From contig LSRY02000050.1 of the NCBI GenBank assembly GCA_001643675.2, forward strand, positions 248,001-312,000: DNA of 64,000 bases, in the 5' to 3' direction. The position numbers were made by a program, and so were the translations under genes. The notes under the pieces were generated by a model that saw only the letters and a program-made list of their open reading frames with translations, was not told the DNA's origin and ran no database searches. Source of the stretch: Monocercomonoides exilis PA203. Taxonomy: Eukaryota > Protista > Preaxostyla. Below, in pieces: positions 1-64,000 of the stretch (position 1 is its first letter; the number at the start of each line of letters is the position of its first letter).

Positions 1-451
1 ATCCGTTTTTTATAAAAACCGACACAATTATTTTCTTTTGATTTTTTCCTTTCTTTTGATATTATTTAACCAATATGAGTATAAATGCCAGTTGTTTATG
101 CCAGTATTGGAGCAATCCAATTTGTTTTATTTGCGCAAATCAAAAATTACTTTTCATTTCATAATTCATGAAATTCTTCTTTTCATCAATTTTAAAAAAT
201 GTTAAAACGTGTGAATAACATAGTTTGAAGGTTGAACGATTAATGAATGTAATGTTGATATATTTTTAATCGTTTGTTGGTGCAAAAAATTTTGACAGTT
301 TTTTTAACATTTTGATCCTTATGATCTTTGAAAGAATTTGGCGAAAACAACAAAAATCATTCGCAAAACAGCATTATTATGATTCAAATAATTTATCTAT
401 GTTTTTGCAATCAATTATACTAACATAAAAAATATTTGTTTATTAAAATAT

Positions 452-600
452 TAGATGAATTGCACAATTTTTGTGTAATTATGAAATTTTTGAAAAAATT
501 TGAAATTCGTATATGTTATTTTGAAATAATCGAGTAATTTTGAAATTTTTCGGAAGAATTGAAAATAAGGCAGTTATTTTAAGTTCCACCAACAAATTTC
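452..600. repeat. Degenerate ~19-20 bp AT-rich tandem repeat (TTTTGAAAT core)
   Basis: Periodic ttttgaaataatcgagtaa / ttttgaaatttttcggaag / aattgaaaataaggcagtta. The same core occurs at 9380-9550. Confidence 0.45.
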
Positions 601-966
601 AAGTTAAAAAAATTGTGGGAAAATCTCAAATTTTTCTCAATTTTTTCCCCTTTTTAATATAACTGAAAGGATGTAAAAATAATAAGTGTTTTATTAATTC
701 AATTAAAAGAAACATTTATTATTGATTATATTCAACAATTTGTGGATGGAAAAATTTTGTTTCGTTGCCAAAAAAAAGTTCGAAAAATTTTCTTGGAAGA
801 GTTTGGAAAAACAGGAAGTAACAAGTCACAAACATGTGATGAAAATGTTTAATTTGAGTGTATTTAATGATAACAAAGAAAACCTGACATTACTTCTCAT
901 GAATTCAGATGACATGTTAAAAAAGCATTCAATGAAAATTTTCAGAAAAAGAAACAATTGAGATAA

Positions 967-3354
967 TTAAATAGTATTTCTAGGCATTGGAAAACTGTCA
1001 GTGATTAAAGAATTTGACATTTTTCTTATCAATTTTCTTTCTGAACTGGCTTTTGAGTTGATCTCCTTTATCAATTTTTTTTCCATCTCTTTTCTGATGG
1101 AGTATTCTGTCACTTTTCGATAGAACACTCCATCAGCTGGTTCCAAAGAATTACTGTCAATAACGATGTTGGTTAGCCAACATGCTATTTTTGCATCTGC
1201 ATCAATATTCTGTTTTCCACCTGTATACTTATCCGACAATCTGAGCCATAACTTTTTAAGTCGGCCAAAAAAACCATTCCACTGGGATTCTGAACTTTGC
1301 TAGACTTTTATTGAAATTTTCGATTGACTTTTCCATTCTGCCTTGAGATTGACTTTTGTTGCAAGTGGAAGAAGTCATTGAATTACTTGCATTTGAAGAA
1401 GGAAGAGGAGGGTGTGATGCGCAGGGATGAATTGTATCGTTGTTTGAGCTTGAAGTTATAAAAGACGTGTCCGTGGAATTCTGTGAACATGTGTTCGGAA
1501 CAGGTGAAAAAGCCAAAGAAAAAGAAGAATTGAGAATTGATGAAGGGGATTGAGGAATTGAACTTGTTAACGAAGCGAGATGAACTGAAGATGAAGGAGA
1601 AAAAAGTGAAGAAGAAGAAGGAGATTGATTTTGATTTGTGAAACTTGATTTCGAGAGAGGCAAGAATGCAGACGATGAATTTGATTTGGAAGATGAAGAA
1701 AAAGATTGAGGCATTTCTGACACTGAACATGAGACAGCAGCAGACGATGTGGAAATTTCAGAATTCAAAGAGTTGAACGAAGAATCTGATGAATAAATAA
1801 TCTCCGCAGATTCAAATGAAGTTGAAGATGAAATATCATCAGAGATAGTTGAAGAAGGAGAAGGAGAGCAAGAGGAAGAAGAAGTTTCTAATGAAAATGA
1901 CGAAGCCAAAGAAGGAGAGGAAGAAGAAGATGTGGATGGAGAAGATGAGCTTAACGATGAGTTGCATGGAAAAGAATTGGGAGATGAACATGAAATGAAT
2001 GTTGAAGGTGTCAAACATAATTTTCTTTGACATGAAGATAATTTGCTGTTCGTTGAGTGTTTTTTAATTGGTGTTATGACATCGATATCCGTGAAATGAC
2101 CCTGATAGCCTTTGTCTGCAACAATTGCCCATCTGTCTGTGTGAAGAGTACAGTAATATTTTTCTTTTTCTTTGTCCGTCATCTTCAAATATTGGACATA
2201 TCTTTCTTTTCCTTCACGAAACAAAGCCACATCATGAACACCTCCCATTACAGCATTTGACACAAATAAAGCTTTATGTGGATACCATGCGGAAACAGCA
2301 ACTTCAAATTTCATGCTGTAAACTTGATGGTGTCCATCGTATAGCAGCTTTGAATCTTCAAATGGAATTGGAGGAGTAGAAACTTTGATGGTTGTCGCAT
2401 CAACCAAAAGAGCAACTTGTGGATAATCTTCATTCAAAGGCAATTGAGGTCTTGGAGGATTGATGAACATCTTTTCCAGTGCATTTAATAAAAAGGTCTT
2501 ATATTCTTGATCGAATTGCAAGCCATTGATTCTGAAATTCCAAGAGAAAAGGCAATTCTTTTTAACGTTGTTTTGCTTGAAAGCCATTCCAAATAAACAA
2601 CAATTTCGTCATGTGTTGTCAATCTTTTCTTTGGACCCTGTTTTGGAATTGCGCTTATTTCTGATTGAACTAAGTTGCCTAATTCAATAAGAAAGTCAAT
2701 TGTTAGCCGAAGATGTTCATCATCTGGGTTATTCAATAGAGAATCAAAAAGAACTCCGTAGGTTTCATTATCATCCTCATTTTTTCGGTGTGAATTTCCA
2801 TTTGATTTATTTCTTCAAGTTGTAAATCTCTTCTCTCTTTCAATGAGTTGAAATCTGGTAATTTATTTCTTTTTGAAGCAATTTTTCCTTTTTTCTTCTT
2901 AGGTTTTGTTTCATTGCTTGAAGCGTTCAACTGTTCAGGCTTGCCCCTCTTCTCAGATTTTGCCGCCTTCGATAATTCAGTTGGAGAATTGTCAGAATTG
3001 TCAGAAGAGGAATATTGATCTCGCTCTTCTGATTCTCTTCTGTTGAAGCAAACCGAACCGATTTTACGTTTTGAAGGAGTGTAGTCAGAAAGTGAGTTTG
3101 AATCTGATTGATCTTTGTCTATTGAAGTGTTTTGCATCACTGTTGCTTCGATATCACTTGTTGAGCAGTCTTCATGACTTACAGTTTTATTTTGGGGAAG
3201 AGTTTGTCTGCAAATAATTCTTCAAAAAATTTCCAATGGAATGACTTTCAACAAACCTCAAATTACTTATTTCGTTGCTTTGTTCCGGCAACCCAAAGAA
3301 TATTGTTCCAAACAAAGATGAGGGAAGAGCTGTCATGTTGTTTCTGTTTGACAT
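967..3354 (-). mobile_element. PHIS-superfamily (PIF/Harbinger/ISL2EU, DDE_Tnp_4-like) transposase gene, split by three 1-nt frameshifts
   Basis: ORFs 2733-3140, 2485-2736, 1256-2587 and 967-1239 join into one protein. It has an HTH (RLTTHDEIVVYLEWLSSKTTLKRIAFSLGISESMACNSI), then LLVDAT, YDGHHQVYSMK, GGVHD, WAIVADKGYQG, ITPIKK and FNKSLAKFRIPVEWFFG(RLK..W), which are the DDE_Tnp_4 motifs. The start at ATG 3354 with a 49-nt intron (3208-3256) is tentative. TIRs not found. Confidence 0.88.
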
Positions 3355-4329
3355 AATGAAATTAATGGGAATATATCATGAAACTTGTTCATTCATCCAT
3401 GACTTTAGATACATTTAAGATATTATGTAAATGATGAATGTTGAAATAAATGTTTGAAGAAACAGTTGGTTTTATTCACTTTTCTATCTTTTCTTTCAAT
3501 CTTTCTTTTTTTGAAATATTGATTTCAGTAGTGAATAAATATTAGAAAATATTTTGTGACTTGCATTGCCTGTGAAACCATGAATGCAATCATTGAAAGC
3601 AATCATTAATAAATCGAAGCAGTGCCTTCAATGAAACAAATGACATTCTATGTCTTTTAATGAAGAAAAAATTGACAAAAACCGATGATTGAAAGGAAAA
3701 AAGCGGCGTTGTCATCCGATTCATAAAGTTTGTTTCCATTAAACCACAACAAATATGATCCGAAAATGAACAGATCATATCCATGGAAATGATTTACCGC
3801 TGGATAAAGAAAAAAAGAATCAAATATTCACAAGCGATATACTGATTTTTTATTTGTTTTTGAATTAATGGATTTCTTCTACTGTTATATCTCTTCACGT
3901 AGCAATCGAATTACTGTGCGTGGATCATATAGTCGTTTGAATAATCTGAGTTGAATGTGAATATTTGTTCAAAGTCTTATTGAACAAAATGTTGATAAAA
4001 AAGGAAATACAACTAATTTTTGAACCGCTCTATCAGTAATTAGACACAAGATACAGGATTTGGAGCTTTTCACAGACTAGATATAAAATCCAACAATACG
4101 CAGTTTTGTTTAACAATTTTTCCATGGAGAACGAGCATACAAACATTTTGCCTTATGGTTTTATTGATATCAACTTTATCCATCACGTTACGAATCCTCC
4201 AAAATATAACTTGACATTATTTGAAATTTCATATTTTGCAATATGAAAAGATTCTGAAATGTCTTTCACATCTTTTTTGCTCATGCTGCATACAGATCAG
4301 CCTTTCCATTCCGAAGGCAAAGAAGCGAA

Positions 4330-5672
4330 GAAAAGAAAATGACTGGGGTGTTTGATCAGTCCATGCGGCTGTCACCACGTGTGATGCAGACACTGAATGG
4401 ATATGCTGTGGTGCTTTCGGCGACAATTTCAGTTTCGCTGGTGAATCTGCATCTTCTTCTTGCAACGTTGGTGTGTTAGTTGTTTAGGAGAAAGTGGATC
4501 TAAGTTTCGAACTGCGTGAACGCGTTCCATTTGATCTGCATTCTGTTTTATCCTTCTAAGTTACAACCTTCCACAGCTCAACTGGTGTTCCGATCTGCTC
4601 AGTCGAGGAGTGTGACTGTGAAGACAGATGACGAAGTGATAAGATGAGGAGTTGTCGAGAATGAAGTGTGGAAGATTGAGGAGATAGTGGTGAAACTGGC
4701 AAGGAAGATTCTGGAGCTGAGGGAGAAACACAATGCAAAGGTGAAGGAGCTGATGGAGCAGCTGGTGGAGATGAAGAAGAACATAGAGCTCAACAAGGAG
4801 GAGTGGTGAGTGTGGTTAGCAAACAGATACTAATTGTTTGGCGATGCATGCTGACATGCTTTTTTCACTGTCCTCTGCATAGTGCGGGATGGTTTTATCT
4901 TTGGCTTTGTTGATTCTGCAGTTGGGGCCGTGTGAAAAGAACCAGGAGAAAATTGCAGTAATTATCAAATATGGAAGTGCTGTGGTCCTTGTGGCACACA
5001 CAAGTGGAATAGGAGTTGTTGTGAAGTTGGGTGTTGGGTGAGCTTTGCCGGAGAAGGAAACTGCTGTGGAGGAGAAGATAAAAGGAGGGGAGCAAATCCT
5101 GGGATCAGAGAATGATCGGAGAAGAACGACGCTGGAGTCAATTGTGGAAGCATTGATGATTCTGGTGGTTGTTGTGAAGGAGGAGTGAATACAACTTTGC
5201 GGAAGAAGATAAACGAGAAGGAGAAGGAAATGAAGATGCTAAGGGAGCTATCGAAAGTGTATGAGCGGATGATAATAGAGAAGAAGGCGCTGTTCAATGA
5301 GGTGATTGTGAATGAGCAAATGATTCTTGCAAGATAGAAGCAGCAGCAGTTGTAAATAAAAGCGTCGCATGAAGAGAAGGTGGCGCGGCTTGTTGGGGGG
5401 AAATGAGCTGGAGGAGAAGGTGTGGGGAGGGGGAGGGCATTGTTGGAGGTAGAGAATGCGGGACAAATAAGAAAGGGGCGAGAGAGTGGTACAGAACAAA
5501 GAGGAGATGGATGAACAGAATAGGAGCCGAAGAAAACGAAGAAGAAGAAGAAGAAGAAAAAAAAAAAGAAAACGAAGAGGATAAAGAGGAAGATGAAAAA
5601 GAAAAGAAAGAGGAGGAAGAAAAGGAGGAGGAAGAAGAGGAAGAAGAGGAAGAAGAGGAAGAAGAGGAAGAA

Positions 5673-5704
<32 letters not shown>

Positions 5705-5717
5705 AGAAGAGGTAGAA

Positions 5718-5770
<53 letters not shown>

Positions 5771-6000
5771 AGAGGAAGAAGAGGAAGAAGAGGAAGAAGA
5801 GGAAAGGGGAGAGAAGTGTGAAAAGGCAGAAAATAAATAGATGCAAGTTAGCTGAATGTGATTCAGCTTTCGCCACACCACGATGCGAAGAGAAAGCAGA
5901 AGAACTGAATGCTTGCTGCAACTCCAACAGTGGAATAGAAAGAGGCATGGAAGGCGACTGTTGTTCAGTGGCTGGGAAAGAAGCATGCAGAGCAGAAGAA
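4330..6000 (+). pseudogene. Decayed gene of an unknown coiled-coil family (homologous to 37241-38030)
   Basis: Frame reads FRSAQSRSVTVKTDDEVIR*GV...IEEIVVKL, which aligns with WRSQQSRRVVVKQDHEVMG*GV...VEEIVEKA at ~37.8 kb. Several in-frame stops and a poly-Glu tract. Confidence 0.55.
5538..5805 (+). repeat. (GAA/GAG)n purine microsatellite, 9-bp GAGGAAGAA period
   Basis: Directly visible. Confidence 0.95.
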
Positions 6001-7299
6001 GGGTGAGGCTGAATGATGGGAGAAGATCCACAGGGAAAAAAAATTCCGGAAGTTTTTTGATGATGTGTGGCTATCCGGGAGGTTCACGTGTAAGAAGTTC
6101 ACAAGAGATGAGCAATTATTTTTATTGTTTTTCAACATCGTGCTGTTGAAGATTCGTTGGAGAAGAAAATCAAGATGTTTTCTGATGTGTTAAAATGGTT
6201 GAAGTTGGAGAAGGTGAGGACAGAGTCATCTGCATTCTCGAATTTTTCTTGAACGACAACCAGACAGAAGCAGCGTAGCTGAAGGATGCGATTAATGCTC
6301 TGCATGATTTCATGTTTTGTTTCGATGTGATTTCTTCTTCGTGTTCGTTGCCAGGAGAAGCTTGTGGAAAGATCACGTCTGTTCAAAAGGAATCTCTTCT
6401 GCGAATGTGCAATCCACAGATTTCACAGGCGCTGTTGCTTTGTTCCTTCCGAGATGCACACATGTTGTCTGTGTGCAGTCCGCCTTCATTTGCTTCGGTG
6501 CTGGAAGCGTTCAAATATAACGACTTCTTCTTGTTGTGTCTTAGGAAACCGAATTTGTGTAATACAACTTACTGGAGAGTTCTTCTAACTTTGAATGAAT
6601 TCAGAGTGATTACGAAGAATGTGAACAGGAACTGCATCGCACTGTGAGTGTGCTTTCTGTTGCATCTGCGTGAAAATGGATGAGAGCATTGGTTGGGCTG
6701 AGGTGGTGAAAGGAGACTGCACAGAAGGATATCTCAAAGAAAGAAGGGCAGATGGCGCTGTTGCAAATGGTGCGGCTACTGGTGGTACTGCTGAGGCTGC
6801 AGCTGAAGAGGAATGAGGAAGAAATGTCGAAATGTTTTGAGATGCTGCTGTGGGATGGACAGTGAGTGATGAAGTTTCACGAGACGATGATATTGAAGAT
6901 GGAGAAGGAATTATATTTTGCCAAGATTCATCAGTATCTGCTTCTTCAGAACATCGTTTAGATCTCCTAAAGAACAAAGAATTGGTGATCAACAAAATGT
7001 TGCGGTCCTTTGAGCCATTATTTGATGTGATTGATCATTTGATTTCTCATCAAAAATTTTCATCAGTGTTGTAATCTTCATAGTTGCATTCTTCTTTTCC
7101 TTATTCTTTTTCTTTAATCTCCTGTTTCTTATCGCAATCATTTTCATTCAAAAAATTGTTCGAATGTAATAAATATATCTCGAATCTTGAGAAAGCATTG
7201 TTTTCTTTCATTTGATTTCCTTCAAAAAGGCAGGAAATGTTGAAGAAAAAGAATAATAAATGAGGAAGAAGAAGAAGAAGAAGAAAAGATGATGACGAC

Positions 7300-9000
7300 G
7301 AAAAATGTTTGAAAATTGATTTTCTGTCGGATTGACTGAAATTTGATTAAACATTCAGTTTTCCCCAAAAGAGATCAGGAGAAGAGATGGTATCAACAGC
7401 TATGGAATAGAAATGGAAGTTAAGACAAATGCTAGAGAAAGCAAGCCCAGATGATGTGAAATTATAAAAATGGTCGTTATCCGAAGTGATTCAATCTGCA
7501 ACAAATCGCACATTGTTGGCGTTTAACTGGAGAACATGAGCAGATGATAACGGAGCTGTAGCTAATGGAACTTTCATGGAGGGTTCGCAGAAAACTGTAG
7601 ACTTAGTGAGAAAAGAGTTGTGTAGTATCATGTTCCAACATTATAAGTTCCATTCTTCTCAAATACTCTTAAGTCATTAATATTCACTTTTTCTGAGCAA
7701 TTCACAAGAGCAAGTTCCTGTTGAAACTGAAATGAGAAAAACATTAGCTGCTTCAATTTTAACCTGGACAGTTGCGCTCATACCACTTTGTCCATATATC
7801 ACATAAGTATTGTCATCGAAGTCTACACTTCTTATTTCTGTTATTGTTCCTGTAAATATGTGAACTTCATTTGCATAACGTGGAAAAAGTTGATTTATAC
7901 AACGGCTGATAGAATTACACGGATAGCTTTCATTGATCCCACATGAAAAAGCACCTTTGGAATTTGGTTGAGCAGCAGTTGAAAAAACAAATCTGGTTCT
8001 TCCTCCAGCATCATTAAGCCATTCACTTTTGTCAATGTTTGAACCCGAGTTTGCACTAACTCTGTTTCCTATTTATCTGTTTGAACAACAGTTTGGATGA
8101 ATGTTGTTTAGCGTAAAGTCTTGAGAAGAATGCCATGTCCACCTTTCACACAAGTGTTATTGCGGAAAAAACAGTAGAAAAATTAAATTCCTTTATTCAC
8201 TGCATTGATTTGTGAGCAATCAGCACCTCCTGCTGTCATCGAAAAGCAATTGCAGAATAGGCAGTTATTTATTAATACATTGTCCATTGAAAGCCTATGC
8301 TCATTTTAACCACCTCCAGAACCTGAAGAGTTAAGAACACTGCAGTTGAAAAATAAACGAATTAATAACACATTTCTTCTGCCTCTCGGTTCTCTTTGCA
8401 CGCAGATCAATTGCCCCTCCGTCGTTGCCTGAAGAGTAATTTTGAAAGGAGCAATCATCAACCATTGTCTGTACATCAACATATTCTGATGAAATTCCTG
8501 CACCTCCAAGTCCATTGGTTCCTTTCGCTGAACGTTGAACAAATGTGGTATGGAGCAAAATACATTCTGCTATCTTCAATGCATCTATTCCTCCACATCC
8601 TGTAGAAGAAGCATTACATTTAGCAAAAGACGAATTTTCAATATAAAGAACGGTTTTTCACAGCCTTGGAAATAACGTGCACCTTCATGTTGCGATGCGC
8701 AACCATTCCATTTCCATAATGAAAATGACGAACTTTCTGTTGCATCCATTTTATTTTTCCTTGAATTTGAATATTATTCAATTCTCTCTCACCTTGAGAT
8801 AAGTATTTTTCATTTGAATTGCTCAAACCAAGATAAACAGTTAAAATGAATGCATAAGTTTTTTTTCAAATCTGAAAAATTTTTCACCGTGATAACTTGT
8901 GAAACACATTGTCCCTCATATATCTTGTTCAGAAACTTTCGTGATAAAATGCAACGAATCTTATGTCACCAGAAAACAAATATTCTAATTGATCAAAAAA
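7300..9000 (-). pseudogene. Pseudogene of the beta-helix (pectin-lyase-fold / Pmp-like GGAI) surface-protein family
   Basis: YIENSSFAKC...GLGGAGI...VDDCSFQNYSSGNDGGAIDL motifs with multiple stops and frameshifts. Boundaries approximate. Confidence 0.7.
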
Positions 9001-9475
9001 TAACATCAAATTTTTCTTTCAAGAGTCATTTTTTTTTGGATCCTGAAGTTTTTCAAGATATTCTTTCTCATTTGTGAATTATTGAATATTGATGATTAAT
9101 AATTGCAACGGAGCGTTTCATTACTTTCTCCAATTAACAAATATTTAGATCCTTTGAGACTTTTTTAAAAATTTTTGACCTTTATCATTCATATGAAAAA
9201 AAATTCAATGAAAACTTTCAAACTGTCATTATAATGTATTTGAAAAGAACAAAATAGAATTCAAAAGCTTATTTCGAATATTCATTAACTCATACTAAAT
9301 AATTTTGTTGAAAATTTCTTCTATAATTAATAACAATAAAAAAACAACAGAACATTTTTTTTAAAATATGATTAGAATAACTTCACGAATTTGCATAATA
9401 TATTTTTTCAGAGAAAAAATTTTGTCCACCTGAGTTATTGCAAAATTCCCCAAAAATTTCAAAATTTCCATAGAC

Positions 9476-9525
9476 AATTTCAAAATTATTGGGTAATTTT
9501 GAAATAACCCAATAATTTTGAAATT
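9476..9525. repeat. Perfect 19-bp inverted repeat with 12-nt spacer
   Basis: AATTTCAAAATTATTGGGT ... ACCCAATAATTTTGAAATT. Confidence 0.9.
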
Positions 9526-9539
9526 ATTTTTTATTTCAC

Positions 9540-11275
<1,736 letters not shown>

Positions 11276-11702
11276 TCGAGTATTGAGAGAATATAACTGT
11301 TCGTTCAAGACATATCAATAATTGATAATTTAAGACATTGAACGAATGTGGTGAATTTTTAGCGAAGATGTTCCTTTTTGTAATTATTCTTTGAATATTT
11401 AACTACTGATCCTCAAAGAGACAAATTAATCATAAGCAATTATTACATTTTTATTTCACACAACAATAATTTGATAATAAAAAAATATTTGAGCAGAAGA
11501 CGGGAACATTAAATGAAAAATAAGATGAAGAACAGATGGAGGATGAAGAAAGAAAAGTAATTGGAAAAGCCTACGAAGCTGAAAAAGATATTTTCTGCTC
11601 TTCATCAATATTCTTCTCTCTTCTTCTTCTTCTGTTAGCCTATGTTTTTTGTTTTCAAAGATATAATTCCCGAAATGTTTGAAACAGAATAGAGCTTTTG
11701 AT

Positions 11703-13155
11703 TTAAACGTGAACAAAATAATCAGAAATATTCAACAACAAAAAGTCACAAAATGTTTCGTTGAGAAAATCCAACATCCCATGAAAGCTTGTGATGACAT
11801 CTTCGTATCCTTCTTCTTCCAGCTTTTCGAATATCTCCATTTTTGTTGATTTTCTTTCCTCTTCTTCCTTTTCATCTTTATTCTTTTGTTTGAATTTCCT
11901 TGAAACATTCACAAGGAATTTCAAGCAATCATTTACAATTAAGTCATTCAATGTTCGTTGCTGTATCTCCTCCAAAACAGCATCAATTGCACCACTTTTC
12001 AACAAATCTTCAACTCTCACATCTCTCCTTTCTGCTGCAATTTTCAAGGGATAAATGCATTGATTGCTAATTACTCCACTATTCCCTTTTGCTGCTCGAT
12101 ATACCTGGACAATGCTATTGATTAGCCCAACATATTCTTCATTCCACAATGAGCATTAGAAGAAAAAATTATTCAATGTTTCGAGCCATCTCACCAATGT
12201 AAGCTCTTCTTTCGCTTCTTCTTTGTTCATTTCCTCTCCTTCTTTCTTCTTCCAATCCATATTTCTTGTTAGCTCTTCCAATTCTCTTGCTGCCTCTCTT
12301 CCGAAATGCAGCTCATTCACAATAACATCTTCTAAGCTTCTGTCATATCTCAATCTGAACATCAAAAAATTTCAAACAGATTGATAAGCAAACCGTGTCA
12401 GATTGCGATGTTCCTTTTGATATTCACTGATCTCCTTTATCTCCTTCAAATAAAGTTCTTGCCTCAAATCCTGGTAATAGATAATAAAAATAATAACAAT
12501 ATCAAAAAGGAAATAACATCGTTCATACATAAAATTGGTCAACACAACTCAAAGCCAATAAAGCCATTTCCACTTCTTTCTGAGTCTCCTCGCTTTCCTC
12601 TTTCTTCAATGCAGATTTCAGAAGGCAAGGCACACATATCAAAATCAACTCCGAAGAAGCCCACCTGCTCAACAAAAGATAGCATTCACAAGCATCAACA
12701 AAAAGCTTAGCTTTCTTTTCATCTTTTTTCCTCTCTTCATTGATAATCATATTCGCCAATCTTTTCTTCAATGAAGATTTTTCAAATCCATCAATATACA
12801 TATTTTTTAACACTCCCCAATATCCTATGTTTTTCAATAGAATAACTGCATTTTCCATCGATATTTTCCTTTCTTCAATCATTTTGTGAATTTTGTTGAA
12901 CATTTCCAAGTCGACGATATCATAAAATTCTTCTTTGTTCATATTGCCAATAAGTTCATTTTGTTTTTCGGTTTTGACTTTCTGTCCATCCTCATTGCAA
13001 TTTTCCAGTTCAGTAAACAATTCTAAAAAAAAATAATAATGAAAGAAATCAGCAAACGCAAATTCATTAATAACACAAGTGCACACCAATGAATTTCTCG
13101 ATGACTTTCTTCATCCTCTTTTTTGAAAATTCATTTCATCAGAAAACAATGACAT
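11703..13155 (-). pseudogene. Family A copy A1 (3-exon helical/ARM-like protein), disrupted
   Basis: Family motifs ENAVILLK.IGY, NELHFGREAARELEEL, VEDLL.SGA and FEKLEEEGYED, with frameshifts/stops near 12700, 12370-12420 and 12155. Confidence 0.85.
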
Positions 13156-14726
13156 TTTTTATCATTCATATCGAATGAGATTACGTTTGTAAATTTGCAA
13201 TTGATGGAGAACAATAACGAGCATAAAAAAATTTATTTTAGAGTGTTCACACAGTGTTTCTTGAAGCTTGTATTTTTTGCATCCAATTTAAAGGATAAAC
13301 AATTATTTCTCTTTCAAATTTTTTTGTAATGGAGATTGTGATCGAAATGCATTCAAAAAATTTAAAGCACAAATTTCTGGATTTTCACATTTTTTATTGT
13401 TCTATTTTGTTATCAATGTTTTCTGTCTGTCTCCCTTCCAAGTCCAAAAAAAAAAAGAAAAAAGAAAAAAAGAAAAGAGAAAGAGAAAAAAATTGCTAGG
13501 ATTGGAAATCATTTTCTTTTTAATACCGAATCCTGAAAAAGGGACTGATAAAAATATTTGCATAAGTAAATTAAAGATTGTGAGCGTGAAACAAATGAAT
13601 GAAGGGGGAAATGTGTATTCAACTGATTCTTAATTGAATGATTTGCAAAAGAACGGAATTTGAAAATAACATTTGAAAAAAGTTCATTGGCAAATGGGTA
13701 TGATACGACCAGTGAAAAATTCATATCATAACGATTTCTTTTTCATATTCCTACTAGATGAATCATAGTTCAATGAAGGTATAGTCTATTTTCATCATCA
13801 ATTTTCACAAAGAAAGAAACTATAATTTTTTCTATTTTTGAAATTATGACAAAAAAATTATTTTCGTATTGAAGCCCCAATATCTTCATAAATGATGTTA
13901 AAATGAAATTACTTTTAGGATAAACCCTAATTCATAGAGTTCTGTTGTTAAAATTAGTTAATAGGGTAAAAAAACCTTAAAGAAAACGTGATTAAATTAA
14001 ATGATGGGGTTGATCAAAGATTTTTATCTCTTAAAGATTTATTATGTTGGTCGATAATTTAATTTTTGAATAGAATTTTATAACTGATCTTAATTGATGA
14101 GTTCGTAAAGCTCAGTTTCGATACAGTTTTAGGTGTTTTCAAGAAAAAAATCATTACTGGCCGTATAATACCCTTTTGCCAGTTCATTGTCAAATCAAAC
14201 CACCATTTGAGAAAATGTCAATGAAACAGAGAATACCTGCTTCAAAACTGATCATTGCTTGATTGTGGCGGAATGGAAATGTCAAACATGTTGATGAGAT
14301 CTTGATTCACTTTTGTTTTGACGTTTAACCACTCTTTTAGAAACGTTCATTCTCTTATCACTCAACCCCTTTTTCTTTTGTTTTGAAATAGTTTCAAAAC
14401 TCAACTTCAAAGATTCAGTTTTGCTCTCCTCCTCTTTTTAATTTCACAGAAACATACTTCTTCCCCTCTTCAATACTTTTACGAATATCTCATCTGCTTT
14501 CTCTTTGAAATCTCGGATTATTTGAATGTTTCAATTTTTTGATCCAAGAAAAAAATGCTTATATAAGAATAGAACGATTTCAAGCACAAGATAGATAATA
14601 ATGAAATTGAAATAAATACTTGGAACAACAAAAATATCTTATTTGATCTCTCTAATAATAGAATTAATGTTTGAAATAATATTGGTTTGGATCAAATAAA
14701 TAATTTGTTTATGAGAATACTCTGAA

Positions 14727-16491
14727 ATGAGTGTGAATTGCTTTTTATGAAATGAAGCTTTTTGAAAGCTTATTTAAAATATAAATATTTTTTCAATTAT
14801 CTACTGCCGACAATTATTGATGCGAAATGAAAAGACGATTTGCCAAATGAACTGATAAATATGTTTGCATTTTTTAATTTTTGAACTGATGGGGTGAAAT
14901 TTTATGTTTGTTGAAAATGCTCCAAATGTGCACTTTCTTTTTTCGTTTTCGATGCTGTTTAAGGATTATGGAGAATTGTGATTACCACACGTTGCTTTCT
15001 CTTCAAAAAGTGAACAAGAAAATGAAAATGCTCGTTCAAAACGAAGTGTTTGCTTAAGACGCTATTCTATTTTTTGGCACTGAAAAAGATTATTTTTTAA
15101 AAAAAAAAACATTTTCAGGTTGTGGATGAATCAGTGCTCCTCTGAGCTGCAACATTTCAGAGAAATATTAGGGCTTAATTCAACAAAGATCCAACCGTTA
15201 TCTCTAAATGATTGTGGTTTTCGTCCAAGCAAAGAAAGCTTAGTTAAATATGGATTAAGCAAGAAAGGATGGAAAAGAACTTTTTTGTGTGAAAGAATTT
15301 ATTTGCATTTTCCGTAAATAAATAATTCTCATTCAACTTATTTTTTTTGCTGCACATTCATTGATCTTTTGAGCAGGGCCTATTTGAAAACAGTCAATTC
15401 GATTCAAATCAGAAAATCTCAGCTAGAAAGAAAAGCAAAGCAGAAATATAATCAATCGATGATTCTTTGGGGAGTTTTATTTGTTGTTCTTTTCCTTGTT
15501 GTGGGACTTGTTATTGCTGGGGGAATCATGATTCCGTTTGCTGCTGAAGCTTTGGAGAAAGGAAATCGGCCCAATTGCTTGGTGTCTTTTACATTTTGTG
15601 GCATTGCTTTCAGCATTGGAATTGTTGCTGCTTCATTTTATCTTGCTTTTCTTTCATCAGAATGGGAATTCTTAATCTTCTTGTTTCTTACGTGTTTTCT
15701 CATTCCTCCTGCATTGTGGTTGGATGGCGTCATGAAGATAAGCTTCTCTGTTCCTCTTATTCCTTATGAAATCGTGTATTTATTTCTAATTGTGTCGATT
15801 AACATAATCTTGAATAAATATCCTCTTTGCAAAAAGCTTGGAACTTTTTTGGCTATTCTGAGCTCGTTAGCTTCTTTCTTGTTGGTCGTGCTCAAAGCTG
15901 ATGGTATTAGATTTTCATTTTGTTTTGTCACTAAATAATTTTTTTTCTTTTTCTTTTTCTTTTTCTTTTTTTTTCTCTCTCTTTTTCTTTTCTTTTCTTT
16001 TTCTTTTTCTTTGTAAAATGAAAATTCTTATTAATTTTTCCACTCACTATTGATTATTCTTTTTTCCTTGTTCTTTATCTCTATTTTTGTGTTTATTAGG
16101 CATTGCATCGTATTGCTGGACAATCACATTGATTCCTACGTATTTGGCATATTGGCTTGTTAGTAGCTATATTTATGATGATATTTCTTTTCAGACAAGC
16201 AAAACTTATCAACCGATAATTTTTACTTGCCTCATTTTTGTTTTTCTGCTTTTGCTGCTCCTTCTTCCCGCCCTCAGAATGGACGGATTCGTGAAAGGGC
16301 ATTTTTGCTTTTATTTTATTCCGATGTATTTGTGCTTCTTGCTGGGATTCTTAAAGTTCTGCAGAGATACGCCTTCATTTTGGAGTGATGCAGATAGTAG
16401 ATCAGTCAAAAGAATGAATAAATTTAAAGCAGAAATGCCAATTCACGAGGCAGCTGAAAATGAAGCATCTCTTTTGAGAAATTTGAAGTGA
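14727..16491 (+). CDS. F-box domain plus TMEM185/TMEM60-like multipass membrane protein. Exons 14727-14730 (tentative), 14835-14862, 14964-15047, 15119-15313, 15377-15903, 16100-16491
   Basis: Phase-consistent GT-AG splicing gives MNDLPNELINMIMENCDYHTLLSLQKVNKKMKMLVQNEVLWMNQC...WKRTF..R (F-box). This is followed by ~7-8 hydrophobic helices with three L(W/K/R)xDG...(L/F)IP repeats typical of Tmemb_185A. Confidence 0.8.
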
Positions 16492-17137
16492 AAGCTTCGT
16501 TTTGAATTATTGTTTCGGTTAGAATTCATTCAACAAAAACTTGTTTTGCAGTTGCTAGTTTAACATTTATGGAATTTGCTTTGTAGTTTTTATTTTATTG
16601 AACATCATACTTATATTTTTATTTTTCCGTTTTGAAAGCTTGAAAATATGACGTAGCTAATAATTCAAAATTATATGGTTTATGAACCAGATTTTCAATT
16701 CAGAAAGCTCGAACAAAGAATTTCAATCAAAATAACGAAGAATGGTTGTTTGCTTGGAAAAAAAAAGATAATTTTTTTGAAAAGTAACAAATTGTCAAAT
16801 TTTTTTTTGTGAAATTCATTTTGTTTAATTTTCAAGTGAAAACAAAAATTTAATTATCTATCACATTTTCATTCCAACTCACCTAATTTCACCATCATGG
16901 AAATAACAACATTTTCAAGCAGTTGTTATTATTCTGATGATTTTTGTGAGTTGGAATGAAAATTTGAAGAAAATTGTTTGCATTTATTTTCACCTGAAAA
17001 TTAAACAAAATGAATTTTTCAAAATAAAAAAATAAAAAAATAAAAAAATAAAAAAATAAAAAAATAAAAAAATAAAAAAATAAAAAATAAAAGAATAACA
17101 ACAAATAAAAATGAAAAATAATAAAAAAAAAATTAAA

Positions 17138-17587
17138 CAGTCTCAACCGGATATTATCACATCGGTTTTTGCACAACTTTTTGTAACTCTGTCCGATTGT
17201 GATTATTCAAGATGTTGCTTTTCATAGAAGAAAATGTAAATTAATTAAATAATAAAAAAATTTTGAGTCAAATTTTTAATTTTTGAAAATTCTTCACAAA
17301 TACACATTTTTCAATAAAAATAACAATTATTATTATTAACACACATTATTTTGACTTATTTGAGCACATCTTCAAAAAGGCGAAAATTTGAAATTATTGA
17401 TCAAAAAATCGATTTTTCATTGAAAAAAGCACCCATAATAATAATAAATGTGATTATAAATATTTAGCCCTGTGATTATATGAGATGAAAAATGAATGAA
17501 AAACACACAAAAAATATCGATGCATCGAAAAATATGACAATATACCAATGTGATTATATTCGACATGATCATATCCGGTTTAGACTG
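17138..17587. mobile_element. pogo-like MITE (~450 bp)
   Basis: Left end CAGTCTCAACCGGATATTATCACATCGG; right end reverse-complement CAGTCTAAACCGGATATGATCATGTCG. Internal TGTGATTATA subrepeats. Flanks are AA/AA rather than TA. Confidence 0.65.
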
Positions 17588-17858
17588 AATATTAAAAATA
17601 AATAAATAAATAAATAATAAAAATAAAAAGAGAAAGAGAGAGAATTTGTTATTTTTCAAAAAAAATTCACTCGATTTCAAGTTTCATTTTTTTATGTTTT
17701 TTTTTCATTTCCAGAAAAAATTGTCAAGCTTTCATGATAAAATATTTATTTTTCATATTTTTGTTTGACTGTTATAACTATATAATCTTCAGATTCATAA
17801 TTAAAAAAAATGCTCATGATTTTTTTATTCTAATGGAAAAGGCAAAATGTTCGAAATA

Positions 17859-18110
17859 CAGCTTGTGCAAAAATAACCGGACAAGATCGATATCTCAATA
17901 ACCGCTCAAAGAGAAAATCTGATTAACTCAAAATTCTATTTCACCGAGATTTCGATATATATTTTTTCTGAGCTCAAGCGAAGCTGTCCTGAAAGTCTTG
18001 TATGTCACGTGAGTTTGTATTGTTAAGATATAAAGAGGAATATTATCAGATTTTCTCTTTGAGCGGTTATTGAGAAAACAATCTTGTCCGGTATTTTTTT
18101 TCACAAACTG
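17859..18110. mobile_element. Tc1/mariner-type MITE (252 bp)
   Basis: TA|CAGCTTGTGCAAAAATAACCGGACAAGAT...ATCTTGTCCGGTATTTTTTTTCACAAACTG|TA. ~65-bp TIRs containing an exact CTCAATAACCGCTCAAAGAGAAAATCTGAT match. Confidence 0.85.
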
Positions 18111-18313
18111 TAATGGAGCAATCGACACCAAAAAATTTTTAACAATTACCTTTTTTTAACAATGAAAATTATAAATATTTCAATAATAGATAAATATACA
18201 GGGAAATTAAAAACGATAATATTTTATTCAAAACACGAACAAAAACGAAATTTTTTATTTTTTTGGAATGCAGATTAATTTTTTTTTTTGAAAAAAACAA
18301 TAATAATAAATAT

Positions 18314-18519
18314 GGCTGATCCTTTTTGAAATCACACTTTAATTCTTGTTTTGATCAAACTTTTTATCTCAATGCTGTTTTATCAAAAATTATCAATATT
18401 TGTTCATCCACACATCTTATGTCGATATTGAAAATGATAGAAAATTTTTCGATAATCCCATTGAGATAAAAATCTTGATCAAAACTCAAACAAAAGTCTG
18501 ATTTCAAAAAGGATCAGCC
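18314..18519. mobile_element. MITE with GGCTGATCCTTTTTGAAATCA termini (206 bp)
   Basis: ~60-bp inverted arms flanked by AT on both sides. A partial copy of the TIR lies at ~22509. Confidence 0.8.
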
Positions 18520-18525
18520 ATTCAT

Positions 18526-19773
18526 TATTAATTATTCAAAAAGGGTAAACTTCTAATTAGAAATTTATAAAATGTGTCATTCTTTTTGAAAAGTCGCTAA
18601 TGTTATATTTTTGTGTGTTAATAAAATTGAACATTTTTTAACCAATTTTGACTTTAAATACTGAAATCTTAATAACATATAGAATCTGAATTCACAAGAA
18701 TATCTGATGTGAGAAAAAGAGCATGCTTGAGAAATCTGATTGATTTAATGCAAAAAAATGATCAAATAATGAACATTTTTATTCTACTCAAAAATTTAAC
18801 ATTTACGACTTTTCAAAAAGAATGACACAAATTGATATTTTTTAAAAGAAATTCTTTGTGAAAAATTGGTTTTTGGCTGAGTATCGGAAAGTGCAAAAAA
18901 ATAATAGAATTTTTCATTATAAATAAAAGGATGAGAATTTGACCCCGCTTTTTATTATTTGTGAAATAACATAAAATTTCTGATTTTTCAGAAAAAAGTC
19001 ATCATCCTTGAAATCGGATAATTTTCAAATGAATTCATTTCATATTCAAAGATTATCAATAATGTGATCAACAAATGTAATTTATTTTAAAAGTTTATTC
19101 AGATGAATAACAAAAAGCAATTGAAGAATTTTGAAGATTCATTAACAGATTTGCACAATTGTGAAAAATATTGGTTTTTTGTTTGAAAAATTGAAACAAA
19201 TAGTTTTTCTTATTTATATGTGGGAAAATACGAACTTTCAAGCTTTTTTTGCACAAGGCATAGAAAAATTGCTTCACTCATAACATTATTTAACTTTATC
19301 AAATTTTGAAATTAATTTGATTTTCATATCTGTTAACATGGCATCATTGAAATCAAAACAAAAAGTTATCCAACATTTCACAAAATTCAAAAAATGGACC
19401 CTTTTTTATTGTGTTCTTTGATCTTAAAAAGTCAATGAAAAGTGCATAATTTTTCAATGAAAATGCCTGAAGTCAAATATTCTGTCCCATATGATGTGAA
19501 ATCTAACAATGTTTGGTGCATTCATTTGAAAATTATCCGATTTCAAGGATGATGGCTTTTTTCTGAAAAATCAGATAGTTTAATGCTTTTTTATAAATAA
19601 TAAAAATCACTGTTCAATTTCAAATCCTTTTTATCAATAATGAAATAATAAAATATTTTTTTAACTTTCAGATTCTCAGCCAAAAACAAATTTTTCACAA
19701 AAGATTTCAATTAAAATAACACTCATATTATTATATTTCGAATTAGAAGTTTACCAAAATCGAATAATTAATA
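18526..19773. mobile_element. Long foldback/MITE-like element with >200-bp inverted arms, interrupted by a nested MITE
   Basis: 18526-18570 pairs with 19729-19773, and 18849-19035 pairs with 19521-19707 (e.g. CATCATCCTTGAAATCGGATAATTTTCAAATGAA). CAT flanks both ends. Confidence 0.8.
18574..18828. mobile_element. Nested MITE (255 bp), perfect 23-bp TIR, AAAT direct repeat
   Basis: AAAT|GTGTCATTCTTTTTGAAAAGTCG...CGACTTTTCAAAAAGAATGACAC|AAAT. Confidence 0.85.
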
Positions 19774-19917
19774 CATCAATTTTCATAATAAAAAGGTGAA
19801 TAGTCATTTTGTGTAAAGAAAAACAAAAGAACAAATTGAAAAAAAATTAGTGAATGAATAAAATAATAAAATAATGAAACATAACAAACAGGATGCATGG
19901 ATGAAATCTATATATAT

Positions 19918-20177
19918 GGGTGATTATTTTTGACATCATAACTTTTTTTGGTTTGTTGTTTTTTCAAAGATTGATTGTTTTCCTTCAGTAATTATGAATT
20001 CGAAATAGAAAAAAAAATGATATTTGTTTTTCAAAACAAACGTTTTTGCTGAATAAAAAAACAAGAAAGAAAAAAAATCAGCTTTTTCACAATTCATAGT
20101 TCATTGGTTAATATTCAAGAGAAATGTGCAAACCGAAATTTTTGACAGAAAAAATATGATATCATAAATAATCACCC
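19918..20177. mobile_element. MITE with GGGTGATTATTT termini (260 bp)
   Basis: ATAT|GGGTGATTATTTTTGACATCATA...TATGATATCATAAATAATCACCC|ATAT. Confidence 0.75.
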
Positions 20178-20809
20178 ATATTCATATATATTAATACAAA
20201 TAATTTTTTAAAATGAATCCGTTATTTGTAGCAAAATTCTTCCATTTATGAAAAATACAACATTTTGTTTCATTCTTTTTCCACAACCTTTTCATGAGAA
20301 ATCTTTCATTCTCGTGTTAAAAAAACAGAGGAAAAATTTCAAAATTTCAAAATTTATTAAATGTGCAGAATGTTACAAAATGAAAAAGCGAAAAATAATA
20401 TCACATATGTAATATTTTCTTCACAGCAATTCAATTATCCTGCTTTCCTGTTTCTCGTCCACCAAACCTCATTTTCAAAACGCAACAAACATTCACACAC
20501 ATATATAAAAGATAAAACTTGAATCACAATTGTGGAGAATTCGAAGAATTTTCAAATATTTTCCATTTCGAATCGACTGTGGGTTTGATCGTCACAAACA
20601 AAAGATTTGTGCTTCTGGTGTTGCACAGCGGGACTTCTTGGCTTTGTTGCACTTCGCTTTTTGCGCCAGCTTGTATACAGCGGAACCTTTAAAACTGCTT
20701 GTGAAACCTTTTGTTTTGCGAAATCATCAACAATGTTTGATATTTTTTGTGTTTTTTTCGTTGAATATGAAGTTTTGCGTCAAATAAACATTTGCATACA
20801 ACGAGCAGA

Positions 20810-22255
20810 ATGGATGTGTGTAATGCATGCAAATCGAATGATGATGCTGAAGAGCCGTCCCTTGCAGAGAAATTTATGAGTTTGCATAAATTGTGTATTT
20901 TCAAAGATCTCGTGTTTTATGATTTTTGATGCTCGGGGAAGAATTGCTTGATCAGTTAGAGCATTGCAATGAAGAAGAACAGAAACAGAAAATCCTTGAG
21001 CTGAAAGGGATATTGGAGGAAATGAACAAAAAAGAACTTCAGTCTATTTCATCGATTAAAATATTCAACAAGATGAACAAGATGATTGAAGAAAAGAAGA
21101 TGCAATCGGAAAATGCAATTTTGCTGCTGAAACATGTTGGATATTGCAATATGCTGAAAAATGTTTGGAATCCATGCTTTGATTCGTCTTCGCTAGGCGA
21201 TAGATTTAAGAAGACGATAATTGAAGAAGAAAAGAAAAAAGAAAGAAAGAACGAAAAGCTTTTTGTTGATCTTTGCGAATGTTTTGTTTTTCTGAATGGT
21301 TGCATAAATTCGAAAATGCTTTGCGTATGCGTGCCTTGCCTCCTGAAAGTTGCATCTGTCAAAGAGGAAAGCGAGGAGACTCAGAAAGAAGTGGAAATGG
21401 CTTTGCTGACTTTGAGCAGAATGGGATATTGTGTATGAGCACTTCTTTTTCATTTTTATTATGTTTGCTTTTTTCCCCCTCATTTCTTATTAGTTGATCG
21501 AACGAGAACTGTATTTGAAGAAAATTACAGAAATCATCAAACATCAGCAGAAACAAAGAAATCTCACAAAACTTGCCTATCAGTCTGCATGGGACTTTTT
21601 GATTTACCGATTTTGGGTTGATAATAGCTTGGAAGAAGTTATTGTGAATGAGCTGCATTTTTCGAGAGAGGCAGCAAGAGAACTGGAAGAGCTGACAAAG
21701 TGCGTGAATTGGAAGAAGAAAGAAGAGGAAATGAACAAAGAAGAAGCAAAAGAAGAATTTGCATTAGTGAGATGGCTGCAAACATCGAACATTTATTTTC
21801 TCAGTTGTCGATTGCAGAATGAAGAATATGTTGAACTGATAGGAAGCATTGTTCAGGTATATCGAGCAGCAAAAGGGAATTATGGAGTAATTAGCAATCA
21901 ATGCATTTATCCCTTGAAAATTGCAGCAGAAAGGAGAGATGTGAGAGTTGAAGACTTGTTGAATGGAGGAGCTGTTGATACTGTTTTGGAGGGGATGCAG
22001 CAACCAACGTTGGATGACAATGTGATGAGAAATTGCTTGTATTTCTTTTTGAATGTTTCAAAAAGATTGAAAAGGAAGACAGATGATGAATTGGAAGTAA
22101 AAGGAAAAGAGTTGAACAGGAAGGTTTTTGAAAAGCTGGAGGAAGAAGGATACGAAGATGTTATAACCAGCTTTCATAAAATATTTGATTATCTCAATAA
22201 AAAATATTATGATGATTTATCTTTGAGTATTTCAGATTATCTTGTGAATGTTTGA
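20810..22255 (+). CDS. Family A copy A2, intact (~440 aa). Exons 20810-20879, 20942-21432, 21494-22255
   Basis: Phase-consistent GT-AG introns, no internal stops, family motifs throughout, no signal peptide. Confidence 0.85.
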
Positions 22256-22772
22256 GGAAATTCATTGTATTTTGTAACTCTTTGTTTTCAATTTTCTATT
22301 TTTTTATCATTTCACAAAAAGAAAAAAAATGTTGAATTTTTGTTATTGTTTTTATTTCGTTTTTACAAAAAAGAAAAGGAAAAGAAAAGAAAAATTAAGC
22401 GAAGTTCAAAAGGAAAGGAAGAAAATCAATTAAATAATAAAATAAGAGATGTGACATTTTTGAATTAATATTTTCTCATAAAGATCTTTCAATCAAATTT
22501 GATAATGTGGCTGGTCCTTTTTGAAATCATTCATTCGATCGAGATCAGTTAACAATATTTACCTCAACAGGGGAACAAAAATCAATTCGGTTTTGAATGA
22601 ATACTTAAATTGAAAGAATTCATAAGTGTTTTGAGCTTTTTTTTCTGTTTCATTTTGAAGTTTTGAAAAATAGTCTTTTCAGCAAAATATCTCATTTGTT
22701 TTCTTTTTAGTGAAATGATAAAAAAAGAGAAAGTGAAATTGTGAGTCATGAAATTCTAAGCACCTCATTTCC

Positions 22773-24220
22773 TCAAATATTCACAAGATAATCAGAAATT
22801 TTCAACGATAGTTCATAATAATATCGTCTGTTTAAAATCTTTAAAGTTTCATGAAAGGTTATGATGGTATCTTCGTATCCTTCTTCTTCCATCTTATCAA
22901 AAATCTTCCTTTTCGTTGTCTTTCTTTCCTCTTCTTCCATTTTATTATCCTCCTTTTCTTTCAATTTTATTGAAACATTCTTAAAGAATTCAAAGCAGTC
23001 AGACGTCATTTCTTCTTCTATAATTGGCCGCTGCATCTCCTCCAAAACAGCTTCCACAGCTCCTCCTTTCAATAAATCTTCAACTTTCACATCTTTATTT
23101 TTTGCTGCGTTTCTCAAGGAGGAAATGCACCGATAGCTAATAATGCTGTAATCATCCTTCGCTGCTAGATATACATAAGAAATGCTGCTGAAAAGGACAA
23201 CATATTCTTCATTCTGCAATGAACAATAGCGTAAACAAATCGAGAATGTTTCAATCCATCTTTTGATTATCAGCACTTCATTCGCTTCTTCTTTGCTCAT
23301 TTCCTCTTCTTTCTTCTTCCAATTCACGCACTTTGTCAGCTCTTCTAGTTCTCCTGTCGCTTCTCTTCCAAAATGCAGCTCATTTGAAACTGTATCTTCC
23401 AAATTTCTGTCTTTGATAAATCTGTATATTAAAAACCTCCAAGCGCATTGATAGGCAAATCTTGTTAGATTATGACGGGACTGATGATATTGGATGATTT
23501 CAGTTATTTCCTTCAAATATAGTTCTTGTTTCAGATTCTATCAAAAATAAAGTGAAAAAAGCAAACATAATAAAAATGAAAAAGAAGTGCTCATACACAA
23601 TATCCTATTTCGCTCAAAGCCAGCAAAACCATTTCCTTTTCTTTTCGAGTCTCCTCGCTTTCCTCTTTCTTTAAGGCAAATTTCAACAGGCAGGACAAAC
23701 AAATCGAAAGCAATTCGTGTGTGAAGCTGCAGCTTAGAAAAATATAGCATTCGCAAAGATCAATCAAAAGCCCTTTGTTCTTTTCTTCTTTTTTCTTTTC
23801 TTCTTCAATTACCATCTTCTTAAATTTTTCGCCCAGAGAAGAAAAGTCAAAGCATGGATTCCACACGTTTTTCAGCACCTTGCAATATCCAACATGTTTC
23901 AGCAGCAAAATTGCATTTTCCATTGTCATTTTCTTTTCTTCAATCATTTTGAATATTTTATCATACAATTCTGTGTTGAAAACTGATTTGAATTCTTCTT
24001 TATTCACTCCATCAACTATTTTATTCATTTCTTCTTTTTTCTTTCTCTGCACATCTTCATTGCAATGCTCCAGTTCACAAAACAATTCTTCAATAAATTT
24101 ATTTATGATGGAAAGCGCTGAACACTCAAAAAATAGTAAAATGAACAAACTTGAAAACTTATCTTCAAGAGACGGCTCCTGGATATCATCATTGGATTTG
24201 TCTTCATCACATATTTCCAT
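22773..24220 (-). CDS. Family A copy A3, intact. Exons 24220-24151, 24087-23597, 23537-22773
   Basis: Same exon sizes (70 and 491 nt) as A2; convergent with A2. Confidence 0.85.
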
Positions 24221-26799
24221 TCTGCTTATTGTATTCAAAGATCAATGTTCAACAAAGCATCACATTCAATGAAAATATTACAAAAACAACAAATGTTGTT
24301 GATAATTGACAAAATAAAAATATAATTGTCGAACTCAATTCCTTTGCTCAGTAAAAATCTGCGTCAAAAAAGAAATCACAAAGAAGCTGCAATATTGTTC
24401 GTATTTAGCCAAATACGAAAGAGTTTATTTTCTGTCTGATCGAACCAACAATAATTCATTTCATTAAAATGGATTGAATTTCGATGAAATATTGAACATA
24501 TTGGGATATGTACCACATATAGTCGATATTAAATATCAAATTTTTTCTATTTTAACATTCTGAGCAATATGAAGAAGAAGAGAAAAGACTTTGAAAAGAT
24601 CTTTTCGAAGAGGAGACTAAAAAGCAACAATTTGTTCATTAATGTGTGCATTTGAACATTGTTGCAAATTAAAATTCAAACATAAATATTGCACTTATTT
24701 CCCTCACATTAAGAGTTATCTGGAAGCTTTCCTTGTCAGAAATGATTTTTTCTGTTATTTCAGAGTGTTTGCTTGTTTCCGTGAATGTTTCAAATTTGAA
24801 GTGTTGAGAAACGTTTTGAGATATCGGGATGATTTTGTTATTTGTTCGTGACTTGAGTGGGCCATCCAGGCTGAAGGAAGATTGATGGAGGGAATCAAGC
24901 TTTCAACAATTCGCAGTTTTTTTGATGATTGGGCGAATGATAATTGAACGCATGAGAGAATTTATCAAGGCAACAATGGACAGAATTGTTAATTGAGCAT
25001 TGAAAGAGATTCTATTCCAAAAGATTTTGAGGCTGAGAGAAGATGAACAAAGTCGAGATGGCGAAGAAAGATTAATGCAATATGCGGAACCAAACACATG
25101 CAGAATTTTGAATTCATTTCAACACATTTATCGTTTGATGGTGATTTCCTTTAAACGTGTATTTTTCCTTCAAGCTGCTTGTTGCATTTTGTTGAAAGTC
25201 ATCATTTTGGATTGTTTTGATGGCCATTGTTGATTCACCGATTTCAGTGTGGATTTCGAGGCAAACCTTGAAGCCACATTGAAGAAGAAGAAACGAATCA
25301 AAAAGACAGAACAGATAGCGATAGAAATGTTTGATTTAATTAAGGTGTGTTATCCAATTTATTGTTGCATTTGCAATGTTTTTTTTTTTGAAAAATCAAC
25401 AAAAGAAAAAGAAAGAAAGAAAGAGATCATCAAAAATAAAAATAAGTGAAACATTTTTTGCAATGATAATTTCTAATTTTTTCCTTTCTATTCTATCTCT
25501 TTTTTTCTTTCACTTTTAGTGTTTCACAGAAGTTCTTTTGACTTTTGCTAATAAAAAATAAATGGTTGGGAAGAAATGATTAAAGGCAGACTGCTTCAAT
25601 CAGAGAGGCGAGAAGACGAGCATTTTTTTGAAAAATGGTATTGCCTCATTTGGAACTTCATATTCTTCTTTTTCTTTGTGTTCTTTTCTTTGATAATTAA
25701 TTGGTTAATTTTGCGAATTTTTAAAATATATTTCACTCAAAAACGGATTGGTCTTGCAGATCCTTATCAATTCAATGTCAGCAACTTGCAATAACTTGTG
25801 AAAGCACTCACCATCGTCGTATTTGTTGGCCTGTGCTTTTTTTGACAGCATCTGCTATTGAATGTGTCTTTCTTGTTTCTTTCCATCAAAATCGTAGCAT
25901 CGCTCAGAACAATGCTGAACAGCAGCTGGATGGAGAGAAGACGCATTAGCAGAATGGAAATGCTGCTGCATTCAGCTGAGTCTGCTTGCAGATGCGAAGG
26001 GGAAGAAGAAGAAGAAGGGGAAGAAGAGGTCAGAGTTATCAGTCCGTTTGAAGAGGAAGTGAAGGAAGTGAAGGAAAGAGATGAAAAGAAATGAAGAGGA
26101 AATGTTGAAAAAGAAAGAGAAGACGAAAAAGATGAGAAAGAAAGAATGAATGAAAGTGAGAAAGAAAGATGAGGAATGTTTGAATGAATATGAAAAAAAC
26201 ACGATGGAAGAAACAATTAATAATACTTTTCAATAGAAGAGCAGAAATGCCATCTGGATGGGGAAAACAATAGATTTCATTCAAAAGGGGAAGGAAAGGC
26301 TTGTCAAAAAGAGTGAAAGAAATGAAAGGAAGAATCTGGAAATGATTCGTTTTTATGGAGAATTAGGTGAAAAGAGGAATATTACTTGCTAATTTCAAAT
26401 TATTTTAAGACAAAAATCCTGCTTTTCATTTGAAAAAGAAAAATCTTCTCTTTTTGTTTCATTTCTGTTCTTTTTTTCTCCAGTTAACAGCAATTAAATA
26501 AAAATTTATTCTTTCACTGATTTTTTTCAAAAAGTCTTTCATAGAACTTCTTTAAAAAAACTCCAAAACGAAGGAATGACTATTAAATGCTGGCTCACAG
26601 CATTAACATTGAACTACAACAACAAAAAAACAAAAACAAAGATAATTATCTCAATTTTTCAATTTTCTCAATTCAAACTGCTTAAAAACTCATTCAAAAA
26701 AAAGGAAGAAAAGAAAGGAAAGGAAAGATAATTTTTCTTTCATTGCATAAATGAAAATACAATGCTCTTATTCATTTTTTTGGATTTAATACAAAATTG

Positions 26800-26813
26800 A
26801 AAAAAAATAAAAA
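26800..26813 (-). terminator. Pol III oligo(T) terminator of the 5S gene
   Basis: T5-A-T8 run beginning at the 5S 3' end. Confidence 0.75.
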
Positions 26814-26929
26814 GCTATAGCACTGGGTTTTTCCAGGCGGTAACCCATCCAAGTACTAACCCAGCGTTGGCCGCTTTACTTCGGAGGTCTGAAGGGATCC
26901 GGTGCGTATGACCAACTATGGCCGTAGCT
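26812..26929 (-). rRNA. 5S rRNA (single dispersed copy)
   Basis: Reverse complement reads AGCTACGGCCATAG...GCACCGGATCCCTTCAGACCTCCGAAGTAAAGC...GTTAGTACTTGGATGGGTTACCGCCTGGAAAAACCCAGTGCTATAGCT, followed by a T-run. Confidence 0.95.
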
Positions 26930-26953
26930 CACATATGCTTCCTCAAACTTCCC

Positions 26954-26960
26954 TTTTATA
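26954..26960 (-). promoter_or_regulatory. TATA-like box about 25-31 nt upstream of the 5S gene
   Basis: TATAAAA on the minus strand at the canonical distance. Confidence 0.55.
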
Positions 26961-27559
26961 ATGTTCACACAATCATTCTTTTCCTCTTTTTCAATCTATT
27001 CTCATCATCAAAATAGCTTTCCCAATTATCTTCTTTCTTTTATTTTCTTTCTCTTCAATTTCAACTTTTCCTTTCTTCCCCTCTCTTTCACCTTTTCTCT
27101 TTCAAACTCTTTTTTAATCACTTTTTCGCTCTTTCATCTTTCTATTCATCATTCACTCACTAACACACACTCTCTCTTTCTCTTTCTTTTCTTCTTTTCT
27201 TCTTTTCTTTCGTTTTATTCATTTGAGTTTTTTATCCCTTCTTCATTTTTCGTATTCTTTTCACAAAGCAGTGCGGAAGATGACGCAAAAGAAGAAGAAA
27301 CTTGGATTGTTGGTGAATTAGACAGACAAAATTAATTCTTTCTGTATGTGATAAGGGAGCCTCTAGAACAGGAGCGATTGGATGAATAAAATGAAAAAGA
27401 AAGAGAAGAAGATGATGAAGAATCGAGATAATGAGGATGAAATAGTAGAAGGAGGAGGAAGAGGAGGAGAAAGTTCAGATTGAGATTTTGAGCCAAAAGC
27501 TGCAGGACGAAGAGAAAATGGAGACTTTTTGAGAGTAGAAGAAGAAAGAGGAGAAGAAA

Positions 27560-27850
27560 GAGGAGGAGGAGGAGGAGGAAGAAGAAGAAGAAGAAGATGA
27601 TGATGATGATGATGATGAAGAAGAAGAAGAAGAAGAAGAAGAAGAAGAAGAAGAAGAAGAAGAAGAAGAAGAAGAAGAAGAAGAAGAAGAAGAAGAAGAA
27701 GAAGAAGAAGAAGAAGAAGAAGAAGAAGAAGAAGAAGAAGAAGAAGAAGAAGAAGAAGAAGAAGAAGAAGAAGAAGAAGAAGAAGAAGAAGAAGAAGAAG
27801 AATAAGAAGAAGAAGAAGAAGAAGGAGGAGGAGGAGGAGGAGGAGGAGTT
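27560..27850 (+). repeat. Compound (GGA)(GAA)(GAT)(GAA)n microsatellite
   Basis: Directly visible; ~60 near-pure GAA units. Confidence 0.95.
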
Positions 27851-28199
27851 GGAAGAAGAAGTGAGAAAGAAAAAGAAGAAGAAGCTTTGTGATATGATGA
27901 CACGTGAATTGAATAAGTTGATTGAAGATCGAGAATTGTGAAGATAAATGAAAACAAACATTAACGTTGATGTTCGTAGAAATCATTTTTTCTGGCTTTT
28001 CATTTTTTTCTTCTTCCGTCTTCTGGCAAACAAAATCCTCAAACTCTTCATTCATCTCTTTCCATCCACTCAACCATCTTCAAACACACCCATAACCCCA
28101 TCGATGGTGCCATCCTCCCAAACCTCAACAGCCCATCCACATCTCTCTCTGCCTTCAATGCTTCTTTTCTCCACCGAACAATCTCTTCACCAAATGCTC

Positions 28200-29300
28200 C
28201 TATGGTTCATGTTGGATCCGAAACTCATAGAAAATATTCCTGGGAGATCGACTTCGTTTGATGTGAATAACCATCGTTTCGAGTGGTGCGAATGGAATGA
28301 TTCAAATGGTGGCAGTGATTGGAATGGTGCACTTTGCGTTTCCTGCGCAAATGCTAATCTCACAATCACTTCTTGTTCATTCAACAATTGTTCATGTAAT
28401 AGTCAGGGCGGAACGTTATATTGCAGATATTTGCGAAATGTCAACATTGCAAAATCCAATTTCACAAGTCGCTCTGCGTTTCAAGGAGGAGCGAATTGTG
28501 CAGCTTATCCACAGACATCCTCTATTTGGTCATTCTCCGAAACAGAGCGGAAAATTGAAAAATAATAAATTGGTGCAGAACCGGTTGGTATTTCTATATT
28601 GGTGATTTTTCTTCAAACGGTCAATTCCTGTTCACCAAATGCAAGTGTATCGCAAATTCTGGTGGTGATTCTGCTGGTTCTCTAACATTCAGTTGGCCTC
28701 CACAAAACAAACCATCTCAGTTTTTGGTTAATGATTGTCAGTTCATCAATAATAAATTGACAAGTTCATCGTATTATGGAGGCGCTGCCATTTTCTTCTA
28801 TTCAACTTATTCTTGGATGAATGGAGTAAAATTCATCACTTTCTGTTTCTTTGATGGTAACACTGCAACAAACGGCAGGGGGAATGATGTGTTCTTTTTC
28901 GGAAGTGATATCACACAATCACCATTTATTCAGTGTGGATCAACAACCCAAGCAAAAATATTATGGAATCAAGGAACAGCTGATAATGCTGGGTTCAATG
29001 GCTGGCGTCCAATCATCAGCCAGAACAAAACCGTTGCCAGCAGTGGAACTGATGTAGATGCCTGTGGCAAAACACAGCAAAGCTCCTGTGCTACGGTGGA
29101 GTATGTCCTCAACGGCTTCATTGCTCCCTTCAGCGATGCCTCCCTCCCTCTTTCTCTCTTTCTCTTTCTCTCTTTCTCTTTCTCTCTTTCTCTTTCTCTC
29201 TCTTCTCATCTCCTCTTTCACTCCCACTCAAACACTCTCACATTTCGTACCCCAAATACAAAAATCACTCGAAATGATGAACTATTTCTTATATCCTTTT
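28200..29300 (+). pseudogene. Beta-helix surface-protein family fragment, frameshifted
   Basis: LTITSCSFNNCSCNSQGG, NDCQFINN...GGAAIF, FCFFDGNTA..GRGNDV, GTDVDACG...CATVEY. Disrupted near 28500-28720. Confidence 0.75.
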
Positions 29301-30573
29301 GATTTCTTCAATTGTTTCTTCTTATTTTGAATAGTTTCTATTTCATTGCAAAATTCATAAGCTTTCATCTTCTTTTCAACTGAAGCATATACCATCACTT
29401 GCCTTTCATAGATCCCTAAATCAGCACAGGTTGTATTGCTTCTTCGTCATTTTCCATTTGATTTGGCTTCTTCTTCAAATGAAAATTAAGCTCATGAAAA
29501 AAGAATAGTCTATTTCTTTTCTTCAAATAGCATTTCTTCAATCATATCAGAGAGTTCTTCTAAACTTTCAATTTCTATTGCTGTTTTCACTTCACCTTTT
29601 TTGTCCGCTGCAGAAGCTCTCATTTCATAGAATTATCCTTCGCTTATTTGTTTTCTTATAAATTTCTATTCCTCTCTTCATTTCTCCTTTGATTGCTTGA
29701 TGAATGCGCATGTTGTGTTATGCAATCTCTCAAACATCATCCATATTATAATGTGTTCCAAATAACGTCTTTTGCCTTGTTCTTTCTGTTTTCTGTGAAT
29801 TCTTTCATCTTCCAAATGCAAAAAAGTCGGATTCGATCATCTTGGATTGTGCACCTGATGATGATTGGCCATCCTCCGCTAAAAGTTTCTTCCATTTCGT
29901 TGTCTCATAATTTCTGCTGATATTCAATGAAAGAACAAATATTTCTTTTGTCTTTCTGTGTAAGAATGAAAGACAAGGCCTGGAGCTGAATTTGACAGGA
30001 GCCGAATAAAACGATGTAAAAACATTTGTTGTTTCGAATCGAAGAAGGTGTTGAAGAAGAAGACGATTGTAATGAAATGAAATTAATTCGTTCAAATTGG
30101 CTTTTTTCCATCACGAGAATCGTGAATGAAAAGAAGGATAATTCTGTGCCTGATAAGCCCAGACGAAGAAAAGCGACAGAAGAAATTATTTGCTCAATTC
30201 TGCAAAGCAGCAGATTGAGATGTGTGAATGCATCAGTTCGATGATGCTTCGATCAAATGTTTAATGAAACGAATCATCAAATAAAAAAACGTTAAAGAAG
30301 TTGAAGCAAAAGAAGAAGACGATGAAGACGAGGAAGTGGTGAATAAAGAGAAAAAGAAGAAAGAGAAGAAGAAGAATACAAGGAGAAGGAGTGTTGTGTG
30401 CGGAATATGTCTGTCGGAGAAATAGAGCATTCATATTGCATTTCTCCGAATGAGAATGTTCTCATAAGCTTATTTTAGAATTCATGAGAAGATGTGATGT
30501 GTTGAAGGAGTTTTAATTGCAAGGGAAAGTGAAAAAAGAAGATGAAGAAGAGGAAGAAGAGGAAGAAGAAGAA

Positions 30574-30606
<33 letters not shown>

Positions 30607-31040
30607 AAAGAAGAAGAAGAAGAAGAAGAAGAAGAAGAAAGATAAGAAAGTGAAAAAAGAAGAAGAAGAGGAGGAGGAAGAAGAAGAAGAAGAAGAAGAG
30701 AAAAGGATAAAATGAAAAGACAGATTTTGTACATATGGCATTTCATTTCCAATGTTGCGAATGACAGTTGAGAAGAAGAGGAACAAATGAAATCATTTTC
30801 TTTTCAATTTGTTGTGCTGCCGATTGATAAGCATCAACACATTGGAAGGTCTGCTCTCTGATTCAATGTCAAATGAGAGGAATTATAAAAAGAGGAAGAA
30901 GAAGAAGTTGAGAAGAAGACGATGGTGAAGAAGAAGAAGAAGATGATGATGATGATGAAACTTGTGCTGAATGATTAGAATGCAACAGAATGCAACGCAA
31001 TAACAGCATTTGCACACAAAATTCATTCATCAGCAGATAT

Positions 31041-31081
<41 letters not shown>

Positions 31082-32412
31082 GAAGCTGAAAGAGAAATGG
31101 AATGAAATGAGTTGGATGGAGCTCTTCTGGAAGAAGTTGAACGACAAATGTGGACAAGACTCATTTGAAGAAAATGCAGACAAAATGAACAGATACGAAT
31201 TTCATAACAGCCAACAGCAGTAACAGACAGCAGTTTTATTGAGTGTTGCAACATGAGAATATGATGGCTATTCAAACAAAAAATTCTCAAATAAGATGAA
31301 GCTGCTCTTCACCACAACCAAGCATTAAATATCATCAATGAAGAGATCGAAGGAGAAGGAAAAGGAGAAGAAAACTCATTGCTTGCAAAAATGCTGCTTG
31401 AAATGGATTGTTCCTGAAAATGACGCTCAACATGAAAAAAAAGCTGTTCATTGGAATGGAAATAAAAAGACAAATAATAAAAATAATTAGTCTTGCATTT
31501 GTTTTAAAAATTTCTCAAAAGAACACACCTTTCCTTTCTATCGTAAATGCAGAGGATTGTCCAATCACTGATGCTGTCAATCTCCTTTTCCATTGTTTCT
31601 CAGTGCTTCTTTCTCGGTCTTCCTTTATTCCCACACAAACATTCTGCTTTTGATGTAATCATCCACTTTTTTTCTGAAAAAAAATTTTTTTGCATTTATT
31701 CTTTCCAAGTGCTGTAAAATTGTTGACGTTCCTTTTCGCTCTCAACTAAATGCTTTTCAATCGAATTTGTTTTTCATCCCCTGCTCCAATTGAATTCAAA
31801 AAAATATGCAATTCCCATCTGCTGATTGTATCTCGATATCCAGCACTCTTCTGATATTCTCCTCAGAAAAACAAAGGAATTGGCCATTTTTTTATTTTAT
31901 CAGATTCTTGCACTCTGAAAAGATGATTTATAAAAGCATCTTCAAAACAAACAATAACAATAAAAAACGCATACATGCAAATATTTCGATTTTTAAAAAA
32001 ATGTTGAATTTCCTTCAAAGATTCTTTTCATAAAAATCATCTTCCCCAATTCCATCATCAATTCCCCTCTTTCGCTGTCTCGTGCAACCTCTCAAAATAA
32101 TATCGCCCATTCCGCAGAAAATATTTGTTCACCGTCTCTCAATTTTTAGCAAGGAATATTTTTGTTCTTTCAAATCTGATGATCTGAACATCCATTACTG
32201 CAAACAAGAAAATAGATTTATCGTTTTTTCTTTCTTTGTTTGTTTGAAACGACTTGCCAAATAACACTAACAACGCAGAATGGTATAGCAACTTATGCTT
32301 TCATGATTATTTCGAGCTTTTGTTTTGCACCAATTTCTTCTTTCCAATGATATCTGAATTCAAATCAAATGGCGAATTTTCGTTGTTTTCTGTCTGCAAT
32401 GTGCTTTCAAAA

Positions 32413-33752
32413 ATGCAGTCAACGAGTGGAACTGAAAGGTTTAATGGTTTGTACTTGTTATTGAATTTGAATTCATGATTATTGCGATTTAATTTATCCT
32501 TTATTTATTTGAAGAATTGTTTTGTGAACTTGAACATTGCAATGAAGAAGAACAGAGACAGAAAATCGAAGAAATGAATGAAATACTTGATGAAATGAAT
32601 GGGCATGAATTTAAATTCATTTATAAGGCAGAGCTGTTTGAAAAAATAAACAAAATGATTGAAGAAAAGAAACTGCAATGGGGAAATGCCACTTGGATAC
32701 TGAAGCACATTGGATATTGTGTTGTGCTAAAAAATGTTTGGAATAGATGCTTTGAATATTCAACATTAAACGAAAGATTTGAAAAGATGATTGTTGAGGA
32801 AGATAAGAAAAAAGAAAAAAAGAATGAAAATTTTCTGGTCGATCTTTGTGAATGCCATCTTTTACTTAAAAATAGATCATCTTATGAATTACTTTCAATT
32901 TGTATTCATTGCCTGCTGAAGGCTGCATCGGTCAAAGAGGAAAGCGAGGAGAATCAGAAAGAGGTGGAAATTGCCTTGCTGACTTTGAGTCACATTGACA
33001 GATATTACGTATGGACATTGTTATTTCCTTTTTGATATTATTGCTATTTTCTGATTTCTAATTAGTTTATAAGGCAAGAACTGTATTTGAAAGAAATTAC
33101 AGAAATTATCAAAAATCATCAGGAGCATCGCAATCTCACACAGCTTGCCTATCAGTCTGCTTGGGAATTTTTAATAAACAGATTTAACACCAATAAATTT
33201 TTGGAAGATACAGTTTCAAATGAGCTGCATTTTGGAAGAGAAGCAGCAAGAGAATTGGAAGAGCTTACAAGAAATGTGAATTGGAAGAAGAAAGAAGAGG
33301 AAATGAGCAAAGAAGAAGCGAAAGAAGTGCTGATAATCAAAAGATGGATTGAAACAATCGTGATTTATTTTTTCAGATGCGAATTGTGGAATGAAGAACT
33401 TGTTGAGCTTATCAGAAGCATTTCTTATGTATATCTAGCAGCGAAGGATGATTACAGCATTATTAGCTATCGGTGCATTTATTTCTTGAGAAATGCAGCA
33501 AAATTGAGATTTGTGAGAGTTGAAGATTTATTGAAAGGAGGAGCTGTGGAAGCTGTTTTGGAGGAGATGCAGCGGCCAACGTTGAAAAAAGTCATGACAA
33601 ATGAATGCTGCCAATTCTTTATGAATGTTTCAAATAGATTGAACGAAAAAACGGTTAACAAAATGGAAGAAGTGAACAGAAAGGCAACGAAAAGGAAGGT
33701 TTATGAAAAGCTGGAAGAAGAAGGATACGAAGATATCATTGTAAGCTTTTGA
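32413..33752 (+). CDS. Family A copy A5. Exons ~32413-32446, 32515-33008, 33066-33752; C-terminus shortened by a small deletion
   Basis: Family motifs present. AGCTTT-TGA here versus (A/C)CTTTCAT(G/A) in paralogs gives an early stop; the ancestral stop is at ~33828. The start could be ATG 32347. Confidence 0.75.
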
Positions 33753-35081
33753 AACTTTCAAGTTTTTAAAAAGAAATTAAAATCATTTCTTTTTGAAAAA
33801 AGTTTCTGATTATTTTGTAAATATTTGAGAAAATGAAACTCACTTTGTTAACAAATATTTTTATTTATTTTTTATTTGAATGATTAATGACCCAACAAAA
33901 CTTGAACCGTTTTTTGCTAAAAAAACAAAAATATTTTTTTCTGTATTATCTGCTTCTGACCGTTCAGTTAATCTTTGAAGAAATGAGATTCTTCACATTT
34001 TGATATTCACTGTGCTTGTTTTTTCTTTTTTGAATATTCCATTAATCCGCAAACAACCGTTTGCAGCCTTTTTCAATTGAAAATTTTTGTTGAATTGCGT
34101 GATTAATTATCATCTTAGATGAGAATGTTTGAGAAAAAGAGAGTCATATTTATTTTTTAACTCAAAAATTGATGCTTTTGTATTTGTATTTGTAACTCCA
34201 AAATTATTCATATTTCTTTTTATTCATTTCACAGAATGTTACCAAACTCAGACATTTGAAGTTTATGTACAAAAATACTTGTTTTGTTTGTCCTCTCATT
34301 CAAAATGAAATGGAGCAACAACAAAAGAAAAAAAGAAGGGGAAAAAATACTCAACTGCTCCTATTTTGGGAAGATTGTTAGAATGAAAGTGTATAGAGAA
34401 TGGAAGAAGAAATGCTCAAATGAAGAAGGAAGAATCGCAATTGACAATTGAGGGAACGAAGAGAATCATCATTAGACACTCTTTTCTGGTAAAAAACAAG
34501 TGAAAAAATTGGAAGAACTTTTGATGCTGATTGGAAAAATGGACAAACAGGTGAATAAAAGAGAGAAAGAATTCGATTTTGATTGCTTCTTCAGCAAGAT
34601 TTTTGTGAATGACATTGTCGCATTTCTTCTCCTCCATCAATTTGATTGCTGCGTAATTCTGCAATTTCAACATTTTCGACTGGTTTCTTCAGCAAACATT
34701 TTTTTGATCATCTTTAATTTTTTTCAAGAATTTCCATTTCATTCTTCTCCTTTCCCTTCTCTTGTTTATAGAAAATATTATCAGAAAGAGAATAAGCTTA
34801 GGAGAGCAGAAGCTTCAAGAGGAAATCACTGAACAATTGAACACATTGGAATAAAAATGAATCTTCTTTAAAAAGATGGAGGGAAATGATCAATTCAACG
34901 AAGATTCTTAATGGAACTTATTGAAAAGAAAAGAAATTCTATTTTTCTTTTTTTTTAAAAGGGAAGTAAAAACCATATTTTAATTCATTCAATTCTTGTT
35001 TTCCTCCCATTTAGTGATATGAATAAAAAAGAAAAGAAAATGTTATTTTTTGAGTTTCAATTTTTATTGAAAAGAATTTGA

Positions 35082-35288
35082 TTAAATATTCACAAAATAA
35101 TCGGATACATCGAACGGTATTCTAGGATGATACATTCTGTTAAGAAAATGAAACACTTCGAGAAAGTAAGCAATGATATCTTCGTATCCTTCTTCCTCCG
35201 TCCTTTCGAATATCTTTCTTTTCATTGATATTCTTTTTTTGTCCTTCGATTTCATTAACCATCTTCCCTTTCAATCTTTCTGAAATAT
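35082..35288 (-). pseudogene. Family A 3' remnant
   Basis: Encodes IFERTEEEGYEDIIAYF...SDYFVNI*. Homology stops abruptly at 35288. Confidence 0.75.
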
Positions 35289-35691
35289 GGTTATTCTTTT
35301 TTCTCTGATCACTTTTTCATCCCGACCCTTTTTTTGAGGAGCTTGCCACAGGGTGAGTCACAACTTTTTGAAACATTTAGAAACTCGTTTTTTTTCGGAT
35401 TTTTTGTGATAGAATGATTTCATATCAAATAATAAAACATACAACGGGTGAATTTTTCATTCTTACAACACTTTTTTTCTTTGAAAAAATCAAAATTTCG
35501 TGTATATAATGGTTATGATCAAATTGATTTAGGAAATTTTTGATTGAAAATTTAACGATATTGTGGAAATGTCATAGATACGTTTGAATTGAATAATTTA
35601 TTAAATCCTAACAATTCAAAACTTGTTGATTTAACAAATTTTTTGTTTATATATGGTAGATTATTTTTGAAATCATATTTTTTTATTCAAA

Positions 35692-36712
35692 TAATTCGGT
35701 TGCATAGGGCTATAATTTTATCTTGACCTTTTTCTTTTTTTTACAATGCTTTTAGCTATACACAAGCTTGTGATAAATAAAAAATAACCAGAAATGTTTG
35801 AAAAGTTTTAATTTCCTTATTCTGTATTTTTTTTTCAATATTTCATTTTTTTCAAAAAGATCGAGGATTATAATAATTTTGTGTTTTGATCATTGACTTG
35901 CTGCTTTTCCAGCGAATATTTTTTATCAGAAGTTTTAAGCTTTCATATCATAATACATCCTTTCTTTTTTTTAAATATTTCAGTTGTCAAAAACTTTCTC
36001 AACTTGTTTTTTTCTCGTTTTTTCTCATTTCACACATTTTTTTTTTAAATAACACGATTTTAAGGACACATATGAATTTGTTTTTAAATTTCTTGAACTG
36101 ATAAATAAACATTATTATAATAAAAAGATTCTTGTTTATTTAAATGATAAATTATTTGTATATGTTTCGTAATTTGAATAACAAAAAAATCATATGCACT
36201 TGCTTTTTTGTTAATATTCTTGAAAAGTTCCTTTTCATTTTAGAACTTAATGCAAATAAACGATAATAAAGACTTTGCATATTTTTTTGGTTTTTTTAAA
36301 ATTTGACACAAACACTTGTTTATATAAAAAATCGTGTTTTAAGCAAAAACAGTGAAATGAGAAAAAAAAGTCAAAAATAAAATTGAAAATGTTATAAACA
36401 AGTAAAAATAATAATATAGGAATGTGGAATGATGATGCTGTGGCTTAAAACGTTCAGAATGAAATATTCGTTTCACAGCCAGCAAGTCTTTGATCTGGGT
36501 CCTAAAATAATAAAAAATTTTCATTGTCTTTTTGAACACAATAATTTCAAAAATTTTTTCAACTGAATTCAGAAAAAGAAAAATATCAAAAAGTCTATTT
36601 ATTTTGTTTTTGTTTTAAGCCTTTTAACAAATCAAAAAAGCAAAAATAAGTTTCAAAAAATAGGGTTGAGATAAAATTTTGAGGTCAAGATAAAATATGC
36701 ACCCGAATAAAT
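35692..36712. repeat. ~1-kb degenerate palindrome (foldback-like), centre ~36197
   Basis: Symmetric pairs: ATTCGGTTGCATA/TATGCACCCGAAT; TTTTATCTTGACCT/AGGTCAAGATAAAA; GACTTGCTG...CGAATATTT/AAATATTCG...CAGCAAGTC; TTCTCATTTCAC/GTGAAATGAGAA; AACACGATTTT/AAAATCGTGTT; TAACAAAAAAA/TTTTTTTGTTA. Confidence 0.8.
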
Positions 36713-37240
36713 TAAAAACTCGATTGGCATGTCGGTCGACTTGTCGTGTCTATTCAAAAATGTCGGTATGTCGCAAAGGGTTATAAAAAAGATAAAAAAT
36801 ATTTAATTAACTTGAATAATAGTATTTTTTATTAGAAATTTACAAACATGAAAAATACATCAAAACTACGCTCGTAACAATCGAAAGATATTCGAAAAGA
36901 TGAAAACATTGGGCAATAATAAATGTTAACATTTTTAAAATGCAGAATGATGCATTATTTTTCCAAATTAATCTTTATTTGCTGCAAACTCAAAAATTCA
37001 ATCTCTTCTCATATAAAGATTCATATAGTTTGCAACAAACAACTTGTTTTCTTCTCATTTTCATTTCGTCTCCATACGTCGTTGAGACATATCCCGCTTC
37101 ATTCTTTTCATATTACACGAAAAAAGCATTTTTTCTTTGCCGGTTGACTATTCTGATAAGAATATGGATGTTGTGTTTGAACAGCCTGTGGTTCCTCTGG
37201 CTGATGTGTTTGGAGATGTCTCATTAAATTTCTTGTAGCC

Positions 37241-38030
37241 GTGGCAGCGCATCAGTCGTCTCTTCTCTCAGAGTTTTCATCTTCTTCGTCTTCTTCAACA
37301 GGAGCAGCATGCCGGTCGACTTCGGCATTCCGGAGGCGGAGAAGCAAAGAGAAGAAGGCTGTGGGGGATGATCAGCCATCTTCATCTTCATCATTAGCTC
37401 CTGCGATTGACCTTTCGGATGCTTCTGCGGTGGCTGCTTCATACACATCTGTAGCAGCGATGGACGACACAGAAAGGCGGCTTAGGATTGTGTTGCCTGA
37501 GGAGGCAAAGATAAATAAAAATCACAGATAGTCGTCACTGAGGGAGCAATAGACGCTGCGGGGATATGTTGTAGCGCTTCTGGCGGTGCTGTATGGGGGT
37601 GTTGCGTGCGCGCACGATGTGGATCTTTCGGCGATGCTTTTGGTTCCGCTGGTTGGTCCGCATCTGTCGCTTGCAGCGTCGGTGGACACGAAGTCGTAGA
37701 GCAAGAGGATCTTTGCGGAGGCGGATGTGAATGCATTAACGTCGATCTACGATCTGTTTAACCATTCAATGCAGATATGGAGATCACAACAGTCGAGGCG
37801 TGTGGTGGTGAAACAGGATCACGAAGTGATGGGGTGAGGTGTTGCAGTATGTGAAGTGGAGGAGATTGTGGAGAAGGCGCTGGAGGAAGATGGGCTGAGG
37901 ATGGAAGACGTGCGTTCTGTCACCAGCAGCGATTTCGCTGGCAGAGCTGGAGGAGCGCGAAGAGGCAGAGGAAGGAGAAAGGGAAGGGGCAGAGGGAGGT
38001 GATGGGACTGAGGAGAAAGGAGGGTATCGG
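37241..38030 (+). pseudogene. Decayed GC-rich gene, homolog of 4330-6000
   Basis: One long frame broken by TAG, TAG, TAG and TGA; local protein similarity to the 4.6-kb copy. Confidence 0.55.
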
Positions 38031-38499
38031 ACAGCTCACAGAGATTTTGTGGAGAGAATCAAAGAGAACAAGGGGAAGCTGGAAGAAGCTATTGCGCCGC
38101 TGGTTGTGGAGGCGCTTGGGCTGAGTGGGCTTAGGTTTGTGAAGGCGGAGACACATGAAAAAAACAGGCAAGCAGCATTCAATGAAACCTGAAGTGTGCA
38201 GTTTTTCTCCATCCGATGGTATCCAACAGGAGATATCAAGAACAAAAGAATAAGCAGCAGATGGGTCTTTGGGTATAGCTTCAGATGGAAGTTCAGATGG
38301 AGTGAGAAAAGATGTGGAACAGGTGGAAATGTCTGCGAATGGTTTGGGGATGAATGAGGAGTCAGGGAGAGAGGGCAGATCATTGATTTGGAGAAGGAAA
38401 AAGAGGAAGAAGAGGAAGAAGAATATGATGATAAAGTTGAGTGCAATAATGAAGACGACAGGAGAGGCTGAAGAAGCGCATCCTAAAAAATCAGGAGAA

Positions 38500-40720
38500 T
38501 GCTAATCAACGAACGATCATTCAGAACACACACACTTGTTCCTTTTCAGCTTCAGGACAGCTTCACTGACAGGTCAGTTTCAACAGGTCAGTCCGTAACT
38601 TCCATCCTCTCGCAAGTGTGCTCATTTTTCCAGCATCTCCGCAGTCTGTTGTGCCTGTGCATCCCTTCGCCCTGTATATTTTCTTCATTCATGTTCAAAG
38701 GCAAAGCAAAACGGTTTCCGCGAAGCCTTTTTCTTACTACGCTGCACATCTTTTCATGCGCTCCGTTGCAGTCTTAAATACACTATTCCATGATGCAAGC
38801 TGTATCTGGATGCTTAACACTCTGGGCGATCAATGCTCAGGTGTTTGACTGCCAAGGAAAATTTTGGACTCTTCTTTTCTTCTGCTCTCGGATGCTTCTA
38901 TTGTTTTGCTGAAGCAGTTGCTTGTGAGGACACAAAGAAACCAAATGGATCTGCTGGTCTCTCCATTTTCCTAGTCCGGAAAGCTGACCTTATCTCAAAA
39001 GTTGTGAAGAGGTTCAATCCATAGCAGGCTCCCAGGCTGGAGAATTAGTTTCACTTCAATGTGATAACCGCACATGTTGTCTTTCTTCACAGAAAGACTT
39101 TTCGACTCTCCGATTGAGACAAACAGCACAGCGATTGATCTCTTCAGCTTCTTCATTTGGCTGCCAATTACCTCCTTCTCAATCAGATGCTCAGTCGTCA
39201 CCAGAAATTGCCCCACATCTGCTGAAACAGAAATCGCTTCTTCGCTCTTAAGCTCCTGTTTCATTGTGCAACTCAATGCAAATATCAACAATATTTCCTG
39301 TTTCTCTTGAGATGCCCGAAGAAGTAGATCTGACAAATACGAAAGAAGATAGCGCTTTCGAAGCGGGCACATCCCAACATTCATTTCTGAATAGTGTCCG
39401 CCTGGATATGGATCAGAAAGAGTGTGCATCGAAGAGATGTTGAAAAGTGGAACAAGCAGACACATAATTGGCGAGAAAGGAATGAACGAAGGAACACGAA
39501 ATACAGGCGCATTTGGTGCTCTTTCGGCGAATGTGAGTTTGTCTGACTCAGAGCAGACGGTGCCCGTCAGAAGAGACAGAAGCGGAGTGAACAGCTAGTG
39601 GATTGTGTTGAACAGCTGTGGAAGAGCGTCTTCTGGTTCACTTGGCACCAGAATGTCGTCTGGTTAGCTTATGGTGCGCTTTCTTTTGTTGTTTGACAAC
39701 TTCGATGAGACAATTTCTCTGCTCTCTCCGCGGGACGATCAGTAGCTCTTATGCGACTCTTCTAGCGACATCCGCTTCCACTACCACGAAATAGCATGAG
39801 GAAACCTTCGTAAGGCGCTTATATGCAGCAGTGTCAGAAGAATCTGCAATTGTTCGTTCTTCAGCACAGTCAGTGCGAAGATGAAGCGCGAGATCGACTT
39901 CTGCCGGAGGGCATTCATAATCTGACTCAGCGATGTCTCAGAGGCAGAAGGAGACATCGTCCTCAGAGTGTCCATGATGGATGTTATCCCACTGCTGATT
40001 GAATTGCTATATGCGCTTGAAGGAGCTGTCAATGTTGATGCCTCAGACTGGTTAGTTGGATTCAGTGACTGCGCAATCCATTGCTTTGACTCAAGTGAGT
40101 CACCAGACTGAACTTGGAGAGTGCACATGCATACGACAATGCACTCTCATCGTTTGCTGTCCAATTCGCCTTCGCAATTTCATCTGTTTTTCTGCTTCTT
40201 CATCAGCGTCTCCACTGCCAGACTCTCCTATGTTTGTAATTTTTGGTCCCCCTTTCTTGGGTTTGCTGTTCTTTTCGTCTTCTGCTAACTTCTTTTTGAA
40301 GAAAGTGCGGTTTTCTTCCTTATTGGTCATTCTGTTGAACATCTCTAACATTATCAAGAATTTTTTGACTGAAACTTTGACACCATTCTTTTTCATTTCG
40401 TTTCTTTTTCTTGTATGGAACGTTTTTTTTAAGAAGATATTCTTCAAAAAGTGTTTCGTTGATTCATTGGATGTAACATTATTCATGAAAGGAAAAATCA
40501 ATGAAGTTGCATGTTCAAATGAAAAACCAATATGATTATTTGATCCTGAAGTTAAGTGAGATGTTGAATCGCCAGCATTTGGTGAGAATCCTTATTCCCA
40601 TTTATCGTCAAATGTTTATTCTCCTTTCTTTGAAATTGCTCCCTCGTCCTTCAAATGAGTAAGAATTCATATCTCTATATTCTTTTTTCATTTTGTATCT
40701 CGGAAAAGCTGCTCGATTGC
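38500..40720 (-). pseudogene. Decayed coding-like region of unknown family
   Basis: Higher GC than flanks. Co-oriented ORF fragments (40100-40501, 39781-40128, 38995-39465) are separated by stops and frameshifts. Confidence 0.4.
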
Positions 40721-41335
40721 AAATTATGCATCCATACAGAAAGTTAAAATTGAAAAATAAAGAATAAATAACACAACTCTAAATATAACAACAAACCATT
40801 CATCTTTGTATATTCATTGCTCATTTGAACATTTTTTAGCTGTAATAAAAGAATGAAATGCAATTTTTCGTTCTGGGCACAGCAAATTTCAGTACAAATT
40901 TAAATTAGAAACATCAACAGAAAACTTTAATTTCTGTAAAAATTGAATTACAACATACCTTGAGCATTTTTGAATTCAGTGATTCCAACATGAACGAAGA
41001 AAAGAAAAAGAATATTCATTGTTTATCAGCTATTTGAATTTTGATCATGAAAACAGAATATATAATTTAATGTTTTCAAATGTTTTTTCTCATTTTAAAT
41101 TTGCAATATACCAACAAACATTATTGTGAAAGTTTGTTTTTTTCATTAGAATTATTGAAACTGTTTGATAAATAATTAACTTCCATGGGACAGATTTTTG
41201 ATCTGGTGTCACTTTTCAAGAAAATTTAGGCATATCAAAAAAAATTTACATCAAAATTCCCCAGTTATTTTTTTTTAAAAAATGCCGTATAAAAACAAAA
41301 CAAAACAAAACAAAACAAAACAAACAAACAAACAA

Positions 41336-41366
<31 letters not shown>

Positions 41367-41638
41367 CGGAGAGAAAAAATAACCCCACCAATGAAGCTAT
41401 TTTTAACATAGATTTTTAACTTTTTTGTCTTGGCCGTATAAAAATAAAAACAACTGATTAAAAAATCACCATAAGAAGAAATTTGGAGAGGGAAAACCAG
41501 TGAAACAGATTCAAGAAATCAAAAACACAATATTTTGAATATTCTTTATCAAACATGTTTGAAAATTACCATTTACAAATAATAAAAATATGTAATTGGT
41601 TTTCTTTATTTAAAACGAAAAGAAATGCGAAAACACAT

Positions 41639-42766
41639 TCAGTTTATTTTTTTTTCACCAAAGTTTTTAATCTTGCGTAATAACAATTCGGCAATTTGAT
41701 TACACCCTTCCAAAGCCAGCGCCATCACTTTCGACAGCTGTTCCTCAGGAAGCTGTGAGGCTGATTGAAGCATCAGCACTTCCTCTGTCCCGTCCATAAT
41801 AGCCAAAGACAGCTCTGCTCCTCCGCTGTTCGTTTCGTCAGAAGTCAAATCTAAGCGAATGAAATAGAAATTCAATGAATGTGAAAACATTGAAAAATAA
41901 AAAAAAAAATAATTAAAGATAAAAGATAAAAGATAAAAATAAAAATAAAAACAATTATTTTTTTAAGAAAAAAAAACTAATTCCCAAACCGAGGAAAGGA
42001 GTATCTTCAATAAAACCCGCGTCACATGCAGTAACAAAGCCACGCAAAGGCACTCCAGCATCTACAAGAGCAAGCATTGCAGCATTGATGCATGCACACC
42101 TCGTTGCTTTGCAAGACCGAAATAAGTTTTTTTTTGTAATGAATATCAAAAATAGAAATAATATAATTTATAAATAAAAGCAATAATAATAAAGAAAATA
42201 CCCCCATCATCTTCAAGCGAAGTGATGTTAACTTCAATCACGGATCGAGGCATTTGTTCAAGAAGTATTGCAGACTCCAGAACATGATTTACAGCAATCC
42301 CAATTTCCTTTGATCGTCTGAAAAATACGCGTCAAACAACTAATTTTATTATAAATTTTAATGATAATACTTATCGTAACGTCCTGTAATTTTTCTATCC
42401 AAAGAAGAAAAAGGAGACATGAAAAAACTCGTATTTACTGAAGCTTTATCTCTACATTCAAAGGATCTAAGTTTGCTCTAAACATTATCATGAAAAATAA
42501 AAACAAAATACAAATTTATTTTTTTTTGTTTTGGAAACGCACTCAAATTAAAAATAAGAACTTTATAAAAAGCAAACAGATTTTGGTCCAGAAACTGTGG
42601 CAAGTATCTTTGTTGTTCCTTGAGTATACACAGCAGAACCATCAAAAGAAGGATAAATTCCAAGTTCACAAGTAATTAAACGCAATTCATCACTTGTTCG
42701 TCCATCACGACGAAAATTTTCTGTTAAAAATGGTTCCCTAAACATTGTAAAGGGTGAAGCACCCAT
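41639..42766 (-). CDS. RRP41: Exosome complex RNase PH-like subunit Rrp41 (Ski6/EXOSC4). Exons 42766-42578, 42477-42371, 42317-42202, 42106-41990, 41850-41639
   Basis: RRDGRTSDELR, DGSAVYTQGTTKILATVSGP, PFSSLDRK, PRSVIEVNITSLEDDG, CINAAMLALVDAGVP, DLTSDE. All four introns are GT-AG and in phase. Confidence 0.93.
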
Positions 42767-42956
42767 TATATTGTTATTCTTTTTTATTTTCTCTTTTTGT
42801 TTTTTTTTCTGTTTAATGATAACAGAATATTCTACCCCGAATGCTAATTCCGAACAATTTAAAGTATCAAAAAAGCGAGAGAAGAAACAAATAAAGAATG
42901 AGATTGTGACAAATGATGAAAGATTAAAACAAAAACAAGTGATGAAAGGACATTTG
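42767..42956. promoter_or_regulatory. Putative bidirectional promoter (<200 bp)
   Basis: Lies between the head-to-head start codons of RRP41 and the large low-complexity gene. Confidence 0.5.
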
Positions 42957-44237
42957 ATGAATAAGGGAAAATCCAAAACATCATCAAGTTTTTTATTATC
43001 ATTATTTTGATTTATTTAAACTTTCCATTGAAAATCTTGCGATTTAATTATATTGATATTTGCATGGATAAATCCTAATTCATTTTTTTTAGAAAATGCA
43101 ATCGTGGAAAGGCAGAAAATTTTTAATTCAAAAACATCATACTCCTCTGACGCTTTATCATTCAATTCACAATTGCAACCTGTTAATAAACCTCAAATTT
43201 CTTCGCAATATAAAACTTCTTTTCAAAATCATAAAAAAGCAGAAAAAGGAAATAAAATTGGATCTTCTCAAAATTTGATTTCATCATATTCATCACTCAG
43301 CAGCGGAGAAATCCAAAAGAAGCCGGTTCAAAAATCTGAAAGTGCAAAGCTTCTGCAATCCATCTCATTTCCTCAGCTTCCTTCTCTGCCAACATCCGAA
43401 GCACAAAAACCTTCACCAACAACCCAGAAATTGCCTTCCGGCGCGCTTCTGCCGTCTCCCCCGGCGGATATTCCCCCCTTCGTCGTGTTCGGAGCGTCTG
43501 ATCCCATTAATTCGCCATTGCTTGAGACAGGAAATGATTCAATAATTGAACCGGCTGTGATGCTGCCTCCACCACCAGGATTGGATTGCGATGATCTTTC
43601 GTCTCTTCAGTCTTCTTCTTCTTCTTCTCTTTCTTCTTCTTCTTCTTCTTCTTCTCATTCATCATCATCATCGTCGTCTTCTTCTTCTTCGCTTTTAAAT
43701 TCACCTTCTCATTCACCATTGCTTCAATCTCCTGTTGTTAATGTTTCTTCCTCTTCCTCTTCTTCTTCCTCTCTTCTTCCTATTCCTCTTCCTATTCTTT
43801 CTACTCCTCCTCCTCCTCTTCCTCCTCCTTCTTCTATCTCTTCTTCTTCCTCTAATTCTTCTTCCTCTTCTTCTTCCTCTTCTTCTTCTTCTTTCTTATT
43901 GCCATCTCCATCATCTTCATCATCATATTCTTCTTCTTCTCTTTCTTCCAATTCAAAAATTTCTTCTTCTTCTCCTTCTCAAAATTCTTCTTCTCCTTCT
44001 CAAAATTCTTCTTCTCTTTCTTCTTCTTCCTCATCCTCTTTTTCTCCTTCTCCTTCTCCTTCTCCTTCATCTTCTTCAAAATCTAATCATAATATCAAAA
44101 ATAACACTCAAAAACAAAACATTAACACCAAAATTTCCTCAATTTCTTCTTCAAATTCGAACAAAATTTCAAAATTTGAGAAAAATTCAAGTAAAAAATC
44201 AGAAATTAATCAAAAAACGGGAAAAAATAAAGTTATT

Positions 44238-44269
<32 letters not shown>

Positions 44270-44591
44270 TCCTTCTTCTTCTTCTAATTTAACCTATTCT
44301 TCTTATTCTTCTTTATCTCCTTCCTCTTCTTCTTCTTCTTCCTCTTCTTTAATTTCTTCTTCTTCTAAAAAATCTTCAATAATTTCTTCTTCTCCTTCTC
44401 CTTCTCCTTCTTCTTCTTCCATTTCATATTCTTCTTATTCATCTTTATCATCATCATCTTCTTCCTCCTCTTCTCCTTCTTCTTCTCTATCCTCTTCTCT
44501 TTCTTCTTCTTCTTCTTCATCATCTTCTAATAATAATAATAATAATAATTCTATATCTTCTTCTTCTTCTTCTTCATTAAATTCTTCTCTT

Positions 44592-44623
<32 letters not shown>

Positions 44624-45086
44624 CTCTTCTTCCTCTTCTTCCTCTTCTTCCTCTTCTTCCTCATCTTCCTCATCTTCCTCATCTTCCTCATCTTCCTCAT
44701 CTTCCTCATCTTCCTCATCTTCCTCATCTTCCTCATCTTCCTCATCTTCCTCCTCCTCCTCGTCCTCGTCCTCTTCTTCTTCTTCTTCTTCTTCTTCTTC
44801 TTCTTCTTCTTCTTCAAATCCTTCTTCTTCTTCCTCTATTTCTTCTGTTCCTCCTCCTTATATCCCTCCTTCTTCTCCTCTTTCTTCGAATTCTTCTTCT
44901 TCTTCTCATTCATCATCATCATCGTCGTCTTCTTCTTCTTCGCTTTTAAATTCACCTTCTCATTCACCATTGCTTCAATCTCCTGTTGTTAATGTTTCTT
45001 CCTCTTCCTCTTCCTCTTCCTCTTCTTCCTCTTCCTCTTCCTCTTCCTCTTCTTCTGTTTCTTCTCTTCCTCTTCTTCCTTTGCCT

Positions 45087-45118
<32 letters not shown>

Positions 45119-45338
45119 TTGTATTTCTTCAAATAAATCATCATCTTCCTCATCCTCTTCTTCTTCCTATTCAACTTATTCTTCCCTTCCTTCTCCTTCA
45201 TCTTCTTCTCAAAATTCTTCTCTTTCTTCTTCTTCTCCCTCTCCTTCTTCCTCTTCCTCTTCATATTCTTCTCTTTCTTCCAATTCTAAAATTTCTTCTT
45301 CTTCTCTTCTTTCCTCTACCTCTTCCTCCTCCTCTTCC

Positions 45339-45370
<32 letters not shown>

Positions 45371-46462
45371 CTCCTCCTCCTCTTCTTCTTCTCTTTCATC
45401 CAATAAAAATACATTTCCAAATGATTTTTCATCTAATTTTCTGTCAATTTTGAGCAATAAAAGCAAAAAAAATGAAGAAAATGAGAAGAAAAAAGAGAAG
45501 AAAAGAGAAGAAAATGAGAAGAAAAACGAGAAAAACAAGAAAAAAGAAGAGAAAAATGAAGAAAAAGAAGAGAAAAAGAGAGAAAAAGAGAAGAAAATAA
45601 AAGAAAATGAGAAGAAAAAGATGGAAAAAATAGAAAAAAAGAAAGAAAAAATGAGGGAAAATGAAGAAAATGAAGAAAAAAGAAGGGAAAATGATGAAAA
45701 TGATGAAAAAATGAGAGAAAATAAAGAGAAAATAAAGGAAAGAGGAAGAAAAGGAGAAAGAAGAGAAAGAAGAGAAGAAAAAGAAGAAGAAATAAAAGAA
45801 AGAGAAGAAATAAAAGAAAGAGAAGAAAGAGAAATAGAAAGAGAAGAAAGAGAAAGAAGAAAAGAAGAAGAAGAAGAAGAAGAAGAAAACCAAAAATTGA
45901 ATGAAATGAAGCAAAAAGCACAAGATTTATTAGAAAAACTGAAAATTGGAGCAAAAATAAAGGAGAAAGAAGAGAAAGAAGAGAAAGAAGAGAAAGAAGA
46001 GAAAGAAGAGAAAGAGAAGGAAAAAGAGGAAGAAGAAGAAGAGAAAGAGAAAGAAGAAGAAGAAGAAGAAGGAAAAGAAGAAGAAAAACTTGAGAAAATT
46101 GAAGAAAAAACGGAAAATTTCGGAAAGAAAAAGGAGAAAGAGGAAAAATCGATAAAAGAAGAAATAAAAGAAGAAAATGATGGAAATGATGATGAAGAGA
46201 AAGAAAAGGAGAAAGAAGAAGATAAAGAAGAAAAGGAGAAAGAAAAGGAGAAAGAAGAAGAAGAAATAAAAGAAAAAGAAGAGAAAGAAGAAGAAAATGA
46301 AGAAATAAAAGAAGAAGAATTTAAAGAAGAAGAAGAAGAATACGAAATAGGAAGATGGGAACATCCAAGTGGAGACTATTTAGGAAGCGAAGAAATAGAT
46401 TTTGGATTTATTATAGAAGAAGAAGAGGAAGAAGAGGAAGAAGAAAGAGAAGAAGAAGAAAG

Positions 46463-46493
<31 letters not shown>

Positions 46494-48158
46494 GAAAAAG
46501 AGAAAAGAAGAGAAAAGAAAGGAAAAGGAGAAGAAGAAAGGGAGAAAAAAGAGGAGGAAGAAGAAGATATTGAAGAAGAAAAAATTGAAAAGAAAGAGGA
46601 AAAGGAAGAAGAAAGAGAAGATGAAGAAGGAGAAGAAGGAGAAGGAGAAGAAGAGAAGAAGAAGAAGATTACAAAGAAGAAAAAGAAAGAGAAGAGGAAG
46701 AAGAAAGAGAAGAAGAAAGAGAAGAGAAAGAAACATTCAAAAGAAATATTAAGTGAAGAAGAAGAAAAGGAAGAAGAAGAAAAGGAAGAAGAAGAGAAAG
46801 AGAAAGAGAAAGAGGAAGATGAAAAGAAAGAAGAAGAAGAGAAAGAGGAAAAAGAAAAGGAAGAAGAAGAAGAGAAAGAGGAAAAAGAAAAGGAAGAAAA
46901 GGAAGAGGAAGAAGAAGAAGATGATGAAATAGAATTTGGAGATATCAAAATATTAAGTCATCAAATAAAATCAAAAAAACATGAAAAAAAGGAGAAAAAA
47001 GAGAAAAAAGAGAAAAAAGAGAAAAAAGAAAGAAAAGAGAAAAGAGAGAAAAAAGAGAGAAAAGAGAAAAAGAAACAAAAAATGAATGAAGAAAATGAAG
47101 AAAATGAAGAGGAAGGAGAAGAAGAGAGAAAAGAAGAGAGAGAAGAAGAGAGAGAAGAAAAAGAGGACAGAGAAGAAGAAGAAGAAGAAGAAGAAGAGGA
47201 AAGAGAAGAGAGAGAAAGAGAAAGAAATTCAAAAAGTCATTTTTCTTCTTCTCTTTCTTTTTCTTCTTCTTTTCCGTCAAATTTTGTTTCTTCATATGTT
47301 CCTTCTTCTCAATCATCATCATCATCATCATCATCTTCTTCTTCTTCTTCTCTTTCTTCTCAAAATTCTTCAAATTCTTCAAATTCTTCTTCTCTTTCTC
47401 CTCCTCTTTCTCCTCCTCTTTCTCCTTCTTCTCCTTCTCCTTCTTCTTTTTCCTCTCCTTCTCTTTCGTCAAATGATGAAAGAAACAAAAGAATAGGAAG
47501 AATTGCGAAGTTGTTGAGAGAAATAAAAAGAGAGAAAGAGAAAGAGAAAGAGAAAGAGAAAGAGAAAGGAAAAATGAAAGAGGAAGAGGAAGAGGAAGAA
47601 GAAGAAGAAGAAGAGGAAGAGGAGGAAGAGGAAGAGGAGGAGGAGGAGGAAGAAGAAGAGAAAGAGAAAGAAAAAATGAAAGAAGAAGAAGAAGAAGAAG
47701 GTGAAGAAATTGAAAAGGAAGAAATAAAAGAGAAAAAGGATGGAAAAGAAGATAATAACGAAGAAAAGGAAGGAAGAAGAGAAGGAAGAAGAGAAGAAAG
47801 AGAAGAAAGAGAAGAAAGAGAAGAGGAGGAAGAGAAAGAGGAGGAGGAAGAAGAGGAAGAAAGTAAAGAAAAATATGAAGAGAAAAAAGAAAATGAGAAA
47901 GAAGAAGAAATAGAAATTGAAAAAAGAGAAGAAAAAGGAGAAGAAGAAAAAGAGAAAGAAGATGAGATAAAAATGGAAGAAGAGAAAGAAAAAGAAAAAG
48001 AAGAGGAAGAAAAGGAAAAGGAGAAGGAGAAAGAAAAGGAGAAAGAGAAAGAAGAGGAAAGAAACGAAGAAGGAAATGAGAAAGAAAAAGAAAAAGAAGA
48101 AAATGAAAATGAAAATAAAGAAGAAAATAAAGAAGAAAAAGAAGAGAGAGAAGAAAAA

Positions 48159-48205
<47 letters not shown>

Positions 48206-51200
48206 ATTGGAAAGTTCAGAAGAAAGGAAAGAGAATGAGAGAGATGCGAAGATAAGGCAATTGATAGCAGCATTGAAGAAGAGGGCAACGTTGAGGGAGA
48301 TGAAGAAGAAAGAGGAGAAGAAAGAGGAAGAGGAAGAAGAAGAGGAAGAGGAAGAAGAAGAAGAAGAAGAGGAAGAAGAGAAGGAAGAAGAGGAAGAGGA
48401 GAGGGAAAGAAAAGAGAGGGAAAAAGAGGAAGAGGAAGAGAAGGAAGAAGAGAAGGAAGAGAAACAAAAGACAGAGAAAGAAGAAAAGGAAGAAAATGAA
48501 GGAAAGAATGAGAAGAAGACAGAGAAGAGAGAGGAAGAAGAAGGAAAGAAGAGAAGAGAAGAGAAGAAGAAAGAAGAAGTAGAAGTAGAAGAGGAAGAGG
48601 AAGAAGAGAAAAATGAAGAAATTTCATTGAAAAATTCAAAAACAACGAAGAAGAAGAAGAAGAAGAAGAAGAAAATTGTGATAATAAAAAAGAAGAAGTT
48701 GAAAAAGAGAAGAGAAGAAAGAGAAGGAGAAGAAAGAGAAAAAGAAAGAAAGAGAAAAGGAAAAGGAAAAAGAGAAAGAGAAATGGAAAGAGAAGAAGGA
48801 GAAGGAGAAGGAGAAGGAGAAGAAGGAGAAGGAGGAGAAGAGAAAGAAGAAGAATTTGAATTTGGAATGAAAGAAATACAAAAGAAGAGAAAATTGAAAC
48901 GAAAAAATGGAAACGAAAGAGAAAAAGAAGAAAGAGAAGAAAAAGATGATGACGAAGAAGAAAAAGATAAAAAAGAAAGAAAGAAAAAGATAAAGAAGAA
49001 GAAGAAGAAGAAGGTGAAGAAGAAAAGAGAAGAAGAAGAAGACGATGATGATGAAGAAGATGAAGAAGAAGAAGCTAAAAATGAAGAAAAAGGAAAAGAA
49101 AAAGAAAAAGGAAAAGGAAAAAGAGAAAGAGGAAGAAGAGGAAAAGGAATCGAAAGAAAAAGACAAAGAAACAAAAAGGAAGAAGAAGAAGAAAAAGAAA
49201 AAGAAAAAGATGAGGAAAATGAAATATTTACTCAAAAAACAGAAAATATCAAAGAAAAAAAGAAGAAAAAGAAGAAAAAGAAGGGAAAGAAGAAGAAAAT
49301 TATCAATAAACAAAATTCAAAAACAAAAAATAGACATTTAAAGAGATCAAATTCTCTTTCTTCTCTTTCCTCCTCCTCCTCCTCTTCCTCTTCCTCTTCT
49401 TCATTTTCTTCTCATTCCTCCTCCTCCTCCTCATCTTCTTCTTCTTCTTCATCTTTGCCTGGTTTGCCTGCTCTTCCTCAATTAAAAGTTGAGCAATTTA
49501 ATTCATCATCATCATCATCATCATCATCATCTTCTTCTTCTTCTTCTAATTCTTCGAATTCTTCTAATTCTTCCACTTCATCATCATCTTCCTCTTCCTC
49601 TTCCTCATTCTCTTTCTCTCCCTCTCCCTCTCCTTCTCCTTCTCTCTCTTTCTCTTCTTATTCTTCTCAAAATCCTTCAAATCTTTATCCTCTTCCTCTT
49701 CCTCAAATTTCTTCTTCTTTTCCTCCTCCTCCTCCTCCTTCTCCTTCTTCTCTTCCTCCTCCTTCCTCCTCCTCTTCTTCTACATCTCCATATCCTTATC
49801 CCTATCCCTATCCCTATCCCTATCCCTATCCTCCTTCTTCTTCACTTCCTCCTTCTTCTCTTCCTTCTCCTTCTTCCTCCTTATTCCCTTATCCTCCTCT
49901 TCATCCCTCTAAACCTCCTTCTTTTCCTTATCAACCTTATCCTTCTTCTTCTCCTCCTTTTCCTCTTTCTTCCACACTGCCTTCTCCCTCTTCTTCTTCC
50001 TCTTTCTCTTCCTCTTCTTCTTTTCCTCCTTTTAGAAATCCTTCTATTCCTTCACCAAAGCCAAAAATTTTGTCTTCTTCTCTTCCTTCTTCCTCTTCTT
50101 CTCCTTCTCTTTCCTCTCCTTCACTTTCATCACCTTCTTCTTCTTCTCCTTCCCTTTCCTCTTTTTCTTCTCCTCTTCCTTCTTCCTCGAAATTAAATTC
50201 TTCTTCTTCTCTTTCTTCTTCAAATTCACCTAATTCTCTCGAAATTTCCAATCCCAAGCAGCCAAAACAGGCAAAGATCCCAAATCCGCTAAGCAGAGTT
50301 AATCCTTTCACTCCTCCTGTTCCTGTTAGTCAAATTAATATTTCTAATCAAATAAATCCAGTTAATCCAATTAATCAAGTAAATCAAGTAAATCAAGTAA
50401 ATCAAGATAATCAAGTTAACAAAGTTAATCAAGTAAATCAATTAAATTTAGTTAATCAAATAAATAAAACAAATAAAACAAATAAAACAAATAAAACCAA
50501 TCAAACAAAAAAAATTAATCAGACGAATCTTGCTAATCAAACAAACAGTTCCAATCAATTTAACCATTCAATTCGCTCTAGTCAATCAATTCATTCAAAT
50601 CAAGTTGTTCCTCTTAATCCTTCTCATTCTCTTAATTCTTTTGATGCCTCTAATCCTTCTAATCAAATTAGTCAGTTTAACCAACAAACCAATAAAATTC
50701 TTCTTTCTCCTCCTTTCTTCGAGCCTGCTCCAAAAGCAATGCTTCGTCAAAAACAGATTTTGAACTCAACTTCTTCTTCTTCTTCTTCTTCTCCTCCTCT
50801 TTCTTCTTCTTCTTCTTCTTCTTCTTCTTCTTCTTCTTCTTCATCAATTCACAACAAAAAACAGAAATTTGATAGAAATTCTTCACATTTTTCTCAACAT
50901 TCGAGTTCTCTCAGCTCTCCTCTTTCTTCTTCTTCTCCACTCTCATCGACATCTTCTTCTCTTACTCATTCTATTTCTTCTTCTTTCCCTTCTTCTTCGT
51001 CTTCTTCTTTTCCGAATGTTTCAACCAGCCTTCAATCAGATATTTCTTCGGATAAACAAAGAAGAAATAGAATCAGAGAAAGAAGAGGAAGAGGAAAAAT
51101 GAACATGAACTCTTTTGCTTCTAATTCTTCTTCTTCTTCTTCTCTCTCTTCTTCTCCTGTTTCTTCTTCTCCTCTTTTTTCTTCGATTCCTTCTTCTTCT

Positions 51201-51587
51201 TCTTCTTCTCCACCATTTCCTCCTTCAAATCGATCATTTCGTTCTCCTTTATCTTCTTCTTATCCAACAATGTCTTCTCTTTCTTCTTCTTCTCTTTCTT
51301 CTTCTTCTCTTTCTTCTTTTTCTCACTCTTCTTCTTCATCTCCTCCTCTTTCTTCTTCACAGACACTCAATCTTTCAGCAAATGCACGTCCTTTTCAGCC
51401 AAAATTCCACTTTCAAAATTCAACAAATTTGGATAGCATAGGAGTGACAAATGTAAATGTGAAGGAAAGTTATTTAACAGAAAGTTATGTGATTGAAAGA
51501 AATGAAGGGGAAAAGGGAAAATTTGAAGGAAAAGGAAAAGGAGAAGGAGAAGAGGAAGAAGAAGCAAAAGAAGAAGCAAAAGAATAA
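42957..51587 (+). CDS. ~2,850-aa intrinsically disordered Ser/Pro- and Glu/Lys-block protein with C-terminal PAM2 motif. Exons 42957-42987 (or ATG 42942) and 43093-51587
   Basis: An 8.5-kb stop-free frame with an in-phase GT-AG intron at 42988-43092. LSANARPFQP fits the PAM2 pattern LxxxAxxFxP. Confidence 0.8.
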
Positions 51588-52769
51588 GCAAAAGAAGAAG
51601 CAAAAAAAGAAGTTAAGGAGATCATTATGCGAGATGGAAGGATGAATGAATGATTTGAATAAGAGTGAAAGAGAATAAAAAAGATGGATTTGAAAAGATA
51701 AGATTGAAATTTTGAATGAGAGAGAAAGATGAAAAGAAAATTTCATCTTCTTTTTTTATCTTTTTTTTATCTTTTTTTAATCTTTTTTTTCTTTTTTACT
51801 TAACATTCTTTAACATTTGTTTTTATGATAATTTTGCATTGCGTTGAGTTGTATTTTGAATTTTTATTTTTCACATTCAAATAATCTTTTTCAAAAAAAT
51901 TTTTCATTTTTTAACTTTTTAAAAGTTTGTGTTATTTGTTGTTAATGCTGATGTCAGTTCCAAACATTGTTTTATTATTTTCACATTTTTTTCACATTGT
52001 TTAATATTATCTCTTCTTTTTTGATAATTGCGTATGAATTTTTCATTCACACATTTTTCAGCAACAACTCAGATATGATGCATCTTGTTATACTTTCAAA
52101 ATTTCATCAATCATCAAATTAATTGATTAAATAAAAATCCAGATTTCTTCGATATTTCTAAATTCCATTCCCACTTGTTTTTTCAACAAATACATGAATG
52201 ATACTCATTTATACGAATTGGACTTCATCAATCAATCCCTTTTAAAAAGATAAAAGAAAAAAAAGAAAAGTCAAATGAAAAAGAAACATATGCTAATTTA
52301 TAATGAAAATAAAAGATATTCAATTCATCATTACAAGAAATGCTCTGTTGTCACAATAATCAAAATGAAACACCTTCGTTGGATTTATTATTTTTTTTAT
52401 CGTATTGGAAGATTTTGTCTTTTTTATCTTTCGTCTTTTTTAAGAACTGATTTTTTCAAAAATCTTTTATGTTTTTACAGACAATAAAAAATGAATCTTT
52501 GCAAAACGAAAAGAAAAGGGAATTCTCTGATTTATTTTTGAAACTTTATGAAGATTCAATTAAAACTATTTTTCAGTTGCAACAATAATGATTTTGCAAG
52601 AAAAAAATGCCTGAGTGTTTTTAATGTCAATAAGCCCTTGTTGACGTGAAGAAAAAAAATTGTCACGTCCGTCACCAGCTTTCTACTTAAATATAAATCA
52701 AAATAAAAAAAAAATTTAAAAAAAAAAAGAAAAAGAACGAAGTGGGTTTTTTTCAAAAAAAGATTTGTT

Positions 52770-54211
52770 TTAACAAAAAACCAAATAATCCTCAATATTT
52801 TTAACAAAACGATTAAAATAAACTATTCCATTTCCCAGATAGCGATAAAGAAGAATTGTGCAATCTTCGTATCCTTCTTCTTCCAGCTTTTCAAAAACTT
52901 TCTTTTTCGTTGCCTTTCTTTTCATTTCATCATTTTCATTTTTCTCCTTTCTTTTTAATCGATATGAAATATTTTTCAAAAATTTCAAGCCATCAAACAC
53001 AACGTAATCATTAAACGTTGGCTGCAGAATCTCCTCCAAAACAGCTTCCACAGCTCCTCCATTCAACAAATCTTCAACTTTCACAACTCTCTTTTCTGCT
53101 GCATTTCTCAAGGAATAAATGCAGAGATTGCAAATTACTCCATTATTCCCTTTTGCTGCTCTAAATACCTGAACAACGCTATTGATTAGCTCAACATTTT
53201 CTTCATTCTTCAATCGACAACAGTGAAAATAAATCGAGAATGTTTCGAGCCATCTCACCAATGTGAGCTCTTCTTTCGCTTCCTTTCCTCTTTCCTCTCC
53301 TTTTTTCTTCCAGTCAATGCATCTTGCTAGCTCTTCCAGTTCTCTTGCTGCTTCTCTTCCAAAATGCAACTCATTTATGATGACTTTATCCAAGCTCATG
53401 TCTTTGTGTAATCGATTAATCAAAAACTGCCAAGCACGCTGATAGGCAAGTTTTGTGAGATTTCTGTGATTCTGCTGATGTTTGATGATTTCTGTTATCT
53501 CGTTCAAATACAGTTCTTGTTTCACTTCCTAATCAGAAATTAGAAAATAGCAATAATATCAAAAAAGAAATAACAATGTTCATACGTAATACCTGTTGAT
53601 CCTGCTCAAAGCCAGCAAAGCAATTTCCACTTCCTTTTGTGCCTCCTCATTTTCCTCTTTTACCGATGCTGCTTTTAGGAGACAAGGCACGCATACGCAA
53701 AGCATTTTGGAATCTATGCAACCATTCAGAAAAACAAAACATTCGCAAAGATCAACAAAAAGTTTTTCGTTCTTTCTTTCTTTTTTCTTTTCTTCTTCAA
53801 AAATCATCTTCTCAAATCTTTCGCAAAGCGAAGATTTTTCAAAGCATGGATTCCAAACATTTTTCAGCATTTTGCAACACCCAACATAATTCAGCAGCAA
53901 AATTGCATTTTCCAATTGCATTTTCTTTTCTTCAATCATCTTGTCCATCTTGTAGAACATCATAATTGATGAAATAGACTGAAGTTCTTTTTTGTTCATT
54001 TCCTCCAATATCCCTTTCAGCTCAAGGATTTTCTGCTTCTGTTCTTCTTCATTGCAATGCTCCAACTGATCAAGCAATTCTTCCCCGATCATCAAAAATC
54101 ATAAAACACGAGATCTTTGAAAATACACAATTTAAGCAAACTCGAAAATTTCTCTGCAAGGGACGGCTCTTCAGCATCATCATTCGATTTGCATGCATTA
54201 CACACATCCAT
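52770..54211 (-). CDS. Family A copy A7, intact. Exons 54211-54142, 54079-53586, 53528-52770
   Basis: In-phase introns; 5' half nearly identical to A2. Confidence 0.85.
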
Positions 54212-54590
54212 TCTGCTCGTTGTATGCAAATATTTATTTGATGCAAAACTTCATATTCAACGAAAAAAATCACAAAAAACAGCAAACATTGTTGATGATT
54301 TCGCAAAACAAAAGGTTTCACAAGCAGTTTTAAAGGTTCCGCTGTATACAAGCTTGTGCAAAAAGCGGAGTGCAACAAAGCCAAGAAGTCTCGCTGTGCA
54401 ACACCAGAAGCACAAATCTTTTGTTTGTGACGATCAAACCCACAGTCGATTCGAAATGGAAAATATTTGAAAATTCTTCGAATTCTCCACAACTGTGATT
54501 CAAGCTTTATCTCATATATATGCGAATGTTTGTTGCGTTTTGAAAATGAGGTTTGGTGGACGAGAAACAGGAAGGAAGGAGGATTGAATT
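53600..54590 (-). repeat. ~1-kb inverted duplication of 20427-21420, including ~380 bp of upstream sequence
   Basis: Near-identical non-coding and coding sequence; both yield the MWRIRRIFKYFPFRIDCG ORF. Confidence 0.95.
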
Positions 54591-57549
54591 GTTGGCTTGA
54601 AAATAACCATTCTCATTTGTGAATAATTATCAGACTGAAAGAAAGACTGTGCGACATTCACTTTCTGGACACGTTTGTTCGTTTTCATTTTCAATTTTCA
54701 ATTTTCTTTTTCTTTTGGTTGAATATTCCCTGTGATTTTGTTTCTGTTCAAAAAAGCTGAAAAAAATCACAAAAAATCATGAAATGAGGCCTTGAAAAAA
54801 TAAATCCAAAATGGAAAGAGGAAATGAAATGAGATGTTTTTTCATAGCCAAGAGTGGGTGCTCAAAGAAAGTCAAGTCGCAGAAGGCCAATGAGCTTTGA
54901 TTGTGAAAACATTGTTGATTATGGAGAAATGGATTGTTGAAGGACTCGTTTTGAAGGCCGACTCCAACACAGAAGATGTCCAAGGATATTGTTGCAGGGG
55001 CAGCAGCAATGGCAAACACCAGCATTTTTCTTTGGGGTTTGTCGAACACTTTGGGGAGAAGAAGCTGTTTGGATCAAGTTGAAAAGGGAATGGAAGATGA
55101 GTGCAACAAAGTCGGCTTCGCAATGATATGGATGAGAGAGATGATGAGTCAACAGATTGGCTTTCCCCACATGGAATGATAACATGGATGCGCCGCAGAC
55201 AAAAGGAATCAATCCTCTGATTCAGTTTGCATCCCATCCGAACAAAGATGTTTGGATTCATTCTGTTTATTATCTGTCTCCCTCAGACAGTCCAGAAACA
55301 CACACCCCTGTCTCAACGAGAGCAGGATGGTGTGATGGGATTGCCGAACGAAAGGATGTCCTTTCAGACTTTTCATCAGCCCATCATTTTTCTTCATTCA
55401 GAGCATTTGTCCAAAAGAAAGCAATGATTTCCCCCCTTTTCAATAACCTGCTTTTTCTGAGCTGAAACCCCACAAAAATTGCTCTGTGCACAGCGTTGCT
55501 GCCTTCGCTGAGCACATTTCTGATTATATTTTATTTCTTTTGCAGGCATTTCATGGACATCGAGAGAATGACAACAAAACCCAATTATCACAACCACAAC
55601 TGTTGCAATCCCCATCAACTTGATTGTTCTGAATTCTTCTGATGGAGCAGCAAATTGAAAGGAGCCTTCCGTGGTCTCACCAAGTTCCACTTGCATTTGT
55701 GATGAATGAATGAATGACCCATGTCCAACTTCGCATTCATGAAAGTTGCTTTCTTTCTCTTCTTCACATTCACCAGCATCCAATCATTCAGCCTCTTGTC
55801 CGATTTTGTCTTCCACTGCTTCTGATTGAATTTCTTCACCTTCTGCTTCCGAATCAGAGATCATGAGAATTGTGGAGAAGGAGCAGAAAAGAGTGGAAGA
55901 CGAAGGAGTTGGAAAGAAAAAGAAGAAAAAGAGAGGGACAAGAGGGATAAGAGGGAAAAGAGTGGAAGATATGAAAAAGAAAGATTTGCAGAAAGTGATG
56001 AATGGCTTGTTGATGGAAAAAGGGTATTGCCTGAGTGAAAGTGAACTGACGGAATTATTTGATGAATGACTTTTCTCACGAAGATTTGCAGGATTCGAAG
56101 TCCATTGATAAAGGCAAATAGTTTTTGGATTGGATGTTGGTTGACTCTTGAAGCTGAGGGGAAAAGGAAAAGAAAGGAAAGGAAAGAAAGGAAAGGAAAG
56201 TGGGTAAAAGTCAGGCAAAAACAGTTGTCCAAGGAATGAATCAGCCTTGAATGACAGAAAATCAATTGAAGTTGCACAATTGTTGGAAATTGGGTGAGGG
56301 TTCATTGCAGTTGGAAGAGGAATTGGAAATGGGGATAGGAAATGCATCTGATGAGGGAGAATTGAATTGGTTGCATGATTAATGAGGCCATTTGATATCT
56401 TTGGCAACGAAGGAGAAGACGAGGACAGAGGAAGGGCGAAAGGGGAAATGTGTGTGAAAAAGGAAGAATTGGGCGAGAAATCGACAAAGAAGAGGCAAAG
56501 GGGGTGAAGACGTGTGAAGAGAGAAGAGCAGGAAAAGTGTTTGGGATGAGTTGCATGTTGAGCTGCTGGTGCATTTGCTGTGAAAATAAAAAAAACAAAA
56601 AGGAAATGTGAGAGAACGTGTGGAATGGCCTTTCTTGCTCATGGGATGCAAAGGAAGCAGCCTCTGGCAACGATTGCACACAAAGAATAAGTGCAGGAGG
56701 CAGTTTTGCTGCTTGGGAAACGAAGAATGGACACTCTTTCTGAACACATGGAAATCAAAAGAGAATGCATTTATTCTGCATTTGAGCAATCTGTGAAAAA
56801 AGAAAAAGAGAGAGAACGAGCCATGTGCACTTTGTGGGATTTGAGTTGCATTTTGTTTTTTCTTTTTCTTTTCTTTTCTTTTCTTTAATTTGTTTGATCC
56901 GAATGATTGCTTTCCGATTCGAGAAGAAAGTGTGCAGGTGGCAGTTGACTGCACGAAAAATGTGTTTTGCGATTTCCATCTTTCTTTCCCCAAAAACACA
57001 AACATCATGTTTTCTGTTGGGAAGTTGTCGAGCTCGTTGCCAATGTGTTGTTGTGCATCCTTGCTCTGGCACTGCTGTTGCGAGCATTCGCTGGCCTCTT
57101 GCAAGGGTTCAGCTTGAAATCCTGAAACCTTGATTGGTTATGACTGGCAGGATCTGTTTGAGCCAAAGGAATTAGAACCCATCCGAAAAGGAGGAATTTC
57201 TTTCAGAGCGTTGAAGAATGAACCGTTCTGCCCTTTTGTTGCTTTGGCGACCGGGTTCAAACCGAAACACTCCAATCTGCCTGATGCTTTGAAGCAAACA
57301 CGCTCCATCCCACTTTTGGATGGCTGGCACTGCCAAAAGGCCAAGTGCTTTTTGATTATCTTCCAGCCTCAGATTCCATTGCGACAAAGGGCCTTCAACG
57401 AATATGGAATCCGCTCGTGATTTCACCTGAAGAAAATAAACATCCACTCGAATTCCATCGATTTTTGGGAAAGCTCTGAGAACTGCACCAGCCAAATTCT
57501 GAGGTGATGCAAGAAAAGATGAACAAGAGAAATGAAATTCACGCAGCAC

Positions 57550-57900
57550 CCTTCGTTTCCCCAAACACACGCACACACACCAAATCGTCCACAACAATCG
57601 ATGGCCTCATCAAACATTATTTTTTGCCTCTCCTTCCTTCTCATCTTTTTCCATTGATTCAAACTGTTTTATTCTCATTTCCTTCTTCTTCGTCTTCTTT
57701 CTCTTCTTTTTCCTTCAAATTTCTCCTGAAATCCAGCTCCTTCGCATAGACCTCTTTCAAATTTCCATCGCACATCGACTGGTGAGTGAAAAAGGTCCAC
57801 ACAAATATGAAGAGTGTTTTCCTCTGAAATTCATTCTTTTGATGATGTTCAATGATTTCTGCATTTTCTTCCATAAATAGCACTTCTGTTGCATTCTGTT
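57550..57900 (-). pseudogene. Highly diverged family A exon-3 remnant
   Basis: EVLFMEENAEIIEHHQ...VWTFF...DGNLKEVYAKELDFRR aligns with ELYLKEITEIIKHQQ...AW.FL...D..LEEVIVNELHF.RE. Confidence 0.55.
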
Positions 57901-58194
57901 TGTATTTGTTAATACATTTAAGTATTTCTGATATGATTCTGTTTGGGAGCAAAAAATATCAATTTGGCTGGAAAATAACATTTTTGTGAAATTTGAGTTG
58001 ATGTATTTCCCGATTTCCATGCTCAACAGACATGGACGAGAAAGAAAAATAATAGAATTATATTTAGTACCATATATAAATAAAGAAGGCGAATGCTGAA
58101 TGGCTTTTGGCGAGAATGATGAAAAAGGATTTGTTTGGAGAGAAGTTTGTAAAGGCATTATGATCGAATGATATTTGATGATTATCACGGCGCA

Positions 58195-61100
58195 ATGGAA
58201 GATATGGCGAGGGTGTGTGCTGCGCTGCGGTTGGGCATAATTTTAGTAGTGTGTGTGTGGGCGGGGCTGGGGTGTGGGGCAGAGAGCGGGTGGGGGTGGA
58301 GGAATTGTTCAGAGAATGGAATAATTGGGGCCGTGGGCGGGGCGGGGTGTTTGGGGCGGGGGAGGGGAGCGGGGAGAATATGGGAGGAGGGAGGGGCGGA
58401 TGCGGTGCAGGGGGGCAGGAGCGGGGTCGGGCGGGTGTGGGGCGCTGGAAGCGAAGTGTTTGGAAAATTGGAATTTTTGAATGCGTCGGGGGCGATAGAA
58501 GGAATTGGGCTATTTGTGGGGGCGGGCAGGTGTGCGGTGCAAGTGGACAGGCTGAGCAGCGTGAGGGTTTTTGGGGGCCGGGTGAGGGTGGTTGGGGCAG
58601 GCGTTGATTGGAAAATGTTCTGTGTGGCGGGGCAGCTTGGCTTGGAGAACATGAGTGTGAGCGGGGCGAGGGGGCGGGAGCGCGGCGGCGGTGCTGTAGT
58701 CGGCGGGCTGTTGAGGGGCGGGGTGTTGGAGGAGGGAGGGTGTGTTGGGATGTTGGGGAGTCGATTTGAGTCGATGGGAGCAGGCAGTTCGGGGCTGGTG
58801 GAGGGGCGGGGCGGGATGGATGTGTGTGTTGTGGGGTGTGTGTTCAGGAATGTGACGGGGTGCGGGAGGGGCGGTGGCCGGGGGGCCGGGAGGTTGGGAG
58901 GGAGTGTGTTTGTTTGTGGAAGCCGATTTGAGAGGTGTGTGAATGAGTTGTGTGGGGGCATTGTTGGGTGTGTGGGGTCGGGGATGCGGTTTGAGTCGGC
59001 GAACAACACATACAGCGGGAGCAGGCGGGGAGGGGAAAGGGGGATTTGGGGGAAAGAGGGGAAAGAGGGAAAAGAGGGGAAAGAGAGGAGGCTGGGGAAC
59101 AAAGTGTATGAGAAGCAACAGATAGTGAGGGAAGAGGAATGCAGTTTCTATGGAGACGAGTTTTTGAACTGCACGGCGGAGGGGTCGGATGGCGGGGAGG
59201 ACTCGACAAGCACGTGTGGCGGGGGCATTTGCGTGATGGGGAGCGGGAAGGGGCGGGTGAGTATTTCAGTGTGTGTGTTTCGGGGCTGTGTGGCGCGGCG
59301 GAGCGGCGGGGGTGTGTATGTGTTGCGGGGGTTGGAGGTGGTGGTGAATGAGACGGCGTTTGCGAATGTGGGGTGTGTGGGGCGGGATGGCGGGGGGCTG
59401 TATGTGCGGGATGTCAGTGCTGGGGCTGTGGTGAATGTGGAGATGGTGGATGTGTATGGGATGCGATGTGGGGCGTTTGTGTGCCTGGTAAATGTTGGTG
59501 TGGGTGGGGCGTCAGGGGGGTATATGGAAGAGGGAAGAGGAGGAGAAAGGGATGAGGGGAATGAAGGGAGTGAAGGGAATGAAGAGAGAGGGATGTGGAA
59601 AGGAGAGGGAGGGAAGCTGCTGGAGAATGTGACGTTTGTGGTGGAGGATGATGGAGGGGCGGGGAAAGGGCGGTGTGTTGGGTCAGTGTTTGTGGATCTT
59701 CGGGGAAGGAATGCTGTGAATGGAGAGAAGAAGAGGGGGGAGGGAAAGGCAGCGAGGATGAGGAGAAGATGGGGAAGTGAATTTGCAGAGGAGAGGGGAG
59801 AAGGAAAGGGAATAGGAAAAGGTGAGAGAAAGAGGGAGAGAGTTGGGGGAAGGGATGGAAGGGAAGGGGGAGCAGGGGTTGGGTGTGTTGTGTCTGAGCT
59901 GAATTTTGAGCGGACGTATTGCGAGAGCTGTGGAGGGATTGTGGTGGTGTGCGAGGGGTGGGGGGATGACTTCTGGGAGAAGATCGGAAGGGAGGGGAAT
60001 GGGGAAATGGAAGAAGAAGCTGATGGATTTGGTGATTGGGATTCAGGAGGCGTGAAGGATGGCGAGCGATCGAGCTCATTTCATTTGTCTTCCTCTTCTT
60101 CTTCTTGTTCTTCTTCTTCTTCTCCGCCTTCCTCCGCTTTTTGTTCTGGAAGCTGTGCGGCTGTGCAGGATGCGCCCTGCTTCTGGTGCCAGTTCAGCAC
60201 ATTCTCGTATGTGAGTGGGTCGCGTGGGGAGGAGCCGTTCTGGTTTTCGTGTTTCAGCGATTTTGTGATTTTTGATGGGGCGCGTCAGCTGGCGCCGGAC
60301 AGAAACGTGTTTGTGGAGTGCTTCAGCACGAACACGCTGAAGGTCGGGGCGCTGATATGGTCGTTGGAGAAGGAAGGGGAAGATGGCAATGAGGATTGCA
60401 TTCATCATTCATCATCATCATCATCATCTTCTATATCATTTTCTTCTTCCCATTCTTCATCGATTTCGTTCATTGATGTGTCGTATTGGGTGACAAGCAG
60501 CACGGTGAGGTGTGTGTCGTCGATGTCTCCGTCGGCGAGCAACAAGGAGACGTGCGGGCTTTTGTGTGGGGAGCCGTGCCGGACGATTGGGGCAGCGATT
60601 TCGAAGCAGTTTCCGCGGTATTCGGTGGGGATTGAGGTTGGGGAAGGGTGGCTGAGGGAGGAGAAGGCGCCGATTGAGGTTGGAGGGCGGAGGAGAGGGA
60701 GGACGGAGGTGCATGGGCTGTCAGCTGTGCGGTGTGTGATTGACACGACGAATGTTGTTGGGTGGAGGGGAGAGAGGAGCGAAGAAAGAGAGGAGAGAGA
60801 GGAGAGAGAAGAAAGAGAGAGAGAGAAAAGCAATTTTGGAGAGAGAACTTCGAAGAGATTGGGAAAAGGGGCAGAACATTCATCATCTTCCTCTTGTTCA
60901 TCCTCTCCATCTTCCGCATCGATGAGCGCATTTGTCTCGACAGCTATGAGTCTGTTTGTGATCCGGGGGTGCACATTCAGCATGAATGGGGTTGGGGTGT
61001 TCCACAATGTGAGTGTGGAGAGGAACAGAGAGCTGATGTTGTTTGTGGTGGAGGAGGAAGCAACAGCGGAGTTTTATTCTGTGTGCATTTCGTCTTCGCC

Positions 61101-64000
61101 TTCTTCTTTTCATTCATTTTATTCGCCTTCCCCTTCCCCTTCCCCTTCTTCTTCTTCTTCTTCTTCTTTAAATTCGTCTTCTTCTTCTTTGAATTCGTCT
61201 CCAACAACACTTGAAAGCACTTCGTGTGAATCATTTCGATCACTTCACTCAACCCATCCCATTTCACTCACATCATCAACTCATTCATCATCTCATTCGT
61301 TTCAATCATCCTTTTCTTCCTCTTCCCCAATAACAGCCCCTCTGATTTCATCGCATGGGCTGTGCCGAATTGGGCTGTACCGGACGAACATAACGAGCTT
61401 TATGGTGTCGTGGGTGTCTGCCATTGATGTGAGAGATGGGAAGGAGGTTTGTGTGTCTGGGTGTGTGTTCAGGGAAGTGAGTCAGAATGGAGAAGGGCCA
61501 TGCTCGCTGAGATATGAGAGCAATGGTGAAGGAAGAAGGAATGATTTTGAATCCATTTATTCATCATCATCATCATCATCATCCATTTCTTCTTCTTCTT
61601 CTTCTTCTTCTTCTTCATCTTCCTCGTCTTCTTCTTCGTTGTCGGTTTGTTGCGTCAAGCTGAACGAGAGTGTGTTTGAGCTGAATGAAGGGGCTGGGTC
61701 GTGCTGGGGCGGGGCGTGTGGGGTGTGTGTGGGGCGGGCGGGGCTGCTGGTGGTGAGCGGGTGCACGTTCGGGAACTGCACGGCGGAAACAGAGGAGTGC
61801 GGGAAAGGAGGCGGGATAGCGGTGGACTTGGCGAGGCACAGGCCAGTGCTGGAGGAAGGGCAGGTGCTGCGGGTGAGCAGCGTGGCATGCTATGGGAACA
61901 GGGCGAAGTATGGGAAGGATGGGTGCTTTGTGGTGTATTCGGAGAAAGAGCAGCTGGAGGAGGAGCAGTGGCGGGTGGATGTTTCGAAGCTGGAGAGTGT
62001 GGAGAACAGTCTTGTTGGGCTGAAGCGGATTGGGGAGAATGGGAAGAGGAATGGGAATGGGAATGGGAAGGGGAAGGGGAAGAGGAAAGGGAATGGAATG
62101 AAATGGAAGGAAAGAGCAGGAAGAGCTGGAGGGAGGAGGAGGAGTGTGGGGCATTTGATGAGTGGAAGAGACGGAAATGAGGGAGGAGAAGGAGAGGCAG
62201 TTGTCGCTGAATATGAATTGCTGGACATCATCAAGCTGTACTGCTCGATGCAGGAGAAGGCGGTGTATGTGGATGGAGTGTCGGGGGTGGACACGCAAAC
62301 ATGTGGGGCGCATGTGGAAGAGGCCTGCAAGACGTTTTCTCGAGCACTTTCTCACATTGATCACTCAGATTATTCTCGTTTATTTGTTTTGAATACCACT
62401 GAACTTTATTCAAGCGAGGTGTTATCACAAGTGATGATAAGCAGCTTCAAAAGTACTTATCAAAGTCAGTTGCATATTCATACGGATAGCAAGCAAAGCT
62501 ATTTTGATTCGATTGGCTTAGTTTGGTGTGAGAATAAAGTTGAAATAACGGAATTGCAGTTGATTCTGAATGAAAGCATGATGGGTGATGTCTCCTGTAT
62601 TTTTAAGCTTTCGAATGGAAGTTTAAGTTTTCAGAAGGTCTTTGTGTTTGCAGAGCTTGATTTGCAGATGCGTTATTCACTTATCTTTGGAGAAATAGGA
62701 AAGGTCAAAATTGAAGATTGCGATTTCTCGTATTTGGGCTTGTCCTTGCCTTTGATCACTATTTTCCCTCAATGTGCGATCGTCATAAAGTCTTCGAGGA
62801 TAATAGATGTAGATATCACAGCCAATGGATGCCTTTTGAGGTGTTTTACGAACGGGATGAAAGAAGAATCTATTGTTCTTGTGGATAACTTGACCGTTTT
62901 GAATGTTATGCTGCATGAAAGCTGTTTGGTGGAAGCGTGTCCCAGTGTGATACTCGGAGAAATGGAAGGAGAAGGAGGAAATGGAAGAGGAAGAGGAAAA
63001 AACAGAGAAATGAAAAGCCAAAGAGAAGGAGGAAGAGAAGGAGAGAGAGACGGAGAAGTGAAAAAAGATACTGAAAAAGAATCACATGAAAAAGGATTGA
63101 AGAATCTGGAGAGAAAAATTAGAGGTTCAATAAGAAAGCAATCAGCAGCGATGAATCATCAAAAATATTGGATATTCAAGAAGTATTCTTCAAATTCTAC
63201 GTCTTCTTCTCCTCCTCCTTTTTCTTCTATCAACAAAGAATATTATAATGATAATAAGGAAAAGAAGAAGAATAAAGGCAACAATATGTTCTTCATCCGA
63301 ATCGAGGAATCTTTTTTCTCTGACATTATTTGCTATTCTTCTTCTTCCATTTTCAACTTCATTTGCGAAGGAGAAGAAATTTTCTTGGTTAATTGTCAAT
63401 TTATGCGTTGTTCCTCTTCAACAGAAAATCAGTTTTTTGGATATTTTGAAAACGCAGATGCCAAATTTGAAGGGATTGAAGTTAAAAATGCGGAAGTTTG
63501 GAATTCGATTTTGGAGGAGGAGGAAGAGGAAGAAAAAGCAAATGAAGAAAAGGAAAAGGAAAAATCTCTTTCAAGTGGCACTCCTTCTGTTGACTTTGAT
63601 TTATCTCGATTTAAATATCCATCTATGTTGGCATCATTTTCCTCTTCTTCCATCTCTTCTTCCATTCCTTCAACAACTTCCTCTCCTTCTCATTCTCCTT
63701 CAACCACTCCATTCACCTGCCACATCACTCAAAATATCTTTCTTTTTACTAACTGCTCCATTTCTTTCTCAACTTCTAATTTCTCCTTCTGTCAATGTTG
63801 CCCTCTTCATTTAAAAAATAGCATTGCAAATCTTTCAAACATAACATTTTCAAATAATTCGCCAGGCTTTGAATCATTTCCGTCGTTCAGAAGAAATGTG
63901 TATTGCGATAATAGTAATCTGACGCTGGACAATGTGGTGGAAGAAGAAGAAGAAGAAAAAGAAAAAGGCAACGTTGATGATGATTATATAAATGATAACG
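58195..64000 (+). CDS. Large secreted/surface Cys- and Gly-rich beta-helix-type protein, >1,935 aa, 3'-truncated by the window edge
   Basis: Frame from ATG 58195 is open wherever read through to the window end (absent from the ORF track, presumably because it has no stop). Signal-like N-terminus (LRLGIILVVCVWAGLGCGA); FxNC...GGGI/GGGVY repeats; TCG...PCRTI and TCG...ACKTF modules; FPSFRRNVYC. Confidence 0.88.
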   Translation, partial: MEDMARVCAALRLGIILVVCVWAGLGCGAESGWGWRNCSENGIIGAVGGAGCLGRGRGAGRIWEEGGADAVQGGRSGVGRVWGAGSEVFGKLEFLNASGAIEGIGLFVGAGRCAVQVDRLSSVRVFGGRVRVVGAGVDWKMFCVAGQLGLENMSVSGARGRERGGGAVVGGLLRGGVLEEGGCVGMLGSRFESMGAGSSGLVEGRGGMDVCVVGCVFRNVTGCGRGGGRGAGRLGGSVFVCGSRFERCVNELCGGIVGCVGSGMRFESANNTYSGSRRGGERGIWGKEGKEGKEGKERRLGNKVYEKQQIVREEECSFYGDEFLNCTAEGSDGGEDSTSTCGGGICVMGSGKGRVSISVCVFRGCVARRSGGGVYVLRGLEVVVNETAFANVGCVGRDGGGLYVRDVSAGAVVNVEMVDVYGMRCGAFVCLVNVGVGGASGGYMEEGRGGERDEGNEGSEGNEERGMWKGEGGKLLENVTFVVEDDGGAGKGRCVGSVFVDLRGRNAVNGEKKRGEGKAARMRRRWGSEFAEERGEGKGIGKGERKRERVGGRDGREGGAGVGCVVSELNFERTYCESCGGIVVVCEGWGDDFWEKIGREGNGEMEEEADGFGDWDSGGVKDGERSSSFHLSSSSSSCSSSSSPPSSAFCSGSCAAVQDAPCFWCQFSTFSYVSGSRGEEPFWFSCFSDFVIFDGARQLAPDRNVFVECFSTNTLKVGALIWSLEKEGEDGNEDCIHHSSSSSSSSISFSSSHSSSISFIDVSYWVTSSTVRCVSSMSPSASNKETCGLLCGEPCRTIGAAISKQFPRYSVGIEVGEGWLREEKAPIEVGGRRRGRTEVHGLSAVRCVIDTTNVVGWRGERSEEREEREEREEREREKSNFGERTSKRLGKGAEHSSSSSCSSSPSSASMSAFVSTAMSLFVIRGCTFSMNGVGVFHNVSVERNRELMLFVVEEEATAEFYSVCISSSPSSFHSFYSPSPSPSPSSSSSSSLNSSSSSLNSSPTTLESTSCESFRSLHSTHPISLTSSTHSSSHSFQSSFSSSSPITAPLISSHGLCRIGLYRTNITSFMVSWVSAIDVRDGKEVCVSGCVFREVSQNGEGPCSLRYESNGEGRRNDFESIYSSSSSSSSISSSSSSSSSSSSSSSSSLSVCCVKLNESVFELNEGAGSCWGGACGVCVGRAGLLVVSGCTFGNCTAETEECGKGGGIAVDLARHRPVLEEGQVLRVSSVACYGNRAKYGKDGCFVVYSEKEQLEEEQWRVDVSKLESVENSLVGLKRIGENGKRNGNGNGKGKGKRKGNGMKWKERAGRAGGRRRSVGHLMSGRDGNEGGEGEAVVAEYELLDIIKLYCSMQEKAVYVDGVSGVDTQTCGAHVEEACKTFSRALSHIDHSDYSRLFVLNTTELYSSEVLSQVMISSFKSTYQSQLHIHTDSKQSYFDSIGLVWCENKVEITELQLILNESMMGDVSCIFKLSNGSLSFQKVFVFAELDLQMRYSLIFGEIGKVKIEDCDFSYLGLSLPLITIFPQCAIVIKSSRIIDVDITANGCLLRCFTNGMKEESIVLVDNLTVLNVMLHESCLVEACPSVILGEMEGEGGNGRGRGKNREMKSQREGGREGERDGEVKKDTEKESHEKGLKNLERKIRGSIRKQSAAMNHQKYWIFKKYSSNSTSSSPPPFSSINKEYYNDNKEKKKNKGNNMFFIRIEESFFSDIICYSSSSIFNFICEGEEIFLVNCQFMRCSSSTENQFFGYFENADAKFEGIEVKNAEVWNSILEEEEEEEKANEEKEKEKSLSSGTPSVDFDLSRFKYPSMLASFSSSSISSSIPSTTSSPSHSPSTTPFTCHITQNIFLFTNCSISFSTSNFSFCQCCPLHLKNSIANLSNITFSNNSPGFESFPSFRRNVYCDNSNLTLDNVVEEEEEEKEKGNVDDDYINDN

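Follow-up and report, generated by a model that had tools for sequence, protein, structure and literature searches.

The 64,000-nucleotide stretch of DNA analyzed here (the window) lies on contig C48 of Monocercomonoides exilis PA203 and carries part of a mosaic gene family whose members encode a 441-amino-acid protein in three coding exons. A tblastn search of the window recovered five near-full copies and one fragment. A2 (MONOS_13824; positions 20813 to 22255, plus strand; located by tblastn and RNA contigs) starts exon 1 at 20813 and ends exon 2 at 21432, with intron 2 at 21433 to 21493 and exon 3 at 21494 to 22255. A3 (MONOS_13825; 22773 to 24220, minus strand) is a full 441-amino-acid model placed by mapping protein P0032 onto the DNA; it consists of exon 1 (24220 to 24151), intron 1 (24150 to 24088), exon 2 (24087 to 23597), intron 2 (23596 to 23538), and exon 3 (23537 to 22773). 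A5 (MONOS_13826; 32484 to 33752, plus strand; tblastn and translation) is cut by a premature TGA shortly past the EEGYED motif and is about 25 amino acids short, and tail-to-tail with it lies what remains of another copy's C-terminal tail (35085 to 35252, minus strand; tblastn and translation). A7 (52770 to 54229, minus strand; tblastn, identity scan, and translation) is near full length and has a divergent C-terminal tail. A1 (11706 to 13032, minus strand; tblastn and translation) is a pseudogene copy consisting of exon 2 and exon 3 only; its translation showed in-frame stops at 12374 to 12372 and 12158 to 12156 and no recognizable exon 1.

We compared these copies by sliding-window nucleotide identity. 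A2 and A7 were 92 to 100% identical from 20400 to about 21330, a block that takes in about 400 nucleotides of upstream DNA, exon 1, intron 1, and most of exon 2, and 72 to 87% identical thereafter, which places their main breakpoint near 21330. Identity between A1 and A2 rose to 97% at 21859 to 21959, A3 and A5 were 84 to 90% identical across exon 3, and the intron 2 types were exchanged between copies at the nucleotide level as earlier described. The scan thus bore out the original prediction that the closest relative of a copy changes along the gene, and all of the peptide and intron strings quoted with that prediction were found in the window sequence. The conserved scaffold proposed to alternate with hypervariable patches was likewise recognizable, with 39 to 46 distinct versions of the variable patches among 50 copies. 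For each patch the closest relatives lay mainly outside the window, and comparing the five copies therefore shows a small part of the picture. Nearest-neighbor switching is by itself weak evidence of mosaicism (switch rate of 0.77 in the real data versus 0.55 in single-tree simulations).

Formal recombination tests were performed on 50 of the approximately 700 copies in the genome, chosen as best matches to A2 and enriched for contig C48. The PHI statistic was 1.1445, compared with 1.2377 ± 0.0074 after permutation (z = −12.6), and a value as low was reached in 0 of 1,000 permutations. Segment trees (FastTree topologies evaluated with IQ-TREE AU tests) rejected each other by 586 to 1,237 log likelihood units (AU P value ≤ 0.006), compared with 1 to 65 units in single-tree simulations; a single tree fitting all segments, the outcome that the original prediction had set against itself, was rejected by that amount. 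Pairs of copies otherwise less than 85% identical contained 114 near-identical tracts (median, 94 nucleotides; maximum, 399 nucleotides), and the simulations contained none. Such tracts were present in 15.1% of pairs on the same contig and in 5.7% of pairs on different contigs (odds ratio = 2.9, P value = 6.5 × 10−7). The pseudogene A1 has one tract of 201 nucleotides in common with L006, a copy 70 kb away at 331 kb on contig C48 (99.5% identical), and one of 72 nucleotides in common with A2 (100% identical). These tests are decisive for mosaicism beyond chance, and the PHI result, the rejection of segment trees, and the 114 tracts agree with the segmental gene conversion that had been proposed. 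Introns and upstream DNA of the family itself served as the control for specificity. PF07714 kinases had been considered as a control family and were dropped because the search returned heterogeneous, distant kinases rather than comparable paralogs.

The copies are preceded by upstream DNA of distinct types. The module 5′ of A2 (20413 to 20812, plus strand; blastn and RNA contigs) is non-coding and type specific, with a 5′ untranslated exon that ends at 20734 followed by a GT..AG intron at 20735 to 20808, and it is 93 to 95% identical to the regions upstream of A7, L006, and L035. RNA contigs join 20734 to 20809 but with 5 mismatches, and we attribute them for that reason to a paralog of the same type. 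The A7 module (54230 to 54605, minus strand; blastn) is of the same type, with 93.6% identity to A2 and 92% over 834 nucleotides to L006, with which homology continues for at least 800 nucleotides. A3 has a different non-coding module (24221 to 26017, minus strand; blastn), common to at least 10 other copies, with identities of 77 to 89% over about 830 nucleotides to L008, L010, L014, L018, L019, L020, L029, L037, and L043 and, further upstream, of 84% over 1,059 nucleotides to L009. The A5-type module (30880 to 32400, plus strand), about 1.5 kb of non-coding DNA, has at least 40 to 60 genomic copies at 75 to 93% identity in a DNA search of the genome; it contains no ORF in the ORF list and had no Rfam match, and PHI detected a significant recombination signal within it. 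When the same gene pairs of the same upstream type were compared, the non-coding 5′ module differed at 8.4% of sites and the synonymous sites of the coding region at 39%. A separate 5′ module precedes each copy.

Next, we looked into the identity, size, and species range of the family. None of five exon products had a Pfam match in hmmscan, with only sub-threshold noise returned. Counting loci genome-wide by two signature motifs gave 718 and 566, with 0 in the controls, and from these motif counts we estimate the family at roughly 600 to 700 genes or more. All 130 of the 130 named database relatives belonged to M. exilis, as uncharacterized proteins of about 441 amino acids without a Pfam match, which suggests a family so far known from this species alone. 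Kinases, with 332 genes, have been named the largest M. exilis gene family (PMC6759080). At about twice that number, the present family appears to be the largest of the species, and it would make up a few percent of all M. exilis genes. A keyword search of the M. exilis genome papers found no mention of it; it is an undescribed family of predicted cytosolic armadillo-repeat proteins in this mitochondrion-less protist. An origin of the copies as retrocopies was ruled out because they keep their introns, and a transposon was ruled out because homology boundaries vary between copy pairs and no ORF lies in the upstream module.

To assess the fold, we used the annotated full-length A3 protein (P0032) as input; the exons of A2, A5, and A7 were searched singly and unjoined. 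The AlphaFold2 model of A3 had 21 helices (pLDDT, 84.9; pTM, 0.83). Foldseek against the PDB returned designed ARM proteins and importin-alpha with a probability of 1.00 (E value, 3 × 10−4 to 7 × 10−3; TM score, 0.4 to 0.5), and armadillo clusters in the ESM Atlas matched with TM scores by query of 0.53 to 0.68, those named ARMC8, SPAG6, and importin-alpha lying at 0.62 to 0.68. The predicted fold is thus an armadillo-type (ARM/HEAT) alpha-solenoid, right-handed and of the same general shape as importin-alpha, beta-catenin, ARMC8, SPAG6, and the designed ARM proteins. In contrast to these proteins, the M. exilis family has no detectable sequence similarity to them, lacks an IBB, U-box, or other partner domain, and, within the sampling available, is confined to one species: Pfam Arm (PF00514) and HEAT were not matched by the five exon products in hmmscan even at an E value of ≤1, and a profile search of PDB sequences with the family gave zero matches. 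A simple hydropathy check, rather than a dedicated predictor, showed no hydrophobic leader or membrane segment, the maximum over 19 residues being 1.61 in a core helix; the N terminus is acidic, and AlphaFold2 modeled the entire chain as a soluble solenoid. These observations are in line with the cytosolic helical-repeat protein without a signal peptide that had been predicted. A Pfam scan of the exon products found no effector, NOD, F-box, or other signaling domain attached, and, judging from the fold, these acidic proteins most likely serve as a binding or scaffold module.

Expression was evaluated with short bulk contigs from public runs. Exact-match RNA contigs covered the splice joint from 21432 to 21494 in A2 and that from 23537 to 23597 in A3; both genes are expressed and spliced. 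Among the 150 best exon 3 matches, 13 (about 9%) contained stops, and about 91% had an open exon 3. In the 50-copy sample, pN/pS was 0.52 and omega was about 0.5 overall, with purifying selection at 135 of 414 codons. No codon was robustly positive: 9 were nominally so, when chance would yield more, and the strongest of them (codon 336, P value = 5 × 10−4) was lost after correction for multiple tests. Codons 285 to 295 had a ratio of dN to mean dS of 1.3 to 2.1, with the i, i+3/4 spacing of a helix.

The reading that we consider probable is ordinary interlocus gene conversion combined with birth-and-death in a very large lineage-specific family. The family would evolve by duplication and loss, overlaid by homologous recombination between paralogs in which conversion copies short segments from one paralog into another, in tracts mostly of 60 to 150 nucleotides and up to about 400 nucleotides. 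Now and then a longer 5′ block would be exchanged, such as the approximately 0.9 kb common to A2 and A7. Exchange is more common within a contig, yet also occurs between contigs, and any homologous region can take part in it, whether exon, intron, or upstream DNA. Homology of the coding body extends across the family, and that of the 5′ modules stops at the limits of each type. In recent duplicates, therefore, the 5′ modules would stay similar while the coding bodies are replaced one patch after another, until nearly every gene has a set of variable loops all its own on a scaffold that is conserved. We infer that gene conversion is the molecular process at work and that it acts free of programmed control. 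The original prediction had gone further and proposed a system for diversification. Its core, mosaics built by copying among paralogs, stands; a dedicated cassette system does not fit stops in only about 9% of copies, separate 5′ modules, and spliced RNA from both A2 and A3. Also counting against dedicated diversification are the exchange of introns and upstream non-coding DNA, a proximity bias typical of ectopic recombination, and an omega of about 0.5, and nothing shows a purpose-built diversification machine.

Mosaics could also arise as chimeras, from long-read assembly of a repetitive family followed by short-read polishing. The M. exilis assembly is ONT based, with Illumina reads mapped back onto it (PMC8767320), and the contigs from public runs are short, none spanning a whole gene. 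However, the copies differ by about 25%, far beyond what collapse or mis-polishing would leave, and the recombination signal is family-wide. For A2, A3, and A5, moreover, EukProt and NCBI give the same protein sequences; we took these two proteomes to derive from the older 454-based and the newer ONT-based annotations, since they disagree on other MONOS genes. Tract junctions are covered by exact-match DNA contigs (2016) and by RNA contigs of independent origin (a 2024 study), including a 278-nucleotide RNA contig with zero mismatches (22954 to 23231) that covers a 62-nucleotide tract shared with A5 and L034 together with A3-specific flanks. We regard an artifact as extremely improbable. A programmed system, in which silent copies, among them pseudogenes such as A1, form an archive for rewriting a small number of expressed genes, in the manner of trypanosome VSG or Neisseria pilin, seems very unlikely. 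It would account for the short tracts of the mosaics and for the near-identical stretches of 72 to 201 nucleotides that A1 shares with intact copies, in which A1 may have been donor or recipient; pseudogenes as the feedstock of a cassette system have no support, given stops in 13 of the 150 best exon 3 matches. An open exon 3 in about 91% of the sampled copies, a 5′ module for each copy, spliced RNA contigs from both A2 and A3, and a protein that by the simple hydropathy check has neither a signal peptide nor a membrane anchor all speak against such an archive.

A selected recognition repertoire has a small but appreciable chance of being correct. The proteins would then be intracellular binding proteins, for example substrate adaptors or agents of microbe or virus surveillance, a likeness to the intracellular immune receptors of plants and fungi; selection would keep their loops diverse, and conversion would be the favored source of combinations. 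The patches are near unique to each copy and lie in inter-helix loops and helix ends, codons 285 to 295 have the raised ratio reported above, intact genes form the majority of copies, with expression of at least two, and the family is very large and restricted to one species. Within the same genes, divergence is also much greater in the coding body than in the 5′ module (39% at synonymous sites versus 8.4%), and this, with the open exon 3, the near-unique patches, and codons 285 to 295, leaves room for such a repertoire. Set against it are the overall omega of 0.5, nominally positive codons fewer than chance with none surviving multiple-test correction, exchange that extends beyond the variable patches and beyond coding DNA, and proteins to which no effector, NOD, F-box, or other signaling domain is attached. 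Its boldest form, in which about 700 genes encode a repertoire of intracellular armadillo recognition proteins, with loops kept diverse by selection and combinatorially reassorted by gene conversion and with 5′ modules as independent regulatory cassettes, strikes us as rather unlikely. If true, it would be a cytosolic variable-receptor system, serving surveillance or substrate targeting, for which protists offer no described counterpart.

Ordinary gene conversion with birth-and-death, the reading that we favor, makes this family a statistically strong case in which conversion among hundreds of paralogs scrambles the coding bodies and leaves the identity of the flanking 5′ modules untouched. 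Trees, orthology calls, dN/dS, and read mapping of the family mislead unless recombination is allowed for, and the same probably applies to other repeated DNA of M. exilis. The var genes of Plasmodium falciparum are likewise a large family shaped by interlocus gene conversion, with upstream classes termed ups. The two families are alike in paralog mosaics of short shared tracts, in discrete upstream types decoupled from the coding body, and in an exchange that is biased to nearby copies yet also takes place between chromosomes; they differ in that the M. exilis products are predicted cytosolic armadillo-type proteins, not surface antigens, and show no robust positive selection. In Trypanosoma brucei VSG and cassette systems, recombination or gene conversion moves sequence from silent reservoirs into expression sites (PMC7641422). 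Segmental conversion builds new combinations in both cases, with a pseudogene (here A1) taking part, but the M. exilis family has no architecture of expression site and silent archive: intact genes, each with a separate 5′ module, make up the majority of copies, and transcripts come from at least two. The Giardia ankyrin-repeat “Protein 21.1” and NEK families are very large, mostly of unknown function, and among the most dynamic and rearrangement-associated families (PMC7641422). They resemble the M. exilis family as very large families of cytosolic repeat proteins in a metamonad, whereas the repeat is ankyrin in Giardia and armadillo-like in M. exilis, with no sequence relationship between them.

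Used as tblastn queries, the exon products of A2 and A3 recovered five near-full copies of the gene and one tail fragment (35085-35252, minus strand) at the positions given by the original prediction. A3 (22773-24220, minus strand) is MONOS_13825, a full 441-aa model, and mapping of the annotated protein onto the DNA gave three coding exons, the second intron reading GTATGA...TAG. A2 (20813-22255, plus strand) is MONOS_13824, annotated solely as a truncated 292-aa model. A5 (32484-33752, plus strand; MONOS_13826) carries a premature TGA soon after the conserved EEGYED motif, exon 3 of A1 (11706-13032, minus strand) is interrupted by two in-frame stops and no exon 1 is recognisable in that copy, and A7 (52770-54229, minus strand) has a divergent tail. 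An independent study of 2024 yielded RNA contigs that match A2 and A3 exactly, indicating that both are transcribed, and intron 2 was spliced out in contigs of that study for A2 (21432 joined to 21494) and A3 (23537 joined to 23597). The A2-type upstream module also has a GT..AG intron (20735-20808) in its 5'UTR (RNA joint 20734 to 20809); the contig with this joint has five mismatches and thus belongs to another paralog of that type.

We searched an assembly of 82.3 Mb in 101 contigs. A2 exon 3 gave 1964 first-look candidates, and all of the best 150, which were scored, had E values below 1e-75. A back-translated EEEGYED pattern matched 718 genomic loci (reversed control, 0) and a second pattern, for the conserved E.HF..EA..EL block, matched 566 (control, 0); at the loci that were checked both patterns occurred, ~495 nt from one another. 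By these counts the family numbers roughly 600 to 700 copies or more. All named protein homologs are entries of the form "uncharacterized protein MONOS_..." from Monocercomonoides exilis. Searched with a profile, 1.84 billion cluster representatives yielded 333 matching clusters; the ten clusters looked up and 120 named word-search hits were M. exilis throughout, with the weakest profile matches falling outside this set. The family is apparently species-restricted, and distant relatives may exist elsewhere.

A Pfam scan of the exon products gave no match, and a profile search of PDB sequences was empty. With 46 full-length paralogs as input, AlphaFold2 gave a confident model of A3 (pLDDT 84.9, pTM 0.83), which was all-helical, with 21 helices. 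Its Foldseek neighbours were designed armadillo-repeat proteins and importin-alpha; in the ESM Atlas it matched, with TM by query reaching 0.68, ARM/HEAT clusters such as those of ARMC8, SPAG6 and importin-alpha. With a pI of 5.2 the protein is acidic, and it is glutamate/lysine-rich. The ARM-like model, the acidic N-terminus and the lack of any convincing membrane segment in the protein bear out the proposed cytosolic helical-repeat protein as a fold; that it binds something is what we infer. The main new fact is the family itself, which is very large, apparently species-restricted, undescribed and armadillo-type. In the 2019 genome paper the largest family is given as the 332 tyrosine-kinase-like genes, and armadillo proteins receive no mention (PMC6759080); in the 2021 paper describing the ONT assembly of M. 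exilis, keywords for gene families, paralogs and duplications turned up kinases alone (PMC8767320). A single gene model, MONOS_9651 (P0206 / P0270, 884-955 aa), combines a family-type armadillo region (first ~310 residues) with the annotation "putative Ser/Thr protein phosphatase family"; it is a true fusion or else a merger of two genes.

To the five window copies we added 45 others with their flanks, so that 50 of ~700 were analysed; these were best matches to A2 and were enriched for contig C48, on which the window lies. In pairwise sliding windows, A2 and A7, the main example in the original prediction, shared 92-100% identity over a stretch that begins ~400 nt before the start codon and takes in exon 1, intron 1 and most of exon 2; past it, identity went down to 72-87%. 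Among the 50 copies, the closest relative of each window copy switched every 100-200 nt, usually to a copy outside the window: A2 was identical to copy L014 over 21280-21380 (nucleotide display), differed very little from L020 and L019 across intron 2, and matched A7 and L006 further upstream. The nearest-neighbour switch rate was 0.77 in the real data versus 0.55 in simulations, and since frequent switching is expected in a star-like family, we relied on formal tests. The PHI statistic was 1.1445, versus 1.2377 +/- 0.0074 when permuted (50 copies, z=-12.6, 0 of 1000 permutations as low), with site compatibility falling with distance. Separate trees for exon 2, the first half of exon 3 and its second half rejected one another by 586-1237 log-likelihood units, and they rejected the concatenated tree by 269-425; when two data sets were simulated under the fitted model on one tree, the figure was just 1-65 units. 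A scan of pairs with global identity below 85% found 114 near-identical tracts in 102 of 1225 pairs (median 94 nt, 90th percentile 152, maximum 399) and none in either single-tree simulation. A single tree for all segments is thus firmly rejected; the paralogs are patchwork mosaics, as predicted and with strong statistical backing, and segmental gene conversion is supported as the mechanism.

Collapse or mis-polishing could not account for copies that differ at about one-quarter of their bases. Sequencing runs were compared as short contigs, each less than a whole gene: DNA contigs from 2016 matched A3 exon 3 exactly, and a 278-nt RNA contig matching 22954-23231 with zero mismatches held a 62-nt tract common to A5 and L034 together with A3-specific flanks. 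The A2, A3 and A5 protein sequences were identical in EukProt and NCBI, which we infer to be separate annotations (older 454-based and ONT-based) because several other MONOS genes differ between them.

Unexpectedly, the DNA upstream of the genes comes in discrete types. Copies of one type were 91-95% identical over the 400 nt that precede the start codon and 80-96% over exon 1 with intron 1, and their coding exons were ~76% identical, the family average. Same-type pairs had an upstream distance of 0.084 versus a synonymous divergence (pS) of 0.39, the latter being 0.43 for unrelated pairs. The simplest reading is a difference in recombination: coding bodies would recombine with all ~700 paralogs and flanks within their own type only, so that the coding bodies of recent duplicates would be driven apart by conversion. 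Another reading that would fit is constraint on the 5' modules. The A5-type module (~1.5 kb, at least 40-60 copies) has no ORF and no Rfam match, and the A3-type module spans at least 1.8 kb. The modules at 20413-20812 (A2-type), 24221-26017 (A3-type) and 30880-32400 (A5-type) are non-coding and, at ~92% identity, far better conserved than the synonymous sites of their coding bodies (pS 0.39).

Selection for coding diversity would fit the decoupled modules as well. Among 48 intact copies, pN/pS was 0.52 when all pairs were taken and 0.51 between local nearest neighbours. pN exceeded the family-wide pS at ~10% of codons, which cluster in inter-helix loops and helix ends (A3 residues 99-110, 141-147, 227-232, 285-295, 317-337, 362-367 and 424-429); both hypervariable patches singled out from the sequence are among these clusters. 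The variable patches are nearly copy-specific, with 39-46 versions in 50 copies (EEGYED block, 15), and codons 285-295 had dN/mean dS of 1.3-2.1 with helical spacing. A counting test on local trees gave an omega of 0.52, with 135 of 414 codons purifying; nine were nominally positive, below chance expectation, and none survived correction. The variable sites are thus clustered rather than scattered, and this test did not reject neutrality there. We regard a selected binding repertoire as unlikely.

Of pairs on the same contig 15.1% had tracts, versus 5.7% of pairs on different contigs (odds ratio 2.9, p=6.5e-7), intron types were exchanged in the same way as exon segments, and the A5-type upstream non-coding DNA had a PHI signal of its own (z=-3.7, 0 of 2000 permutations). 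Stops were present in only 13 of the best 150 exon-3 matches, which argues against a large silent archive. This proximity bias, the intron exchange, the upstream PHI signal and the scarcity of stops point to ordinary ectopic recombination, and present evidence gives no support to the suggested parallel with antigenic variation by cassettes or with the diversification of immune receptors. Pseudogenes had been proposed as donors, and A1 indeed has fresh tracts in common with intact copies, one with L006 (201 nt, 99.5% identity) and one with A2 (72 nt, 100%); transfer could run either way. Elsewhere in the genome, copies L022 (G000:C80:640679-641440, plus strand) and L023 (649182-649943, minus strand) are inverted, 8.5 kb apart and identical in score, which points to a very recent inverted duplication.

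The A1 pseudogene adjoins a ~1.6-kb microsatellite of TAT/ATA-type trinucleotide repeats (9662-11308, GC ~11%). A full-length 5S rRNA gene (26812-26929, minus strand; Rfam RF00001, 86.6 bits) has the A3 upstream module on one side and a long tract of low complexity on the other. A long polypurine/polypyrimidine simple repeat (27400-27960) has poly-F/L/S/K ORFs on both strands, and after it come beta-helix receptor-like ORFs (27948-29302). Outside the armadillo-type family, 43053-51587 (plus strand) holds a 2844-aa open frame of strongly skewed composition.
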